A DNA stretch of 64,000 bases from Octopus vulgaris. Lineage: Eukaryota. Numbering within the stretch: the first letter of the stretch is position 1; every line of letters starts with the position of its first letter. This document shows, one piece after another, positions 1 through 64,000 of this stretch. Location of the stretch: NCBI GenBank assembly GCA_951406725.2, contig OX597818.1, positions 16,802,001 to 16,866,000 of the forward strand. The letters run 5' to 3'. The translations under genes were made by a program, and so were the position numbers. A model generated the notes under the pieces. The model ran no database searches. It saw nothing but the letters and a program-made list of their open reading frames with translations, and was not told where the DNA came from.

Positions 1-643
1 TTATTTCTTTAGAACAACAGAGAACCTCAGGAACCAGAGACTGTTTTCCTTTTCTTTTTTGTAGTTAAAGCCCTTTTTTTTATCAATATGAAATTATCAA
101 TATGTAAGTCCATTTGTCTAAATCTTCCACCCACCTACTTGTCACCCTTCTCAGTCAGTCTCTGGTTAAGTCTTAATTATGATGGTACAACAGAATCATC
201 AGTCTATGAAATATTCATAATTTTCTTTCCTAATATATGTCTGGCACTCAGAATAAGCCAGACTGTCTGTGAGGTGTGTGATAGGGTGGTGCTGACAGTG
301 GGGACAGTAGTAGCTGCATAGCTGGTGGTGGGTCTATTAAAATCAGTTATATTCATGGTAACTGTAGAGGGAAGATTGAATGATGAACTGTAGAAAACAT
401 ATATCTTAATTAGCTACATGGGAGAGGTAGGTTAGTGAGAGAAGAATCAAAATAAGAAAATGTTTTTATAAAAAAAGAAAAAGATTGGACCAGAACAGAG
501 AGGTAAAAATGATTTCACCAGCTAACTGCTTGCCAAACACATTGTAATTAAGTTCTTGTTATGAAGGCAGTGAATTGCATGGAATAGTAGACCACCAGAC
601 TATACTTATGTACTTATGTTAAGAATTCTCCATCAAGGTGGTT

Positions 644-646
644 GCA

Positions 647-686
<40 letters not shown>

Positions 687-706
687 TCATCATCATCATC
701 ATCATT
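644..706. repeat. (CTA)n(CAT)n microsatellite
   Basis: Read directly from the sequence. Confidence 0.95.
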
Positions 707-3570
707 GCTATAGCAAGCTGGTTGAATCATTAGCATACTGGACAAAATGCTTAGCAGTCTTTCTTCATCTTTACATTCTGAATTCAAATACTGCTGAGGT
801 TGACTTTGTTTTTCAGCCTTCTGGGGTTGAGAAAATAAGTACCAGTTAAGCACAGAGGCCAATATGATCAACTTTCCATCACTTCAAAAATTGCTGGCTT
901 TGTGCTGAAATAAGAAAGGATTATTATTATTGGAAGGGAGTACCATTAATTGTCTATCTTCTAAATTTGTGTCCTACCAAGATTAACTTTGCCTTCATCA
1001 TTCTGGGATTGATAAAATGCAGTACCAGTAGTTGATTTAATCTACAAAATTTCTGCTCTTATGTTTATAGTAGAAAGGACAACTACTACAACAAAGGCAA
1101 GGAATTAGCAGAATTGATACTGCATCAGGCAAATATGCTTTCCATTATTTCATTGACTCTTTACTGTCTGAGTTCAAATCCTGCTGAGGTCAAATTTGAC
1201 TTTCATCTTGCAATATAATAAATATCAGTTGAGTACCGGTAGTGATATAATCAACTGTCCTTCCTCAAAATTTTGACCTTCTTCCTATGTTAGAAATCAT
1301 TATTATTGTTCTTTCGTTAAGAAAAACGAATGAATTCAGGAAACTAAATGTATCACTGTATTTCGTTTACAGCTTCTTGGGTTTGGTTTCCAATTTTCAT
1401 TTTTGTAGCTTCATTAATAAATGTACCAGTAATATACTGTGGCACACATGATTTTCAAGTTTATCATTTAGATTTTCACCCACAGAAATTGGCCTAATGC
1501 CCATATTTTTTTGTTCTTTGGTCCCCCCACCTCTCTTTTTCTAACCAGACTGTGTAGATAATGAGGTGTCTCACTTATTGATTGCAGTCTAATTTTCTTA
1601 TTTCACCATCTTGTTCTTGCATAGGATACGATGTTCTAAGATTTACTACTTTAACATGCAATCTCTGTTTTAAAGCTAGCAAAAGATTTGCCGACTGCAT
1701 CGACTTCTTGATTGGTTTATGTATTCAAATTGAAACAAACTGAAATCTAGTAGCATCTCCCACTACACTTCACTAGCTTCAGCTGTTCAATTCATCATCA
1801 TCATTATCAGCATTTTTTTTTTTAACAACCATGGTTTGGATGTGTCTGCCACATAGTATGTAGCTATGCATCTCAATATTTTGAACTCAAGCATGCTGAA
1901 AGTTAACACCACTCACTTCTCAGATCTTCTTTCCTGTTCTGCTGCTCTCAGTACATTTTTTTCGCCCAGCACTCATTGTCATTCATTTATATTATACCAA
2001 TTCAGTTCTTTCTCCTGCCACACATCAGCCAACATGTTTGATACTCAGTCATTCAGTTCAACTATGTTCCACATAACTGTCCCGTCCCACCCTTTCTTTT
2101 CAACTACTGTAGGTCTTCCACAGTCATTGTCACTTGGCCTGCTCAATATCCTGCTCCAGTCTTTGATAGATTTAACATGAGCGATATTGCTTAGCTTAAT
2201 TATTTTTTGTGATATATATATTCCCTTGAAATCATATCCCCTTTTCTTCAATAATCCCTTACAATTTTCACTAGGCTTTTTATCTCCAAGGTGCACACAA
2301 GTTACTTACTAAAACCCACTTTTTATAATTATGCAAATTATACAAGCCAATATTTCTGCTTGTAAAAAATTCTTTGTCCACTCGTCAATGCAGGCTTAAA
2401 ATTATTTTCCTGACGAGGCTTAATAAAACAAAAATACGTCCATAAATAACAAAGAACAAATTTTCTTTCCAAATCAAGAAAACTTGAAGTTTTTCTTTGA
2501 ATTTAATTCCTAATTTCTTGGAATTACCCCCTCTCTTTTTTCTTTTTAAGAGTTACTAATAATTTCCATTACATTTTTGTTTTCTTTCTTCAACTAAGAG
2601 GCAAACTTCAAATTGTAGAGACTTGTGTACGCTCATCATTCAGTGCCTCAGCATCTACCTAAATTACTGAAGTTTAACATGATGCATTTATCTCTCTAGT
2701 TACAGTTAAAAAAGATGTAATATTTTGAACTCCAGAGTACCTTGACTATGTGTATATATGTTAGATAGTTATTTATATTAATTTCAGATATATCAGTAAT
2801 GTCAGTATGTTAATTAAACATGTTTGTAGATTAGGTTTACTAATTTGTGTTTGATCAATTGGAGTGTCAATGTTTTGCAGGAAGCTGTATTCATTATATA
2901 ACACTTTGTTAACCCAGACTATATTATTAGTTGGACTACATAAAGATATAGATGTTCATGAAAAAAGTAACAAAAAAGATAATTAAAAACAACAAAATTT
3001 TGTTAAAGGTACAACAGGTGCAGAGCATGCAACATCTGCAAAATAAGTCTGTCGGCACCTCTCTCTCATTTCATAGCAAACCAGTAAAAGTACATGTAGA
3101 ATATTGTATAAAATATCAGTCTTGAAAACTGACTGACTAGCTAATTATTTTTAGCATGGCTGACATAATGAACTGTTGCTCTAACTACTCTTCTGCAGTT
3201 ATTTTAGCAGAACTGAGAAGTTAAGAAAGTAGGCGGGATGAATCCTAGTTGTTCTTTGCTCTCTTTTTTTCTTCTTCTGTACGTATGTCTTATTTTAAAC
3301 CCCTGTTATTTACCTAACTATTAACTTGGATGGGAAGTGTGAAGAAAGTGGAGTTTCACTAGTTGAATTTTCTCTGGTCATTTAGGTATTGTAATATAGC
3401 ATCTAAAGTTTTTTTTTTTAGTAAACAAATATATATATATGTGTGTGTGTGTGTATATATATATATATCAAAAGAAATGAGGTACTCAGAAGATCGGATG
3501 GTTTATATTTACAGATATTTATTTATATATTACATTTTTTATATATATATAAAAATCGAAATCGAATTGA

Positions 3571-3913
3571 ACCAGCCAGGATCCCTGGTCTGGTGGTACG
3601 TAAAAGGCACTATCCGACTCGTGGCCGATGCCAGCACCGCCTCGACTGGCTTCCGTGCCGGTGGCACATAAAATACACCAATCTGACCGTGGCCGTTGCC
3701 AGCCTCGCCTGGCACCTGTGCAGGTGGCACGTAAAAAGCACCCACTACACTCACGGAGTGGTTGGCGTTAGGAAGGGCATCCAGCTGTAGAAACATTGCC
3801 AGATTAGACTGGAGCCTGGTGCAGCCTTCTGGCTTCCCAGAACCCCGGTCAAACCGTCCAACCCATGCTAGCATGGAGAACGGACGTTAAACGACGATGA
3901 TGATGATGATGAT
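3571..3913 (+). mobile_element. SINE/retroposon family C with internal ~60-bp tandem units and a (GAT)n tail
   Basis: Three ggtggcacgtaaaa-gcac units. 3' end ccaacccatgctagcatgga..ggacgttaaa(cgat/gat)n is shared with 58126-58590, 58835-59012, 32607-32718 and many old copies. Confidence 0.8.
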
Positions 3914-3963
3914 ATCATATCACTTAGATCATTAGCGCTTTCTCCCATTCTAGTGGGGTTTTC

Positions 3964-3996
<33 letters not shown>

Positions 3997-5188
3997 TGTC
4001 ATAAATAACAGAAATAATTTGATGGAATTTTATTTAACAATAAGAAAATTCTAATATCATGACAAATTGTTTCGTAACTTAAAAACATGTAACTGATTTA
4101 TAGTATTATATTTAATAATAAATAAATTATTTACATGTCTGCATTAATGCAAAATGCAAAAAAATCCTTCATAATAAGCTACATCATTGATACCTATCTT
4201 GGAGTAAATAGGATGAATTTTGTACCACTTCAACTTGTGTTACTTAGGTGATATTCATATTCTCATATTTTACGAGTTGCTAGGCAACTCTTCAGATGTT
4301 GTTACTCAGAAGCAAGGCTTTGAAATTGGTGTCAAGTATTTTTGTCAAAGGATGAACAAACAACTATGTCAAAAGAGTACAACTACAGTACCACACAAGC
4401 AGCCAAAGAATTGCATCCTCTTAATGACTCTGTATCACTGCCCTTGTCTAGTGGTTCTCCAAATGACCAGTACTAGCAACCTGCATGGAGCAGACAGAAT
4501 TCGTTGAGGTAGATGTTCTATGGCTGGATGTCATTCCCATTGCCATCTCTCATCTGTTTCCAAGCAAGATATTTTCCCTTAGCTTGTTTTTCTTAAAAGT
4601 CTGCATACTAACAACCTCACATGTATGACATCATGTAATGTCTAGACAAGAGTACCCACAAGCACATACACATCTTAATTTTATTACATATGGCAATTTG
4701 TCCACTCTCTTTTCAACCTGCATAAGCTCTGCCAATGAGGTCAACCACGACTCCATGAGAAATAGTGGCTTAGTCTACCTAACTTGTAAGTAAATACTGT
4801 AAGGCTGCATGCCATTCACAAATGTTGATATTTTTATCCCAGGTCATCCCTAATTGGTTCAAAGGCAGCCATGATAGACTATTGTTTTGCGCATCATTAT
4901 TCAATGCCTTTTCATTTATTTAAGAGGATAGGTGATTTGAAGCTAATTTGCCTGCTGCTTCTAGCAGGATCAATTGACTGCATAAAGGCTTCCACTTTCG
5001 TAATGGCAGGAAGTTGAAATTGACATGTTATTGGATTGTAATGAGTTGTTATCCATCTGGTAGGGAAAAAAATCTACCTTAAACTACACCAAAGTTCTGT
5101 CCAAAAAAACATTGATCTCATCTTTTTAATAGTGGGGAAAGTGGAGTTCTATGCACAATTCAATCAAATCAGAAAAAGTTATATATAT

Positions 5189-5421
5189 GGCGAGCTGGCA
5201 GAAACGTTAGCACGCCGGGCGAAATACTTAGCGGTATTTCGTCTGCCGCTACGTTCTGAGTTCAAATTCCACCGAGGTCAACTTTGCCTTTTATCCTTTC
5301 AGGGTCGATTAAATAAGTACCAGTTATGCACTGGGATTGATATAATCGACTTAATCTGTTTGTCTGTCCTTGTTTTTCCTCTCTGTGATTAGCCCCTTGT
5401 GGGTAGTAAAGAAATAGGTAT
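5189..5421 (+). mobile_element. SINE family B (ggcgagctggcagaa...gagttcaaattcc...aataagtaccag)
   Basis: Box A/B-like head. Diverged relatives at ~708, 1096, 20914, 23197, 25880, 26031, 33533, 39350, 44495, 48555 (+) and ~45594-46010, 47830 (-). Confidence 0.85.
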
Positions 5422-5930
5422 TCTAGTACTATTTCTACCCCACCTTGTTTCACATTTATGTGCTTACTTTGGTATATATAATATTAAGATTGTCCTACCG
5501 TAACACATCCAAAGAATGCCTCCCAAAAATTCATTTCTCCAATCATACCTTCAAATCATGATATCTAAGTAAGTGAATGGACTGTAGGTATTATTACATA
5601 TTTCCATATATTATGGCATGTATTATACAACACTGACTAAATTGCATAATCTTGAATGAGATATGGAATGGAAATATCATCTGTTTACACAAACAATTGT
5701 CAATTTGACTTCTCCAGGTTTTATTTTAAGCCTACTGGACTTATCTTGGAATTGCGTAGAGCCCCCATGTATACCAGTCAAAGTCTTATGGATCTCCTTT
5801 TGATTTTGGGATACTACTCTGGCGAGGATCCTGTATAACGTGCTGAGGTGACAGCCAGATTTACGCTTATTCCTTCTGTCTGTCTGTCTGTTTATATATT
5901 AATCGAAGTGTACCATATTATATATTCATT

Positions 5931-6026
5931 ATGGTCAATCTTCCCAATCCGTTTTGCACTAGGGGTTCAACAAAGTGTTAGGTAACAATCTGATTATGTA
6001 ACCTTGCGCTCATCAGAGATAACCAT
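5931..6026 (-). ncRNA. Decayed hammerhead motif in a Penelope-like fragment
   Basis: Minus strand reads atggttatct CTGATGA gcgc...gtgc aAAA cgg...agattgaccat. Stems I and II are recognisable. G12 is lost (consistent with CpG decay) and the NUH site is lost. Confidence 0.4.
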
Positions 6027-7901
6027 TATGGAATTTATATGTATATATGAACATTTATATATGGTGCATGTGTGTGTGTGTGTATATATATGATATAGTC
6101 TGACATGGAACAATAAAAAGTGAAATAGACATTCTATGGTAAAAATTGCCTGGGAATGATGGGATAGTGTGTGTGTGTGTGTGTGTGTTTATATCATGGT
6201 ATCAGCCAGACTATCAGACATTGTTAGAAATTATTGATCACAATGTGCTTCACATTATCTTGGCTTTCAGATAATGTTACCCCATTGGCTAGGTGAGGAG
6301 CCCAACATTCCCTCTGATCGGAAGGCTATTCTGTTGCAGGGTTACCCATTTATAGTTGAGTGGACTGGAGTAACGTGAAGTGCAGTGTTTTGCTCAAGAA
6401 CACAACATGTCACCTAGTCCAGGAATCAAACTAACAGTCTAGTGATTGTGAGTGCAACACTCTAAGCACCAGGCTGCATGCCTTCTCACAAGCACACACA
6501 CATACATAGGCAGAAGCACAGCTTTATGGTTAAGAAGTTTGTTTTGTAACCATGTGGTTTTAAGTTTAGCCTCATGGAACAGCACCTTGGACGAGCGTTT
6601 TCTGCTATTCCGTAAGTGAATTTGACAGGTGGAAACTGAAGGTATCTAGTCTTCTCTCTTTTTGTATGTGTGTCTCTTTCTCTCTCTGTGAATGTTAATA
6701 TCCCACAGATTCACTTGAGTGAAATGGTGAATGTTGTTCACACACCTTGTCAAGTATTATTACCTGTTTCTGTGTTTTTGAAGACTTATGAGGGTAAAAA
6801 AGAAAATCTTCACTTGAGAAACAGGTAAGGTTTGGCAACAGGCAAATCATCCTTTTGTAAAATCATATCTCCAATGTCCTTGCCCAAGCCATACAAGTAA
6901 GTGGTATTAGATGAAAGTGAAAAAACGAAAAAACAAAAAAAAAATCAACAAATGCTTAGTTTTCACTCACAATACTAGCATGGAAGATAATCATTCAAAG
7001 TGCCATGGAGTGGGAACAAAACCAGTGTCTCATGACCATGAATCAAACTTAACCATCAAGCCATTCCTGTATATGGAGATATGCACACACATCATCATTA
7101 TTTAACAGCCATGTTCTATACTGGCATGGGTTGGACAGTTTAGCAGGAATTGATGTGTCCAAGGACTGCATCAAGCTTCAATAGCTGTTTTAGCATGGTT
7201 TTTATGGCTGGATGCCCTTCCTAAGGCCAACTAATTTACAGTATGGACTGGGTGCTTTTTTCATGCCATCTGCTGTATTGAGGTTGCCCACTATACAATT
7301 TCTGTTTACAAATTTCACTCACATGACTTGGTCAGCTCCAGATAATTAGTAAATGACATTTACCTAAAGTGTCACACAATGAGTTGGAACTGAAAACCAT
7401 GTAGTTATAGTTTGAACATCATAGCCAGACAGCCATACCTGGATCAGTTTATAACCACTTAGCCATGCCTGCATCTGTTCAAAATCAGTTTTTATAGAAA
7501 TATGAGGAACATTTGAAAAATCATTTCTCTTGGTGTATTGAAGCCATTTTTAGTATTAACAATTTAAAGTATAGAGTATGTGTTGTACACTAGAGGCAAG
7601 ATTTTGTCTTATTGCATGAATGTTTGGACAGAATGAGAATCTATTCAACAAGGGTTGTAAATTGTATTTGATTGCTTTCAGTGTTGTTGTTGCTGCTGTT
7701 TTTCTCCTTTTACTTTTTAAAACTTCCCTATAATTTCCTGCTTTGTTCATTAAGAATTCTTTGAACATTGGTGAGGGTGAGGAAGAATCAAGTCAATTTG
7801 TCTGGGAATCTTTGTAAATTTTCATCTACAACTAAAGCTTTTTGAATTTCTTGGTTGGTTTTATATGTTTTTCTTGTGTGTGTGTTCATTTACTCTTGTA
7901 G

Positions 7902-7998
7902 ATGGATAGTGAAAGCAGAAAAAAGAATTTCAAACTGGAAGCTATTTCATGTATATGCATGTATGTGCCTGTATGTATGTATTATGAGTGTGTACATG
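7902..7998 (+). CDS. Candidate upstream (start/leader) exon MDSESRKKNFKLEAISCICMYVPVCMYYECVH
   Basis: Acceptor tactcttgtAG immediately before ATG and donor G|GTATGT. 97 nt, ending in phase 1, so compatible with the Ig exon. The hydrophobic part overlaps TATG-like low-complexity sequence. Confidence 0.22.
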
Positions 7999-10750
7999 GT
8001 ATGTAACTGTTTTTAAAATTTCAGAGTTAACTGCAATTTGTTTAAGGAAATTGTTAAAGCTGGCTATTTAATGTTATTTCAACGTATCATTAGTGTTTAA
8101 GTATTGCATCGGCGCCAGAAAATTGTGTTTTACTGCCAAATAATCCTTTGGCCTTCCAAGGAAAATGAATATTAAAAAAATCCCACTTCTCAAATATATT
8201 CAGTGTTTATTAATCTTTACATTGTTGGCCAATTAATGTAACTGCAAACTCAATAAAAAATAAATACACCTCTGCAGGAAAAAATAAACCAAAATTAATT
8301 TCATTTTTTTAATAATTATTTTACATAGTCTTTATATTGCTGTTGCATTTATAAATATGTGTTTTATTCCCTGGAAGTTGACATTAATATTTGTATAGAG
8401 AGTGGCTATAAAGAATTCTAAAGTAAATACTCTTACAAATTTTATTGACAAAAATATTGTTATATTTTATTATTGTTGTTGTTATTATCAATTATAACAA
8501 TAATAATAATAATAAAAGTGATGTTTTCTTTTCGGTTTAGAAGTTGAAGCCTGTTTTTAGTTGAATGGTATACATTAAAATGAACACATTTTCGGTCTTG
8601 TACTACAGTAATGTGAGGAGGAAGTGCTCATTTTACAAATAGATACCCAAGGTAATTAGAATAATGTGCATTGCATAGAGTCTAATAGCAAAGCATTTGC
8701 CAGTAGCTAGGCTTTATTTCACTATAGAGTTGGCTGGTCTGGTGCCTCAGCCCATTAACGTTTTTACTTGTCATCACTCTTGATATGTCCACCCAACCCT
8801 AGCAACCAGAATAAGCACTACTACATCAAATCCTTCCTCCTCAGGACGTCCCCCCCCCCAGAACCTCCTCTCCGCTCATGCAGTTTTTTTGCGAGTATTG
8901 ATTTGTAAACATTTTAAACAGAACATTAATGTTATCAATCTGACCACTCTTTAGAGGACTTGGGCAATGGGCACAGCCCCTTCAGGTTCTGCAAGCAAAA
9001 GAGAAAAGAAAAAAAAAAAAGCATCAAACTAGGTGCAAGTGTACTATGGAATTATTCAGCAGTGAAAAGTATAGAAGTATTATTCAGTAAAGGAAAGAAA
9101 AAATTGATATCAAATTGTTGAAAATATTGTAACTTTATATTTTGAAAGGTTTCACTTTTGGATAATCTTTTGAAGTTGTAGCTGTTTGTTTGTTTGTTTG
9201 TTTGTTTGTTCCAAAAAGAAAAGAACTACCTCTCCAATGGACTGCTTTTTTGACTCATTATTTATATGTTTGAGAAAGAGACCTTTCTGTCTGAAAATAT
9301 TCCATTATAAAAAGAGAGGATTCTTTAAAGTATTGGCAGAATTCCATCTATCTAACTCCCTTTCATCTCATAGTTGTGATGCTCATTTGCTGTCATTAAA
9401 GAACACCAAAATGTTTTAGCAAATGTTAAGGTACAGCTATTACATGGAAAGCAGAACAACAACAAACAATAAAAACAACCTTCTTTGAATTCCTAGTTAG
9501 TTGCACTATCTGCTCACTAGACTGTGACGTCATTCATCACTAGCAAGTTCTTAAGATTTTTCTTTTCCTTTATTCCTTGAAGCTTACCTTATCTGGAAGA
9601 ATGGTTTAACCCTGTCGTTACACTGCCTTTGTTTCTGTTAATTTTGATAATAATAAAAAGTTTAATAAAAATAATTCTGTTAAAATAGTTCTTGGCACAT
9701 GAACTGACGAGAAATTTTATTGGAAAGTCTTCTAGATCACTCTAAAACAAGAAGTTTATATCATAGAACCTGGGGCAATCCAGTGATCTCAGGTGGATTG
9801 GTATCAAAAGGGAATAACCCCCCCCCACACACACACACACACATACACACAAAGAAAAAAACTTATTTACTTGCTGAAGTTATCTCCTTATTTTAGTTGT
9901 GAAGAAAAAAATGTATTGAGCCTTCAGTTTATCAAGCATAAGTTCACATTCCACAGCAAATGTAGTGCTTCGGTGTGCATAGTTTGGATTCTGCACACCA
10001 GAATCAGTGTGACCAAGTAATTATAGTATTGAACTTTTCTGTTTATCAAGGAATTAGGAGTTCAAATCCCCTGTTGGCTTTTTATTTATTTATTTATTTG
10101 GACAAAAAAAGTCATACTTAATATCTTTCATTTTTAAAGGTTGATGTTGCTCTTCTTGAAAGTGGTCTTCAGATGGTCTTTGACCTGCTTTTTTTCCCCC
10201 CTGTTAACTAGGATCCTGTAGGAGATGTGCAAGTCAATCATGTTCACAACATGTCTGGGGCATCTCAGTTGATAACTGCATAGTGTGGGTTCAAAACAGG
10301 TTCCTTTATATGTAATCCTACCCAACCAGTTGACTGAAAGGGTCTTCCAGATACAATATTAAAGGCCTTTTGGTTATTATTTAGTGTATTACCTTTATAT
10401 TTTTTGATCAATGTCTTATTCCTATGCTAGAGACTGGAAATATTGACAGGTTTGTAGACTAGGATTTTGGTATGTAAGTTAAAGTGATTATTTAGAAAAA
10501 CTCATTTTCTTGAACTTCCAAAAGGCTACAGAGACTTATCTGGTATGGTTTAGAATCTCCTTGTCCTCTGTGAATTTGATGGAAATTATGCTGCTGAGGT
10601 ACTTGAATTAGGAGGTTGTGGCTAGGTATTTTACACACACGCGTGCACGCATGTTAATGATGGGTTGCAATATTAGTAGAGTGTTGGACAAAATACCCTG
10701 GAGTATTTTGTTATATCTCTTTATGTTGTGAGTTCAAATCCTGCCAGTTC

Positions 10751-11992
10751 TATTGGGTCATCTCATAAATAATGCAGTTTTTTTCAATTACATGACCTAA
10801 AAGTCAGAGGGGGAACAGGATCAACTACCTGCATCAACTTGCTATAAAAGAAGGTAGTAATTTTACCTTGTCCATATTCTTAGTGCAAGTTTTGAAGAGT
10901 GCAGTTCAGTTTTAACAGTTATTCTTTCAAAGCTATAATGGAATATTTGGCATATTTTGCTTTATGAGTTCAGTAAAGGCAACAACGCAATGGAAAGTGT
11001 GAGGAATATTAATGTAGTAGCTGGGGATCGGACAATAAGCATAAGCTAGTGTCAACAGTGATTTCAGAAATTCTGAGCCAGAAACTACAGCCTAGAAGAC
11101 AAGCCTCATCTTGGAAGATTTGTAGAGCTCAATGAGGATGTCCTGCAAACCCTGGTGGAACAAAATCCCATTGTAACTGTTGAGGAACTAGTAGAGAAGC
11201 TTGGATTTGGTCATTCAACTATTCATTGACACCTGCATGCCTTTGGAAAAGTTATCAAGTTGGGTCAATGGGTTCCTCACAAACTTTCCAAGTCTAATTG
11301 TGTGCAGAGTGTGAATGTGTGCTCTTCTTTGCTGTCATGTCTCATGAATGAACATTTTTTGGACTGAATAGTGACTGGTGATGAGAAATGGGTTCTCTAT
11401 AAAAATGTCAAATGCCGAAGTCAGTGGTTTGGGAAAGGAGAAAGACCAGCACCTCAGGCTAAAAGAGGTCTTCACCCATGTAAGGTGTTGTAATCTGTTT
11501 GGTGGGATGTGAAAGGTTTAGTCTACTTTGAACTTTTAAACCCAAACCAAACATTAACAAAGGAGATCTACTGCAAACAGCTTGAGCAGCTTAAGTCAGT
11601 GCTAGAAGAAAAGCGGCCATCTTTGCTTTCAAGGCAAAAGGTGTTCTTCCATCAGGATTATGCTTAGTCACATACAGCAAGGATGACATTCCAAAGGCTG
11701 GAGGACTTTGAATGGGAAATGATATTTGTCAGATATTACCCCATTTATTTGGCAATCTTCAAAATCATTTGGAAGGACAAAATATGTATTTTGTAGACGA
11801 GGTCAGAACAGTACTGGAAGAGTATTTTTTGTCATGGATAAGTGAATTTTGGAAAGTGCCCTTGCAAGTCTATCAGGTAGATGTAAGAGCATTGTAGAAA
11901 ATGGAGAGTATATTTTAGTTTAAAAACAGAGCTTCATTCTGAATAATAAAAGAAGTATAAAAAAACCACGTTATTTATGGGATGACACAATA
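10751..11992 (+). mobile_element. Mariner (Tc1/mariner) DNA transposon, near full length, transposase pseudogenised
   Basis: TA flanks on both sides. About 30-bp TIRs ttgggtcatctcataaataatgcagttttttt / aaaaaaaccacgttatttatgggatgacacaa. Motifs WVPHKL (~11269), VTGDEKW (~11371) and FHQDYA, with stops and frameshifts. Confidence 0.93.
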
Positions 11993-12469
11993 CTTTGCTC
12001 TTAGTTCATTGACTGTTGTTGGAATTATATATCAGAAGAGATTCTCTCTCCTTTAATGGTAAATCACCAGAAGCAAACTTTGTGTGTGTATGTGTGGGAG
12101 CGGGAGGGGATTGAGTGGACTCTATTCATGTTTTGTTGAGTACATGGCAACCTCACTAGTGCTGGTGCTTTAATAAGATGAATGTATCTAGTCAGCCATA
12201 GAAACCATGCCAAAATAAAATACACAAGCAAGTTGTTTACTGCCCTTCTGAGCATCTTGTGACCATGTGTAGGAGGGCCAGTGAGAACTAACACAGAGTG
12301 TGACGACCCATCTAACAGCTCATGCCAGCACAGGAAATAGGCATAAAATGATGATGAGATGATGATAGTGATTAGTGTATGAAAATTCCTTCTTCAAAGT
12401 AACGAAATGAAACAAAAAAATAAAAAAAAATGATATGAGAATAAGCAGAAGAAAAGTATAACCTCTCTC

Positions 12470-12505
<36 letters not shown>

Positions 12506-13630
12506 GCAAATAACTGATAAAAGTCAGGATACATTGTTTTTATAAAATACACATGTGTGCACATACACAATATAATACAATATGTCAGAAACATACATCA
12601 ATAGATATTGATCGCAATATCTATTGGAAATATTTCCTTCTTGCTATTGTGTGATAGTTTCTGACTCAACATTCATTGAAAACAAAACAACCACATAATC
12701 CCATCCTCCACACATACACTTCAAAATATATCCCTCTGCCTCTTTACCCTTAGGAGTGAAACTTCATCTCGTGGCAGAGGGCATTCTCCTTCATCTCTCC
12801 TCCATTCCCAATCTTTTCCTCTTTCTTTTTGTATCTGATATTCCTCTCTTCTAGTGCATTCTACTAGATTGAACTCACTGATCCACTCTCTAACCAACCA
12901 TCCATCCAACCATGTGTACAATCAGTTGATTTGATACCATACAGTTTTTATGCTTCATTGCACAGCATTTCTAACACCAGTCAAGTACAAAGACAACAAA
13001 AAAATTTCCATGACTAATAGAAAGTTGAGGAGGAAGCAATGCTTCAGAATGGGGGGAATGTAGTGTGTGAGAGAGAGAGAGGAAAGCACATTCCTCTCTG
13101 CTTCGTGATGTATTGTTAAATTCACTTTAATAGACATAAGCATTGTTGCCTCACCAAGAACTTGGTCTCTCAATTTACCTCTTTTGTTGATGTTCTTAGC
13201 AATAACACCTGTTAAATAATCATGTCTAGTCTCTTGTTTAATTGGAGCTAAGAAACTTCTTTTATTTAATTATTTATTTGTTTATTTATTTTATTTTATT
13301 TTATTTTGAATTTGGAAATGTTGCAAATGAGAAATGTCTACTGAATCAGTTTTACTATTTTAAAGGTTTCTTCATTCACTGTTATCACTCCTGTTTTTGT
13401 GATGATTCTCTAGTATCTAGATCACCACCACCACCATCATTGCAATAGGAATTTGACTAAACATCAGAGTTCTGTGTTCCATTCCTGCCAATGTCTGTTT
13501 TCACCTTCAATTTTTTTCTGTGTGGTAGGGGCAGTGCTTATTAAAAAGTACTCCCAGCAGTATACTGGATTTAAATAATTTGACAATACCACTCCCATGA
13601 AAGTAATCAACTTTGTGTCTGCTTCTTTCC

Positions 13631-13850
13631 TTAACCCTTTCATTAAAATATTTCTGTTGAAATACTGCCTTTGTTTCTATTAATTAAAAAAATAATGAAG
13701 AATTTCATAAAAATAACTATCGTTAAGTTAAGTGTTTGGAACATAACATGAAATTTTAATGGAAGCTTTTAATTTAGATCACTTTTAAATGGGAATTTAG
13801 TATCAAAGGACCAGGGGCAGTCTGAAGTGAGTTGGTACCCAAAGGGTTTT
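13631..13850 (+). mobile_element. Second TTAA MITE family copy
   Basis: TTAACCCTTT...AAAGGGTT termini. Homologues at ~9606-9815 and ~16510-17135. Confidence 0.7.
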
Positions 13851-13879
13851 AAAAAAGAAAGTACTGATCCCAGATCTAC

Positions 13880-14530
13880 CTTTCATTCTGTCAACATTGG
13901 TACTGGCAACCCAAAGAAAATATCAGATATGAACTATGTCAGATTCAAGTAGTTTCTGTGTTGTTAGTATTTTTGTTATTGTTGTCTTAGCTCAGTCCTC
14001 TTTTGTAAAAATATGTTGGACTATATTATCTGATTTGTCACTTCTTGTGATGGTTGAATGGGTGAATGTTTTAGTAGAGTCATTAGAATATCCAGTAGTA
14101 TACCCTGTGATATCCATTCCAGATCACTGTGCTTTGATGAGATCAATTTTGCCTTTTGTCCTTTTGGGGTCAATAAATAATGTATTATCGTATATACTTG
14201 TGGATAGATCACACATTTAGTTCAAAGTTGTCAAAGTAGGTATTTGCAGTTGATTCGCAGATAGGTCGCACTGTAATCTGGGGAGTTACATGGCTCTTTT
14301 TTAATGTAAATGTAACCAATATTTGTTCAATATTATCAAAGATTCACTTTTATTTCAAAACTTTGCTTCCAAATATTACAACATTTTTGCAGAAGTGACT
14401 TTACGAAAGTAGTCTAATTGATAAATCAACTTGACTACTGATATGTTCAGACCCCTGTGGTGTAGAGTGAATAGGTCACACTCCTGATTTTTATGGAAAT
14501 TTTTAGTAAAGAAATTGCAACTTAGCTGTG
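13880..14530 (-). pseudogene. Heavily decayed reverse-transcriptase-like remnant (possibly Penelope)
   Basis: Only faint motif traces on the minus strand (KRAM, YIDN-like). Many stops. Confidence 0.25.
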
Positions 14531-15611
14531 GGTATATACAGTAGTCTAGTACTGGTTTTGGGATGGCAGCAATTCTTTTTCTCTCCCTTCCTTTCTTCTT
14601 CATCACTTTATTATTCTTATTTTCTTTCTTTTCACCCTTTTTTCTTCACCCTTTTCCTTCTTCGTCTTCACCTTCTTCATTTACACATTCTATTTCTTTG
14701 TCATCATCTTCACCTTCTTTCCTCTTCTCTTCACTTTATATTAAATCATCTATGTCCAAACCTAGAGGGATGACCACTATCAGGATTAAAAATGCCCAGG
14801 ACCTGCCATAACTCATAATGGTATTCCTACTGCCATGACCACCCCCAAGAGGGTATAGTGTGATTTGAGGGAGATATTGCTTTATTGGTTATTTCTAGCT
14901 AGTTGGTGACGATGTAGTGGCCCCCATCAGCTGTACAGTAGGTAGTGAGTCATTTTCATAATCTATATTCAGTGATGTAATTTCTTATTATTTTCTTCAT
15001 TTAATTTTGTTTTTGTTGTTGTCCCAGTCATTAGGGTTGAAAAGCAATTCATTTGGTTGGCTGTTCTGTGCTTGATGATATATTACCATTGGTTAAACCA
15101 GGATGGGATGTGTAAAGTACTCTTGTTGGTTTGCCTGTGTAATGGGAATTAGAAATATTCAGGGTGGCTATATTTTGTTTGTTTTTAATACTTTAATTTT
15201 AAACGGGGGTGGAGTGGGATACGGACACTTTATGGATGGTAGGAGTTGCAGTCAGAGAACAGGATGCAGGTTGGGTGGGATGAGGAAATGTGTTAGTATG
15301 AATGGAATATTGGGTGTGGATGTGATACTCATGCCCGATTTATATAGAGTACTGTGTTAACTGATATTGAGAATCTAGAGCAGTGGTGGTAGTGATGGTG
15401 ATGGGAGTGGTGAAAACAGACTCCATGAAATGTTAGCTGTTCTGGAGGTGTGTATATATCATGGAAATGTTAGGTGTTGGTATTTAACATTTTCTGTCTG
15501 CTCAGCTGGTGTACTGGTTCTAAGGTAAAAGCATGTTATTTAAGGGCTTTCATGTTAGCTGGGTGACAGCAGGCAGTGCGTAGTTTGTAGTTGGTATATT
15601 TCTGTCTAAAA

Positions 15612-15868
15612 CAGGGGCTCTCAGCCATTTTTTTGCGTGTGAACCCCTTTCTTTCCCCTATTTTACTGTACTGATCTCCCATAGCCATTTGAAGTTTTTT
15701 TAAAAAAAACAACATATTTTTATAATTATATATCATTAGGAATTGTATAAAAAAATTTAACTGTTTTGTGTATTATTGAAGTATAACTGATTTACTAAAC
15801 ATAATTTTTTACAACTACATCTCATATGGACCCCCAAGGGTCATACGGGTCCCAGTTAAGAACCACTG
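15612..15868. mobile_element. hAT-type MITE (old)
   Basis: Imperfect TIRs caggggctctcagc / gttaagaaccactg. Confidence 0.5.
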
Positions 15869-16069
15869 ATCTTAGGTGTGATTTAGTGATTATTCACATA
15901 TAAGGATTTATGTAATCACTAAATATGTTCCTAGATACAAAAAAACCCCCCAAAAAACCCTTAAATAGCTACTACTAACTGAATGCACCCTATTCACTGT
16001 GGTATTGGGTAAGCTTATTGACTGAAAAACAAATTGATCAGAAATCAGATTGATTGGAAATGTATTATC

Positions 16070-16448
16070 TTTTATCTTTTACTTGTTTCAATCATTAGAC
16101 TGTGACCATGCTGAAGCACCGCCTTGAAAAATTTTTTTTTGTCAAATGAATCAACTACTGTACTTTTTTTTTAAAGTTTGGTATTTATTCTCTTGGTCTC
16201 TTTTGCCAAGCTGCTAAATTATGGGGATGTAAACACACCAACACCAGTTGTCAAGTGGTGATGGAGGAGACACACACACACACACACACATGACAGGCTT
16301 CTTTCAGTTTCCATCTACCAAATCCACTCACAAGACTTTGGTTGGCCTGAGACTATAGCAGAAGACACTTGCCAAAGGTGCCACACAGTGGGACTGAACC
16401 TAGAACCGTGTGTTTGGGAAGCATGCATCTTATCACACAGCCATGCCT
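16070..16448 (-). mobile_element. SINE family A copy
   Basis: Reverse complement of the family A body. Confidence 0.85.
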
Positions 16449-16660
16449 ATTAGTTAGCAAAAAAGTAAACCAAAAAGTATATTTATTGAAAAATATTTAT
16501 AGGAATACATATTGACCATTTTCATGTCATATTTCTATTGAAATACACTGACTTTGTTTCAGGTAAATTTGGACATAATGAAGAATTTTGTAAAATAGCT
16601 TTTACACTTTAAAGTTAGTATCTAGAACATAAATGGAGATGAAATTTTGATAGACGGTTT

Positions 16661-17059
16661 TGTGGTTGTGTGGTAAGCAGCTTGCTTACCAACCACATGG
16701 TTCCAGGTTCAGTCCCACTGTGTGGCACCTTGGGCAAGTGCCTTCTAGTATCACCTTAGGCTGACCAAATCCTTGTGAGTGGATTTGGTAGACGGAAACT
16801 GAAAGAAGCCTGTCGTATATATGTACATGTATATATATGTGTGTGTTTGTGTGTCTGTATTTGTCCCCCCCCAACATCGCTTGACAACCGATGCTGGTGT
16901 GTTTACATCCCCGTAACTTAGCAGTTTGGCAAAGAGACCATTAGAATAAGTACTAAGCTTAGAAAGAATAAGTCCTGGGGTCGATTTGTTTGACTAAAGG
17001 CGGTGCTCCAGCATGGCTGCAGTCAAATAACTGAAACAAGTAAAAGAGTGTAAAGAGTG
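16661..17059 (+). mobile_element. SINE family A copy, inserted in a TTAA-type MITE
   Basis: Colinear with 19926-20347. MITE sequence (~16510-17135) resumes on both sides. Confidence 0.88.
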
Positions 17060-18499
17060 TCTAGATCACATTAAGCAAGAACCTTATGCCATTAAACCAG
17101 ATATGGTTTCAGGCAGTTTGGTATCAAAAGGCTTGAAATTTAAAATGTCTAGATTCCAACTATTATTCTGCTTTTTCTTGGATTAATATTGTTTCTGATG
17201 AGTTTATCTTTCAAAACAACTTGTTTTGCTAAGAATGCTTTTCTACAAGTATGTCTTTTGACCTATGATCTTCAGACCAGTATATTTGTGATAAATTTGT
17301 TTTTAATGAATGTTCCTAAACCTTTCCAACAGCATTTAAAAGATTCTACTCTCACCAATGCACACAGTACCCTATACAAAGAAAAATCTCAAGACTCATG
17401 TTAGGTAGCTATTGCTAACCTACATAAAGTTGAACGTGTGAGAAACAGAATAGGAATTTTAAAAGAAGTATTTGTAAAACTAGTTTTTAAACATCAAATG
17501 GCTGTGAGGGTCCATCAAAATAATCATGGGTAAAAAAAAAAATAGTTGAGAATCACTGTTCTATAAAGTCACCCACTTGCTTAGAAATAACAGCCCCACC
17601 AACTCTTCAATGACACATGTTTGAGGTTTTGTATCAGGATGATACACATCCTGATACAAAACCTGTTGATAAATGACACACATGTACAGAAGCTTATAAT
17701 ACATCACATCCAAAAGCATGTACAACATAATACCCAATGGCAAAATGTTATAAGGAAGAAAGAAAAAAAGCTATTTAGTATTTAGGTGAGAAGAAATTAT
17801 TACTGGGGAATAGGTATTACGGAACGAGAGACTTGCCTATCATTGTGCAGATTTCACATTGAGTGATGGAAAACTTCAGCCAACTGAGATCATCCAAGCA
17901 ATTAGACAAATTTCCATCAACAGGTTTTAAATATCTAAAAGTAACAATCAAGGGGAGTGGGTAATTTCAATAAGATAAAATGATAAAAATTTTCAGACAC
18001 TATAAATGATTAAAGTGGGTTTGGTCTTGTGTCTTCTAATCACAGTACAGTCTCAGTGAGCAACATTTAATTCCCAGATTACAACCAGTTCACTTCTCTT
18101 ACACTATTAATGACCTAAACAAAATCAACGCCACACACCCATCTGCTTTAAAATCAGTATTTGGGTTGAGTGAGAGCTGCCTAGTATCCAGTGATGTCAA
18201 AACATTCTTACTGTTTCTAGTAGAGTAGTATTGTTCTGAGACATTCTATTCTAATTCTGATTCATATTTTAGTTTCATCATCATCACTTTTGTGTTTTCC
18301 CCATCATGAGTCGCAAAGGCCTCTTACTAATTTACAGTCCTTCATCATTTAGCATACATGATTAACTAACTTTGTTGTTGTATATGTCATTTTTAGCATG
18401 GTTTTTACAGCAAGACACTCTTCCAAATCACCAATCTTTTCACAACATGGACCAGGTGCATTTTATCATGCTGGGGTTTGTTTTTTAGTTGCGCTTAAA

Positions 18500-18892
18500 A
18501 CGACAGACTTTGATGTCACGTTAACAAAGTTTCGACATAGTTTCAATCTTTTTTGAAAAGTAAAAATTTTGCATTATGTAGCTTGTTATTCTCTTTAAGT
18601 GAACATTTTTCTGGTTGAAATACACCGAAAAATGGCGAAACAGCAGTAAAAAAATCGTAAAAAATAGGAATTTTCATAGAAAAAAGCACTTTTTTAATGT
18701 AAATAATTTTTAGTCTTAACATGGGTCTGATTTGAATTTTTTCTTCTATGGAATGAAGAGCAAGCCTGTTTCTATCATACTCTCAAATTTGGTCAACTTG
18801 CGCTGCAGGGTCTCAGAGGAGATAGTGTTAGTTGAAGGCTGCCAAACCTGCCATACACACACACACACAACTTCAGCTTTATATGTATAGAT
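18500..18892 (+). mobile_element. DINE-1/Helentron-like non-autonomous element fragment
   Basis: Ends with (CA)n caacttcagctttatatgtatagat, an architecture typical of DINE-like repeats. Confidence 0.4.
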
Positions 18893-18899
18893 TGGCACA

Positions 18900-19209
18900 A
18901 AATGCCTGCTAAAATAAAGAGTCCATATTACCTTGTGCCAGTTTTTAAACAGCTTCATTGATGCCGCCGCTGTGGGCTGGAAGACATCTCATGGCAGGCC
19001 TTGCACCAGATGACTGGACATGAATGGAGAAGATCTGCAGAGGCTCAACGTCACTCACATTGGAGGATGCAGAAGGGCTAGCATGGGACAGCCAGTTGCT
19101 GGAGAGCACTGGTAGACCTGATTGGCTCTCTACACATGATGACATCTCTAGGACCACTAATCTGGGATGATCTCATCCCTATCAAGCAAGAGCATGAAGC
19201 AAGCAAGCA
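18900..19209 (+). mobile_element. RTE-clade LINE 3' fragment
   Basis: Translates to WKTSHGRPCTR*LD..EDLQRL..LEDAEGLAWD..WRALV, matching the RTE ORF C-terminus pattern GRP..RW.D...DL....A..R..WR. Ends in an (AAGC)n tail. Confidence 0.7.
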
Positions 19210-19734
19210 GTTACTAAATGATTTGCTTGCTCTGCAGCTTGCTGAATCCATGTTTACTCATTTGTTCTATTGTGTGTGTGTGTGTGATACTTTAACCTCT
19301 CCACACTTGACATAAAGCCATCACCCTCTCGCCCCCCCCCCGTAATGTAGTAGGCTTTTCTTTTTGTTCTTTTTCTTTCTTTTTGTCATGCAAGTTATTC
19401 AGCAACCTCATTTGTGCTAATTGCATAAGAAAAGCATCCAGTACATGATGCAAAGTGGTTGGCTTTAGGAAGAGCATTCAGCTTTAGGAACAATGCCAAA
19501 ACTGACAAGTGAGAGTTAGCAACAAGAAAGGCATCTGGCTGTAGAAAATCCACCTCAAAGAATTCCCATTCAAGTATGGAAAGGTGGGCATTAAATGATG
19601 CTGATGATTTTGTTGTCCAAATAGGAGAAAGAGTATACAGTACATATATGTAGCAGAGTTTATAAGAAATTTTTGTATAATGAGAAAAAAAAAAGCCATG
19701 GCTGTGTAGATATTAGAACATTTATAGATAGAAG

Positions 19735-19786
19735 GTCTTACAGCTGTTTCCAGGATATTTATTAATTATATGCCTTCATCAGAGAC
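19735..19786 (-). ncRNA. Minimal type I hammerhead ribozyme motif (Penelope-like-element type)
   Basis: Minus strand reads gtct CTGATGA aggcatat..atatcctg GAAA cagctg TA agac. Stem I gtct/agac, canonical core, palindromic stem III ACAGCTGT, GUA cleavage triplet. The base of stem II is irregular. Confidence 0.72.
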
Positions 19787-19925
19787 GGTGTGAAAGGATG
19801 GTTAAGTAACAGTTAATTTAGATAGGATACAAAATAGAGAGTGAAGTGGAGGAAAGAAAATAAATGTGAGACATGTAGGGATATTGAAGATGTAGATCCA
19901 TTTTTTAGGCAGAATGGTATATATA

Positions 19926-20095
19926 GGTGCAGGAGTGGCTGTGTGGTAAATAGCTTGCTAACCAACCTCATAGTTCCAGGTTCAGTCCCACTGCGTGGCA
20001 TCTTGGGCAAGTGTCTTCTGCTATAGCCTTGGACCGACCAAAGCCTTGTGAGTGGATTTGGTAGACGGAAACTGAAAGAAGCCTGTCGTATATAT

Positions 20096-20133
<38 letters not shown>

Positions 20134-20347
20134 ATATGTTTGTGTGTCTATGTTTGTCCCTCTAGCATTGCTTGACAACTCATGCTGGTGTGTTTACGTC
20201 CCCGTCACTTAGCGGTTTGGCAAAAGAGACCGATAGAATAAGTACTGGGCTTACAAAGAATAAGCCCCGGGGTCGATTTGCTCGACTAAAGGTGGTGCTC
20301 CAGCATGGCCGCAGTCAAATGACTGAAACAAGTAAAAGAGTAAAGAG
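19926..20347 (+). mobile_element. tRNA-derived SINE family A with internal (TA)n(TG)n tract, full length
   Basis: Head with box A/B-like motifs (tggctgtgtggta...ggttcagtccc), conserved body and (gtaaaaga)-type tail. More than 10 homologous copies in the window. Confidence 0.9.
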
Positions 20348-22634
20348 TATAGTAGAGTTTATTTATTTGTGCAGAGCTGATGATCCATTCTGTAGTCACT
20401 CAGAATCTCTGGCTTTGAGCATTCTTTCAGGCTGCAGAGAAAGAAAAAGAAAGAGAGGAAAAAAAAAAAAAAACTATATGTGACTAGGAAATTTTTATCA
20501 ATGGAGGAAATAATTGAGCTGTTTGTTAAAAATGCGGTCACCTATTCTCTCTACAATTAATGATTAATTAAATGCTTTGCGTATTAGGTTAATAGATTAA
20601 GGGATGAAGTGGGTTTGTTGAGAGAAATGAGGATTTGTGTGAACTAAGTACACAAGTTGATGAGGTAGGCATGTGTAAACACACACACACACAATTGTGT
20701 GCGTACAAACATACATACAAATATCCGTAAACATATACATGTTTGTATATGTTAATGGATATTTGTTTATATATGTGGATATGGTGAGAGAGTATATGAG
20801 TAGATGCTTCATGGGTTGCAATGTTGATGTTAGAATGGTTGCTTGATGATCGTAATTAGTATTGGTAGTAGTATTAGTGGTAATGATGTTAGCTAGGATT
20901 ATTATTATTGTGAAGGCAGTGAGGTGGCAGGATCATTACCATGCCAGAAAAATCACTTAGTGGCATATTCTTCTGAGTTCAAATACTACCAGGGCCGATT
21001 TTGCCTTTCAACCTTTCAGGGGTCAATAAAATAAGTTCCGGTACTGGTGTCAATGAAATTGACTAGTCCCCTCCCCCCACCAAATTCCAGGCCTTGTGCC
21101 TATAGTAGAAAGGATTATGATGGTGGGACTAGTAGTAGTTGTAATTATTGCTGTTGTGGTAGTGGGAGTGATCCTGACTGCCATGTCTCTTGTAATGGTA
21201 GTAGTAGTAGTAGACGCAGCAGCAGTACTTAGTAGTAGTAATAATGGTGTAGTGATGGTGTTGATAGTGGTATTGTTAGAAATACTTTGAGTTGTCTTAT
21301 TACCTACTACTGCTGCCACCACCACTCTACTTTTTCCTCCTCTTCCTCCACCCCTCAGTGGTGCTTAAATTAGACTTATAGCCTACTCTTGATTGTTGTG
21401 TAACTACTGAAACCATTGAGAAATCAATCAGCCAATCGCTCGTGTCAACCAGTTCACACCACCTCTCACTCCCACTCCAGTCACAACACTCTCTTATCTT
21501 GCTAACACCACTCACGTGCTTTCTCTCACGCCTCATCCCCTTCACACCAAGTAACCCCGTGATTTGAGAGGTTTGTTAGGAATGTGGTCACATATTTTAA
21601 TACTGAGTTAATTAATTTGATTAATTAATTGTGCATGTGTAAGTGTGCGCGCGTGTGTGTGTGTGTGCATACGTGTACTGGGTACATTTGTGTTCGAGGT
21701 AAGTATCAATAATTTTAGAATCAGTTTTCTACTGAAATTGATTGCCAATATGATTGATCTTCATCATTAGTGGGTGAGTGAATGGGTGGTTGGAAGAATT
21801 GGTAGTGTTGGGGGCGAAATATGTTATGATGTTTTTTAGACACACCTCTTTACATTCTGAGTTCAGATTCCACCAAGCAGTTCATCTTCATCCTTCCAGG
21901 GTCAGTATAATAAGCACCAGTTAAGTACAGTGGTAAATTTAAATGACTATATCTAGTTTAAAGATGTGAATTTACACTAATAATAATAATAATAATAATT
22001 ACAATCATTACCAATATATTTTTACATTAGCTTTCCCATTGGCATGGGTTGGTTGAAATGTTTTGAGTTTCTATTCTATGGCTGGATACCCTTCCTGATG
22101 CCAACTTTTATTTTCCAATTAAGTTTACCCCCGTCCCTTTTTAAAAAAAATAAATTGTAAGTCAAATCACAGCTGAATGTTCCATTCCTGGGAGAGTTAA
22201 ATATTGTCACTACTTGCAAAACTCGGTTATTTCACTTGTTTCCTACCCTTAAATTTGCTTGTTGGGGGTGTTTGTCTCCCCTTCGTAAATATATAAGGAC
22301 ACAGGAAATGTGTCAAGGCCGACAGGAAGCATCGATGCTTCCTAGAGCTAAACGGCGGTGGTGTAATTCCGTTACGGGACTGTCATGTTAAGTTGACAGT
22401 ATACAACCACTCAATCGCTCCACCACCGCACATATCTCTCTGAGATATTTAGAAATTTAATTATTGACACTAGAGTAGCAGAACTGAGACAGTGCTCAAC
22501 TAAATATTTTGTGACATTTAGCTATATTAACAACAAAGCTGTTTTGTTTACTTGGCAACAGAAAAGGCATCTGGCCATAGAGAATCTTCTCAAATCTATC
22601 AGACCCATGCAAGCATGGAATAATAGACTTTAAA

Positions 22635-22855
22635 CCCTTTAGCATTTAAACTGGTCATATCTGGCCCAAATATTCCCCCCTGCTTTTGTGTTCAAACCAG
22701 TCAGATCCAGCGTGTAGCACCTATCTTATAATGTCAATCTGAAAATAACAACCACATCATAAAAATCTCAAAACTACCAGAAAATTCATGGTTAATTAAA
22801 AACAGTGTGATTAAAAAGGCATTACATTTGATAAAACAATCTGAATACTAAAGGG
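22635..22855 (+). mobile_element. piggyBac-type MITE copy
   Basis: Colinear with 52345-52563 and ends aaagggTTAA. Confidence 0.8.
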
Positions 22856-22980
22856 TTAAAACAATGATGATGGTTTAGTTATGTTCGATTATGTTTTCAG
22901 TTTAGCTCTTTTGATGCCAGCCCATCTGAGACTACCCTGGGTTCTATGTTATAAAATTTCTGTTCTACATTGATCTATGT

Positions 22981-23149
22981 CAGTGCTCTGCAACCTTTTT
23001 CAACTTGTGGTACACTTATATTGTTTTCAAAATTCGGCAGCACATCTGATCAAAAAATGTAACTAGAAGTACAGGGGAAAAAAATTATTTTCAGGTTACA
23101 CTGCAGCACACCTAGCATCATCTTGTGGAACACCGGTAGCAGAGCACTG
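22981..23149. mobile_element. hAT-type MITE
   Basis: TIRs cagtgctctgcaacc / ggtagcagagcactg and a degenerate 8-bp TSD atctatgt / atctgtat. Confidence 0.7.
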
Positions 23150-23427
23150 ATCTGTATTAAAAAAATCTACATGTACATATATACACAGACACATAAGGTG
23201 GTTAGCTGGCAGAATTGCTAGCATACTGGGCAAAACGCTGAGCAGCATTTTGTCTTTCTTTGTGTTCTGAGCTCAAATTCCAATGAGGTTAATTAATTAA
23301 CTTAGCCTTCCATCTTTTTGGGATCAATAAAATATGATGTAATCGACTTTCCCCCTCCTCTGAAATTGCTGCTTGTGCCAAAATTTGAAACCTATATATA
23401 TATATATATATATATAGGTTTCAAATT

Positions 23428-23464
<37 letters not shown>

Positions 23465-25348
23465 GTATACACTTTTTGGACCTATTTCCCAATATATCCC
23501 TTTTTAAATCTACAGTTGTCTTCCCCACCTCTGATACCCTTTTTATCTCTATCAGTTATGTCACTCACCATCTCTTCTTTTTATTTGCAATGGTGCTTGT
23601 GTAATTAAGGATGGTATTCAACCTGTCTAATCATCTAATCTCATCTCTCATCTAGGCAGTTACCATACCACCTGAGTACCACGGGATAGTATTGTTAAAC
23701 CTGCTCATTTTCAATTTTCCTACCCATCACTCTTCCTACCACTCTTTATATGTATCTGATGCACCCTAGTCATCAGTCTGTCTTCCTTCAGCCACTTGCT
23801 ATTGACAGCCATCACTCACTCTTACTATTGTCCACCTCTATTACTATTTGTCAGTTTTTCTCCCCATTTGCCATTCTTTTACACCAATCATTGTTTCTAC
23901 CAGCATACTCTTAATCCTTCCACCCACCCATTATGGTTCATTAGTCATCACCCTCTTTTCTACTCACCTTCTCAGTCATAGTGTTTTGAGTGAACAAATA
24001 CATCATAGAGTAGTAAGGATATGTTTGTTTTACAAGTTAAGAGATAATCTCTTTAGTGCTGGTGCGAAAATAAAACGAACTCGGTACACTCTGTGAAGTA
24101 ATTGCTGAATGAATGAGACTTGCCAAAGGTATGACAACCTTTCTTGCAGTAGTGATAGGAAGAGCATCCAACTTTAAAATCCAAACCAAAAATGAAATGG
24201 AGGAGTAACTTCAAATAAGAACTGATTCAAATCTGAACACCCATCCTACTCATCCCAGCATGGAAAGCTGACATAAAATGATGATGATGTTGATAGTTGA
24301 CATCTGTAACCCTTTAGTATTTAAAACAGCCATATCCATTCAAAATATTCCACCTGTTTTATGTTCTCTGGCATCTTACACCTAGCTTACTATGCCATTC
24401 TAAAAAATTAATAATCACATCATCAATATCTCAAATATGTGAGGTAATGCAGGATTAATTCAAAACAATGTGAATAAATAAGCATTATATTTGACAGAGT
24501 AATTTGAATGCTAAAGAGTTAAAGTTGCTCAAGACAGATTGTTATTCTTATATTTGTGAAATGAACTTCCATAGATCTTCTTCCTTGTTTGTAGATTTCA
24601 GATGGAGTAGAACCAGCAAACCAGCCCAAGTGCTTTGTTGTCAGCTGGCAGAATGCAATCTCCAGTTCTTTGAGAGTCAGAGATGCTGACAGCCTCTGTT
24701 GTGTGGGGAACATGGGAAGATCATAGCAGTCATCATAGGTAGTTAGTGGTCTGTGCAAAAGAGAATAGAATGCTAGCCTATTGGTTAGGATGTTGGATGC
24801 ATGGTCTTGTGGTTGTGGGGTTGACTCCTGAACTGGGCAAAGTACTTCATTTTATACTGGTTCAGTCAACTCAGCCGAAAATGAAAACCATCCACCTCTT
24901 CCTTTATACCAGATGTTTCAATGAGTCAAAGGTTGAAGGGCTGAGAGGATATTTTTATCTGCTTGCAACTACATAGGCATCTAAAACAATTGGTGAAAAC
25001 ATAGCACCTGCTACTAAGTCATACTTACAAGTGACAGGTTTTCTTTACATTCACGCATGCACACATGTACACACAAACACACTTATATTAGCACAAACAA
25101 AAAATAATTATTATTTTCTTTTTTTGGTGAAGAACTGAGCTCATACAACTTTATACTTCCCATTAACATCTACTTACTTTATATAATCAGTTATAACCCC
25201 AATATTATTTTGCTGCGAGACTAAATATGATTAATGCATAATTAGCATTTAAACCTTTTATATACTAAATAGTAATCAAAATGTACAGTGTTATATTCAG
25301 TTTTAATCCTGTTAACTTATACATTACTATTTCCATTTACTTTTCCAG

Positions 25349-25651
25349 ATTCTACAGACAGCAATACATTGTTTGCGGAAGCAAATGGTATGATTATGAT
25401 ACCATGCAGTGAAACGTCTGAAAAGGTTGCAGCGGTCAAGTGGTACATAAATGACCAGCTCCTCATCGGCCATGACCTCAGTCCAAAACCCAGTGCAGTG
25501 AATGGCGATAAAGCGGGAGTGTCAGTGGGTGAAGACTATAGTCTTACACTGACGGACCTTAGTTTGAATGACACTGGAAATTACACTTGTAGGCTTGTCA
25601 GTACCAATGGGGATTCCATCAGCAATGTAACCCGTGAAGTCGTCATTCAAG
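25349..25651 (+). CDS. Internal exon encoding one immunoglobulin (V-set-like) domain of an IgSF protein
   Basis: Pyrimidine tract and acceptor ttttccAG (25347-48), donor GTGAGT (25652), 303 nt, phase 1-1 as is typical for Ig exons. Translation DSTDSNTLFAEANGMIMIPC...VKWY...YSLTLTDLSLNDTGNYTCRLV...EVVIQG has the B-strand Cys, C-strand Trp and DxGxYxC motif, plus N-glycosylation sequons NDT, NYT, NVT. Confidence 0.92.
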
Positions 25652-28600
25652 GTGAGTCTGTATTTCTTTTGGTCTTTCTCACCATCTGTCATTGTCATCA
25701 AAGAGAAGACAGAAGACAGCAGTGTCATCATTTTGTTGTCATCATCTTTTGTGGGCTTTGTCTTTCATCTATCTCTCTGGGGGTCAGTAAAATAAGTACC
25801 AGTCAAATACAAGGATCAATGTAATCAACTACCTCCTCCCCTCAAAATAGCTATCCTTGGTTGAGGTGGCTTGGGATTGCTTTGCAGAATTCCGCCAAGG
25901 TTGACTTTGCCTAGCATCCTTTCAGGGTTGATAAAATAAGTACCACTTGAGTACTGGGGTTGATGTAGTCAATTAGCCCTTTCCTCAAAAGTTTAAGGCT
26001 TGTACCTATAGCAGAATGGATTATTATTAAGGTGACAAGCTAGCTGAAGCGCTTGGGCACCAAACAAAATGCTTAGCGGCATTTTGTCTGTCATTACATT
26101 CTGAGTTCAAATTACACTGTGGTCAACTTTTTCACTATCAGATCTAATACATTGATTTTATTGCAGTACTAGATTATTCAGTGAAATAACACCTACTTCA
26201 TTTTATTCAAGATGGATTTTATAACAATATTTACCTTACCTGTTATTCTAACATTTTGTCTTGAGTTGGGAGATCATTGCGATCAGTTCTATGTGTTTGG
26301 CCTTCGATCCATTCTGATAGAATTATTGTCTTCAGATTGTCAAGTAAAGCTGACTGTGTATCCACCTGCACTATAATCAAGCTGATTTACAATAATATCA
26401 GTGGCTATTTCCTTGACTACCTCAGTTTCAGTATTTCTTGTACTAGGTTTCACTTCTGCAGTGGAGGGATGTTTTGCATCATCTGAACATGACCATTGGC
26501 CTGAACATATACTTGAATCTGTTGGATATCCATGTCAGTTAACAGCTTATTTTTCATTATGATGTTCCTGTGAACATTAGCTAACATATTGCTATTTATG
26601 TTTGATCTATTGGTAAGGTTTTTTTTCTTCTGCCAGGTTAAGTATGTTCGCTCTGTATTAGATCTACCCAATAGAAAGTACATTGCAGTGTAATAGGTCT
26701 TTAGAATGACCTTGTATTCTTTGTCTTTTGTCTTTTCAGGGTTCATAAATTGAGTACCAGTGAAGCACTGGGTTCAATTGAATAAACTTTGCTCTCCACT
26801 CAAAATTACTGGTCTTGTGCCAAAATTAGGAAAGAATATTATTAGACAAATAAAACCAGGACTGAATACATTTCTCCGCTTTTAAGCAAAGTGCAGATAT
26901 AAATAACAAGCATTTTGAATGGCATTCTTTCTTTCAGTATTCTCTTACTATGGAGATTTAAAACACTGTTGTGTGCCATTTCCACCACTGCCACCATCAC
27001 CATGAAAGTAGAAGTGCCACATTTTAATCAACTAATATATTTTCCCTAAAATATTTATCCAGTGTATTAATCTGATCAACCATTATTACCTAGTATCAAA
27101 TAATCTTCTCTATGTGAGCTCCTGATGTAGCACTCTGCCCTTTTATTTAAAATTGTAATTTTAGTAGTTAATTTTTCCCATTCAGTATGTTCTCACTGCT
27201 GTTTCATTATTTCCCAGCAGACTGCTGAAACATGTTTATTGATTTATTTTACAATCTATAAATTAATTAGTTAATTAATTGATGATTAAACAATGATTGA
27301 TCAAAGCTTGTATTTGGCCAGTAGAGCTATGTTTGATGTACACTTCCTTTCCTCATTCTGTTCACTTAACAGGATGACATGTCTGACCCAATATTAAAGA
27401 AAAGGTCAGAAAATGAAAACAAAAGTATTTTTTTCTCAACTCAGCCATGTGGTTAAGAAGTTCAATTCACAACCATCTGGTTCCAGTTCAATACCACTGC
27501 ACCGTACAGTGGTCAAGTGTCTTCTACTATAGCCTTAGAGCACAAAATATCTTCTGGGTGAAACCATATGGAAGCACAAACATACACATGCATGTGTGTG
27601 TACGTCTGCATATGTGTATATACATACATGTTTCTTTGTCTTGAAGGTCATTATCAGAGATGTTAAATAATGGCCAAGATACACACTATAATTTTGCTGG
27701 TTGAACCAAATCTTGCTAACTACTATGAGCACGAGTGGTCATTATCCAATATAGGTGCTTTCACTCCATTCAGCTTTGTACCTTTTGCATCAACAGTAGC
27801 TTAGCTCTCACTCTCTAATATTCTTTAAATATGTGAGCTGTTCCAGACAAATTAGTTTTTTGAGATATTCTGTTCTATTGTATTTAATTATTTATCCAAC
27901 TTATTTGATACCATTCCTAGAAACTTTATTACTATTGGTATTGCCAAGAACAGAATTACAGTAGCACACTAGACCATGATTTTGATATTTCTCAACTGTT
28001 TCTTTGTTCTATTCTACCAAGTTGATTATATCCAGACATTGCCATGCCAGTGGCTTTTACACACCCATGCCCCTTCACTACTGCCTGAATATATGGGCTC
28101 TCTCTCTCAGGAAATCACAGAATATTTAGTAGTTCTTGAACTCAAACTAGAGGGCCAGTATTCATTACCCATTGCTTCAACAGTCTGTTCTTTCTAGTTA
28201 ACAATTCCCAGTATGCATCATCGGTCTTCCTTTGTATTTCTTTTTAACTACATTAATGTTTTCTCTCATCAAACGTGCTACCCTATGACCCTTACTGCCA
28301 CACATGCTACTTAATGTATGGGATCTGATCTAGTTTGATACATTATAATGACAACAATAGTAAAAATAATGATGATAATAAATGAACAAAAAAGAATCAT
28401 ATTAAAAGAATTATTATTATTATTAATAATAATATTATTAATATTGTATTTGTGTGTTCTATTATATTTCAATTATCTTTGCATCCTGCCAAAGAGATTC
28501 CCAAACCACAACAATAAATTCTATAACACGAATTAGATTAGCAATACTCAATGTTTAACAGACATCAGTTAGAAAAGACATTTCAATATTGTTTTTGCAC

Positions 28601-30434
28601 TTTTTAAAAAAAATTTTGGTTTAGTCTGCCAGAGAATAACATTTTTCATATTTTTTTAATGTATATATGTATATTCTTTGTTTTATTTCTTTAATCTTTT
28701 TTTTTCTCTCTATCATTCTCAAATCCATTTTTCCATATGCTAGACAGTTCTAAAATATCTGTAATATTTTCTAATATTTTGGCATGAATTATTGGTCCAA
28801 GTGATCTTTTAACAACTGATTACTCTGCCTTAACATAAATCACTCAGCTGTGAAGTATAGGTTATATTCCTCACCTTTTTTTTAATTTTTGTTTTACATC
28901 TAGTGGGAGTAAAAAAAAAACAAAAAAACTTTACATGTCAATGTTGTGACTAATCGTACTATATCCTTTTACATTACTAAGCATGCCTGCAATGTTTGCA
29001 ATCATAGAAATCCTGTTTTATGCTAGTAAAACCCTGTCTGTGAATGCCAAGCATTTAGCTTTCATTTAAAATGGCTGTACCACCAGCACCATCATCATCA
29101 TCATTTCCTATAATGCATGGATCAGATGGAGTATGAGGCAAATTTTTTTACAGCTGGATACCCTTCCTGTCACCAAACCATACATGTTTGCAAGCAAGGT
29201 AATGTTTCACCATGGCCAGTCAGGTGCTTTGCAAGACATTGGAAATTAATGTCAAATCTCAAGACAAGGTGACACAAACACACACACAAGCACACTTTGT
29301 TCAGCCTGCAGCTATAATAGAAGTCCCTTCTTCAAGGTACTGTGCAGTGGGGCTGAACCAGAAACTGCATGGTTGGGAAGCAAACTTCTTACCACACAGA
29401 CATACCTGCCATGATTAGGTGAATTTTTGCTGCAAAACTCTCAAAGGGAGAGGCTTTGAGCTCAGTCATGTGTATATACATGTCAAAGACACATGCTATT
29501 GCAAGGAAATAATAGTTTTATTAGTATTATTAGAGAGAGAGCTGGAAGAGTGAATAAGTGTTGATATTATGATCAAGTTGTTGATAGTGTATCATGCTGA
29601 AGTTGCCACTTCAGTAGATAATTGCTAACATTTGATTCACTTAACTCTCCAATGGACAAACCTACCTTGTTATAGATATCTTGGCATTAGAAAAACTCGT
29701 TGCACTATGTGTTAGTTATTCTGTTAGTTAACAATGCTAACCTTAACCCAGTTTTTTTGTGTATAGGTTGTTGTTTTTTGTTCTTGTTCAACTCTAGGCC
29801 AGCCTTCATTGAGCCAAACCTATGATCACCTATTGTTGCTATCCCTTTGTTTATCAGGGACTACACTGTTCAGTGTGCCATTTATTTTAAGATGATATCC
29901 ACAATTTAAATGCCTAGCAATCACAAAGCATATTTGTACATCATACATGAATACATTGTCATCATTTAATATCCACTTTCCCATGGTTGCATGAGTCAGG
30001 TGGAATTTGTTGAAACAGATTTTCTACAGCAAAATGCCCTTCCTATTGCTAACCCTTACCTGTCTCTAAGCAGGGTAATATTTTCCCATGGCTAAGTATG
30101 TTTTTTTCTCAGAAGATGAGAAACAAACAACCTCACTTATATGACAATGATGCTGCTTTACAAGCATCATGTGATGTCTAGACACAGGTACACACATGCA
30201 CATGCATGCACCTACATTTGCACATTCAACTAGTTTCTTTTAGTTTCTGTCTATTAGATACACTCACATCACTTTGGTCAGCCTGGAGTTAGTTGAATGT
30301 ACTTGCCCATGCATGCATGCATGGTATACACTTGCTATTGCCAACAATGAGATAGACACAATATCACTTATCAGTCAGTACATATAACTGCAGTTTACCC
30401 CTGGTCAAGCTGAGATGATGATCATGATGTAGAG

Positions 30435-32856
30435 CAGCACTGCTTAAACTATGAGATACGACACCATTTGGGGTTGTGAAGTGAAATACTGAGGTCACAA
30501 AAATTAAATTCAAACTTCAGTTTGTTATTTCACAAATGCACAATATTTAATGTGATGTGCCATGCAAGCGCTGCAGTAATAAAATGCAAATGCAGTGCTG
30601 TTGCAACTAGTGCAGTGACAACGTGTGTATTTTCAGTGTAGTTGGTTGATTGTGTTCATCTTAATAAGTAGATAAATAACAATACATTTTACTGTTTTAT
30701 TCAATTGAGGTTGATATTTATTTAAAGAATTTCGTAGTTATTTTATGAAATGTTATTTTATTTATATTTCAAAATAAAAATATTTTACTCATGGATAAAT
30801 GGTTGAACTTGAGTAACAAAAGTAATGATGCAGATGGCAATGCTACAAAGTCTGTTCAAGCAGAACCTAGTAATCAGAGAGAGGCATCTGAGATGTGGAA
30901 AAAGAAAATATGATGAGTCAGTTCTCCAATTTGGCTTCACTTTTAATAATAGCAATGGTATGGAACAACCTCCTTGTTTAATTTGCAATAACGTTTTGGC
31001 TGTGGGGAGTATGAAACCCTCAAAATTAAAAAGGCATCTTGAATTCAAACATCAATAAAGCAAAGATATATTTTGAAAGACTGTTTATATCTTCAAATAT
31101 AGAAAAGCAAAATTTTGAGAAATTTTTGGCTATAAATGAAAAATATTCATTAGTATCATACGAAGTTTCATATCCAATTGCAAAAAATAAAAAGCCATAC
31201 ACCATTGGGAAAGAACTTTTATTACCTGCTACTATGAAGATGGTAGAAATATTTCACGGAAGTAAATATGGTGATGAAATTCGGAAAATTCCTTTGTTGA
31301 ACAACATTGTTGCCAATAGAATTACTGAAATTAGCAACAACCATCTATTTCTATGCTTAAAGAAACACAAAATTTGCTATTCAGTTGGACAAAACAACTG
31401 ATATTTTAAAAATGGCACAATTGTTAGTACACATCAGATACATTTATAAAGAAAATGCCAATGAAGAATAGTTATTTTGACATCATTTGGAAGAACATAC
31501 ATGAGGGAAAGACATATATAGTAAAGTTGATGGATTTTTTAAAACTGTAGGTTTGGAATGGAAAAATTGTATTGGAGTATGCACAGATGGTGCAAAAGCG
31601 ATGATGAGTAAAAATATTGGTTTTAAATTCTTTAAGGCTGCTGGTAGTAATCATGTAACTTTTATACATTGCATGAGCCATTGAGAGGCTCTTGAAGCAA
31701 AAAAATTAACACTGGAATTAAACGATATGCTTCAGGATGTTATCAAAATTATAAACTTTATTCAAAGCCGTATCCTTAACAGCCATTTATTTTTAAATCT
31801 CTGTATAGACATGAACTCAGAATACAAAAACTTATTATTACACTCAGAAGTAAAGTGGTTGTCAAGAGGGTGAAGTTTATACAGATTATTGCTGTTAAAA
31901 GACGAAATTATTATATTTTTAACTGAACAAAAATCTGGTCTTGCTGCTCTTTTTCAAAATGACTTATGACTTTCAAATTTATGCCATTTGTCAGATATTT
32001 TTGAGAAACTAAGCGATCTCAACTTTTCTCTTCAAAAATAGAAAAACAATGTATTTACTTCGAATGATAAAACATTTGGAATAATAGGGTGAAAAGTGAT
32101 TCATTCGAAATGTTTCTGGTTATTGAAGATTTTATCATTGAAAAAAATAATTGCAAAAATTAAATACCACTTAAATACCCTAGAAACACAGTTTTGCAAA
32201 TACTTCATATCGAATTTTAATTTCAAAAAGTTATCTTGGATTCAGAAACCATTTTCAATTGACATTGATGATATTAATGATCTGCTGTATAAAGCCCAAG
32301 AGGAGTTCATTGAGCTATCAAGTGATTCAAACTTGAAACTTGATTTTACAAACAAGTCTTTGACTGAATTCTGGATTGGAGCTAAAGGTGAATTTCCCAC
32401 TATTTCTGAAATGGCATTACATGTTCTTTTGTCATTTAGCACCACATACCTATGTGAAACGACATTTTCAGCTTTAACCCTTATTAGAACCAAATATCAT
32501 TCAATAATGAAAAATGTAGATGTAACGTCCGCTTTCCATGCTAGCATGGGTTGGACGATTTGACTGAGGACTGGAGGAACAGATGGCTGCACCAGGCTCC
32601 AATCTTAACTCTGTCAGATCAAGATTGGAGCCTGGTGCAGCCATCTGGTTCGCCAGGTCCTCAGTCAAATCATCCAACCCATGCTAGCATGGAAAGTGGA
32701 CGTTAAATGATAATGATGTATGTATATTGTTCAGCAAAAAAATAAATGATTTATGTATATATTTGTATACTTTATTTCTTATTTAATACCTGGGGTCACA
32801 AAAAAATCTCATGATGAAAAATGGGGTTATGAATGAAAAAAGTTTAAGAAGCACTG
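30435..32856 (+). mobile_element. hAT transposon of the Buster/Charlie group (ZBED8/SCAND3-like transposase), decayed
   Basis: 8-bp TSD ATGTAGAG on both sides with central TA. TIRs cagcactgcttaaact / agtttaagaagcactg. Fragments: BED finger (PPCLICNNVLA...MKPSKLKRHLEFKH), KKPYTIGKELLLPA, CTDGA, HSEVKWLSRG, and the dimerisation motif FSTTYLCETTFSAL. Confidence 0.95.
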
Positions 32857-33738
32857 ATGTAGAGGATGATGATGATGGTAATGATGTTGGTGGTGATAAT
32901 GATAACAATGATTTGAACCAGTTTGGGGTGATCCTCCCACTTATCATGGATCTTGATAAGTTGTCACTTTTGTACCCTTTTTATATTCTGAAGTTCTAAA
33001 CATAAGGTTTTCTAATCTTCCAGGTTCAGTAAAAACACATACCTGTCATATACTGGTTTGTTTTCATTTCATTACACTTCTTCCCTAAAACTTTGTGTTT
33101 TGTTCTAGTATAAAAATTTTCCATGGTGGTTTTACTTTTTGTTGATTTGTTTGTTGCTGCAACTTTCTGTTAGCTCTGTTAAAACAATTGTTAAGATTTT
33201 TGATTTAAACTGCAGAGCAACATCTCCAGACATCTTAACACGTATGTTTCCAATTTTTTTTTTTACTTTTAATTTTAATTTTTTTTTCCTCACCTATCTG
33301 TCTGTCTGCTGCTTCATTTCAGTTCTTGGCAGTTAATTAATATTTACATTTATTTTTGAGACTAAGTCAAGTTATATATGTTTAGGTGTGTGTGTGTGCG
33401 CGCACGCATATATATATATATAAGAGAGAGAGAAATAGGAGTGGTTGTTCAAAGGAAGAAAACTAAACTGAAAATCAAGCTGAAGTAGAAGCTGGAAATG
33501 ATCTTATGTTCCTCCTCCTTCTTCTGCTTCTTGGCAGAATAACTAAGAGAGTTGGAAAAATACTTTATAATATTTCTTCTGACTCTTTACATTCTGAGTT
33601 CAAATACTGTCAAGGTCAGCTTTACCCTTCGTGCCTCAGGGTCGATAGTGTAAAGCACTAGTCAAGTCCCAGGCATCAACAGTATTGACTAAACTGCCTC
33701 CCCTAAAATTTCAGGCCTTGTGCCTATATTAGAAACAG

Positions 33739-33740
<2 letters not shown>

Positions 33741-33784
<44 letters not shown>
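33741..33784. repeat. (ATT)n microsatellite (SINE B tail)
   Basis: Read directly from the sequence. Confidence 0.9.
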
Positions 33785-33786
<2 letters not shown>

Positions 33787-34572
33787 GTGAGGTAGCAGAT
33801 CATTAACACACTGAACAAAATGCTTAACAACATGTCTTTCAGCTTTGTTCTAAGGGCAAATTCTGCTGAGACCTTCCTTTTGGGGTCAATAAAATAAGCA
33901 CCAGTTGAACACCAGGGTTGATGTAATCAACTTCCTCTTCCTCAAAATTGCTGGCCTTGTGCCAAAATTATTATTATTATTGAGAGCAGTGCATGCCATC
34001 AATTTCACAGGTACAAATAAATGAAGCCCAATATACCCATCATGACTACCCGTCCAATAAGGGTACACTAGGGACATGCAACACAACCACATGTGCACGA
34101 TATAGTGATGTCATATAAAGAAGAACACTGCATGACCTTGCAGATGAGGCCCAGTTAGAATTTTTTTCAGGTTGAGTAGCTCATCCCCCTCAAAAGGTCT
34201 CTGAATAAGGTTTGTTTAAGGATGAACAAAACACCCATGTTTTCAGAGGTGAATTATTCAAACCCCCAAAGAATTTCTCTCAACACATTGCTATGATGCT
34301 CCCCCACTGCTTCTGCTCGTGATCATAGATGCACATATTGTCAGCCATTAAGGGACATGCTCCATTAGTTAAGGTCAAGCAACTGACAAGCAAATCTGTG
34401 GTATTGAGGAGAATATTTGCTGTAGCCCATCTTTTTGTACCAAAACAAAGCAATCTACATGATAACACTTCCAATCAGTTTAAGATCAAAAGACATGAGA
34501 GCCACTTCCTGGTACTGCATCAGGGCATTCAAATGCCATGAGAATCATTGCCTGGTACTGTTATTGTTTATT

Positions 34573-34938
34573 ATTACCTCCACCTTAACAAAGGTGGCAG
34601 TATTGTTTTCAGTAGTGTTTGTTTGTTTGTTTGTCCATGGACAAGATATCTCAAGAACTGCTGGATAGATTCAGAGGAAACTTTCAGAGATGTTTGGTCT
34701 CATGACTGGCACAAACTAATTAGATTTTGGGAGTGATCCGGTACTGGACAATGATTCTGGATTATTTTTCTGGTTTTTTAACTTAATTTTTGAGAGCGGT
34801 CAAGTTCATTTTTAGTATTCTCGTTTTTGAGAGCAGTCGAGTTTATTTCAGATATTCTCATTTTAAAAATTATCCCCAGCTAATCACTGAGAAAACCTTG
34901 GTGTTGCCTTGGCAAAGGTTTGTGCTGAGTGCTCTTGT
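34573..34938 (+). mobile_element. Non-autonomous Helentron/DINE-1-like (HINE) element
   Basis: 5' ttacctccacc hairpin, (GTTT)n tract, and subterminal inverted repeat cttggcaaaggt near a 3' end that finishes gtgctcttgtt. Confidence 0.55.
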
Positions 34939-36300
34939 TGTTGTTATTGTTATTAAGTCAAGGTAGCCGAATCACTAACACACCAGATAAAATTCTTAGC
35001 AACATTTCTTCCAGCTTCATGCTTTGAATTCAAAGTGTGATTCATTTCCATTATTGTGATCATGAAAAAAATTTAACCCTCTTCGAAACAAGTGAGGTCT
35101 GGCAACAAGAAGTGCATCCAACCATAGAAAATCTGCCCTCAGTAAATTCACTCCAACCCTTGCAAGCTTGGAAAAGTGGATCTTAAATGATGATGGTATG
35201 TATACATACATACATACGTATGTGTGTAATTTGTTTCCATCATGTATTTTGAAAATAATGGCATATTGATAATGAGGTGCTAATGGGCCAATCACTTACT
35301 GCATTGCCAAAGCTAAAGGACTGGGTAGCATCTCTGCACAAATTGTGTGGGATAAAAATACTACAAAGCATTTTTGTTTGGCAAACCAATTTATTGGCAA
35401 ATTTCTATCTATTATATATGAAGATATACAGACTGTTATGTATTTGTGTGTTTCTATGTATAAATATGTATGAGTATGTATATACATATGCACACACACA
35501 AACACACACACCTGTGTGTGTGTGTGATGTAATACTCCTGTGTTAAGTTCATTTATCCGTTTGATAAGGTTCTGGCAACCCTCCACATCAGGCTAGTCTA
35601 GTGAGGCAGCCATTTTAGTTGTTGATGACCCAGTCATGTCTACTACACATCATCAGTAGCACCCATGCATGACCTGACAGAAATATGTTACAAATAAATA
35701 CTATCAATGTTGCTGTGATCATCAACCTTGCTCAGATGTTTGTAGCATATGTTGTTGTTTAGCCACAGGTTTAACTTGGAGCAAGTAGACTCGTGTTTGA
35801 TGGCAATACAGCTGTTACTATTCTGTTGTTTGTTTTTGGGCTATCCAAGACTACATTAATGAATATGTCATTTCCCCACCACCACCGTTTTTTATAGATG
35901 ATTTGGTGTGGTAGGAGAGGTTTTGCTGTTAATTTTTGCAGGTCATAGAGATCTTCCCCATTACTTTATCCACAACACCCATTCACTTTTTCTCTCACAT
36001 TCATGTTTGTGTGAGTTTACACATGCTCATAATATACTTACATATTGATGCAACCTAGCAGACTGGTTAAGAAGTTTGTTTTGTAATCACAAGGACATTG
36101 GCTCAATCTCAATATGTGGCAGCCCATGAATTGTGAGTGAATTCTGGTAGACAAAAGCAGTTTGAGAGCCCATTGAATGGACTGCACTTGTGGTTAAGAT
36201 ATTCAGCTCCTGAATCTTAGCAATTTCGGCTGTTTAATCTCGATATCACTCCAAACCGGCCAGCCCCAATGAAAAACTAAATATATATATATATATATAT

Positions 36301-36637
36301 AACAATTGCAGCGTGGAAGGTGTTTGTAAGCCATTTAAGAAACACACAAAAGCCGTTCGATTCATTTCAACATTTAAGTTTAATTTGTCAAAATATTTTC
36401 GTCACTAAAATCCGCGACCTGTTCACTGACAAAAATCCGTGCTGCACCTCAGATTTTTGTCAGTGAACAGGTCGCGGATTTTAGCGACGAAAATATTTTG
36501 ACAAATTAAACTTAAATGTTGAAGTGAATCGAACGGCTTTTGTGTGTTTCTTAAATGGCTTACAAACACCTTCCACACTGCAATTGTTTTCGTTTCAGCA
36601 CACGATCTCAGATCAAATCACTTGCTACGCGAGTACA

Positions 36638-36638
<1 letters not shown>
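36301..36638. mobile_element. Penelope-like inverted pseudo-LTR fragment (137-bp-arm hairpin plus tail) in a (TA)n/(CT)n tract
   Basis: Arms 36301-36437 and 36452-36588 with 3 mismatches and a 14-nt loop. One-sided ~50-nt tail, hammerhead motif inside, microsatellite flanks. Confidence 0.7.
36456..36505 (+). ncRNA. Minimal type I hammerhead ribozyme motif with G3-C8 covariant core (mirror copy on the minus strand in the left arm)
   Basis: tttgtca GTGAACA g gtcgc-ggatttta-gcgac GAA AATATT T tgacaaa. 7-bp stem I, 5-bp stem II, palindromic stem III AATATT, UUU triplet. Confidence 0.6.
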
Positions 36639-36682
<44 letters not shown>

Positions 36683-38250
36683 GCGTTTGTGTTTGTCCCC
36701 CTAGCATTGCTTGACAGCCGATGCTGGTGTGTTTATGTCCCCGTTACTTAGCGGTTCGGCAAAAGAGACCGATAAAATAAGTACTGGGCTTACAAAAGAA
36801 TAAGTTCCGGGATCGAGTTGCTCGATTAAAGGCGGTGCTCCAGCATGGCCAAAGTCAAATGACTGAAACAAGTAAATAAAAAGCGTATATGAATATTCAT
36901 ACCCCAAATCATTAATCCATTTACTTTTAGTTACTTTACATATATCTTTACACACACAGTAACACATGTCTATATGCTTCATTTTGTAAGTGTGTGTGTG
37001 TGAAGTACTTTGCCATAACCCCACCTTATTGCTGACGCCTTCCATTTAAATAGGAATCACCCTCTTAAGTCAGAGGCAATATCAGTATCACAAGGAAGCA
37101 GGATGATCCAACTGCAAGAGGGGGTCTAAGGAAAAAGAGGAAGTGTGATATCCAGTTACTGTGACACCTATAGCAGTTCCTTTAGACTTGAGAGGAAGTG
37201 CCAGTGCCCTGTACCCTAATTAACAGGATAAATGTCAATGAATGAATGAAGTTGGGGTTGTTTAGCCCCAGGTCAAACGTGATTGAATAAGACCTATGTT
37301 AAGACATGTTCTAGTCACGATCACTTTGTCTTCTTAAGGATACCGAAGACGACATTATGCAGCGTGTCTTTTCCTTTTTAAGACTAGAATGTGATTTGAA
37401 CAAGATTTGGGTGCTATTTTTAGCAGGTTTGGTGACCTCATATAAAAACTACCTCGTTGGTTCATCTATAACGCGTTTCTCTTACATTGGTGAGTATGTG
37501 TATTCACACACACTTGTACAAACCCACACATGTATCTGCTATATTCCTCCACCACTATCCTCCTCCCACAGCCGGATTATGCTGGCTCCCTGTGATGCTG
37601 ATGTCACATCTTAGACAAACAATGAAGTAATGGTAGGAAGAGTCTGTGGTGGAGGCGTGAGACCAGATAAGGAATCTTCTAGATACCACTGGATAGTTTC
37701 TATCTTGCAGATTAACATATTTCCTCTGAGAAATATATATATATATATATCTGTTATTTATTTTTTCTTTCTAAAATGTTTATTTCGAAAATATTCCATT
37801 CAAGCTTTTACATGCACGTGCAAGAACACACACACACACACACACACAAACACACATATACACACACATTACATTACATTATGAAACTAGTTGTTATTGT
37901 TGCTAATCGTCAGGTGAACCTTGATCTGTTGATCCTTATGATAAAAGGCATCCTGCCAGTGACCAAGTGCATTAAATGTGTCCTTCCATTTTTGGGATAA
38001 AGAAGTATTAGTTGATGGAGGTTTGGCTGGTATTTCTAGCAGGTTGGGTGATCACATAGTCCTTCCCACCCTCTCATTGACTCATTGTATATGTAGTTGA
38101 ATTATTAGGTACACACACAGTCATCATCACCAGTTTGTCTGTCATGTGGTAATGGCATTGGTTGGGCAGGTCTGCACCAGCTCAGTATTTTGCAGCATTT
38201 CACCACATGGTGTTGTCATTCATCGTCTTCTTTAGGAGGTATGGCATCTT

Positions 38251-38500
38251 GATTACATCGACCCCAGTGCGTAACTGGTACTTAATTTATCGACCCTGAA
38301 AGGATGAAAGGCAAAGTCGACCTCGGTGGAATTTGTGAGTTCAAATTCCGCCAAGGTCGACCTTGCCTTTCATCCTTTCAGGGTCGATGAATTAAGTACC
38401 AGTTACGCACTGGGGTCGATGTAATCGACTTAATACCTATGTCTGTCCTTGTTTGTCCCCTCTGTGTTTAGCCCCTTGTGGGTAGTAAAGAAATAGGTAT
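38251..38500 (+). mobile_element. SINE family B insertion with an inverted duplication replacing its 5' end
   Basis: TSD aggtatggcatctt(ga) at 38237 and 38495. 85-bp arms at 38251-38335 and 38342-38426. Confidence 0.85.
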
Positions 38501-39193
38501 GGCATCTTGAGGTCATCTTTCACTGCGTCGTAACACATTTACCTTGGTTGTTGTCTTCTGCGGGCTTCTTTTCACTGGGATTATTTGTTGCACTCTCATA
38601 TATTTACACATACCTGTATGTGTGTGTGCATGTATGTGTGTGAGTATGTATGGATGAATGTGTGTAGGTATACACACACGTGTGTATATGTGTGTGTGTG
38701 TGTGTGTGCATGTGTATCTTTGTATGCATTTACACCTCTGTATAAATATGTATATCTATATATGTATACACATGTGTATAGATATGTGTGTGTGTGTGTA
38801 TATGTACATACATAAGATGTTCTAAACTTCAACACCCTCATTACATCTCTTTTATCCAATTCTCTTCATTCATATTCTCAGACCCTACTTTTTGCAGATG
38901 CGTGTGTGTTTTAGTATAAAATTCACTAATATTATTGTTTGTTCTTTCGACTTACATTTTTTACAACCTGGTTTGGGTTGGAGAAGGACTTACTTGATGC
39001 TGAATTTGATGGCCAGATTCCCTACTTAATTGCCAAACCTTATTTATTTCTGAATTAAGAGATTTTGTTTTATTCCACTGGTCTTCCAATGTGTAGAGTG
39101 GGTTGACATGATGTCAACAAAAAATGTAAATATCATATCTCTATTTCAGTGAGATGGTGTCAAGTAAAGTTTTGGAACATCAGCATTTGCACG

Positions 39194-39196
<3 letters not shown>

Positions 39197-39272
<76 letters not shown>

Positions 39273-39281
39273 CTCTCTCTC
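39197..39281. repeat. (CT)n microsatellite, ~35 perfect units
   Basis: Read directly from the sequence. Confidence 0.95.
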
Positions 39282-41099
39282 ACATACACATAAAGCATAG
39301 TTATTAATTGTTCACACACACACACTGTGTTTGCTTATCATTATTATTATTGCAAATTATATAGTATGTTGACAAATTGCTTAGGAGAATTTCTTCCAGT
39401 TCTTTACATTCAGAGTTCTAATCCTGCTAATGTCAGCTTTGCCCTCTATTTTCCATCTACATATACAATGAGTCAATGAGTGAGTGGGAAGGACTATGTG
39501 ATCACCCAACCTGCTAGAAATACCAGCCAAACCTCCATCAACTAATACTTCTTTATCCTAAAGATGGAGTTAATAAAATAAGTACTAGCCAAATACTGGG
39601 GTCAGTGTGAACAAATTGCTGGTCCTGTGCCATAACTTGAAACATTTATGTAACTCTGCATCAAACTTCATTGACTGCTAATCATCGTACATACTTTCTT
39701 GCTGTGGTCACCATGTCACTTTTTCAGGCATAGTATATACACAGTTACATTATCTATTGTTTCCCATAGGGCTATTTTGAAATACTTTTGGCTGCTCTTT
39801 CTAGGAAATTGAACGTACAAATAGCAGCCCCCTTGGCAACAATTAAGCCTAATTTTCAGCAACATTAACATCCTCATCATACACACATACATTAAAATTT
39901 CTATATTTTGTCATTACTATTCAGATGTTGAGATAATTTCTCATAGCTAAGAGGTTATGTGTATCTTGTGTGTTTATGTGTGTGTGTACAGTGTCTGTAC
40001 ATCTAGGTGGGGTAGCTGCTGGTTGGCAAGAAATATTTGGAAAGAGATTTACCATGAGCTCAGACTTCTGTTACATAGAGGTGGATGTGGAGGAGAGATT
40101 GCTGCAAGTAAGAAAATATTAAAGAACTCGGGTAGATGTTTGGCATATAAATTAGATTGTGTGTATGCATATGATATATGATTTATGTTAGCTATATCAA
40201 CTATGCTTCGTCTGCTGCATACCCCACACCTTAAAAATTACAAAACGAGATGAAATCAAATGCTAAATAGATCACCTACCATCCATCCATCCATCAATCA
40301 GCCAGCCAGACACTCTCAGTTATCTTGGCAATTCAAATGTATAGGTGTGTGTGTAAGATTGATTACTGAAGCCATAACTAAACTTTTGTCCTGTCTGTGT
40401 TTTTTTTTTTAAAGATGAATTTTTTGGTAGTTCATTGATTTTTTTAACGCATTGCCTTGTGGCCATGTTGGAGCTTCACATTTAAAGGTTTCATGAATTG
40501 CATTAGTTTTAATCAATTGTATTGTCACCACTACTAATTTCAATCTGAAAGCAATTTTTTAAACCCTTTGGTACTCGGATTACTTTGGAAATGTAATACT
40601 AACCAATTCACATTGTTTTGAATTACTCATGCGTTATCTTGTAGCTTCAATATTTCAATGATGTGATTGTTTATTTTTTGGATGACATTGCAGGGTAGGT
40701 GCAAGAGGCCAGATCTGGACAGTAGGATATTTGGACCAGATATGGCCAGTTTAAATGCTAATGGATTAATCTATCAGATTGCTAAATCATGTTTTTGACA
40801 TAAAGAAACCCAACTTGTTACATTGATTTACACCGGTAAAACATAGTCCCAAACACAGATACATGGTTATACAGACACACATGTGTGCGCACACACACAC
40901 ACACACACAATAAAGTATTCCTCACTCTTTCTATCTCGAGAAGACTATTTGTCAAGCAGAGGGCAACAGTCAGACATTTTACCCATAGTGCCATATAGAG
41001 AATTGAACCTGCCCTCTCATGGTTTCAAAATGATCTTGTTAACCATATGGCTATGTTTGTTTACAGCACTAAATTATCCAATGTCCTCTGATGTTTCAG

Positions 41100-41158
41100 G
41101 CCTTCCTGAAATAGTTACGGTAATGATGATAACAATTATTGCTATTTTTTGCTGCTAA
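41100..41158 (+). CDS. Candidate terminal coding exon of the Ig gene (linker plus hydrophobic tail GLPEIVTVMMITIIAIFCC*)
   Basis: Acceptor tttcAG (41098-99). Phase-1 join to the Ig exon gives EVVIQ-G-LPEIVTVMMITIIAIFCC-stop. Followed by about 250 nt of unique, U-rich, 3'UTR-like sequence. Confidence 0.45.
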
Positions 41159-42565
41159 ATGAAAGATACTGTGTCTGGTTCCCATTCATTATCAATATAT
41201 TTTTACATATTTTGCTTGTTGCTGTCAGATTTCTTCTGCTATTATCAGGAAATAGTTTGGCTTTGTTATCCATTATTAATTATTGGTTATGTTCTGTTAT
41301 CTCTGTATCGAGTTTGTATTTATATTTTGATACTGATGTAGGAAACTGTCTAGGAACATTGATTACTAAAAGAAACGTTTCACACATTCTCGTGACTGTA
41401 GGGCTGGAATTATAGCCAATTGACTATCAGCTTCTAGTGAAAGGCAAGCCAAGTCAAGCTTGATTTAAACTCAGGATGTAAAGAGATGTAACTATATACT
41501 GCAAAGGCATTTAGTCCAACTTGTCTTCATTCCTTTTCTAAAAGCCTTTGCATGGTCACTGAGTCTTCAAGAAGTACAAGTCAGATCTCCCCAAAACCAC
41601 ACCCTATCATCTTTAGGAAAAGAGAAAGCATCACATTGAATAATGTGATTCTAGGTAATCCTGTAGCTGAAGAAGTAAAATAAATGTGATGGTCATGTCT
41701 GTATTGGCTTTTGATCCTGTGTCTCTGATCAGAGTTGACTTGAGGCTAAACAACAATGATGCCTCTAATAATGATATGTTATTAATAAGTGAGGATGCAT
41801 AGCCTAGTAGTTAGGATGTTACTCTCATTATCACGAGGTCATGGTTTCAATTCCTAGACCAGATGGTTTATTGTGTTCTTGAGCAAAACACTTCATCTCG
41901 TGTTAGGCTGTGATGCCTTCAACACCAGACACACCATGTATTTGTTCAGGCAACATTGATTTGATGGGGGGAGTGAGCTAATGTATGGCACATACATTTG
42001 ATCACTATAAACAAATCATTTGTGCAGGTCATTCGGCAAAAGTTGAACACTTATATGTCTTCAACGGAAGAGTCTGTCAATTATAATAATGACTTATAAC
42101 TGTAGTACAAAGTTACATATTCTGAGGCTGTGCATACTTAATGAATTCTAAAATTTCTAAAATTATCAACTTGTAGGGGGAAAAAATATATTAAGTCTGA
42201 GAAGTGTGGCTGAAAAAGTTGCAATTACTGTCAGATATTATAATTACTTAAAATTAAATAATGTTCAATCATAAAAAAAATCTTCAGTACTTCACCAAGC
42301 TTTCGATTTTGTCATTTTCTTCTCATAAGAGCTTCATTTTGGAAACGTCAAGAATTATTAATGATATGCATAATACAATTAATCAACTCTGATACTTATG
42401 TTTAAATTAAAAAGGCAATGTCAACCATGGCAGCATTCAAACTTGATGCATAAAGGGACTTGACTTAGCACTGCAAGGTATTTTGCCTCCTGATCTATTT
42501 TTCTGCAGCTTCCCTCCTTAATAATAATAATGATAATTATTATTATTAAGGAAGGATAATTATTA

Positions 42566-44255
42566 CACTGGGGAACACATTTTATTGAATGCTATCTGAC
42601 ACTTGATTCTAAGTAATTTGGGTGTTCTGAGTACGAATTTCAACTCTGTTTGACTCTATGAGGTCCTGATTCTTGTCAACAGCCTATGTGCCATTTTCCA
42701 GATTTTTTCAAATCAGGACTAAGAAATTAAGTCCCGTGTTCAAATTCATTTTCAAGTTTCATTAATATAAACAGTTCAACCCTACTGTAAAATTGCATTA
42801 TAACAATAGAAATGCTTTAAAATGAAAAAAAAAATAATAAATAAAGATATGAAGCTTTCACTCTGGCAGAAATTTTCTTTTATAAGATTTTCTAGCATAT
42901 TTACTTGTTGATGGCAGATCTCTTTTCAAGCACCAAATGTAATCATCCATCATGTGGGAATCCCAACATCCTTGGTACTGTTCTCCATAATTTTGATATC
43001 TTGGTGGAATCTGCCCCCTTACAGTACCTAAATTACTTTAAAATTGGTCAAGATGGCTATTTTAAAAAAATGCATTTTTACATTCATATTGCAACCTAGC
43101 TTTTTGTAGTCCCTTAAAAGTACTTTTTTAATGATTTTTTCATAGTTATCTGCCCTGTATTTGCCTAAAAAGTTTGCTATTAAGTCAACAAATGAGAAGC
43201 AGACATGTTTTTGTGTTCCTTTATGACGTTAGGAAAATCGCAGTCTTTAATTAATGTTCTTATTTGTGGACTGTCGAAAATTCCAGCCTTGATTTTTTTC
43301 TTCTTCTGTTTTTATTTTCCACGTTGATTCTTTTACTTGTTTCAGTCATCTGACTGTGGCCATGTTGAAGCACCACCTTTAGTTGAATGAACTGACCCCA
43401 GCACTTATTCTTTGTAAGCCTAGTACTTATTCTATTGGTCTCTTTTGCTGAGACACTAAGTTATGGGGATGTAAACACTCCAACATCGGTTGTCGAGCAA
43501 TAGCGGTGGGGACAAACACAGTTACATGCACACACACACGTGATGGGCTTCTTTCAGTTTCTGTCTACCAGATCCACTCACAAGGCTTTGGTTGGCCCAA
43601 GGTACTACACAGTGGGGCTGAACTCGGAACCATGTGGTTGGGAAGAAAGCTTTTTACCACACAGCCACTCCTGCGCCTATGTATTCATTTCAAGTTATGT
43701 ATTTGAAATACTGCCTTTCGTAACTAAAACTTTTACATATTGTTTAATGAGGCCTAGTTTGATATGCAGAGGAGGAAATATGATTTTATCTCTGGTCATT
43801 AAAGGTGAATTATGTTTTTTTTCTCCGACAATAAGCGATGTTTGTGCTGGCTAAATTTGTTGGAAATAATGTTCTTCCTTGGCTCTGCTGTCCCATAAGC
43901 AAAGGAAGTAGGAATATGTAGTATACCCTGATTGTTGTCTTAGCAGAAAATTAACCATTTTTAATTCAACACATATGGTCAACTCATTCTCCCTATATTT
44001 GATAAGATTTAAACATTGCATAATCTATTTGAGATTCTTAGAAACATTTTCTGTAAACTTTTGTGTATGTACCTATGTTACAATTACAGTATACTAGTGA
44101 CTAAATTATTTAGTTTTATGAAATCATAAACTTACTATCTGAACTCCAAAATCAGGACCAAGTAAAAATTCGTGCTCAGCCTACACCCAAATTACCTTGA
44201 ACTAACTGTCAAATCTAATTCAATAGACAAAAAAATTGAAATTTATTCCCCAGTG
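42566..44255 (-). mobile_element. Chapaev3 (CMC/CACTA superfamily) DNA transposon, internally deleted and decayed
   Basis: CACTGGGGA...TCCCCAGTG termini, imperfect TIRs of about 110 bp, 3-bp TTA TSD. Minus-strand remnants read ICVELKMVNFLLRQQSGYT..FLCLWDSRA, IIFPPLHIKLGLIKQYVK, NFLGKYRADNYE, GCNMNVKMHF, RFHQDIKIME, WDSHMMDDYIWCL. Interrupted by a SINE at ~43330-43677. Confidence 0.9.
43330..43677 (-). mobile_element. SINE family A copy nested in Chapaev3
   Basis: Reverse complement of family A, splitting the transposase remnant. Confidence 0.87.
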
Positions 44256-45043
44256 TTATTTATTCATTGGCATAAAGACGAAGCTACAAGCTTGAAAAGA
44301 AGAGTACAGTCAATTTAATTGCATTCAGGCTTTTATTTTTGTGGAGTTCATAAAATAAGTGCAATTCTTATTTTATGGACTCTACAAAAACACAAGATTT
44401 AGATTTTGAACTTAGATGCTCAACTCTTTTTCTAATTTACTACAAAATAAATAAATAAATGACTGCTGCTGCTGCAACAACAGTAACAACAAAGGTGGCA
44501 AGCTGGCAGAATTGTTAGTACACTGGGTAAAATGTCTTGCAACATTTTGTCCATCTTTTGAAATTCTGCTGAGGTCAACTTTGCCGTTCATTCTTTCAGA
44601 GTTGATGAATAAGTACCAGTTAATCACTGGAGTTGATGTAATCAAGTAGCTCCCTTCCCTCCAAAATTTCTGGCTGATTATTAAATTTTTTTTTTTTTTA
44701 ATTATTTCTTTTATTGGACATAATGACCCAAAACGTTGAGGACATTATCAAAGGATGAAATACAATACAAAAACAGGTGGGGTTTACCTCAATCAAAAGG
44801 AGACACCAGAGGAGTGGCATATGGTGGTTGTTATATTAGGTGTGCTGCCAGACTCAATGCCACCAAATTTTTGAACATTTCTGATGAGGAGAGGCTTTGT
44901 AGTAAGAAGCTTGCTTCCCAACAACATAGTTCCAGGTTCAGTCCGACTGCATGGCACTTTCGGCAAGTGTCTTCTACTATAGCCTTGACCCAACCGAGGC
45001 CTTGTGAGTGGATTTGGTAAACTGAAACTGAAAGAATCCCATC

Positions 45044-45076
<33 letters not shown>

Positions 45077-45341
45077 CCGGAGTAAACACATAAATGTGAA
45101 ACAAGGTGGAAAAAAGAGTACTCAAATACCAGTGGTAGAGTAATATGCTTTATTTAAAGCAGCAGAAAATTCAACAAAACCTGTTACTCTGAGTTTCCCG
45201 TTGCCGTTCATCGGACAGTTTTTGCTAGAATGGAACTGATATGTCCATATCGGTTCCATTCTAGCAAAAACTGTCCGATGAACGGCAACGGGAATCTCAG
45301 AGTAACAGGTTTTGTTGAATTTTCTGCTGCTTTAAATAAAG
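45077..45341. mobile_element. Penelope-like inverted pseudo-LTR fragment (96-bp-arm hairpin plus tail) inside the (TA)n tract of a SINE
   Basis: Arms 45148-45243 and 45246-45341. One-sided ~70-nt tail, hammerhead-like motif followed by AATAAA. The host SINE halves continue on both sides. Confidence 0.7.
45181..45218 (-). ncRNA. Minimal hammerhead-like motif (U4C core, 2-bp stem II with GCAA loop)
   Basis: Minus strand reads ctgt CCGATGA a-cg-gcaa-cg-g GAAA ctcagag TA acag. Quasi-palindromic stem III ACTCAGAGT and GUA site. The mirror copy on + has GAAA mutated to GAAT. Confidence 0.5.
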
Positions 45342-47380
45342 AATATATATATATGTTTGTGTGTCCATGTTTGTCCCACCACCATTGCTTGACAACTGAT
45401 GCTGGTGTGTTTACATTCTCGTAACTTAGTAGTTCAGCAAATGAAGCTGATAGAATAAGTATTAGGCTCACAAAGAATGTCCTGGGGTTGATTTATTCGA
45501 CTAAAGGTGATGCTCCAGCATGGCTACAGTCAAATGACTGAAACAAATAAAAATAAATTAATGAATAAGGTTAATATATATATATATAATGAATTTGCCA
45601 TTTTCTGTGGGTGTGCCATAGTCAATTGCATGAACTCCAGTGCTCAACTGGTTCTTTATCAACCTCAGAAAGATGAAACTCCTAGTGGAGTTTGAACACT
45701 GAACATAAAAATGGACAAAATGCCACTTTGGATTTTGCTCGGCATGCTAACAATTTTGCCAGCTTGTTCCTTAAATAATAACAACGACAATAATGATGAT
45801 GGTGATTTCTTACATGCGAACAGATTCTCTAATTTGGGGAAAGGAATAGTTGAATGTATCGACCCTTGTACTTAACTAGTAAGTACTTTATTTGATCGAC
45901 CTTGGAAGAATGAAAGGTAAAGTCAGTTTCAGTTGGATTTAAATTCAGAAGTTAAAGGACCATAACTTAGATATCTCAAGGCATTTTGTCTGATGCACTC
46001 CACTGCCTTAATAATAATAAAAGGCTATTGTAACTGAGTATTTCTATGCCAGTAAACGATCTAAGCATATAAGGAAAAAAAAAACCTCAGTAGTAGTGTC
46101 TAATGAGAGGTCTGTAAAATCCATCATTAGTTAAGAAGGCTGTAGTTCTCTAATGGCCTTTGTAGTTAATGGAGGGAATCTGTTAGGAACGTCAAAACAG
46201 GAACAGATCAAAGATAAGGCACAGTGTGTACTCCTCATCTTTGGCCTGTGGAATCTTAACATCTTAACCAAATACCATTCTAATCAAACATCATATCTGG
46301 TGTATCCTGGCCTACATTATCTAATATTTCTTTTTATTACTTTCTTTCTTTTGTAAGATGATAGGGTGTGACTTGAGGTTTATTAGCCTACTGTTTCTAG
46401 TAATTCATGTGATCAATGTACAGGCCCCTTCATTGGCTTGCAGGACGGCCTTGACTTGAATGCTTTTAAGGCGAGGTGTGCTTGACTAGTGTTAAGTCAA
46501 GTGTAAATAACAATCAGAGCAAAATTATTTCTGAAACATCCTAACTAATTTTACATAGGTGTGTGTGTGTGTGTGTGTGTGTGGCTCGTCCAACCCCTCC
46601 TCTCAGCATGTTGTTAAACTCTTTTGCTACCGACCCATTGTAGACCACCCCTAGTTTGGTGATTGATAAATCCAAATTTGAATGATGTTAGTGTTCAAAC
46701 TAAAATCTCCCATCAAAAAATTCATATGAGAATCTTTTGTTCTTATCTAACTTGAACACCAAACGCCATCTTAATAACTGTTTCTAATATAGGCACAAGG
46801 CTAGAAATTTCTGAGTGCAGACTAATCAATGAAATTTTCCCCAGTATTTGACTGATACTTTGTCATCAAATCCTAGAAGGATGAAAGGTAAAGTTCTCAG
46901 CAGGATTTGAACTCAAGAATGGGAAGAGCCAAAACAAATGCTGCTGCAAAGCATTTCTTCAATGCTCTCATGATTCTGCCACTCCACACTCCCCTATCCG
47001 TCACTAACAATTGAGTATGCTTTGGTGACATTTATCCTTTCAATACTAATTGTTGTTGGTGACTTTTAGTTATGAACAGGCATAAACTCCTACTCAGCTT
47101 TCCTGCTCAATATTCCAGTAGAATATCAAAGATGTCACTGTAGGAAGTTAGGAGGCTTCACACCAGCGTTCAGCTAATACTAATTCTGAGCTGATTAGAT
47201 TGGTTCTATGTGAATTAGAGCACCTTGCTTAAAGGCACAATGTATTGCCAAGTCAAGGAATTGTACCTACAGACTTATGATTGTAAATCCAATAACTTTA
47301 CCACTAGGTCCCTGCCCCATAGCACCATCTTAATAATGAAGAAATCATTTCTACCAGATTCACACATTTTTCTTTTATTA

Positions 47381-47758
47381 TTTTACTTGTTTCAGTCATT
47401 TGACTGCAGCCATGCTGAAGCACTGCCTTTAGTCGAGCAAATCGACCCCAGGACTTATACTTTGTAAGCCTAGTACTTATTCTATCGATCTCTTTAGCCA
47501 AACTGCTAAGTTATGGGGACGTAAACACACTAGCATCAGTTGTCAAGCGATATTGGGGCGGGGAAACAAATGCACGCACGTGCACACACACATACGATAG
47601 ACTTCTTTTAATTTCCACCTACCAAATCCACTCACAAGGCTTTGCTTGGCCCAAGGCTATAGCAGAGGACACTTGCCCAAGGTGCCACACAGTGGAACTG
47701 AATCCGGAACCCTGTGGTTGGTAAGCAAGCTACTTACCACACAGCCACTCTTGCACCT
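47381..47758 (-). mobile_element. SINE family A copy
   Basis: Reverse complement of family A. Confidence 0.87.
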
Positions 47759-48159
47759 ATTTGTTAATATTTTTGATATCAATTAAACTGCATCAGCTAG
47801 TATCTCATTAGGAAATAATAATCCTTATTTTGCCACAAGGCCAGCAGTTTTGAGGGACGGGGAAGCCAAATGCCCCAGTGTTCCAATGGTACTTTATCAA
47901 CCCTGAAAGAATGAAAAGCAAATTTAACCTCAGTGGAATTTGAACTTGGAACATAAAGACAGATAAAATGCCCCTGAGAACTTTTTTTTAAAAGTCAATA
48001 CTGTGTACTACTGTGTTAGCAGTGCACTTAAATCACTTGTTAAGGTCATCTTTAAGTATTGTCTTCTAAAAATGTTTAATACACTTTGTAGCATATTATG
48101 GTTGCATAACAAAATACCGTGTGCCTACAAGTCATTACTGAGAACTTTATCCTGTGTTT

Positions 48160-48538
48160 TTTTTACTTGTTTGTCATTTGACTGCAGCCATGCTGGAGCA
48201 CCACCTTCAAGGGTTTTAGCCAGTGCTTATTCTATCAGTCTCTTTTGTTGAATTGCTAAGTTATGGAGATGTAAACACATCAACACTGGTTGTCAAGCAG
48301 TAATGGGGTGACAAACACAGACACACATACATAGCTATGCATAAACTCACACACACATGAACACACACACACACACACACACATATGATGGGCTTCTTTG
48401 AGTTTCCATTTACCAAATACACTCACAAGGCTTTGGTTGGCCTGAGGCTGTAGTAGAATACACTTGCCAAAGGTGCCATACAGTAGGACTGAACTTGGAA
48501 CCATGTGGCTGAGAAGCAAGCTTCTTAGCACACAGCCA
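48160..48538 (-). mobile_element. SINE family A copy
   Basis: Reverse complement of family A. Confidence 0.85.
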
Positions 48539-49428
48539 GTGCTAACATTTCTGCCAGCTCACAGAATTGTTTGCATACCTGGCAAAATGCCTTGGAGCAT
48601 TTTGTCCATCTGTTCTGAGTTCAAATTCCACTGAGGCCAACTTCACTTTTCATCCTTTTGGAGTCAGTAAAATGAGTACTTTTGAGCACAAGAGTCATTG
48701 TAATCAACTCAACCCCTCCCCCGAAATTGCTGTTGTTGTGCCAAAATTTGAAATCAATAATAAATGGTTTACACATTTGTGGAAGTTATTTTCTTTCTTT
48801 TGTTCTTTTTATCTTTTACTTTACTTGCAATGCTTTGTGGTTTCTTCAGGTGTCTGACTAAATGGTAAAACCAACCAGACTCATTTGTCTGTCTTTCTGT
48901 CTGCCAAGCTATCACACTGTCTGTCTGTCACTCTTTACTGCTTATCATTCATTCATTCTATATGACTGTCATTCACGTAGTGCTGCCTGTCAATCAGTCG
49001 TTCTGTATGTCTGTGAGATTAGTAAAGAGACCAGCAAGAGATAAACTCTAAATATCTTCACAGATGCTATGAGAAATATCAATTTAGAGGAGAAGCAGTT
49101 TCATATTTACTTTTAAAGTATTGTTTACCTCTGTCTCACATTTTAACCATGACTGTTTTTTTTTTCTTTTCGGTTTTAACATTTTGTAATAGTTTTACTT
49201 TTGTGTGTGTGCATGTAATAATACATGCAATCAGTAGACACACACGGTGGTGGAGGGGAGTACTCAGTATATGTAGGAGAGTTTGTTTGAAGTGTTGAGT
49301 GACTCATTAGCACTGAAGCTATACATTTCGTATAGCTTTTGCAAGCAAATACTCAGACATGCACACTTGCATGCATACATATATACATGTACATAAACAC
49401 GTACACACATATATACACACACACATGC

Positions 49429-49474
<46 letters not shown>

Positions 49475-50124
49475 GCACACACACTTATACATACCCAAAC
49501 ACACATGCGTACATGCACACTTACAAGTACACATATAGATACACCTTCACGCACACACACACACATCCCTACTTGCTCACACATTATATGAATGCAGGCA
49601 TGCCAGGAGAGTTAAGAAGTTAACTTTTAACTCATTAGAGATCCTGCTGAAAGCCCATTACCTGGTACCTGAATGAAAGTGGATTGGTGGAAAGTGTACG
49701 GAAGCATATCAAATGGACTGTACATGTAATTCGATGAGCCTACCTTGTTACACACTCTCACTGAGTCATGTTGAACCTGCCTATTAAAAGTGCAAATATC
49801 TGTATGATACTCAACCACTTACATTATAAATACAATATGTAGGTTCTTCCATTCAACAAATAACTGCAACATTTACTTTATTTATGTTCATTTTACTTCC
49901 ATGCAAACTTGGTTTAGACTTTCGACAATGTTATTAAGGTATTCTTTTCACAGCTGGATGACCTTGCTGTCACTAACCCTTACCTATTTAAAAAAAAAAA
50001 AACGCACAAACACATACACACATGTCTGTGTGTTTGTGGTGAGGGATAGAGTGATGAATGACATGATAAAAAAATATATGCAGTTAGTGCTGAAGTTGAA
50101 TTTGTACCTAATCCCCAGCTTTAA

Positions 50125-51202
50125 CCCTTTCGTTACCAAACCGCCCGAAAAAAATTTTGGTTAATGTAACCAAACCGCCCAAAGCCGCCCGAATTTACCT
50201 ATTCATATTTAAATGAGAATATCAGAGCAAATCTCTTTAATACATTCGTGAAAATACGTATTATACTTCGTAAAGAGTTCAACTACAGTTTTGTACAAAA
50301 ATCGAAGTGTAATTTTAATTCCATGAATTTTGGGAGATTTTTTTCCGAAATTTGTTCCTATTGTGTTTTCAAAATTTGTAATTCTGACAAAAAATGGATA
50401 CGAATTTCATTATATCAAGCAGCGAGTCAGAATTCGAAGGATTTTCTACTGAAGACCTTCATAAATCTAACTATATGACTGAAAAAAAAAAAAGCATGTG
50501 GTATTTGATAATGAATCTGATGTTTCATTTTCCGAAAGTGAAAACGGTGAATCCGAGAGCTCTGACAGCGATAAAGAAAATGAATTGGCACCTGAATGGA
50601 GTGAAAATTTAAAAACTGATTCTTTCGATCATTTTTCTGAAGAAACTGGACCAAGCCACAGACTTTCCCAGAAGAGTAAAGCCTTAGACTATTTCTTTTT
50701 ACTTTTTCGAATGAGCCTATTTGAAATCATTACGGCAGAAACGAACCATTACGCTAAATGTAAACAAAACGAAAGAAAGGATACTTTGTGGTTTCCCATA
50801 ACCTTAAATGAAATTAAGACTATTTTGCCATAAATATTATTATGGGTATCAGAAAGTTACCCAGAATAACAAATTCTATTGTAAAATTTTGTTGTATACC
50901 CAATTGAATATTAGCTAATAACCCATTTTCTATAGCGATGTTTGAACAAAATTTTAATAATTTTATATTTTGTTGAATTTACCTGTATCTACCTGCAATT
51001 AGAGTCACTTTGTGACAAAAATTATAGTATAGAATTGGTTGAGAACATTTCATTAAATTATCTTCCAAAATTCACGTTAATATATTGATAAATAAAAAAG
51101 TTATAGTTGTTTAATGAAACTAGACTAAATTTATGATTATGTTAGAAATTAATTGAAACACATAAGGGGTGTATTTTGGTCAGAAATATAGTAACGAAAG
51201 GG
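50125..51202 (+). mobile_element. piggyBac non-autonomous deletion derivative with N-terminal transposase remnant (PGBD4-like)
   Basis: TTAA TSDs and TIRs CCCTTTCGTTAC / GTAACGAAAGGG. Acidic N-terminus SSSESEFEGFS, then ALDYFFLLF..LFEIITAETNHYA..W..ITLNEIK..IIMGIRKLP, frameshifted and truncated. Confidence 0.9.
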
Positions 51203-51391
51203 TTAAATGTACCACTCAAACTGAAGTCCACCATTGCAAGTATTAAGAACTTTCTACAGTCAGGACTTTTCCTGACTTCCTGTTCTAGAGAGAGAGAGAG
51301 AGAGTGTGTGTGTGTGTTTGAAGTGGTGTACAGATATTGTATATTGAGAAAAAGGAGGCAGAATTTTGGATAATTTTTTATTAGTGCTTTC

Positions 51392-51712
51392 TTCCAGGTC
51401 AGTCCTACTGTGTGGCACCTAGGGGAAGTGTCTTCTACTATAGCCTTAGGCCTACCAAAGCCTTGTGAGTGGATTTGGTAGATGGAAAACTGAAAGAAGC
51501 CTGTTGTATGTGTGTGTGTGTGTTTCCCCCAACATCGCTTGACAACTGATGCTGGTGTGTTTACATCCCTGTAACTTAGCGGTTTAGCAAAAGCGATGGA
51601 TAGAATAAGTACTAGGCTTACAAAGAATAAATCCTGGGGTTGATTTGCTCGACTAAAGGTGGTGCTCCTGTATGACCGCAGTCAAAAATTACTGAAACGA
51701 AAGAATAAAAGA
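51392..51712 (+). mobile_element. SINE family A copy (5'-truncated) splitting an older hairpin
   Basis: Family A body and tail. The flanks form the arms of an inverted repeat. Confidence 0.87.
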
Positions 51713-52344
51713 ATTCCTTTATCAAACTCATGAAGACAAAATCGAAACAATTTTGATTTTGTCTTGAGTTTGATAAACGAATGAAAATGCTAATAAAGAA
51801 TTATTCAAAATTCTGACTGCCTCCTTTTTCTCAATATATGTGAATACACACACACACGCTGATAAGCATCACTTTTTTCCTGTATGTGCACATAAGCATG
51901 TATATATTTGTGTGCAGTGCATGTTTCCAAGTGTTTTAGTAGATAGTATTAAACTAGCATTTACTTTAGTTTTACTTTACTTCTAAATTACAGGACATGT
52001 TGAGACACACATAAAGACAGGTACACTTACATGCACACACACACACACACACCCAAACACACAATGCTTGTGTGTGTGGTGATGGGAGGGGGTACTTATA
52101 TGTATAGCTGTTATGGTTCAAAGAATTGTATTGATATAAATGTATTCATGTGAATAATGGAAAGAATGCAGAAACAGAAGGACACAACCATAGACACAAA
52201 GCTAAAAATGGAAAATATGCAAATGATGTCGATGATGATGGGTTGGTGGTAGTGATTGACAATGATCACCACCACCACATATTTGAAAATTAAAAGTGCC
52301 TCACAGCCACCCACGTGGGATCATGAAATATTATTCAGTCTTAA

Positions 52345-52563
52345 CCCTTTAGCATTTAAACCGGCCATATCCAGCCAAAAGTATTCTGCCTGTTTTATGT
52401 TCAAACTGGCCAGATCTGGTCTCTCATACCAACCCTACAATATCGTTTTAAAAATTAACAGCTACCTCATCAAAATCTCATAGCTACAAGATAAAGCATG
52501 ATTAGTTCAAAACAATGTGGATGAAGAAGCATTAATTGGCAGAATAATGCGAACACTAAAGGG
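52345..52563 (+). mobile_element. piggyBac-type MITE (~220 bp)
   Basis: TTAA-CCCTTTAG...CTAAAGGG-TTAA. Homologues at 22635-22855, ~24310-24520, ~40563-40768 (inverted) and 57970-58683. Confidence 0.85.
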
Positions 52564-52671
52564 TTAAGGCAGTAAAGATTACCTTCACAGGTACTTCTTT
52601 TGGTATCAACAATTGAAGATTAGCTAGCTCTTGATTAATTTCTCACAATTCAGAGTTAGAATATATAGTTT

Positions 52672-53258
52672 TGTAACAAACTTAGTGTGAGTGAATATCT
52701 TGTCTTGTACTTTCGGGGTACAAGAAAGCAATCACTAGCCGTTGCTTTAATATCCAGAATTCTACTAGTCAGAAACAACAAGACGCAGACGTAAAATATA
52801 TATATACTACTTTATTCTCTTTCTTGGTAACAATAACAATAAGTGTGTTATCTGATGTCCTTGGTTCGGGCGCGCAAGGCTGAAAGTTAATCGATTGTAA
52901 TATTTACAATATTCAGCCGCCAAAACAGAACGGGTTCAAGATGGCGTCGAACAGGGAAGATGATGTCTGCAACAATCCAGGTTAAAGGCCTTTTGGTAAG
53001 GACTGCTAGAAGCAAGTTCGAACGGAGAGAAAATATGCGTGACCGTCTCCTTCAATCGCTGCTGTCCCCAAGTCGCCGCTGCTGCTGCTAGCGGTCGAAC
53101 GTTCTACGACCCCCTTTCCTCGCTAACTACCACGTAGGCAAAAGGGTCGTGCTTCCGGTGGTTCGCGCCCTTCCTTTCTCTGCCTTGGTGAAGGCACCAA
53201 CACGCGCGAAATAGAAAATGGACGGTGCGCGCGCGCGCACCGTTATAGTATCACTACA
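52672..53258 (-). mobile_element. Solo LTR (probably Gypsy/Ty3), young and CpG-rich
   Basis: TGTA...TACA termini and 4-bp TSD GTTT on both sides. AATAAA on the minus strand about 140 nt from its 3' end. High CpG content against a CpG-depleted background. No internal gag/pol. Confidence 0.8.
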
Positions 53259-53411
53259 GTTTCATATATTGACTTGTTAATCCTGGAATTGTCTTTATGT
53301 CTCTATTATAAATCCTAGCCATGTTGAGATAGTGAAGTTGTGTTTTGTTCATCAATATGTATGAAAGTATATCTGCATTGTGTGTACCCACTGTTAAAAG
53401 TATGCTTAGTA

Positions 53412-53573
53412 GGCGCAGGAGTGGCTGTGTAGCTTGTTTACCAACCACATGGCTCCGGGTTCATTCCCACTGTGTGGCACCTTGGGCAAGTGTCTTCTAC
53501 TATAGCGTCGGGCCAACCAAAGCCTTGTGAGTGGATTTGGTAGATGGAAACTGAAAGAAGCCCATCGTATATA

Positions 53574-53640
<67 letters not shown>

Positions 53641-53851
53641 ACATGTTTGTGTCTGTGTTTGTACTCCCAACATTGCTTGACAACTTATGGTGGTGTGTTT
53701 ACGTCCCCGTAACTTAGCGGTTTGGCTAAAGAGACTGATAGAATAAGTCCTAGGCTTCCAAAGAATAAGTCCTAGGGTTGATTTGCTCGACTAAAAGGCG
53801 GTGCTCCAGCATGGCTGCAGTCAAATGACTGAAACAAGTAAAAGAGTAAAA
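53412..53851 (+). mobile_element. SINE family A copy
   Basis: Colinear with 19926-20347. Confidence 0.9.
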
Positions 53852-56800
53852 GGGTATGACCATAATAATATTTTGAATAGGATTGAGGACATTTTTGTGC
53901 TGTACATAGGTCCTTTTGTGAGATATGTAGCATCAAAGGCAGGATGTGTGTTACGTTGAGATGGTGGGTTTAAAATATTTTTGTTATTGGTCTTAGTTCA
54001 TGGCAGTAAGTAACTAAGTTTTCGGTACAACTGTAACTAACTTTGATATTTTTTTTTTTAAGAAATTTATGATAAGAATGATTGTGGGAAGTGTTTGTGC
54101 ATAAGGTATGTATGTAAAGCTTGTGGTTATTTTGTATGGCACATTTAAACTAAGTAGGAATATATGGTTGTTGTGGTAAACCAAATATTTTTCTCTTCCT
54201 ATTTTTTTACCTGTCTTTATAATGAATTAGTGAATTCTGTATCTTGGCCAACTAAATTTATACTTGTGAAATTCACCTTTTAAGTGACTGAGTATTTTAC
54301 AGACACCTGTCTACTTAATGCACTTCTCAGGCCAGATTTGCATTTATCAGTAGAATAAGATTTGTCCATGTTGAGTTGGAACTTAATCAGCCCCAAAACA
54401 ACACAAGGACAAGCTGACCATAATGAGATTTGAACTCGTAATGTAGAAAGCTAGAACAAATACTGTAAAGTATTCCATCCAATTGTCTAACAATTCTGCC
54501 ATTTCACCACCATTTCACCTTGTTTTTGTATAATGTTATGATGATAGATATGCCATGTTTTTGTTGATTTTTTTTCCTTAAATTCCTTACTTTTTAATAC
54601 ATCATTATAATGATCTGCAATTGTTACTAAAGTATTTTTTTTTTATATATAACTATGGAGAGTGGGTAGTTTACAGTTGTAATGTAATATTTCATAAGGT
54701 TTTCTGTATGGGTGCTATTTTCTAATTTTTAAGTCAAAAGTTATGCCTAGGAAATTTTACAGCAGCTATATGTTAGTCTTGCTGATAATATACATCTACA
54801 CAAACACACACACGCACGCACACTCACATGCGTATGCATAGCTCATAACAGGGTTTTGAATAAGGAAGACAGTTTGGAGACTACCTATGGTAAAATAAAT
54901 ATATACCCACAGCTTCATTACTTGAGTTTCATGTGAACATCAGCGTTGAGTAGTGATGTTATAAAATTTTAAATTCTAGCACACACACACACACGCGCAC
55001 ACACAAGTATGCATTCACGTAGATGCATATTTACATACATTCATACAAATATATACACCTCAATCTTACTAATGCTTTACCCTTGTTCAGAAACAGAACA
55101 TACACACATACATGTAACAAGAGTAATCTCATTGACAACACCATCTCCAACTAGTTTCTGCTCTCTACAAGTCTTTTGGCCTTCAGACCATTCCAGTGTT
55201 AAAAGAGCCAATATTAGCTGCAAGCATCAAATTTAACTATATGTCTTCCATTTCATTGATTAGACACAAATCAGGCTGTGAGGAGTAAAGATGATGTTGC
55301 TGGGTGGGTGGTGGTGGTGTTAATGTTGGTGATATGATACTGTTAATAATGGTGCCAAAGATATTAGTGGTCGTGGTTGATACTTCACACCCTGGTTGAT
55401 ATTGCTTTCTTTCATGTAAAGTTTAGAAAAAGATACTCCAGTCTCCATTCTAGAAATTAAAAAGTGAATCTATGTTAAAATGAGCCTTCTTTTGTTTTAC
55501 TGATTACTATTGTTGTTGCTGTTCTTGGGAAAGCATCAGTGCCACAACTTCCTCCTTTTTATTTAAAGGTGTTATTGTTCAGGGCTCCATTTATTTCTTG
55601 GATTGTTGGTATATACTGATTGAATTCTGACCTACTTTCTGTCGACTCTGTGCCTCAAGGTTCAGCTTTGTCCCCAAAACTCTTTCTCTTATATATATAA
55701 TCTCTGGCAACATCAATTCCTTTGTAGATAATCGTTTTTTTTTTTTCTTGAAACCTTCTGTACCCAAGCATCATAGACAGGCAACATAGACATTTATTGC
55801 CAAATTTTCACTGATTCCTTGGACAGAAACTCAAGAAACTCCAATGGGATTCCGCCAATATTGTCCTCTTTGACAGCACAATCACTACATATATCGAGCA
55901 ATATGAATGCCATACAACTAAAAACCTTCAAAGTTAGTACAAATGTTAACCCTCAGTATTACTGAGGTTCTTTCATGGCTATCTCACATCCTCGACATGT
56001 GAAAGAATGCATTAAAAGATTGGGCCTTCCTCAGACCCAGAAAATATTTCGCCATCCAGCAATTTCTAAACTTTGTTCAAAGTAGAAGTGAAACACACTA
56101 AAGGTGACCTCAGCAGGATTTGAACTTGGAACATAAAGAGCCAGAAGAAATACTGCATAACGTTTTGTCAAGAGCTTCTCACTAATAACAATAAATCAAA
56201 CCTGCTTCTCACTAGTAACAATGAATCAAACTCAGTTTGAACGTCTGTCTATTTATTTCTTGCACCCACTCATAAGGACATCTGAAGAGATGAAACTTAT
56301 TTTACTATCAAAAGATGTGTCACTCATAGTCTGTGTAGGCTGGTGAAGTTAATAAGGTTGATATACATCATGAAAAATGTGGGCAGACAAAGTGTTCTAA
56401 GAAGGATTGAAAAAAGTGTTTATTGTGGACTGAGTCAGAACAAATAGTGAAAAGGAGAGTCAGATATATCAATTAGGACTCATGTACAGTGCACATGTAA
56501 CTTTCAGTGCTGAGTAATATAGAAAGCATTTACAGCTTTAGGAGAATACAGTATTTTTGTGCATTTATATCTGTAATGTTTGGTGAGAGAAGGCTTACCA
56601 ATCACTGAATTGTATATTGTGGGTGGTGGAGATCTGAGGTGTGTATGTGTGCCTAGCAGATATGATGTTCTGGATTTGATTCAGTTTTGCTGCATTTTAG
56701 CAAGTGTCTTCTAGTATGCACTCAGGTCAACCCAAAGTTTGTCAGTGAAATTGTGTAGACAGAATCTGTGCAAAACTCATTAAAAGGACTGTACCTGTAA

Positions 56801-58125
56801 TTCAATGAGCCAGCCATGTCATATGCTCTGTCATTGTCGATTTTTACTCGAGGTTTACATTAATGGTACAATTCAATGTGTTGGTAATTGTGTTGACAGA
56901 ACAACTGGAACGCTTGTAGAGGAACAAGCAGTGGAGCTATTTACATACTTTTGCTTTTGTATTATCTGATTAAAAGAAAAAAAAAAACAAGAAGAAAATC
57001 TTTTAACTCTTAACTTCCTGTACAACTGAGTATTGCACAAGACTATGTTAGTCAGCCACTTCTGAAACATATATCACATCACAGGAATCATGCTGTGTTA
57101 ACATTCATCTTGAATGAATGAGGAGCTTTCTAAATGTAACAGGAAAAAAAAACCTACACCTCTTTCTTTAATCATTCATTTCTATTCTGTAACAGAATCA
57201 CTGCTTCTCTGGGATTTTTACCTAGAAAATTTTCAGCAAGATGATAAGAGTTAATACAGAAGCAGTAATTATGTCAAAACATTGTGGATACACAATGTTA
57301 GTCAGCTTTGTTTGGACAGACATGTGTTGTAATGATTGCTGATTGAATGCTTAGGAACAACTATGAGTATCCAGTACCATGTATGCGTTGATATATATAA
57401 TGTACATTAATGCTATCTGGAGTCAAATTTTTCTGAATGATCTGTATTTTGCCTGAGGCCATTGATATTTACTGTCAGGCTTTCACTTAGAATATTTATC
57501 CTTTTTTATTTTTTTTTTTTTTGGCCGTTACATGATGGAAATGATGTGACTCTTTAGAACACAGTTTCCTGGTCATGGAGAAGTCAATGGAGAGTTTAGC
57601 AAGAAGTAGCAATATAAATATGTTAATTATATGAAAGTGCATTTTTTAGTCATTCTTGTATTTGAATCTGCATTTGTGATTTTATTGTATATGCACAGCA
57701 TATTCCCAAAGGTAGGGAAATCCTTTATGAACAGTAAAAATGGCCACCATGAGAATATGTCTTTATAGGAAATTGCAGAGGAATTTGACCTAAACAAGAT
57801 TTTGGTTAAGATAAAATTTTCTGACCATTATTTGTGATGTCTGATGGATTTAGTGTTGTCAAACCTTGCAGTGGCAGTTTTATTGTTTGTTTAATCTCTT
57901 CTGAAATTTAACTTTTTCAGAGGAAGAAGAAGATTAACAAAGATACAGTGGAGTGACAGGGTCATTAACCTTTTAGCATTTTAACCGGCCATATCTGTCC
58001 AAGATATTCTACCTATTTTTATGTTCAAACTGGTCAGATCTGGCCTCTTAAACCAACCCAGCAATTAAGTTAGCTTATCAAAATCTGAAAGCTACAAAAT
58101 GATGCATGATTAATACAAAACAATG

Positions 58126-58590
58126 GCCTCATGGAAGTAATGACAAGTGACTAAGACCTTTGGCAATATGTCATGCTTGAGAAGACACATGAAGCCAAGT
58201 GAAATCATAGTTGAGGCTGATGCTGGTGTCTCATGACTGGTACCTATGCTGGTGGCACGTAAAAAGCACCCTTCGAACATTGGGCCTCATGGAGGCAATG
58301 ATAAGTGACCGAAACCTTTGGTGCTATGCTGTGCTTCAGAAGACCCATCAAGCCAAGCGAAATTGTAGTTGTGGCCGATGCTGGTATCACGTAACTGGCA
58401 CACATACTGGTGGTATGTTAAAAGCATCCATTACACTCTTGGAGTGGTTGGCATTAGGAAGGGCATCCAGCCATAGAAACCATGCCAAATCAGAGTGGAA
58501 CCTGGTGTAGCCCTCTAACTTATCAGTTTCAGTCAAACCTTCTAGCTCATACCAACATGAAAAGCAAATGCTAAATGATGATGGTGATGA
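58126..58590 (+). mobile_element. Family C retroposon nested in a piggyBac MITE (57970-58683)
   Basis: Tandem ~140-bp units followed by the family C 3' end. The MITE resumes afterwards to aaagggTTAA. Confidence 0.75.
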
Positions 58591-58834
58591 ATGTGAATAA
58601 ATAGTTTTGACAGAGTTATTTGAATGCTAAAGAATAATGTGAATGCTAAATAGTTTTGACAGAATAATGTGAATTCTAAAGGGTTAAAGCATTAGAGAAA
58701 ATGGCCTTCTGTATTGTTCAGGCTCTTTATTTTCTGATATCAAATCCTGTCAAGATAAATTTTTAAGCTGGTCCCCTAGCGTGGCGACACTTCAATGACT
58801 GAAACAATTAAACAAATAAAAGAAAATAATATTT

Positions 58835-59012
58835 ATGTAGTAAAAAGTACCCACTACACTCTCGGAGTGGTTGGCATTAGGAAGGGCATCCAGCTGTAGA
58901 AACTCTGCCAGATCAAGACTGGAGCCTGGTGCAGCCATCTGGTTGCCAGCCCTCAATCAAAATCGTCCAACTCATGCTAGCATGGAAAATGGACGTTAAA
59001 TGATGATGATGA
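58835..59012 (+). mobile_element. Family C retroposon 3' fragment
   Basis: Homologous to 3730-3913, with a (GAT)n tail. Confidence 0.8.
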
Positions 59013-59569
59013 TCCCCTGACATGTGAAGTATATTTCAACGGTTCCCCAAGAGCAAACAACCCCAACAGTAAACAATTTAGGAAACCCTGCTTCAGAAAC
59101 TTCTTCCAGTGGTTCGCTAACTGATGACTAAGGGTGAATGGTTGAGGCACCCAAGTACTGCACAACCATCTGATGATTTTACAGTTCTTGTCACTTGTTG
59201 TATCTTATATTTATGTATCTTATATCCATTTAACTATCAGCAGCCAAGCCTTATCAAAAAGCAGGTCCTACAGACTGATTTATACAGCAGCAGCAACACC
59301 AATGATATTGAATCCTAATGATTTATTGTTGACCAAGTAATCAGTTATGATAGTGGATTATCTGGATTGTTGGCAGCAATGGACTGACATTTGAGTGTCT
59401 TTAGCAGACAGTGGGAATGTGCTGAATGGGACAATTCACACTCTGCATGTGTGTGTTTAGGGCCTGGGTTTATATCCATATTCCTTATATTATTTTTAAG
59501 CAATATGAAAATACATCTTTATATATATCTTCCTGTTCCATGTGACTGCAATCAATGTTTCACCATTGA

Positions 59570-59676
59570 CACTACCATCACTACTACTACTACTACTACT
59601 ATTACTACTACTACTACTACTACTACTACCACTACCACCACTACTACTGTTGCTGCTGCTGTTACTGCTGCTGCTG

Positions 59677-59717
<41 letters not shown>
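59570..59717. repeat. (CTA)n/(CTG)n compound trinucleotide repeat
   Basis: Read directly from the sequence. Explains the poly-T/L/S/V ORFs here. Confidence 0.95.
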
Positions 59718-60244
59718 GTCATTCTCTGCATCACAGGCCATGCCAGCCACTCCTGTTGCTTCCACAGTACAATATGGTGATAAGGACAAGCTTGTCGGAC
59801 CATGCAAAGCAGAATGGGAACTCTGCCTGGCTCCCAACTGATTTCTCTTGATGCTTGTTGCCTCTATTGATTGGTTTGTCAGTGTAGGTTCTTGCTGTTG
59901 CCATAGTTACCACAGTGATACAGAGCTTAGATTAGCTGCTGTTGCCATGACTACTGCTGTTGCTGCTGCTGCTGCAGTGAGTGAATCTAGTTCAGTTCAT
60001 TGATACGAAGAGTGTGGGTAGGGGGGCGGTTTCAAACGCTCGTGCATGTACATGCACGCACGCATGTAAGTGGATATACTGGCATAAATAGTAGTTGCAT
60101 GACTTACACACATACACATATGTGTGTGGATGTGTGGTTCTCTGTTTTTATAGCCCTTGATTTAAACAGCTATTTCACAATGTCTAATTATCTATACTTT
60201 TATCTCTGTCATTATCTATCTAATTATCAACTTACATATCTCTC

Positions 60245-60278
60245 TCATATATATATATATATATATAACCCATTCATT

Positions 60279-60326
<48 letters not shown>

Positions 60327-60487
60327 CCCATCCATTTAGTGTGTGTGTGTGTGCGTGTATATATATATATTGACCCATTTGTGTACATGCGTGTATGTGA
60401 ATGTATAAATATTTATATATGTATATAGATCCATTCGTGTATCTGTGAATGTATGAACATTTATGTGTGTGTGTGTGTGTGTGTGTA

Positions 60488-60521
<34 letters not shown>

Positions 60522-60560
60522 GATAGATAGATAGATCCATGTATGTGTGTGGGTATTTAG
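60245..60560. repeat. Higher-order compound (TG)n(TA)n repeat with a recurring ccat anchor
   Basis: About five units of ccat..(TG)n(TA)n starting near 60270, 60327, 60375, 60431 and 60537. Confidence 0.7.
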
Positions 60561-60609
60561 CTATGTATTTATATACGCAGATACAGTCAGAGAAATTGGA
60601 AGTGCATTG

Positions 60610-61255
60610 CACCGCACCACACCATGCCTCACCTCACCTCACATCACAAACAATCTGCAACACCAAAACATACCACCATACTATACTATACCACGTCCAC
60701 CACACCACACCATATACAAACCACAACCACACCTCCACTAGTGATGGTCATGAACAATCCATTGTTTTTAGTTTGGACTATTCACCAACTATTCATTGTA
60801 TGCAGTTTAATAGAACCTTTAATAGTGAAAGATAACCTAGGTGGCAGAGAAGGCGGTGGCTGTGATGGTGGCGGCTGTGATGGTGCTGATGGTTGTGTTG
60901 GACTATAGGTGATGATGCAGATTGTAGTAGTGGTCCTGATAATCTGTGCCAATGGTTTGGTTGTGGTGGTGCTGGAGACGCAGGTCATGAGATTGGTGAG
61001 GAAGATGGCAGTGATGATGGGGTTGATGATAGTTGTGTTGGTCAATGTGGTAGTAGTGTTGGAGATGGTGACAGTAGTGTGTTGATGATGGTCACAGCAT
61101 TGGTATTGATACCACTTGTTGTGATTGTAGTGATGTTAGTGACAGCATTGTGTTAATAGTGGTGTTTATAATGATGGCACTGTTGTGCAGGTGGTGATTA
61201 TAATGGTATTGGTGCCTGTAGTGGTGGTGTTGGTCATGATGGTATAGTGGTATTA
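60610..61255. repeat. Degenerate (CACCA)n and (GGT/GAT)n low-complexity tract
   Basis: Read directly from the sequence. Confidence 0.75.
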
Positions 61256-61497
61256 AGCTCTTTATTGTTCTAAATCCTATGTAACCATTCTTAATGTCAC
61301 ATCTGTCAATGTTAATGGTTTATCTCAATTCGCCTATTTCTCTATCTCTGACTGACCATATAGTTTTTTGCGATATGATTGGTAGGTTGCTTCTGGAAGA
61401 AATGAATGTATGGTAAAGAGATCAGATAGCCACCAGTCTGTGGGTGTTATTTCAATTATATAAATACATTAAAAAAAAAATAACAAAAGAAGAACAT

Positions 61498-61834
61498 ACA
61501 CTGCGTGGCATCTTGGGCAAGTGTCTTCGGCTATAGCCCCGGGCCGACCAATGCCTTGTGAGTGGATTTGGTAGATGGAAACTGCAAGAAGCCTGTCCTA
61601 TATATGTATATATATATGTGTGTGTGTGTGTGTGTATGTTTGTGTGTCTGTCCCCCTAGCATTGCTTGACAACCGATGCTGGTGTGTTTACGTCCCCGTC
61701 ACTTAGCGGTTCGGCAAAAGAGACCGATAGAATAAGTACTGGGCTTACAAAGAATAAGTCCCGGGGTTGATTTGCTCGACTAAAGGCGGTGCTCCAGCAT
61801 GGCCGCAGTCAAATGACTGAAACAAGTAAAAGAG
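61498..61834 (+). mobile_element. SINE family A copy (5'-truncated, young)
   Basis: Close to the family consensus, with CpGs retained. Confidence 0.9.
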
Positions 61835-62384
61835 TATTGAATGTTTTTTATGGTGTAGCTCATGCATGGGCCACTTTTTTGAGAAGTGGATTGTATGAGA
61901 TATGGCTCATCATGAGTTAAACCACACTACTAAAATAAATTCAAGATAATTTTTTTATTGTCATGCCATTGAAAAAGCTTTATAGGCCAGAGTTTGCTCA
62001 GGACTTGTCTAGCTGAATGGATCTCAGACTGACAAATACTAACCCTCCATGCCCACAAATAGTAGTGAGGATTTTTGTGTACCCATCTTTTATTTATGAG
62101 AAAACAAAATTGAATTTATCATGACTACATTATTGGACAAGTTCAAAAAAGTTTAAAACTGTTTTAATTTTATTAAATATAGTAATTTGTTCACCTTATT
62201 CTATCCTCATAGACCCTCCTTCTTCAAGTCAGTCCTGATATAACAAACCTATGATCAAAGATACAGCCATTATCATTGTATTTTTTTAAAATTTAGACAT
62301 TATATATCTAAGACTATTTCATCCAATAGGTCCTTCAGTTTTCAAGCGGGTAGCATGGGATTTTAGGAAAATTTATCTACATGA

Positions 62385-62718
62385 GTAAGAAACTTTTTTC
62401 CTAACCATATGGTCTTGCATCAATCCTACTGTGCAACACCTTGGTCAAGTGTCTTCCACTGTAGCCGTGAGAAGATTTGGTAAACGGAAACTAGAAGAAA
62501 TAGTCATGTGTATGTGTTTATTTCGTGTTCATCTTTGGTACCGCTTGACAACTGGTGTTGGTTTGTTTACATCACTGTAACTTAGTAGTTTAGCAAAAGA
62601 GACTGATAGAATAAATATACGAAATTAAGTAGTGAGGTTGATCTATTCAACTAAAACCCTTCAAGGCTGTGCCCCAGCATGGCCACAGTCTAATGACTGA
62701 AACAAGCAAAAGATAAAA
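62385..62718 (+). mobile_element. SINE family A copy (old)
   Basis: Diverged but colinear with family A. Confidence 0.75.
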
Positions 62719-64000
62719 ATAAAGTGCATTTCTGAAAAACTGAGTGACCACATTCTGTCCTCTTAATTGGTTCATGATTGTGTTGATACTCTACTGTTGT
62801 TGAGTAATCCCAGTTGTCTGTGTTTGAGCAGATCTGTACAGATTTAGCCAATTAAATTAAATATTTTATTTCTGTTTCTATCCATGACCACCCTGTCAGT
62901 ATTGTCATATAATTTAAAACTTTTGAAATGTGTGCTGCTAGTTGTATGAGGGGAAATTTGGCAGCTACATTTTATTGCAGGTTGAGTGACATCATGGAAG
63001 TTTCTCAACTGGTTTGTTTTATGATTGTATTTGTGTTGTAGAATAGTAATTTTATCTCATATTATAGAAGTATAAAAGTTTTGTTGTATGGTTTTGGTCA
63101 TCTCATGGTTATAGTGGACAACACTAATCCACTAAAACTTGACAACTGCTGCTGAAAATAAAGCGAGATTACTGTCTATTCTGCATTCAAAATGGTAGGA
63201 TCTTCTTAAATTCCCATTTCTAGACCATACACTTCTGATGGTGGGCTTCTGTGCTTGAAATATATAAGCGTTACCTAACTTTACATTACATATTGTTAGA
63301 AGCTCTTTGTTTTTGTTACTTAACTATATAATGAATTTATTATTTAGCTAATATGTAGATTGAAATAAAACTGCTTTAATTTTTTCTATGAAATGATTTT
63401 AATCTATAAATCTCATGTTTAATTGATGCAATTTTGCTTTTGGTGATGAAAGTGGCTAACTAATTATTTTGGTCAATTTGATTGACTGTTCATCATGATA
63501 TTTAAATTCATATATGAATTAATTTTGTCATTTATCTAGTAATGTCACTACTGTCTGGTTATTAAGATGTGTACTATTTATGCAGAGGAATTTTCATGTC
63601 AATGAAATAAAATCAAATTATGGGTATTAAACAAAATGTCTGATTAGAGTGAAGAAAATCTTGTAGCAAGCTGTTTTGGAATTTTTTTTTTTTCATCATT
63701 TAGTTGCTTCAGAAAGTCGTTACTAATTTTCTTGGAATGGTTGTTTGATGTACAGTACTCAGGCCCCTCCTCCATAGGATCCTATCAGAGGCGATCATCT
63801 TTCTGTGGATGTTACCCAATCATCTCATTTTTGGTCTACTTGCCGGTCTTGTTGGTTGACTAGGCATGAAGAATCCATCTTGCAGTTCTTTCCTGTGATG
63901 TTCTATGTCCATAGTATTGGAACTGTGACCTCAATGCAGAGAAGTAGTGGCTGAATCTGGAGAGACTCCCTGATCTCCAAGGTATACACCCTCTCTAGCA

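Follow-up and report, generated by a model that had tools for sequence, protein, structure and literature searches.

Hammerhead repeats in the window

Hammerhead-type sequences lie at all six places in the window (the whole stretch of 64,000 nucleotides analyzed) where a sequence-only reading had seen hammerhead topology. As that reading held, they belong to different families: each comes from its own high-copy repeat family (F1 to F6), membership being directly observed, and each forms the 3' end of that family. Clades of Penelope-like elements (PLEs) in the list below are assigned by motif, motifs having been compared by eye with the supplement of PMC8557442.

3462..3550, minus strand: 3' half of F1, ending at (TA)n
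3551..3911, plus strand: SINE of ~360 bp ending in (GAT)n, inserted in the internal (AT)n of the F1 copy
3912..3963, minus strand: F1 (Neptune-like PLE) pLTR fragment, 5' half; hammerhead 3927-3965 ends inside the core
5417..5476, plus strand: short 3'-terminal F5 fragment without hammerhead
5906..6034, minus strand: pLTR fragment of F2 (Hydra-clade PLE); hammerhead 5931-6026, canonical core and long stem II
19661..19925, minus strand: short element of F3, in which no ORF was found; hammerhead 19735-19786 intact
36301..36453, minus strand: F4 inverted 5' arm; second G3-C8 hammerhead 36384-36433; ends at (AT)n
36443..36641, plus strand: F4 (Nematis/Neptune-like PLE) 3' end; hammerhead 36455-36505, G3-C8 core
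45073..45248, minus strand: F5 (Hydra-clade PLE) pLTR; hammerhead 45181-45218, stem III ACUCAGAGU
45247..45346, plus strand: inverted 5' arm of F5; 45271-45308 is a hammerhead copy, GAAA changed to GAAU
51308..51394, minus strand: second F6 fragment with a ~30-nt tail, ending at (CA)n
51715..51839, plus strand: foldback of F6 (older sister of F1); decayed hammerhead 51757-51798(+), truncated inverted arm 51720-51757

Intact cores are found at 19735, 36456 and 45181 only, the other three loci being mutated or truncated. The SINE splits the F1 copy, with F1 model positions 1-52 to one side of it and 49-126 to the other; the F2 hammerhead features G12 changed to A (AAAA instead of GAAA), and the main F6 copy lacks three core bases. 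The F3 hammerhead (minus strand) reads CUGAUGA...GAAACAGCUGUA, with an A10.1-G11.1 mismatch and stem III ACAGCUGU. The F4 hammerhead 36455-36505(+) and its mirror 36384-36433(-) read GUGAACA...GAAAAUAUUU, with the G3-C8 pair; the former has an additional G after A9, stem III AAUAUU and a UUU site. The F5 hammerhead (minus strand) reads CCGAUGA...GAAACUCAGAGUA and its stem II is just 2 bp long. All four stem III palindromes quoted in the sequence-only reading are present at the window motifs, and none of the further hammerhead families catalogued in this analysis matched the window.

A strict descriptor matched the window three times, against a mean of 0.1 (maximum 1) in 20 block shuffles. In 1,109,800 bases of arbitrary genome sequence it matched 44 times (2.5 per 64 kb), against 1-4 in shuffled and 3 in reversed sequence. 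Density is therefore not that of shuffled controls, the comparison on which the initial proposal had been staked. The motifs are beyond chance, but their density is ordinary for this genome, the three window matches being average (P(>=3)=0.47). An origin as chance look-alikes in AT-rich palindromic DNA would agree with the Rfam scan of the window, in which none of 48 matches at E<=1 was to a hammerhead family, and with the failure of three window copies to fit the consensus; yet the motifs are fixed across the copies of their families. Chance is already refuted at the family level, and has practically no probability left as an account of the motifs. By extrapolation from the sample, ~110,000 intact-looking hammerheads would reside in the genome.

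Core variation among families

Type I cores with a 3-8 pair, GAAA, a NUH site and stems I-III are found at the family level in F2, F3, F4, F5 and F1, the last with U3-A8 (core UUGAAAA, stem III AGCGCU). F6 is ambiguous (core CUUGACGA, stem III AGCGCU, and either an additional U or a U3-G8 wobble), and the window copies of F1, F2 and F6 fail to form such a core. The swapped G3-C8 core of F4 is represented by 5,534 exact 22-mers. The G10.1-C11.1 pair is not general: it occurs in F2, F4 and F6, its place being taken by A-G in F3, A-A/G in F5 and C-A in F1. These non-pairing residues (A-G, A-A or C-A) and the UUU site of F4 are departures from the consensus.

Folded as monomers, the six sequences assume a clear hammerhead shape in F4 only (z=-3.2). 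Mismatches are rarer in core than in flank in F3 (0.007 vs 0.050) and F4 (0.012 vs 0.030), and do not differ in F2 and F5, in a comparison biased by best-hit sampling. On these sequences F4 might be a naturally fixed, active G3-C8 hammerhead residing in thousands of young copies, which together with the U3-A8 and C3-G8 families would make up a natural core-pair swap series in one genome, stems I and III making each family a dimer ribozyme orthogonal to the others, with selection acting against cross-cleavage; we consider this unlikely. The swapped core is the single unusual detail, the rest being known PLE biology at ordinary density, mostly confirmed here in a cephalopod-type genome. What may be of use is the set of naturally occurring core variants (G3-C8, U3-A8, non-pairing 10.1/11.1) carried by young families, one with intact ORFs. 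Such a set could probe whether PLE hammerheads must cut, a question raised by PMC11167929 and PMC8557442.

Upstream genes and insertion targets

RT/GIY-YIG genes of PLEs are directly observed upstream of five of the six families, two assigned by motif to the Hydra clade, two Neptune-like, one Nematis/Neptune-like. A single ORF joining RT and C-terminal GIY-YIG is found in F4 and, intact, in F5, is partial or decayed in F1, F6 and F2, and was not found in F3. In F5, a Hydra-type endonuclease lies upstream in sense orientation at 6/30 loci; intact frames of 727 codons (L171, L173) feature RWK, DKT, YRDD, CxCX5C, CxxC and CxH, and copies are ~97% alike. RWK, DKT, CxCX5C, CxxC and CxH are among the Hydra-clade diagnostics (PMC8557442, section 11), and the L171 ORF, shorter than 3 kb, has RWK and DKT, the CxCX5C linker and CxxC/CxH and lacks CCHH. 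An earlier assignment of F5 to Neptune was dropped for Hydra on these motifs. The F5 protein matched no Pfam entry at E<=0.01. In L083 and L088 the F5 3' end runs directly into the ORF start, a partial tandem pLTR arrangement.

A C-terminal GIY-YIG domain with a CX3CxxC linker lies upstream of F4, in sense, at 17/30 loci (some being one insertion seen twice), and an RT with YVDD in L282-L284. F2 has a decayed Hydra RT/EN upstream in 4/10 loci and in L022; F1 a Neptune-like EN in L330, L326 and L137, and an RT in L323. A related EN is found in L338 for F6, whose 3' end is homologous to that of F1; a single locus holds both parts of the F6-PLE link. Nesting also places unrelated PLE ORFs upstream of certain copies (L331, L025). 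The stop-to-stop ORF listing over the first 170 loci was dominated by microsatellite frames. The pLTR and ORF of F5 are covered by contigs of four sets presumed to be RNA, contigs that show neither ends nor expression, with no back-joint among the joints listed. For the F4 insertion (35950-36760, four runs) no contig joining across and no empty site was seen among the joints listed.

Inverted, 5'-truncated copies form foldbacks in F4, F5, F6 and some F1 and F3 copies. Inverted 5' arms, fixed 3' ends at (TA)n and longer alternative 3' ends are direct observations; 5' ends are ragged. The tails so defined measure ~30 nt in F1 and F6 and exceed this in F2 and F3; those of F1 and F6 match the PLE tail. 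The six motifs are thus very probably hammerheads of type I, each at the 3' end of one of six high-copy families, five traced to PLE genes; 5'-truncated insertions targeting (TA)n and AT-rich DNA probably left them here. The link of F3 to PLEs is drawn from its anatomy, as no ORF was found in 42 F3 loci.

It has little probability that the motifs are instead non-coding retrozyme-like elements amplifying via circular RNA. Copies are mostly short in all six families, F3 has tandem subrepeats upstream and no ORF, and a 2026 preprint, in the parts considered, ties animal retrozymes to PLE pLTRs (bioRxiv 10.64898/2026.07.22.740005); but five families connect to ORFs, 5' ends are ragged, and window copies are solo or inverted, with no head-to-tail hammerhead arrays, instead of non-coding units in tandem that each carry a hammerhead. 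Of the two origins initially offered, PLE pseudo-LTRs are therefore retained for the five families with PLE genes and retrozyme-like units are not. The description of the elements as short and non-coding fits F3 alone, since the other five consist of truncated PLE ends, from elements that encode protein.

The preferred reading, truncated PLE insertion, agrees with the targets. (TA)>=4 adjoins 92/150 3' ends over the six families (F5 28/30, F4 18/30, F1 17/23, F2 12/23, F3 11/22, F6 6/22), against 5.2% at random and 0.5-8.3% after 6-mer matching, so that dinucleotide tracts are targets as first supposed. Against it, the other 58 ends have no adjoining (TA)4 (tails, tandem read-through, AT-rich sites). 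In the arbitrary sample, (TA)4 lies within 150 nt downstream of 22/40 strict matches, against 16%. In the window the association proposed with (TA)n/(TG)n holds in part, (TA)n tracts flanking the motifs at 3927, 36456 and 45181, and few TA units those at 5931, 19735 and 51720. The median TA run at F5 3' ends is 34 nt long, compared with 12 across the genome, and part of the tract may therefore grow upon insertion. A (TA)n bias of these PLE clades, octopus Hydra-1_Obim included, is already published (PMC8557442 supplement).

The elements had also been thought to prefer the tracts spread by SINE A. The 3' end of the window F5 pLTR, at 45073, falls in a (TA)n tract internal to a SINE A, that of F4 is followed by (TC)n(TA)n and the right half of a SINE A, and the F3 5' end adjoins a SINE A start at TATATA. 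Among 175 SINE A left halves, 92 hold (TA)4 and 157 some purine-pyrimidine tract, so the target pre-exists in SINE A. But SINE A borders ~11% of (TA)n tracts, 17 of its left halves reside in the window, and at 3551 another SINE inserted into the PLE instead. SINE A lies beyond the tract at 6/92 tract-adjoining ends, against 113/1,488 tract sides (7.6%; Fisher p=1.0). Preference for SINE A tracts above others is accordingly highly improbable, and the enrichment foreseen did not appear.

Stem III, dimers and known systems

Family-specific stem III palindromes had been supposed to restrict dimeric cleavage to self partners. Matches in the 1.11-Mb sample form at least 19 sequence clusters, with a wide variety of palindromes, and self-duplexes are predicted, from plain duplex energies, to be more stable than cross-duplexes, or about equal (ACGT, AATATT). 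Yet palindromes recur across families: ACGT is common to the two largest clusters (10 and 5 matches), ACGCGT to two clusters and AGCGCT to F1 and F6, while ACTCAGAGT is identical to the palindrome of cnidarian Penelope-3_HM (PMC8557442 supplement). Elements of coral, sea cucumber and Hydra share ACTC-N-GAGT in the sources compared, so the palindrome follows lineage. AAUAUU would add hardly any stability (predicted -0.2 kcal/mol), and families would already be separated by stem I. That the palindromes diverged as a self-recognition code blocking cross-family cleavage is thus improbable.

From published PLE work, the GIY-YIG domain would nick TA-rich DNA, and reverse transcription would begin internally, a short distance downstream of the hammerhead, and often halt early, leaving many more hammerhead stubs than full elements. 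Two hammerheads of a tandem parent transcript would pair via palindromic stem III; the topology of such a dimer would place each cut site, with the 3' strand of stem I, inside the partner's core, and stem I would therefore also set partner choice. The window copies are likely inert, since mutation or truncation affects three of them and two others, with intact cores, lie in foldbacks where the ribozyme would pair with its own antisense.

The hammerheads that metazoan PLE pLTRs carry (Cervera and de la Pena 2014, PMC4209133) are likewise structured by family, mostly single truncated copies, with opposite-strand pairs, a palindromic helix III, an additional base after A9, a U3-A8 variant and proposed dimer cleavage; in the parts compared, G3-C8 and non-pairing 10.1/11.1 are absent, and stem III is longer in this genome (6-10 nt). 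Metazoan non-LTR retrozymes (PMC7229834; the preprint above) also carry type I hammerheads in short repeats, but are described there as tandem non-coding units with circular RNA, whereas the window has solo or inverted ends, most of them from coding elements. Neptune and Nematis PLEs (PMC8557442) share the C-terminal GIY-YIG, CX2-5CxxC linker, CCHH and microsatellite bias; F1 differs by U3-A8, F6 by the additional U or wobble and F4 by G3-C8, all three being assigned by motif. With Hydra-clade PLEs, F5 and F2 share RWK, DKT, CxCX5C, a short ORF and (TA)n targets, and F5 the lack of CCHH. The F5 hammerhead has the same stem I as Hydra-2_Amil and a near-identical stem III. Octopus Hydra-1_Obim (Craig et al. 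2021, PMC8557442 supplement), which carries a hammerhead and prefers (TA)n, is a family distinct from F5 and F2, F5 standing out by its intact ORFs and closely similar copies. Poseidon PAc of Anolis (Frangieh et al. 2024, PMC11167929) similarly has two 3' ends defining the tail and AT-rich targets; as reported in the parts considered, its cleavage depends on the PLE protein, insertion in vitro can do without that cleavage, and engineered C3G/G8C in part restores cleavage. The swap is a laboratory mutant there and natural in F4, a family known from sequence alone.

Hammerhead families and their density

The six motif stretches were extracted on both strands, and each was searched against the 2.8-Gb genome of the same octopus. 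All six belong to dispersed repeat families (F1 to F6, each with its motif at the 3' end), 40 candidates being scored in each. Family alignments identify type I hammerheads throughout.

Hammerhead families (window position of the query; first-look candidates; features in the family alignment; 3-8 pairs in brackets)
F1, 3927; 783; core UUGAAAA (U3-A8), stem III AGCGCU
F2, 5931; 1,321; canonical core, long stem II, stem III ACC(A/G)AUUGGU
F3, 19735; 1,990; core C(C/U)GAUGA, ACAGCUGU
F4, 36456; 250; core GUGAACA (G3-C8) plus an extra G, stem III AAUAUU, UUU site
F5, 45181; 521; core CUGAUGA, 2-bp stem II, ACUCAGAGU
F6, 51720; 918; CUUGACGA, stem III AGCGCU

The six hammerheads of the sequence-only reading hold as type I hammerheads at the family level, F6 ambiguously so, but within the window an intact core remains only in F3, in the two arms of F4 and in one arm of F5. 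The F1 copy is truncated inside the core and interrupted by a SINE, the F2 copy has lost G12, and the F6 copy is decayed, the coordinates first given falling on its inverted arm. No hammerhead match occurs among the 48 Rfam hits in the window. The 10.1/11.1 pair is normally a conserved G-C in hammerheads; its bases are fixed and non-pairing in F1 (C-A), F3 (A-G) and F5 (A-A).

A strict descriptor (any Watson-Crick 3-8 pair, palindromic stem III), which missed F5 because its stem II is only 2 bp long, gave 3 hits in the window versus a mean of 0.1 across 20 block shuffles. In 111 arbitrarily placed 10-kb genomic regions (1,109,800 bases), 44 hits, some of them non-independent, being paired arms, compare with 1-4 per shuffle over ten shuffles and with 3 once the sequence was reversed, so the motifs are not chance look-alikes. 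These hits fall into 19 sequence clusters and carry C3-G8 (34), U3-A8 (8) or G3-C8 (2) pairs. The sample density extrapolates to about 110,000 hits per genome and equals 2.5 per 64 kb, and the window is therefore average (P=0.47). At least two further U3-A8 families (cores UUGACAA and UUGAAAA) were seen in the arbitrary sample, at loci L192, L198, L216 and L310.

The G3-C8 core is found in 72 of 77 distinct F4 copies, and a 22-mer across it has 5,534 exact matches, versus 0 for the reversed control. F4 is predicted to fold as a hammerhead (z=-3.2); the UUU site and the all-AU stem III (-0.2 kcal/mol) suggest that its activity would be weak at best. A large catalogue of PLE (Penelope-like retrotransposon) hammerhead variants has reportedly been compiled by Lunse et al. 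2017. No naturally occurring G3-C8 family came up in the literature searched, which included passages of PMC4209133 and PMC3088659. Natural U3-A8 hammerheads are described in PMC3088659 (section 8) and in passages of PMC4209133. According to passages of PMC11167929, the C3G/G8C swap restores part of the activity of an engineered PLE hammerhead; cleavage there depends on protein, and insertion in vitro does not require it.

Insertion targets and neighboring repeats

Both anchors of the 3' end were found in 150 of the first 170 loci, and 20 were dropped. In these best hits, skewed to young copies and with F2 and F6 queries ending in a few TA bases, (TA)≥4 lies within 16 nt of the 3' end in 92 of 150, versus 5.2% of random positions and 0.5-8.3% of positions following the same terminal 6-mers. 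The association with dinucleotide tracts is thus borne out for (TA)n ends. The bias is supported by arbitrary-sample hits, 22 of 40 having (TA)4 within 150 nt downstream, versus 16%. It is already published, nearly all Hydra families, octopus Hydra-1_Obim included, being listed with (TA)n preference in supplement S1 of PMC8557442. TA runs are longer at F5 (median 34 nt vs. 12 genome-wide), which may reflect a preference for long tracts or tract growth during insertion; no empty site for the F4 insertion was found among the listed contig joints at 35950-36760. The F4 3' UTR (L251-L280) bears internal CATA/CA microsatellites; the F4 element would itself spread dinucleotide-type tracts.

SINE A, taken here to mean the SINE whose interior contains a TA/TG tract, had been proposed as a source of landing pads. 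Scored on the far side alone, it lies beyond the tract at 6 of 92 ends, against 113 of 1,488 tract sides (p=1.0), the latter counted over 76 regions. The F5 copy at 45073 lies inside a SINE A tract, a target which pre-existed the insertion, since 157 of 175 SINE A left halves have the tract. SINE A is a bystander.

Other features of the window
25276-25824 (+): open frame that looks, by eye, like an exon for an immunoglobulin domain (W and YTC motifs)
32093-32563 (+): frame like the hAT transposase C-terminal dimerisation region
32566-32662 and 38302-38375: nearly perfect hairpins from oppositely oriented SINE sequence
36301-36641 and 45073-45346: PLE foldbacks, near-perfect arms of about 100-150 bp
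58125-58426: 158-bp two-copy tandem repeat
59580-59717: 46-copy (ACT)n tract

The window probably consists of intron sequence from a gene on the + strand. The frame at 32093-32563, which resembles hAT by its motif, is likely a remnant. Rfam miRNA hits at the two hairpins are spurious. Read-through transcripts of the foldbacks would form long double-stranded RNA and, speculatively, substrates for A-to-I editing.

Stem III palindromes

That helix III can be palindromic and that hammerheads can cleave as dimers has been described before (parts of PMC4209133 and of the review PMC6765202; PMC3088659, Fig. S8 legend). A literature search on self-recognition by palindrome yielded no title on that subject. 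Predicted duplex energies favour self-duplexes over cross-duplexes in most cases, as follows for palindromic sequences. Stem III palindromes, earlier supposed to be family-specific, are not: ACGT is common to the two commonest clusters, ACGCGT to two, AGCGCT to F1 and F6, and F5 ACTCAGAGT is identical to the palindrome of Penelope-3_HM and one base off that of coral Hydra-2_Amil (PMC8557442, supplement S2). Palindromes thus go with lineage. If two units paired as a double hammerhead, the core of each would enclose the cleavage site and the 3' strand of stem I of the other, so that stem I, which is unlike between these families, would already restrict partners. In the tests run, the palindrome code fails, as does the SINE A idea.

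Penelope-like genes and anatomy

Of 30 F5 loci, 6 have an endonuclease (EN) frame 1.1 kb upstream. Intact frames of 727 codons occur in two extended loci:
L171:1068-3251, intact Hydra-clade ORF
L173:4821-7004, intact Hydra-clade ORF
They have RWK, DKT, YRDD, CxCX5C, CxxC and CxH and lack CCHH. The F5 protein is not recognised in a Pfam search. F5 copies are about 97% alike; by sequence, the family appears recently active. Upstream of F4, 17 of 30 loci carry a C-terminal GIY-YIG domain with a CX3CxxC linker in the sense orientation, and a reverse transcriptase (RT) was also found; a 48%-identical relative matches Pfam GIY-YIG slightly below the cut-off. Decayed Hydra RT/EN precedes F2 in 4 of 10 loci. 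F1 has Neptune-like EN in three loci and RT in one; F6, its 3' end homologous to that of F1, has a related EN in one. No ORF was found in 42 F3 loci, and F3 is the sole plausible non-autonomous element among the six. Four F3 copies on three chromosomes (L344-L347) have the same upstream sequence over several hundred bases, which may point to either a composite repeat or a segmental duplication.

The motifs form a real set, one that known PLE biology accounts for, and their density is average for the genome. The F5 motifs agree with the Hydra-clade diagnostics of PMC8557442, section 11 (RWK, DKT, CxCX5C, CxxC and CxH, without CCHH). The copies resemble published PLE anatomy in their inverted 5' arms, in having ragged 5' and fixed 3' ends, and in alternative ends that reach further, by about 30 nt in F1 and F6.

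What the first reader, a model, noticed from the sequence alone, without database searches (positions are those of the whole stretch)
36301..36638. Hairpin element carrying a hammerhead ribozyme with a compensatory G3-C8 core on both strands
Seen: a 137-bp-arm near-perfect palindrome (3 mismatches) with a one-sided tail, in a (TA)n/(CT)n tract directly before a SINE A 3' half. Each arm folds as a type I hammerhead: stem I tttgtca/tgacaaa, core GUGAACA instead of CUGANGA, one extra G, stem II gtcgc/gcgac, GAAA, palindromic stem III AAUAUU, predicted cut after 36498. Known: C3 and G8 form a tertiary Watson-Crick pair, so a G3/C8 double change is compensatory. An extra base after A9 is tolerated. 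Penelope-like elements carry minimal hammerheads with palindromic stem III that work as dimers. Inference: this is a non-canonical ribozyme family that CUGANGA-based searches would miss, and the covariation suggests selection for activity.
Basis: partly seen in the sequence, partly recalled or inferred. Interest (0 to 1): 0.85.

Follow-up and report, generated by a model that had tools for sequence, protein, structure and literature searches.

The report
Penelope retroelement end with swapped hammerhead
The hairpin is two head-to-head copies of the front end of a common jumping gene (a Penelope-like retroelement), and each copy carries a predicted self-cutting RNA fold whose key internal base pair is reversed (G-C where related elements have C-G or U-A); I did not find that natural version in print, and its cutting activity is untested.

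Summary
Observation confirmed. The hairpin is not an element of its own. Each arm is the first ~150-200 bases of the transcript of a Penelope-like retroelement (PLE), whose RT + GIY-YIG gene starts at 36555 and continues in copies elsewhere. The one-sided tail, (TA)n targeting and 11-16-bp target duplications are standard PLE features.

The hammerhead fold is real. Across 17 homologous motifs the 3-8 pair is C-G in 9, U-A in 5 and G-C in 2 (this family), with stems covarying. The family's sister has C-G. Natural U-A is published; natural G-C was not found in four searches, but two key papers were unavailable.

Activity is unshown. Only 1 of 51 inserted pieces starts near the predicted cut, and RNA read through the whole hairpin cannot fold the ribozyme.

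Variable centres and arms from different subfamilies (5 of 30) suggest each hairpin forms at insertion from two primed cDNAs. New variant of a known kind; interest 0.5.

The parts
36301..36450 (-). Inverted arm: copy of the 5' end of the PLE transcript, without tail. Its outer end (36301-36304) is the shorter of the family's two recurrent 3' ends.
   Evidence: 13 pieces end at the matching place L083:2362-2369
36384..36433 (-). Hammerhead motif of the inverted arm (G3 at 36426, C8 at 36421, predicted cut after 36391); one G-U wobble in stem II
36438..36451 (.). Head-to-head junction of the two arms, at the 5' start of the RNA; differs from copy to copy
   Evidence: 15 distinct centre strings among 18 readable copies of 30
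36451..36588 (+). Direct arm: PLE pseudo-LTR (5' UTR and first codons)
   Evidence: 96-97% identical to both ends of the long parent copies L082-L086, L094
36456..36505 (+). Type I PLE-minimal hammerhead motif with G3 (36463) and C8 (36468), extra G at 36470, palindromic stem III, U17 at 36498; predicted cut after 36498
36555..36641 (+). First 29 codons of the PLE ORF (RT + Zn-finger linker + GIY-YIG); the rest is absent here
   Evidence: same frame continues in L066/L067/L078 and L082-L084
36589..36641 (+). One-sided PLE 'tail': the stretch between the family's two recurrent 3' ends
   Evidence: (loose ends at both places); the sister family also has two ends 56 bases apart
36281..36300 (.). 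(TA)n target, left side
   Evidence: 17 of 27 scored copies sit in (TA)n
36642..36682 (.). (CT)n run grown from the element's last bases, then (TA)n target, right side

Best explanation
The hairpin is two head-to-head copies of the 5' end of a Penelope-like retroelement, likely made in one insertion, and each copy carries the element's hammerhead motif with a reversed (G3-C8) core pair that is predicted, not shown, to cleave.

Shown: a parent element with RT, a CX3CxxC linker and a GIY-YIG nuclease has this motif about 90 bases before its ATG and again at its 3' end. Homologous motifs of sister families carry C-G or U-A at 3-8. Copies end at two fixed places about 60 bases apart and mostly begin 15-20 bases before stem I.

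Inferred: transcription starts there (likely a capped start). A likely dimeric RT-nuclease nicks both strands of AT-rich DNA and primes reverse transcription at two sites inside the first codons. Each cDNA would run back to the RNA's 5' end, and the two would join through a short self-complementary stretch, giving a hairpin with a tail on one side.

The ribozyme likely works only in the parent's RNA, as a slow, dimer- or protein-dependent cutter between the start and the AUG. The copy in this window is likely inert.
For: Parent: the frame opened at 36555 continues into a long ORF. GIY-YIG scores 25.5 bits against a cut-off of 22.6 on L085; there is a YVDD RT motif and a BLAST match to another PLE-type ORF of this genome. 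The arm matches both ends of the parent.

Insertion marks: 8 of 27 scored copies have 11-16-bp target duplications, 17 lie in (TA)n, 2 show none (3 of 30 dropped for lacking the anchor).

Ribozyme homology: the motifs lie at the same place before a homologous N-terminus in the sister families. In 17 rows, 91.8% of cells pair, covariation is 0.706 against 0.19 in shuffles and at most 0.19 in slid controls; pair 3-8 is C-G 9, U-A 5, G-C 2, unpaired 1. The G-C family and a C-G family are sisters (SH-aLRT 100, quick tree), and the outgroups with a scored motif have C-G or U-A. G3-C8 is the family state: 98 of 108 arms not selected for position 8, none C3-G8; 18 of 19 family sites's list have C8 (counted by eye). 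Departures from each column's commonest letter are 1.6% in the core and 1.5% in stem I, against 15% in loop II, 2.6% in the 3' flank and 3.8% in the ORF (107 rows). The core is also read in contigs of two other organisms (X16, X18).

Hairpin formation: 15 distinct centres among 18 readable copies, and 5 of 30 hairpins have loop II from different subfamilies on their two arms. 19 of 28 tail-selected loci hold both orientations. A G absent from the parent precedes the start in 17 of 24 pieces. PMC11167929 shows two internal RT starts bounding the tail, extension of both strands, a predicted dimer, and partial rescue by an engineered C3G/G8C double change.
Against: No cleavage was measured. Only 1 of 51 pieces starts within 3 bases of the predicted cut, while 28 start at L083:2216-2228, so inserted copies come from uncut RNA. 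G3 can pair with U17 (P 0.67), and a 10-base palindrome at 36490-36499 offers a competing dimer.

The 3-8 pair is not kept everywhere: old family E has C-A in 6 and U-A in 4 of 15 rows; 219 sites carry G3 with G8; L025 has the same C8 change on both arms. Within-family percentages mix subfamily differences with decay, and rows are not independent. The rows were picked by a scanner that already asked for stems, so the stem statistics lean in favour; the 3-8 states were not filtered by the pattern.

The two arms of a copy are usually alike: at 36563, 3 of 30 copies are discordant against about 15 expected by hand calculation if arms were independent, and 7 copies share a private variant on both arms. 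This also fits fold-back synthesis or later conversion. About 5-7 of the 17 extra Gs can be read from the opposite arm (by eye), and the start also lies at a branch-point/acceptor-like sequence, so a spliced 5' end is not excluded.
Confidence: 0.72

Rival explanations
1. Same element and motif, but the inverted arm is made from one template by fold-back or self-priming (the published reading, on an antisense template), and mixed arms arise later by gene conversion between copies.
For: Arms are strongly correlated: 27 of 30 agree at 36563 and 7 of 30 share a private variant. PMC3846280 (passages) reads head-to-head PLE palindromes as self-priming.
Against: 5 of 30 hairpins differ between arms by a multi-base subfamily marker. 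The inverted arm ends at the same place as tailless direct 3' ends of parents (L085, L094). Either arm can be the 5'-truncated one.
Confidence: 0.3
2. The motif descends from a hammerhead but no longer cleaves to any useful extent; it is kept as a folded 5' UTR or protein-binding site, and G3-C8 preserves shape only.
For: No footprint of cutting among inserted pieces (1 of 51). G3-U17 pairing and a competing palindrome. Family E has lost the pair. In PMC11167929 ribozyme mutants did not impair insertion in vitro and no RNA-seq ends were found at the cut; PMC4209133 reports low activity for such motifs.
Against: G12, A13, A14, A15.1-U16.1, U4, G5, A6 and G10.1-C11.1 are invariant in all 17 rows. 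A two-base change that keeps a tertiary pair known from the active fold is hard to fix without selection on that fold. Engineered G3-C8 ribozymes keep partial activity (PMC11167929, PMC8495972).
Confidence: 0.35
3. The 340-base hairpin is a self-propagating non-autonomous element (MITE-, SINE- or retrozyme-like) copied as a unit.
For: At least 40 near-full-length copies at 92-98% identity, from 1,465 candidates; tandem arrays of monomers exist (L073, L074).
Against: Centres differ in 15 of 18 readable copies. Monomers, half-truncated hairpins and ORF-bearing parents share the same ends. RNA through the hairpin is a 137-bp duplex that hides both motifs.
Confidence: 0.07

Closest known systems
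Minimal type I hammerheads in PLE pseudo-LTRs (Cervera and de la Pena 2014, PMC4209133)
   Same: Position in the pseudo-LTR, extra base between 9 and 10.1, G10.1-C11.1, palindromic stem III, frequent U17, pairs on opposite strands, large numbers of solo copies, natural U3-A8 variant.
   Different: G3-C8. None of the representative motifs in their Fig. S3 has it (read: C3-G8 apart from two U3-A8 and one U3-G8); no cephalopod is listed there.
Poseidon PLE of Anolis (PAc; Frangieh et al. 2024, PMC11167929)
   Same: Hammerhead near the ORF start, two RT start sites inside the first codons bounding the tail, AT-rich targets, uncut RNA as template.
   Different: PAc has C3-G8 (G3-C8 only as an engineered rescue). 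Its hammerhead overlaps the start codon, while here it lies about 50 bases before it. This element has the Zn-finger linker that Poseidon lacks.
Neptune/Nematis-type endonuclease-bearing PLEs (Craig et al. 2021, PMC8557442)
   Same: C-terminal GIY-YIG with CCHH residues, CX2-5CxxC linker, (TA)n bias, inverted 5' copy, tail.
   Different: Only 21-24% identical to the other GIY-YIG-bearing PLE-type ORF of this genome that I compared. The short spacer after the linker looks like the Nematis rows of their Fig. S2 by eye, but the clade was not tested. The tail is about 55-60 bases against the 30-40 quoted.
Natural hammerhead core variants (Perreault et al. 2011, PMC3088659)
   Same: Covariation at 3-8 that keeps a Watson-Crick pair.
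   Different: The passages read report U3-A8 only.

Membership tests
Penelope-like element, endonuclease-bearing | Single ORF with RT followed by GIY-YIG | tested here: met
   Parent copies: GIY-YIG over cut-off on L085; YVDD motif; RVT_1 only weakly, 6 of 47 relatives. L085 is stop-free for 1,025 codons but lacks the ORF's start; the start is seen in L082 and L083, which have stops or frameshifts.
Penelope-like element, endonuclease-bearing | Pseudo-LTR holding the first codons, repeated at both ends, with optional tail | tested here: met
Penelope-like element, endonuclease-bearing | Inverted 5'-truncated copy adjoining the insertion; target-site duplication | tested here: met
   19 of 28 loci with both orientations; 8 of 27 with 11-16-bp duplications
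Neptune/Nematis clades | CX2-5CxxC linker before GIY-YIG, and CCHH residues | tested here: met
   read in the L085 translation
Neptune/Nematis clades | RT placed in the clade by phylogeny with reference elements | not tested
   no reference sequences held; the tree has none
PLE minimal hammerhead (type I) | Stems I and II around the core, with covariation | tested here: met
PLE minimal hammerhead (type I) | Invariant core bases and a Watson-Crick pair between 3 and 8 | tested here: met
   U4, G5, A6, G12, A13, A14, A15.1, U16.1 invariant in 17 of 17; 3-8 paired in 16 of 17
PLE minimal hammerhead (type I) | Literal C3 and G8 of the published consensus | tested here: not met
   G3-C8 in 98 of 108 arms, C3-G8 in none; this is the variant
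PLE minimal hammerhead (type I) | Extra base after 9, G10.1-C11.1, short palindromic stem III, NUH at the cut | tested here: met
   window sequence
PLE minimal hammerhead (type I) | Self-cleavage, as a dimer or with protein | not testable with these tools
   no raw RNA reads were offered; contigs cannot show ends
Rfam hammerhead families | Match to a curated model | tested here: not met
   no hammerhead row at E<=10 in 35000-38000
MITE or other unit-copied hairpin element | Copies share one internal structure between terminal inverted repeats (definition recalled) | tested here: not met
   15 distinct centres among 18 readable copies, one-sided tail, monomers
Animal non-LTR retrozyme | Non-coding head-to-tail repeats with a hammerhead, giving circular RNAs (from search listings and recall) | tested here: not met
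   this copy is head-to-head and holds the start of a PLE ORF; circular RNA not testable; arrays of monomers do occur elsewhere (L073, L074)

The most novel reading that the evidence does not exclude
An active natural G3-C8 hammerhead, the third Watson-Crick state of the catalytic 3-8 pair, fixed in a high-copy cephalopod retroelement and invisible to standard motif searches. Its thousands of hairpin by-products record the PLE mechanism directly: a dimeric RT priming two capped, uncut RNAs, sometimes from different source elements, and joining the two cDNAs head to head.
Probability: 0.35. Interest if true: 0.72.

Novelty: new variant of a known kind. Interest (0 to 1): 0.5.

Why it matters
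For ribozymes: G3-C8 is, in the papers I could read, only an engineered and partly active rescue. A natural lineage that fixed it, beside sister families with C-G and U-A in one genome, is a ready comparative set for asking what surrounding sequence makes the swap tolerable. It also means hammerhead censuses that fix C3 and G8 miss whole families.

For retroelements: how Penelope-like elements make their inverted 5' copies and what their hammerhead does are open questions (stated in PMC8557442 and PMC11167929). These short hairpins, with variable centres, mixed arms and a defined 5' start upstream of the cut, let the two-RNA and fold-back models be told apart by counting.

Tried and rejected
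Rfam: only below-threshold microRNA-hairpin matches, caused by the palindrome.

The 20 best-looking GIY-YIG loci belonged to other PLE families; none was the parent, and one held an unrelated neighbouring copy. No relatives in viral contigs and one in prokaryote genomes, probably a contaminant. A DNA search with 36499-36590 returned nothing because its words are too common, so it says nothing.

No RNA holder listed: all RNA labels were guesses, and only contigs could be laid, so expression, start site, splicing and cleavage in vivo were not tested. Contig depth falls steeply past the tail end, but the tool says depth is no copy number.

The idea that G3 with G8 is an evolutionary intermediate was not supported: those copies are mostly of the older subfamily and often differ from their partner arm, which fits decay. 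It is not excluded, because a genome-wide count of all 3/8 states was not obtained. The idea that U17 is a special compensation for G3 was dropped: U17 is common in published PLE motifs and present in C-G and U-A sister families. It may still have eased the swap, since G3-C8 is reported to work better without C17 (PMC3884650, 'data not shown').

No exon matching the extra 5' bases was found in the parents. One search was swamped by microsatellite hits and redone. The careful tree did not finish; one search is the quick tree. Earlier findings of this scan hold nothing on this element. Lunse et al. 2016 and Przybilski and Hammann 2007 were not held.

Full report
Observation. The palindrome and tail are as described: arms 36301-36444 and 36445-36588, 3 mismatches in the outer 137 bp. 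Each arm folds on its own as a hammerhead-shaped junction with G at position 3 (36463), C at position 8 (36468), an extra G at 36470, a palindromic stem III and U17 at 36498. A strict scan finds the two arms in the window and nothing in 100 resamples. Rfam has no hammerhead hit. The repeat from 36683 is a neighbour, not a part.

It is a family. The window lies in a 2.8-Gb animal genome; the best named relative of the parent protein is an Octopus vulgaris record at 54% identity. A search with the element gave 1,465 candidates; 40 were scored, with near-full-length matches of 92-98%. Of 27 copies scored, 17 lie in (TA)n, 8 have 11-16-bp target duplications and 2 show none; 3 of the 30 lacked the anchor. 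This points to target-primed retrotransposition.

The parent. The + strand opens a frame at 36555 that runs through the tail. Sixteen sites carry its continuation, and three run on for more than 1.5 kb. [quoted passage not shown] This is the layout of an endonuclease-bearing Penelope-like element of the Neptune/Nematis type as described in PMC8557442. The clade was not tested by phylogeny, and I saw no single copy that is both complete and unbroken. So the arm is the pseudo-LTR with the first 29 codons, and the tail is the PLE tail.

Is the hammerhead real? A pattern with positions 3, 7, 8 and 9 left free gave 10,631 forward matches against 559 in the reversed control (reverse-strand counts are inflated by overlapping matches). 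They fall into several families. All lie roughly 90-130 bases before a similar N-terminus. The motif also lies 3' of the ORF in related metagenome loci: one search lists candidates in 14 of the 81 loci, and I used 7 of them in the alignment.

In an alignment of 17 motifs (two rows misaligned in stem II), 91.8% of cells pair, 10 of 12 pairs show two-sided changes, and the covariation score is 0.706 against 0.19 in shuffles and at most 0.19 in slid controls. The 3-8 pair is C-G in 9, U-A in 5, G-C in 2 (both this family) and unpaired in 1. The rows were picked by a scanner that wanted stems, so stem figures lean in favour. The 59%-identical sister family has C3-G8 and groups with this family at SH-aLRT 100 in a quick tree whose other scored members are C-G or U-A, so G-C is likely derived.

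Within the family, G3-C8 is in 98 of 108 arms not selected for position 8 and C3-G8 in none; 58 of these were chosen by likeness to the window. In one search's list, 18 of 19 family sites have C8, counted by eye over the first 5.6 Mb of C1; scaled up, that is several thousand sites, a rough figure. Departures from each column's commonest letter are 1.6% in the core, 1.5% in stem I, 15% in loop II, 2.6% in the 3' flank and 3.8% in the ORF. The core is also read in contigs of two other organisms.

Against activity. Nothing was cleaved here. Among 51 pieces in 28 loci selected only by their tail, 28 start at L083:2216-2228, 33 start at or before stem I, and 1 starts within 3 bases of the predicted cut. 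Inserted copies therefore come from uncut RNA, as in the Anolis system, where the ribozyme needed protein and was dispensable for insertion in vitro (PMC11167929). G3 can pair with U17 (P 0.67), and a 10-base palindrome at 36490-36499 offers a competing dimer. Old family E has C-A in 6 and U-A in 4 of 15 rows; old family G has C-G in 16 and U-G in 8 of 28. 219 sites carry G3 with G8; they are mostly old-subfamily copies and look like decay. RNA read through the whole hairpin forms one duplex and cannot fold either motif, so this copy is likely inert.

How the hairpin likely forms. Copies end at two places about 60 bases apart, as do those of the sister family; PMC11167929 showed that such ends are two internal RT start sites and that both target strands are extended. 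Centres differ in 15 of 18 readable copies of 30, and 5 of 30 hairpins carry multi-base subfamily markers that differ between arms. A G absent from the parent precedes the start in 17 of 24 pieces (the printed p-value assumes 18% G and includes about 5-7 cases readable from the other arm). I infer two primed cDNAs, each copied back to a likely capped 5' end and joined through a short self-complementary stretch there. Against this, arms are usually alike (27 of 30 agree at 36563; 7 share private variants), which the published self-priming reading (PMC3846280) or later conversion also explains; and the start coincides with a branch-point/acceptor-like sequence.

Against the literature. PMC4209133 already describes the extra base, the palindromic stem III, opposite-strand pairs and natural U3-A8; its Fig. 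S3 list has no G3-C8. PMC3088659 reports U3-A8. G3-C8 appears only as an engineered change in PMC11167929, PMC8495972 and PMC3884650. Searches found no natural G3-C8. The library lacks most subscription papers, and Lunse et al. 2016 and Przybilski and Hammann 2007 were not held, so the claim is 'not found', not 'unreported'.

What I saw of each paper. PMC11167929: parts 1-2 of 4 (main text and start of methods). PMC4209133: parts 1-2 of 4, and supplement 2 parts 1-2 of 3; its file 1 could not be searched. PMC8557442: abstract, passages and supplement hits. PMC3088659, PMC3884650, PMC6765202, PMC3846280, PMC8495972: passages only. The hammerhead numbering and the MITE and retrozyme definitions are recalled. 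The family letters A-G are my labels.

Verdict. A real, probably unrecorded core variant of a known ribozyme in a known kind of retroelement, with by-products that make a standing question on PLE mechanism countable. Identity as a PLE end about 0.95; homologous hammerhead with G3-C8 as family state about 0.9; cleavage under some natural condition about 0.6; two-cDNA origin about 0.65. Interest 0.5.

Noticed in passing
window 45143-45346: A second hairpin (102-bp arms) inside the TA tract of a SINE-like repeat. Each arm has a hammerhead-like fold with C in place of U4 and a palindromic stem III; it also matches L048. Probably the end of another PLE family, with another non-canonical core.
   Followed up: partly
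window 38251-38426 and 32520-32708: Inverted duplications of the ends of two other repeats, unrelated in sequence to this element.
   Followed up: no
L087-L091 (sister family): Many near-identical copies with a 1,312-codon ORF holding a long asparagine-rich insert before the RT; its hammerhead has C at position 9 in some copies and A in others. C9 also occurs in L182 and L095.
   Followed up: partly
L176, L262-L275 (family E): Old family whose commonest 3-8 state is a C-A mismatch (6 of 15 rows), with U-A in 4: possibly a lineage caught between C-G and U-A.
   Followed up: partly
L083:2197-2221 and 113 bases after the stop codon: Branch-point, pyrimidine tract and acceptor-like bases end just before the recurrent 5' start, and a donor-like site follows the stop codon: a possible intron holding the microsatellite-rich region. 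No spliced copy was seen.
   Followed up: partly
L073, L074: Arrays of 6 or more head-to-tail monomers separated by (TA)n, each with the motif: a natural setting for dimer cleavage.
   Followed up: no
L031-L035, L047: Another high-copy PLE-type family with a 781-codon RT + GIY-YIG frame preceded by a separate long open frame.
   Followed up: no
L175: A PLE-type RT + nuclease match in a contig of a bacterial metagenome-assembled genome, probably host contamination.
   Followed up: no

What the first reader, a model, noticed from the sequence alone, without database searches (positions are those of the whole stretch)
45077..45341. Second, unrelated hairpin plus hammerhead element inserted in the (TA)n tract of the same SINE family
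Seen: 96-bp arms around a 2-nt centre, a one-sided 70-nt tail, and the motif ctgt-CCGATGA-acggcaacgg-GAAA-ctcagag-TA-acag followed by AATAAA. The sequence is unrelated to the 36.3-kb element but has the same architecture and the same kind of target. The core is a U4C variant with a 2-bp GCAA-capped stem II and no canonical G10.1-C11.1 pair. Inference: an ultra-minimal ribozyme variant in a Penelope-type inverted pseudo-LTR. Activity is uncertain.
Basis: partly seen in the sequence, partly recalled or inferred. Interest (0 to 1): 0.7.

Follow-up and report, generated by a model that had tools for sequence, protein, structure and literature searches.

The report
Hydra-type Penelope end, variant hammerhead
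This is a 269-base fold-back insertion from an abundant repeat family, likely the truncated end of a Penelope-like retrotransposon, whose copies share an unusually small hammerhead-ribozyme motif that is predicted to cut RNA only weakly or with help and has not been tested.

Summary
The arms pair at 94 of 96 positions. The intact motif is on the minus strand of the left arm; the right arm has GAAU. The insert sits in the SINE's (TA)n tract.

Contigs from four runs (13,564 laid) show a multi-copy family. No variant at C4 reaches 3%, so CCGAUGA is the family state, not decay. The common variants fall only in unpaired positions.

The closest kin are Hydra-clade Penelope-like elements. They share stems I and III, the GUA site, the (TA)n target, head-to-head truncated pairs, two end points about 65 nt apart, and a bulged tail hairpin. 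Two related metagenome loci end a Hydra-type endonuclease frame 98 and 108 nt upstream of the ribozyme. No ORF was linked to this family itself.

Lack of G10.1-C11.1 is ordinary in Hydra elements (18 of 25). U4C (0 of 25 families, 0 of 138 matches) and the 2-bp stem II are the real deviations, each with precedent in other hammerheads. This copy is likely inert, locked in its own ~100-bp hairpin. Catalysis is untested. Verdict: a new variant of a known kind.

The parts
44887..45045 (+). 5' half of the host SINE (bounds approximate)
   Evidence: 70-85% identical to other window copies
45042..45076 (.). (TA)n target tract, left part
   Evidence: sequence; uninterrupted tracts in other SINE copies
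45077..45143 (-). One-sided tail, 66-67 nt, between the short and the long end of the family
   Evidence: (TA)n loose ends before 45080 (X3, X6, X15) and before 45143 (all four runs); second fragment at 5417-5468
45120..45141 (-). Bulged tail hairpin (ACUC-UACC, 3-nt loop, GGUA-UUU-GAGU), same pattern as in Hydra-clade tails; candidate protein-recognition site (inferred)
   Evidence: MFE fold; family variants at loop 45133 and bulge 45124; top hit of a model built without window sequence, E 0.13 in 64 kb; covariation in relatives
45149..45154 (-). AATAAA, 31 nt after the predicted cleavage site; role unknown
   Evidence: sequence; no such hexamer at the like place in the 8 metagenome relatives aligned
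45144..45245 (-). Left arm: 5'-truncated sense copy that runs on into the tail; includes the central TC
45174..45225 (-). Type I minimal hammerhead motif: stem I 4 bp + mismatch + 5-6 bp; core CCGAUGA 45214-45208; stem-loop II 45207-45198; GAAA 45197-45194; palindromic stem III 45194-45186; predicted cleavage after A17 (45185)
45246..45345 (+). Right arm: inverted 5'-truncated copy ending at the short end; its hammerhead copy (45264-45315) has A15.1 changed to U at 45295
45343..45354 (.). (TA)n target tract, right part; overlaps the ATAT end of the arm
   Evidence: sequence
45355..45560 (+). 3' half of the host SINE
5417..5468 (-). Second, 52-nt fragment of the same tail (85% identical), ending in TATATA and joined to another SINE's end over a 5-nt overlap

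Best explanation
The insert is a head-to-head pair of 5'-truncated copies of a multi-copy repeat end that carries a U4C, 2-3-bp-stem-II hammerhead motif, and it is likely the pseudo-LTR terminus of a Hydra-clade Penelope-like retrotransposon. Shown: the fold-back, the two end points abutting (TA)n, the family-wide C4, and the likeness to Hydra ends. Inferred mechanism: the element's RT-endonuclease nicked both strands of the SINE's (TA)n tract and primed reverse transcription twice, once from the long end (+108 from the cleavage site) and once from the short end (+41/42). Both cDNAs stopped just upstream of hammerhead stem I and were joined head to head, leaving the tail on one side. The bulged tail hairpin lies between the two starts and would be the protein-recognition signal. 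The hammerhead cannot form stem III alone and would act as a dimer through its palindromic ACUC-A-GAGU. In tandem full-length transcripts it is predicted to cleave slowly or only with protein (my odds that the family motif cleaves at all: about 45%). This particular copy is likely inert: a read-through RNA would fold into the ~100-bp hairpin, and the second copy has a broken core.
For: FAMILY: 7254/4215/1848/247 contigs of X3/X6/X15/X17 lie on 189 nt; no variant at or above 3% at any 5' core position or in GAAA; (TA)n loose ends at two points; opposite-strand joints at several other points. VARIANTS: in DNA-type runs the sites reaching 3% are 45180 (stem I mismatch), 45190 (loop III), 45198 (base before G12; G/A/U), 45203 (N of GNRA), 45133 and 45124 (tail loop and bulge) and 45116 (outside both folds). 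6 of 6 sites inside the two folds lie in 14 free positions of 74, P 1.6e-5; for the hammerhead alone, 4 of 4 in 8 of 52, P 2.6e-4. HYDRA LIKENESS: Hydra-2_aMil has the same stem I, the same stem III bar the loop base, and GUA; 5 of 25 Hydra families have ACTC-N-GAGT; 26 of 27 listed families prefer (TA)n (Craig 2021 supplement). RELATIVES: the pattern scan gave 138 matches in 120 loci; 18 loci hold head-to-head pairs 3-48 nt apart, 11 of them with the tail hairpin on one side and none on both. In the main family 51 of 74 copies end at +32..39 and 17 of 74 at +99..101. L001 and L023 end a Hydra-type endonuclease frame 108 and 98 nt upstream of the ribozyme; L001 is 87% identical to a 716-aa protein with RT motifs. 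TAIL HAIRPIN: also visible in Hydra-2_Amil, Hydra-2_Ajap and at the 5' end of Hydra-1_Ajap (read by eye). MECHANISM PRECEDENT: in Poseidon the tail is the stretch between two RT starts, both target strands are cut and extended, and the hammerhead is protein-assisted and dispensable for insertion in vitro (PMC11167929).
Against: No ORF was linked to this family: no genome is held, the tail 23-mer had 0 metagenome matches, and the 40-codon frame through the ribozyme found no real relative. The metagenome pattern was designed from this motif, so ribozyme likeness there is selected; only the tail, ends and ORF link are independent. The tail-model hit is weak (E 0.13; next hit 0.3) and the hairpin's z-score is only -1.7. 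The family is young and mostly invariant: 0 of 7 variable sites in 57 constrained positions of 169 has P 0.05 only. Three further sites reach 3-4% in X17 alone and lie in paired or core positions (45178, 45186, 45205); counting them, P for the hammerhead rises to 0.007-0.03. C4 allows a rival helix that wins in this copy (p 0.67 against 0.09 for stem II); stem II dominates only in the U variant (0.95), and the hammerhead dimer is 5-9 kcal/mol above the MFE dimer. Pfam did not name the RT or endonuclease of P0007; that assignment rests on likeness by eye to Hydra-2_Amil.
Confidence: 0.82

Rival explanations
1. Same origin, but the hammerhead is a dead relic. U4C and the shortened stem II arose in one master element and spread by founder effect, because cleavage is not needed for insertion.
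For: Hammerhead mutants do not affect insertion by the Anolis PLE in vitro. U4C lowers activity considerably in vitro. Depth shows no step at the cleavage site, though contigs cannot show RNA ends. A rival helix through C4 wins in the G variant.
Against: Subfamily differences avoid core and stems and keep a GNRA loop and the stem III palindrome. A U4C viroid ribozyme still supports infectivity (Perreault 2011 citing Ambros and Flores).
Confidence: 0.4
2. A non-autonomous, retrozyme- or SINE-like short element that borrows a Hydra-type protein; no full-length coding parent with this end survives.
For: Depth falls steeply toward the 5' side within and just upstream of the ribozyme in all four runs. 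Animal retrozymes are proposed to be non-autonomous PLE derivatives (bioRxiv 10.64898/2026.07.22.740005).
Against: Loose ends show the family continuing upstream of 45245. The copy here is inverted, not tandem. Hydra relatives with ORFs show the same excess of short fold-back copies.
Confidence: 0.2
3. A MITE-like or microsatellite-induced palindrome, or an assembly fold-back, whose hammerhead likeness is chance.
For: No Rfam hammerhead match. Three departures from the textbook core.
Against: 0.03 descriptor hits expected per window. 16 of 17 nt over GAAA, stem III and stem I are shared with Hydra-2_aMil. The arms differ, the tail is one-sided, and fold-back points vary between copies.
Confidence: 0.03
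4. A PLE end of another clade (Neptune, Naiad or Penelope/Poseidon) that converged on the same ribozyme arms.
For: Those clades also give inverted copies and tails, and Naiads prefer (TA)n. The motif is short.
Against: The shared tail hairpin and the ~65-nt tail match the Hydra-type loci. Naiads lack canonical hammerheads.
Confidence: 0.1

Closest known systems
Hydra-clade PLE ends, esp. Hydra-2_Amil and Hydra-2_Ajap (Craig et al. 2021, PMC8557442, Files S1/S2)
   Same: Stem I CUGU/ACAG, stem III ACUC-N-GAGU, GUA site, (TA)n target, mismatch-flanked stem II in most families, 5'-truncated inverted copy (noted for Penelope-13_HM), bulged tail hairpin.
   Different: All 25 tabulated families have U4 and a stem II of at least 3 bp; this one has C4 and 2 bp (3 in the U variant). 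Linker and tail sequences are otherwise unrelated. It is not Hydra-1_Obim, whose ribozyme differs throughout. No ORF is linked here.
Minimal PLE hammerheads (Cervera and de la Pena 2014, PMC4209133)
   Same: Type I, short helix I, palindromic helix III needing dimers, extra base after A9, low expected activity.
   Different: Their consensus has CUGANGA, a long helix II and a highly conserved G10.1-C11.1; this motif has none of the three.
Poseidon PAc of Anolis (Frangieh et al. 2024, PMC11167929)
   Same: Tail between two RT starts, AT-rich targets, hammerhead upstream of a stem-loop near the start sites.
   Different: Tail described as 30-40 bp against 66-67 here; different clade; PAc is assayed, this is not.
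Natural hammerhead core variants (Perreault et al. 2011, PMC3088659)
   Same: U4C, stems II of 1-2 bp and a mismatch at 10.1-11.1 are each reported.
   Different: They are reported separately, and U4C only as a viroid variant. The authors suggest tertiary contacts offset such changes; no such contact was identified here.

Membership tests
Penelope-like element (EN+) | Linked ORF with PLE RT and GIY-YIG endonuclease | tested here: inconclusive
   None in the window's frames of 100 aa or more or via the 40-codon frame. No genome. Present only in related loci L001 and L023.
Penelope-like element (EN+) | 5'-truncated inverted copy next to the terminal repeat | tested here: met
   (opposite-strand joints at other points); described as typical.
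Penelope-like element (EN+) | One-sided tail, two alternative ends | tested here: met
   (TA)n loose ends before 45080 and 45143; 66-67 nt, longer than the 30-40 bp quoted.
Penelope-like element (EN+) | Type I hammerhead in the terminal repeat | tested here: met
   Motif present as a variant and family-wide.
Hydra clade | RT phylogeny and Hydra-type C-terminal endonuclease | not testable with these tools
   No ORF of this family was recovered.
Hydra clade | (TA)n insertion preference | tested here: met
   26 of 27 listed Hydra families.
Hydra clade | Canonical CUGANGA core | tested here: not met
   C4 here; U4 in 25 of 25 families and 138 of 138 metagenome matches.
Hammerhead ribozyme | Three-helix junction with C3-G8, G5, A6, A9, G12, A13, A14, A15.1-U16.1 and H17 | tested here: met
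   Left arm, minus strand; stem III only in a dimer (duplex -7.4 kcal/mol). Not met in the right arm.
Hammerhead ribozyme | U4 and the G10.1-C11.1 pair | tested here: not met
   C4; A10.1 opposite G (19-37%), A (23-67%) or U (15-46%) across the four runs.
Hammerhead ribozyme | Self-cleavage | not testable with these tools
   Needs an assay; contigs cannot show RNA ends.
Non-LTR retrozyme | Tandem head-to-tail units, each with a hammerhead | tested here: not met
   Inverted pair here; one 'goes back 71' joint in a single X3 contig only.

The most novel reading that the evidence does not exclude
An abundant animal PLE family has fixed and kept under selection a working hammerhead that combines U4C, a 2-bp GNRA-capped stem II and no 10.1-11.1 pair, rescued by dimerisation or by its own RT protein. 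In addition, Hydra-clade tails across phyla share an undescribed bulged hairpin that positions the two reverse-transcription starts.
Probability: 0.3. Interest if true: 0.62.

Novelty: new variant of a known kind. Interest (0 to 1): 0.42.

Why it matters
What PLE hammerheads do is still open: they are nearly universal, weak in vitro, and dispensable for insertion in the one reconstituted system. A family that fixed a core change known to lower activity, while its subfamilies still vary only at free positions, is a natural test of whether catalysis or just shape is selected. Three natural variants (G, A, U before G12) are ready to compare. Standard CUGANGA descriptors miss such motifs, so PLE hammerheads may be undercounted. 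The shared tail hairpin gives a concrete candidate for the signal that sets the two RT starts in Hydra elements. The locus itself is an ordinary dead transposon fragment.

Tried and rejected
Whole-genome consensus: no genome is held, so contigs of four runs were used instead. Tail 23-mer in metagenomes: 0 matches. U4C pattern in viral contigs: 2 matches, neither with flanking stem I, taken as chance. Hydra protein P0007 in viral contigs: no relative. The 40-codon frame through the ribozyme: no hit among longer proteins; two spurious repeat proteins; a subfamily with indels breaks the frame, so it was rejected as coding. Rfam: only miRNA-like hairpin matches far below gathering score. Pfam on the L001 frame and four full-length homologues: no RT or GIY-YIG call. 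Organism: the Ig-like exon search found nothing; 'octopus-like' is my recall from the SINE and comes from no call. No RNA holder is on record (RNA labels are guesses), so expression is not shown. Earlier-findings look-ups returned nothing. Literature: short motifs of this element were not found in the full-text library (one irrelevant hit on a SINE motif, nothing relevant for CCGAUGA), in the Craig 2021 supplement, in two of three Cervera 2014 supplements (file 1 not searched), or in the Bonar 2026 supplement (which holds no sequences). Lunse 2017 and Ambros and Flores 1998 are not held; their content was not seen and could already include such variants. Repbase, Dfam and the octopus repeat library could not be searched, so the family may already be catalogued. 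AATAAA as a conserved poly(A) signal was not supported by the relatives. A cleavage-site run-off signature was not seen, but contigs are blind to it.

Full report
OBSERVATION. The insert spans 45077-45345 inside the internal (TA)n tract of a SINE; 10 other copies of that SINE in the window have their halves 0-81 nt apart. Arms 45148-45243 and 45246-45341 pair at 94 of 96 positions and extend to 101 bp with one more mismatch. The quoted hammerhead motif is intact on the minus strand of the left arm: core CCGAUGA 45214-45208, GAAA 45197-45194, GUA ending at 45185. The right-arm copy has U in place of A15.1. A relaxed descriptor, written after seeing the motif, finds 4 sites in the window against 0.03 expected from 200 shuffles. 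Rfam has no match at gathering score and no hammerhead family at E up to 10. The 36.3-kb element is unrelated in sequence, and only the 3' half of the SINE lies beside it.

IS THE VARIANT ANCESTRAL? No genome is held. Twenty of 24 listed runs, from 10 studies and four organism labels, hold 85-100% of the 13 sampled words; two may be the source. I laid 4 of these on 45077-45265 at 80% likeness: 7254, 4215, 1848 and 247 contigs. This shows a multi-copy family. Summed depth is not a copy number, but the peak is about 3x10^4 times the junction depth, or about 10^3 after dividing by 31 for overlapping contigs. No change at C3, C4, G5, A6, G8, A9 or GAAA reaches the 3% listing threshold in any run, so CCGAUGA is the family state.

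Seven sites reach 3% in a DNA-type run. Four lie in the ribozyme: the stem I mismatch (45180, 6-50%), loop III (45190, 3-6%), the base before G12 (45198; G, A or U) and the N of the GNRA loop (45203, 6-17%). Two lie in the loop and bulge of a tail hairpin (45133, 45124) and one outside both folds (45116). All six inside the folds are in free positions (14 of 74; P 1.6e-5). The hammerhead fold was proposed before these data; I drew the tail fold after seeing them. Against this: the family is young and mostly invariant (0 of 7 sites in 57 constrained positions of 169, P 0.05), and three paired or core sites reach 3-4% in X17 alone, which weakens the hammerhead-only P from 2.6e-4 to 0.007-0.03. 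The motif is not more invariant than its neighbours; the evidence is the placement of the changes.

ARCHITECTURE OF THE FAMILY. Loose ends show (TA)n abutting two points, before 45080 and before 45143, i.e. about +108 and +41/42 from the predicted cleavage site. Opposite-strand joints occur at several other positions, and there is a recurrent fold-back at 45228, just upstream of stem I (10 records in X6, 4 in X17). Depth declines faster on the 5' side than at the 3' edge, as expected for 5' truncation, though edge effects contribute. A 52-nt tail fragment also lies at 5417-5468.

WHAT IT IS RELATED TO. I saw passages and supplement tables of Craig et al. 2021 (PMC8557442). It describes PLE insertions with an inverted 5'-truncated copy and a one-sided tail. 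Its File S2 lists 25 Hydra-clade hammerheads; by my count all 25 have U4, 7 have G10.1-C11.1, 14 have U.U, 1 has U.C and 3 have G.U there, and the shortest stem II is 3 bp. Five have stem III ACTC-N-GAGT, and Hydra-2_aMil shares stem I, stem III (bar the loop base) and GUA with this motif. 26 of 27 listed Hydra families prefer (TA)n.

All 138 matches have U4. The pattern was designed from this motif, so only the unselected features count. 18 of 120 loci hold head-to-head pairs 3-48 nt apart, 11 with the tail hairpin on one side and none on both. In the main family 51 of 74 copies end at +32..39 and 17 of 74 at +99..101, a tail of about 65 nt. L001 and L023 end an endonuclease-like frame 108 and 98 nt upstream. 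L001's frame is 87% identical to a 716-aa protein with RT motifs that resembles Hydra-2_Amil by eye; Pfam does not name these domains.

THE TAIL HAIRPIN. 30 of 117 matches with enough downstream sequence carry a bulged hairpin 39-51 nt after the cleavage site. The same expression hits the window once, at 45141, +43. In 9 selected relatives all 72 cells pair and 2 of 8 pairs change on both sides (2 of 500 shuffles as high; related sequences inflate this). A covariance model built from those 9, without window sequence, ranks 45112-45147 first in 64 kb, weakly (16.4 bits, E 0.13; next 0.3). The pattern is also readable in Hydra-2_Amil, Hydra-2_Ajap and at the 5' end of Hydra-1_Ajap, upstream of its ORF. 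One search for such a description returned only Craig 2021 and Frangieh 2024 as relevant listings; the passages I read do not describe it for Hydra.

HOW IT LIKELY WORKS. I read parts 1-2 of 4 of Frangieh et al. 2024 (PMC11167929). For a Poseidon element they show that both target strands are cut and extended at AT-rich DNA, that RT starts at two internal sites whose interval is the tail, that the hammerhead cleaves only with protein, and that it is not needed for insertion. By analogy (inferred), a Hydra-type protein nicked both strands of the (TA)n tract and primed at the long and at the short end. Both cDNAs stopped just upstream of stem I and were joined head to head.

The ribozyme needs a partner for stem III (duplex -7.4 kcal/mol). 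This is as for other PLE hammerheads, which cleave weakly as dimers (Cervera and de la Pena 2014, PMC4209133, parts 1-2 of 4 read). At this locus the two copies lie on opposite strands, one is broken, and a read-through RNA folds at -170 to -176 kcal/mol, so the copy is likely inert. In silico, C4 permits a rival helix that wins in the G variant found here (0.67 against 0.09), while stem II dominates in the U variant (0.95); the hammerhead dimer lies 5-9 kcal/mol above the MFE dimer. These energies ignore tertiary contacts.

NOVELTY. Perreault et al. 2011 (PMC3088659; section 8 and passages) report stems II of two and even one base pair, a U.U start of stem II, and a viroid U4C variant that is weak in vitro but viable. 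Each departure therefore has precedent, and the missing G10.1-C11.1 pair is normal for Hydra elements. What I did not find in print is their combination fixed in a PLE family. Lunse 2017, Ambros and Flores 1998, one Cervera supplement file, Repbase and Dfam were not seen and may bear on this. The host is not identified by any search; I recall the SINE as octopus-like. If so, Penelope-like elements are already known to fill 6.83% of the O. vulgaris genome in 190 families (PMC13282606; part 1 and supplement rows), and this family may be among them. I also saw part 1 of 5 of bioRxiv 10.64898/2026.07.22.740005 and passages of PMC6765202, PMC6155905 and PMC10085705.

VERDICT. It works like, and is likely a member of, the Hydra-clade PLE ends, with ORF linkage untested for this family and the canonical-core test not met. 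New variant of a known kind; interest 0.42.

Noticed in passing
window 45169, 45178, 45186 (+ letters): A>G at 3.1-4.2% (8-18 contigs) in the RNA-guessed run X17 against 0.1% or less in three other runs, each with a 5' A or U neighbour. Resembles A-to-I editing of fold-back RNA, but X17 has another organism label than those runs, so alleles or subfamilies are not excluded.
   Followed up: partly
window 36301-36635: The 36.3-kb element has a different core variant, GUGAACA (G3-C8 covariation), with a 5-bp stem II and a palindromic stem III in both arms. Only the 3' SINE half flanks it.
   Followed up: partly
window 19739-19782 (-): Third descriptor hit with a canonical CUGAUGA...GAAA, palindromic CAGCUG and UA, but a weak AT-rich stem II and no fold-back. 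Possibly chance or an old relic.
   Followed up: partly
window 45225-45245 (-): A pyrimidine run plus AG, with a branch-point-like UUGAC upstream, ends exactly at the 5' side of stem I, as the intron end does in D. virilis Penelope. Fold-backs recur at this CTAG. May be coincidence.
   Followed up: no
window 45198-45207 (-): The whole stem-loop II (U variant) is identical to the 10-nt loop 2 of Penelope-2_NV in the Craig 2021 table. It could be the surviving tip of a longer stem II, or convergence on a stable GNRA hairpin.
   Followed up: no
window 38251-38417: Another SINE family also shows a head-to-head inverted partial copy (85 bp, 91%).
   Followed up: no
window 37985-38099 and 39454-39568: 115-nt inverted pair, 96% complementary, 1354 nt apart; looks like a recent terminal-inverted-repeat element.
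   Followed up: no
window 25348-25653 (+): Ig-like exon within a 182-codon frame; no homologue at E 1e-8 among longer proteins.
   Followed up: partly
window 31030-32563 (+): Two frames that look like fragments of a decayed DNA transposase (label recalled, not tested).
   Followed up: no
L066:14-53, L088, L089: Hydra-type hammerheads with U.U at the base of a 3-bp GAAA-capped stem II and loop III A: the nearest structural step to the motif here.
   Followed up: partly
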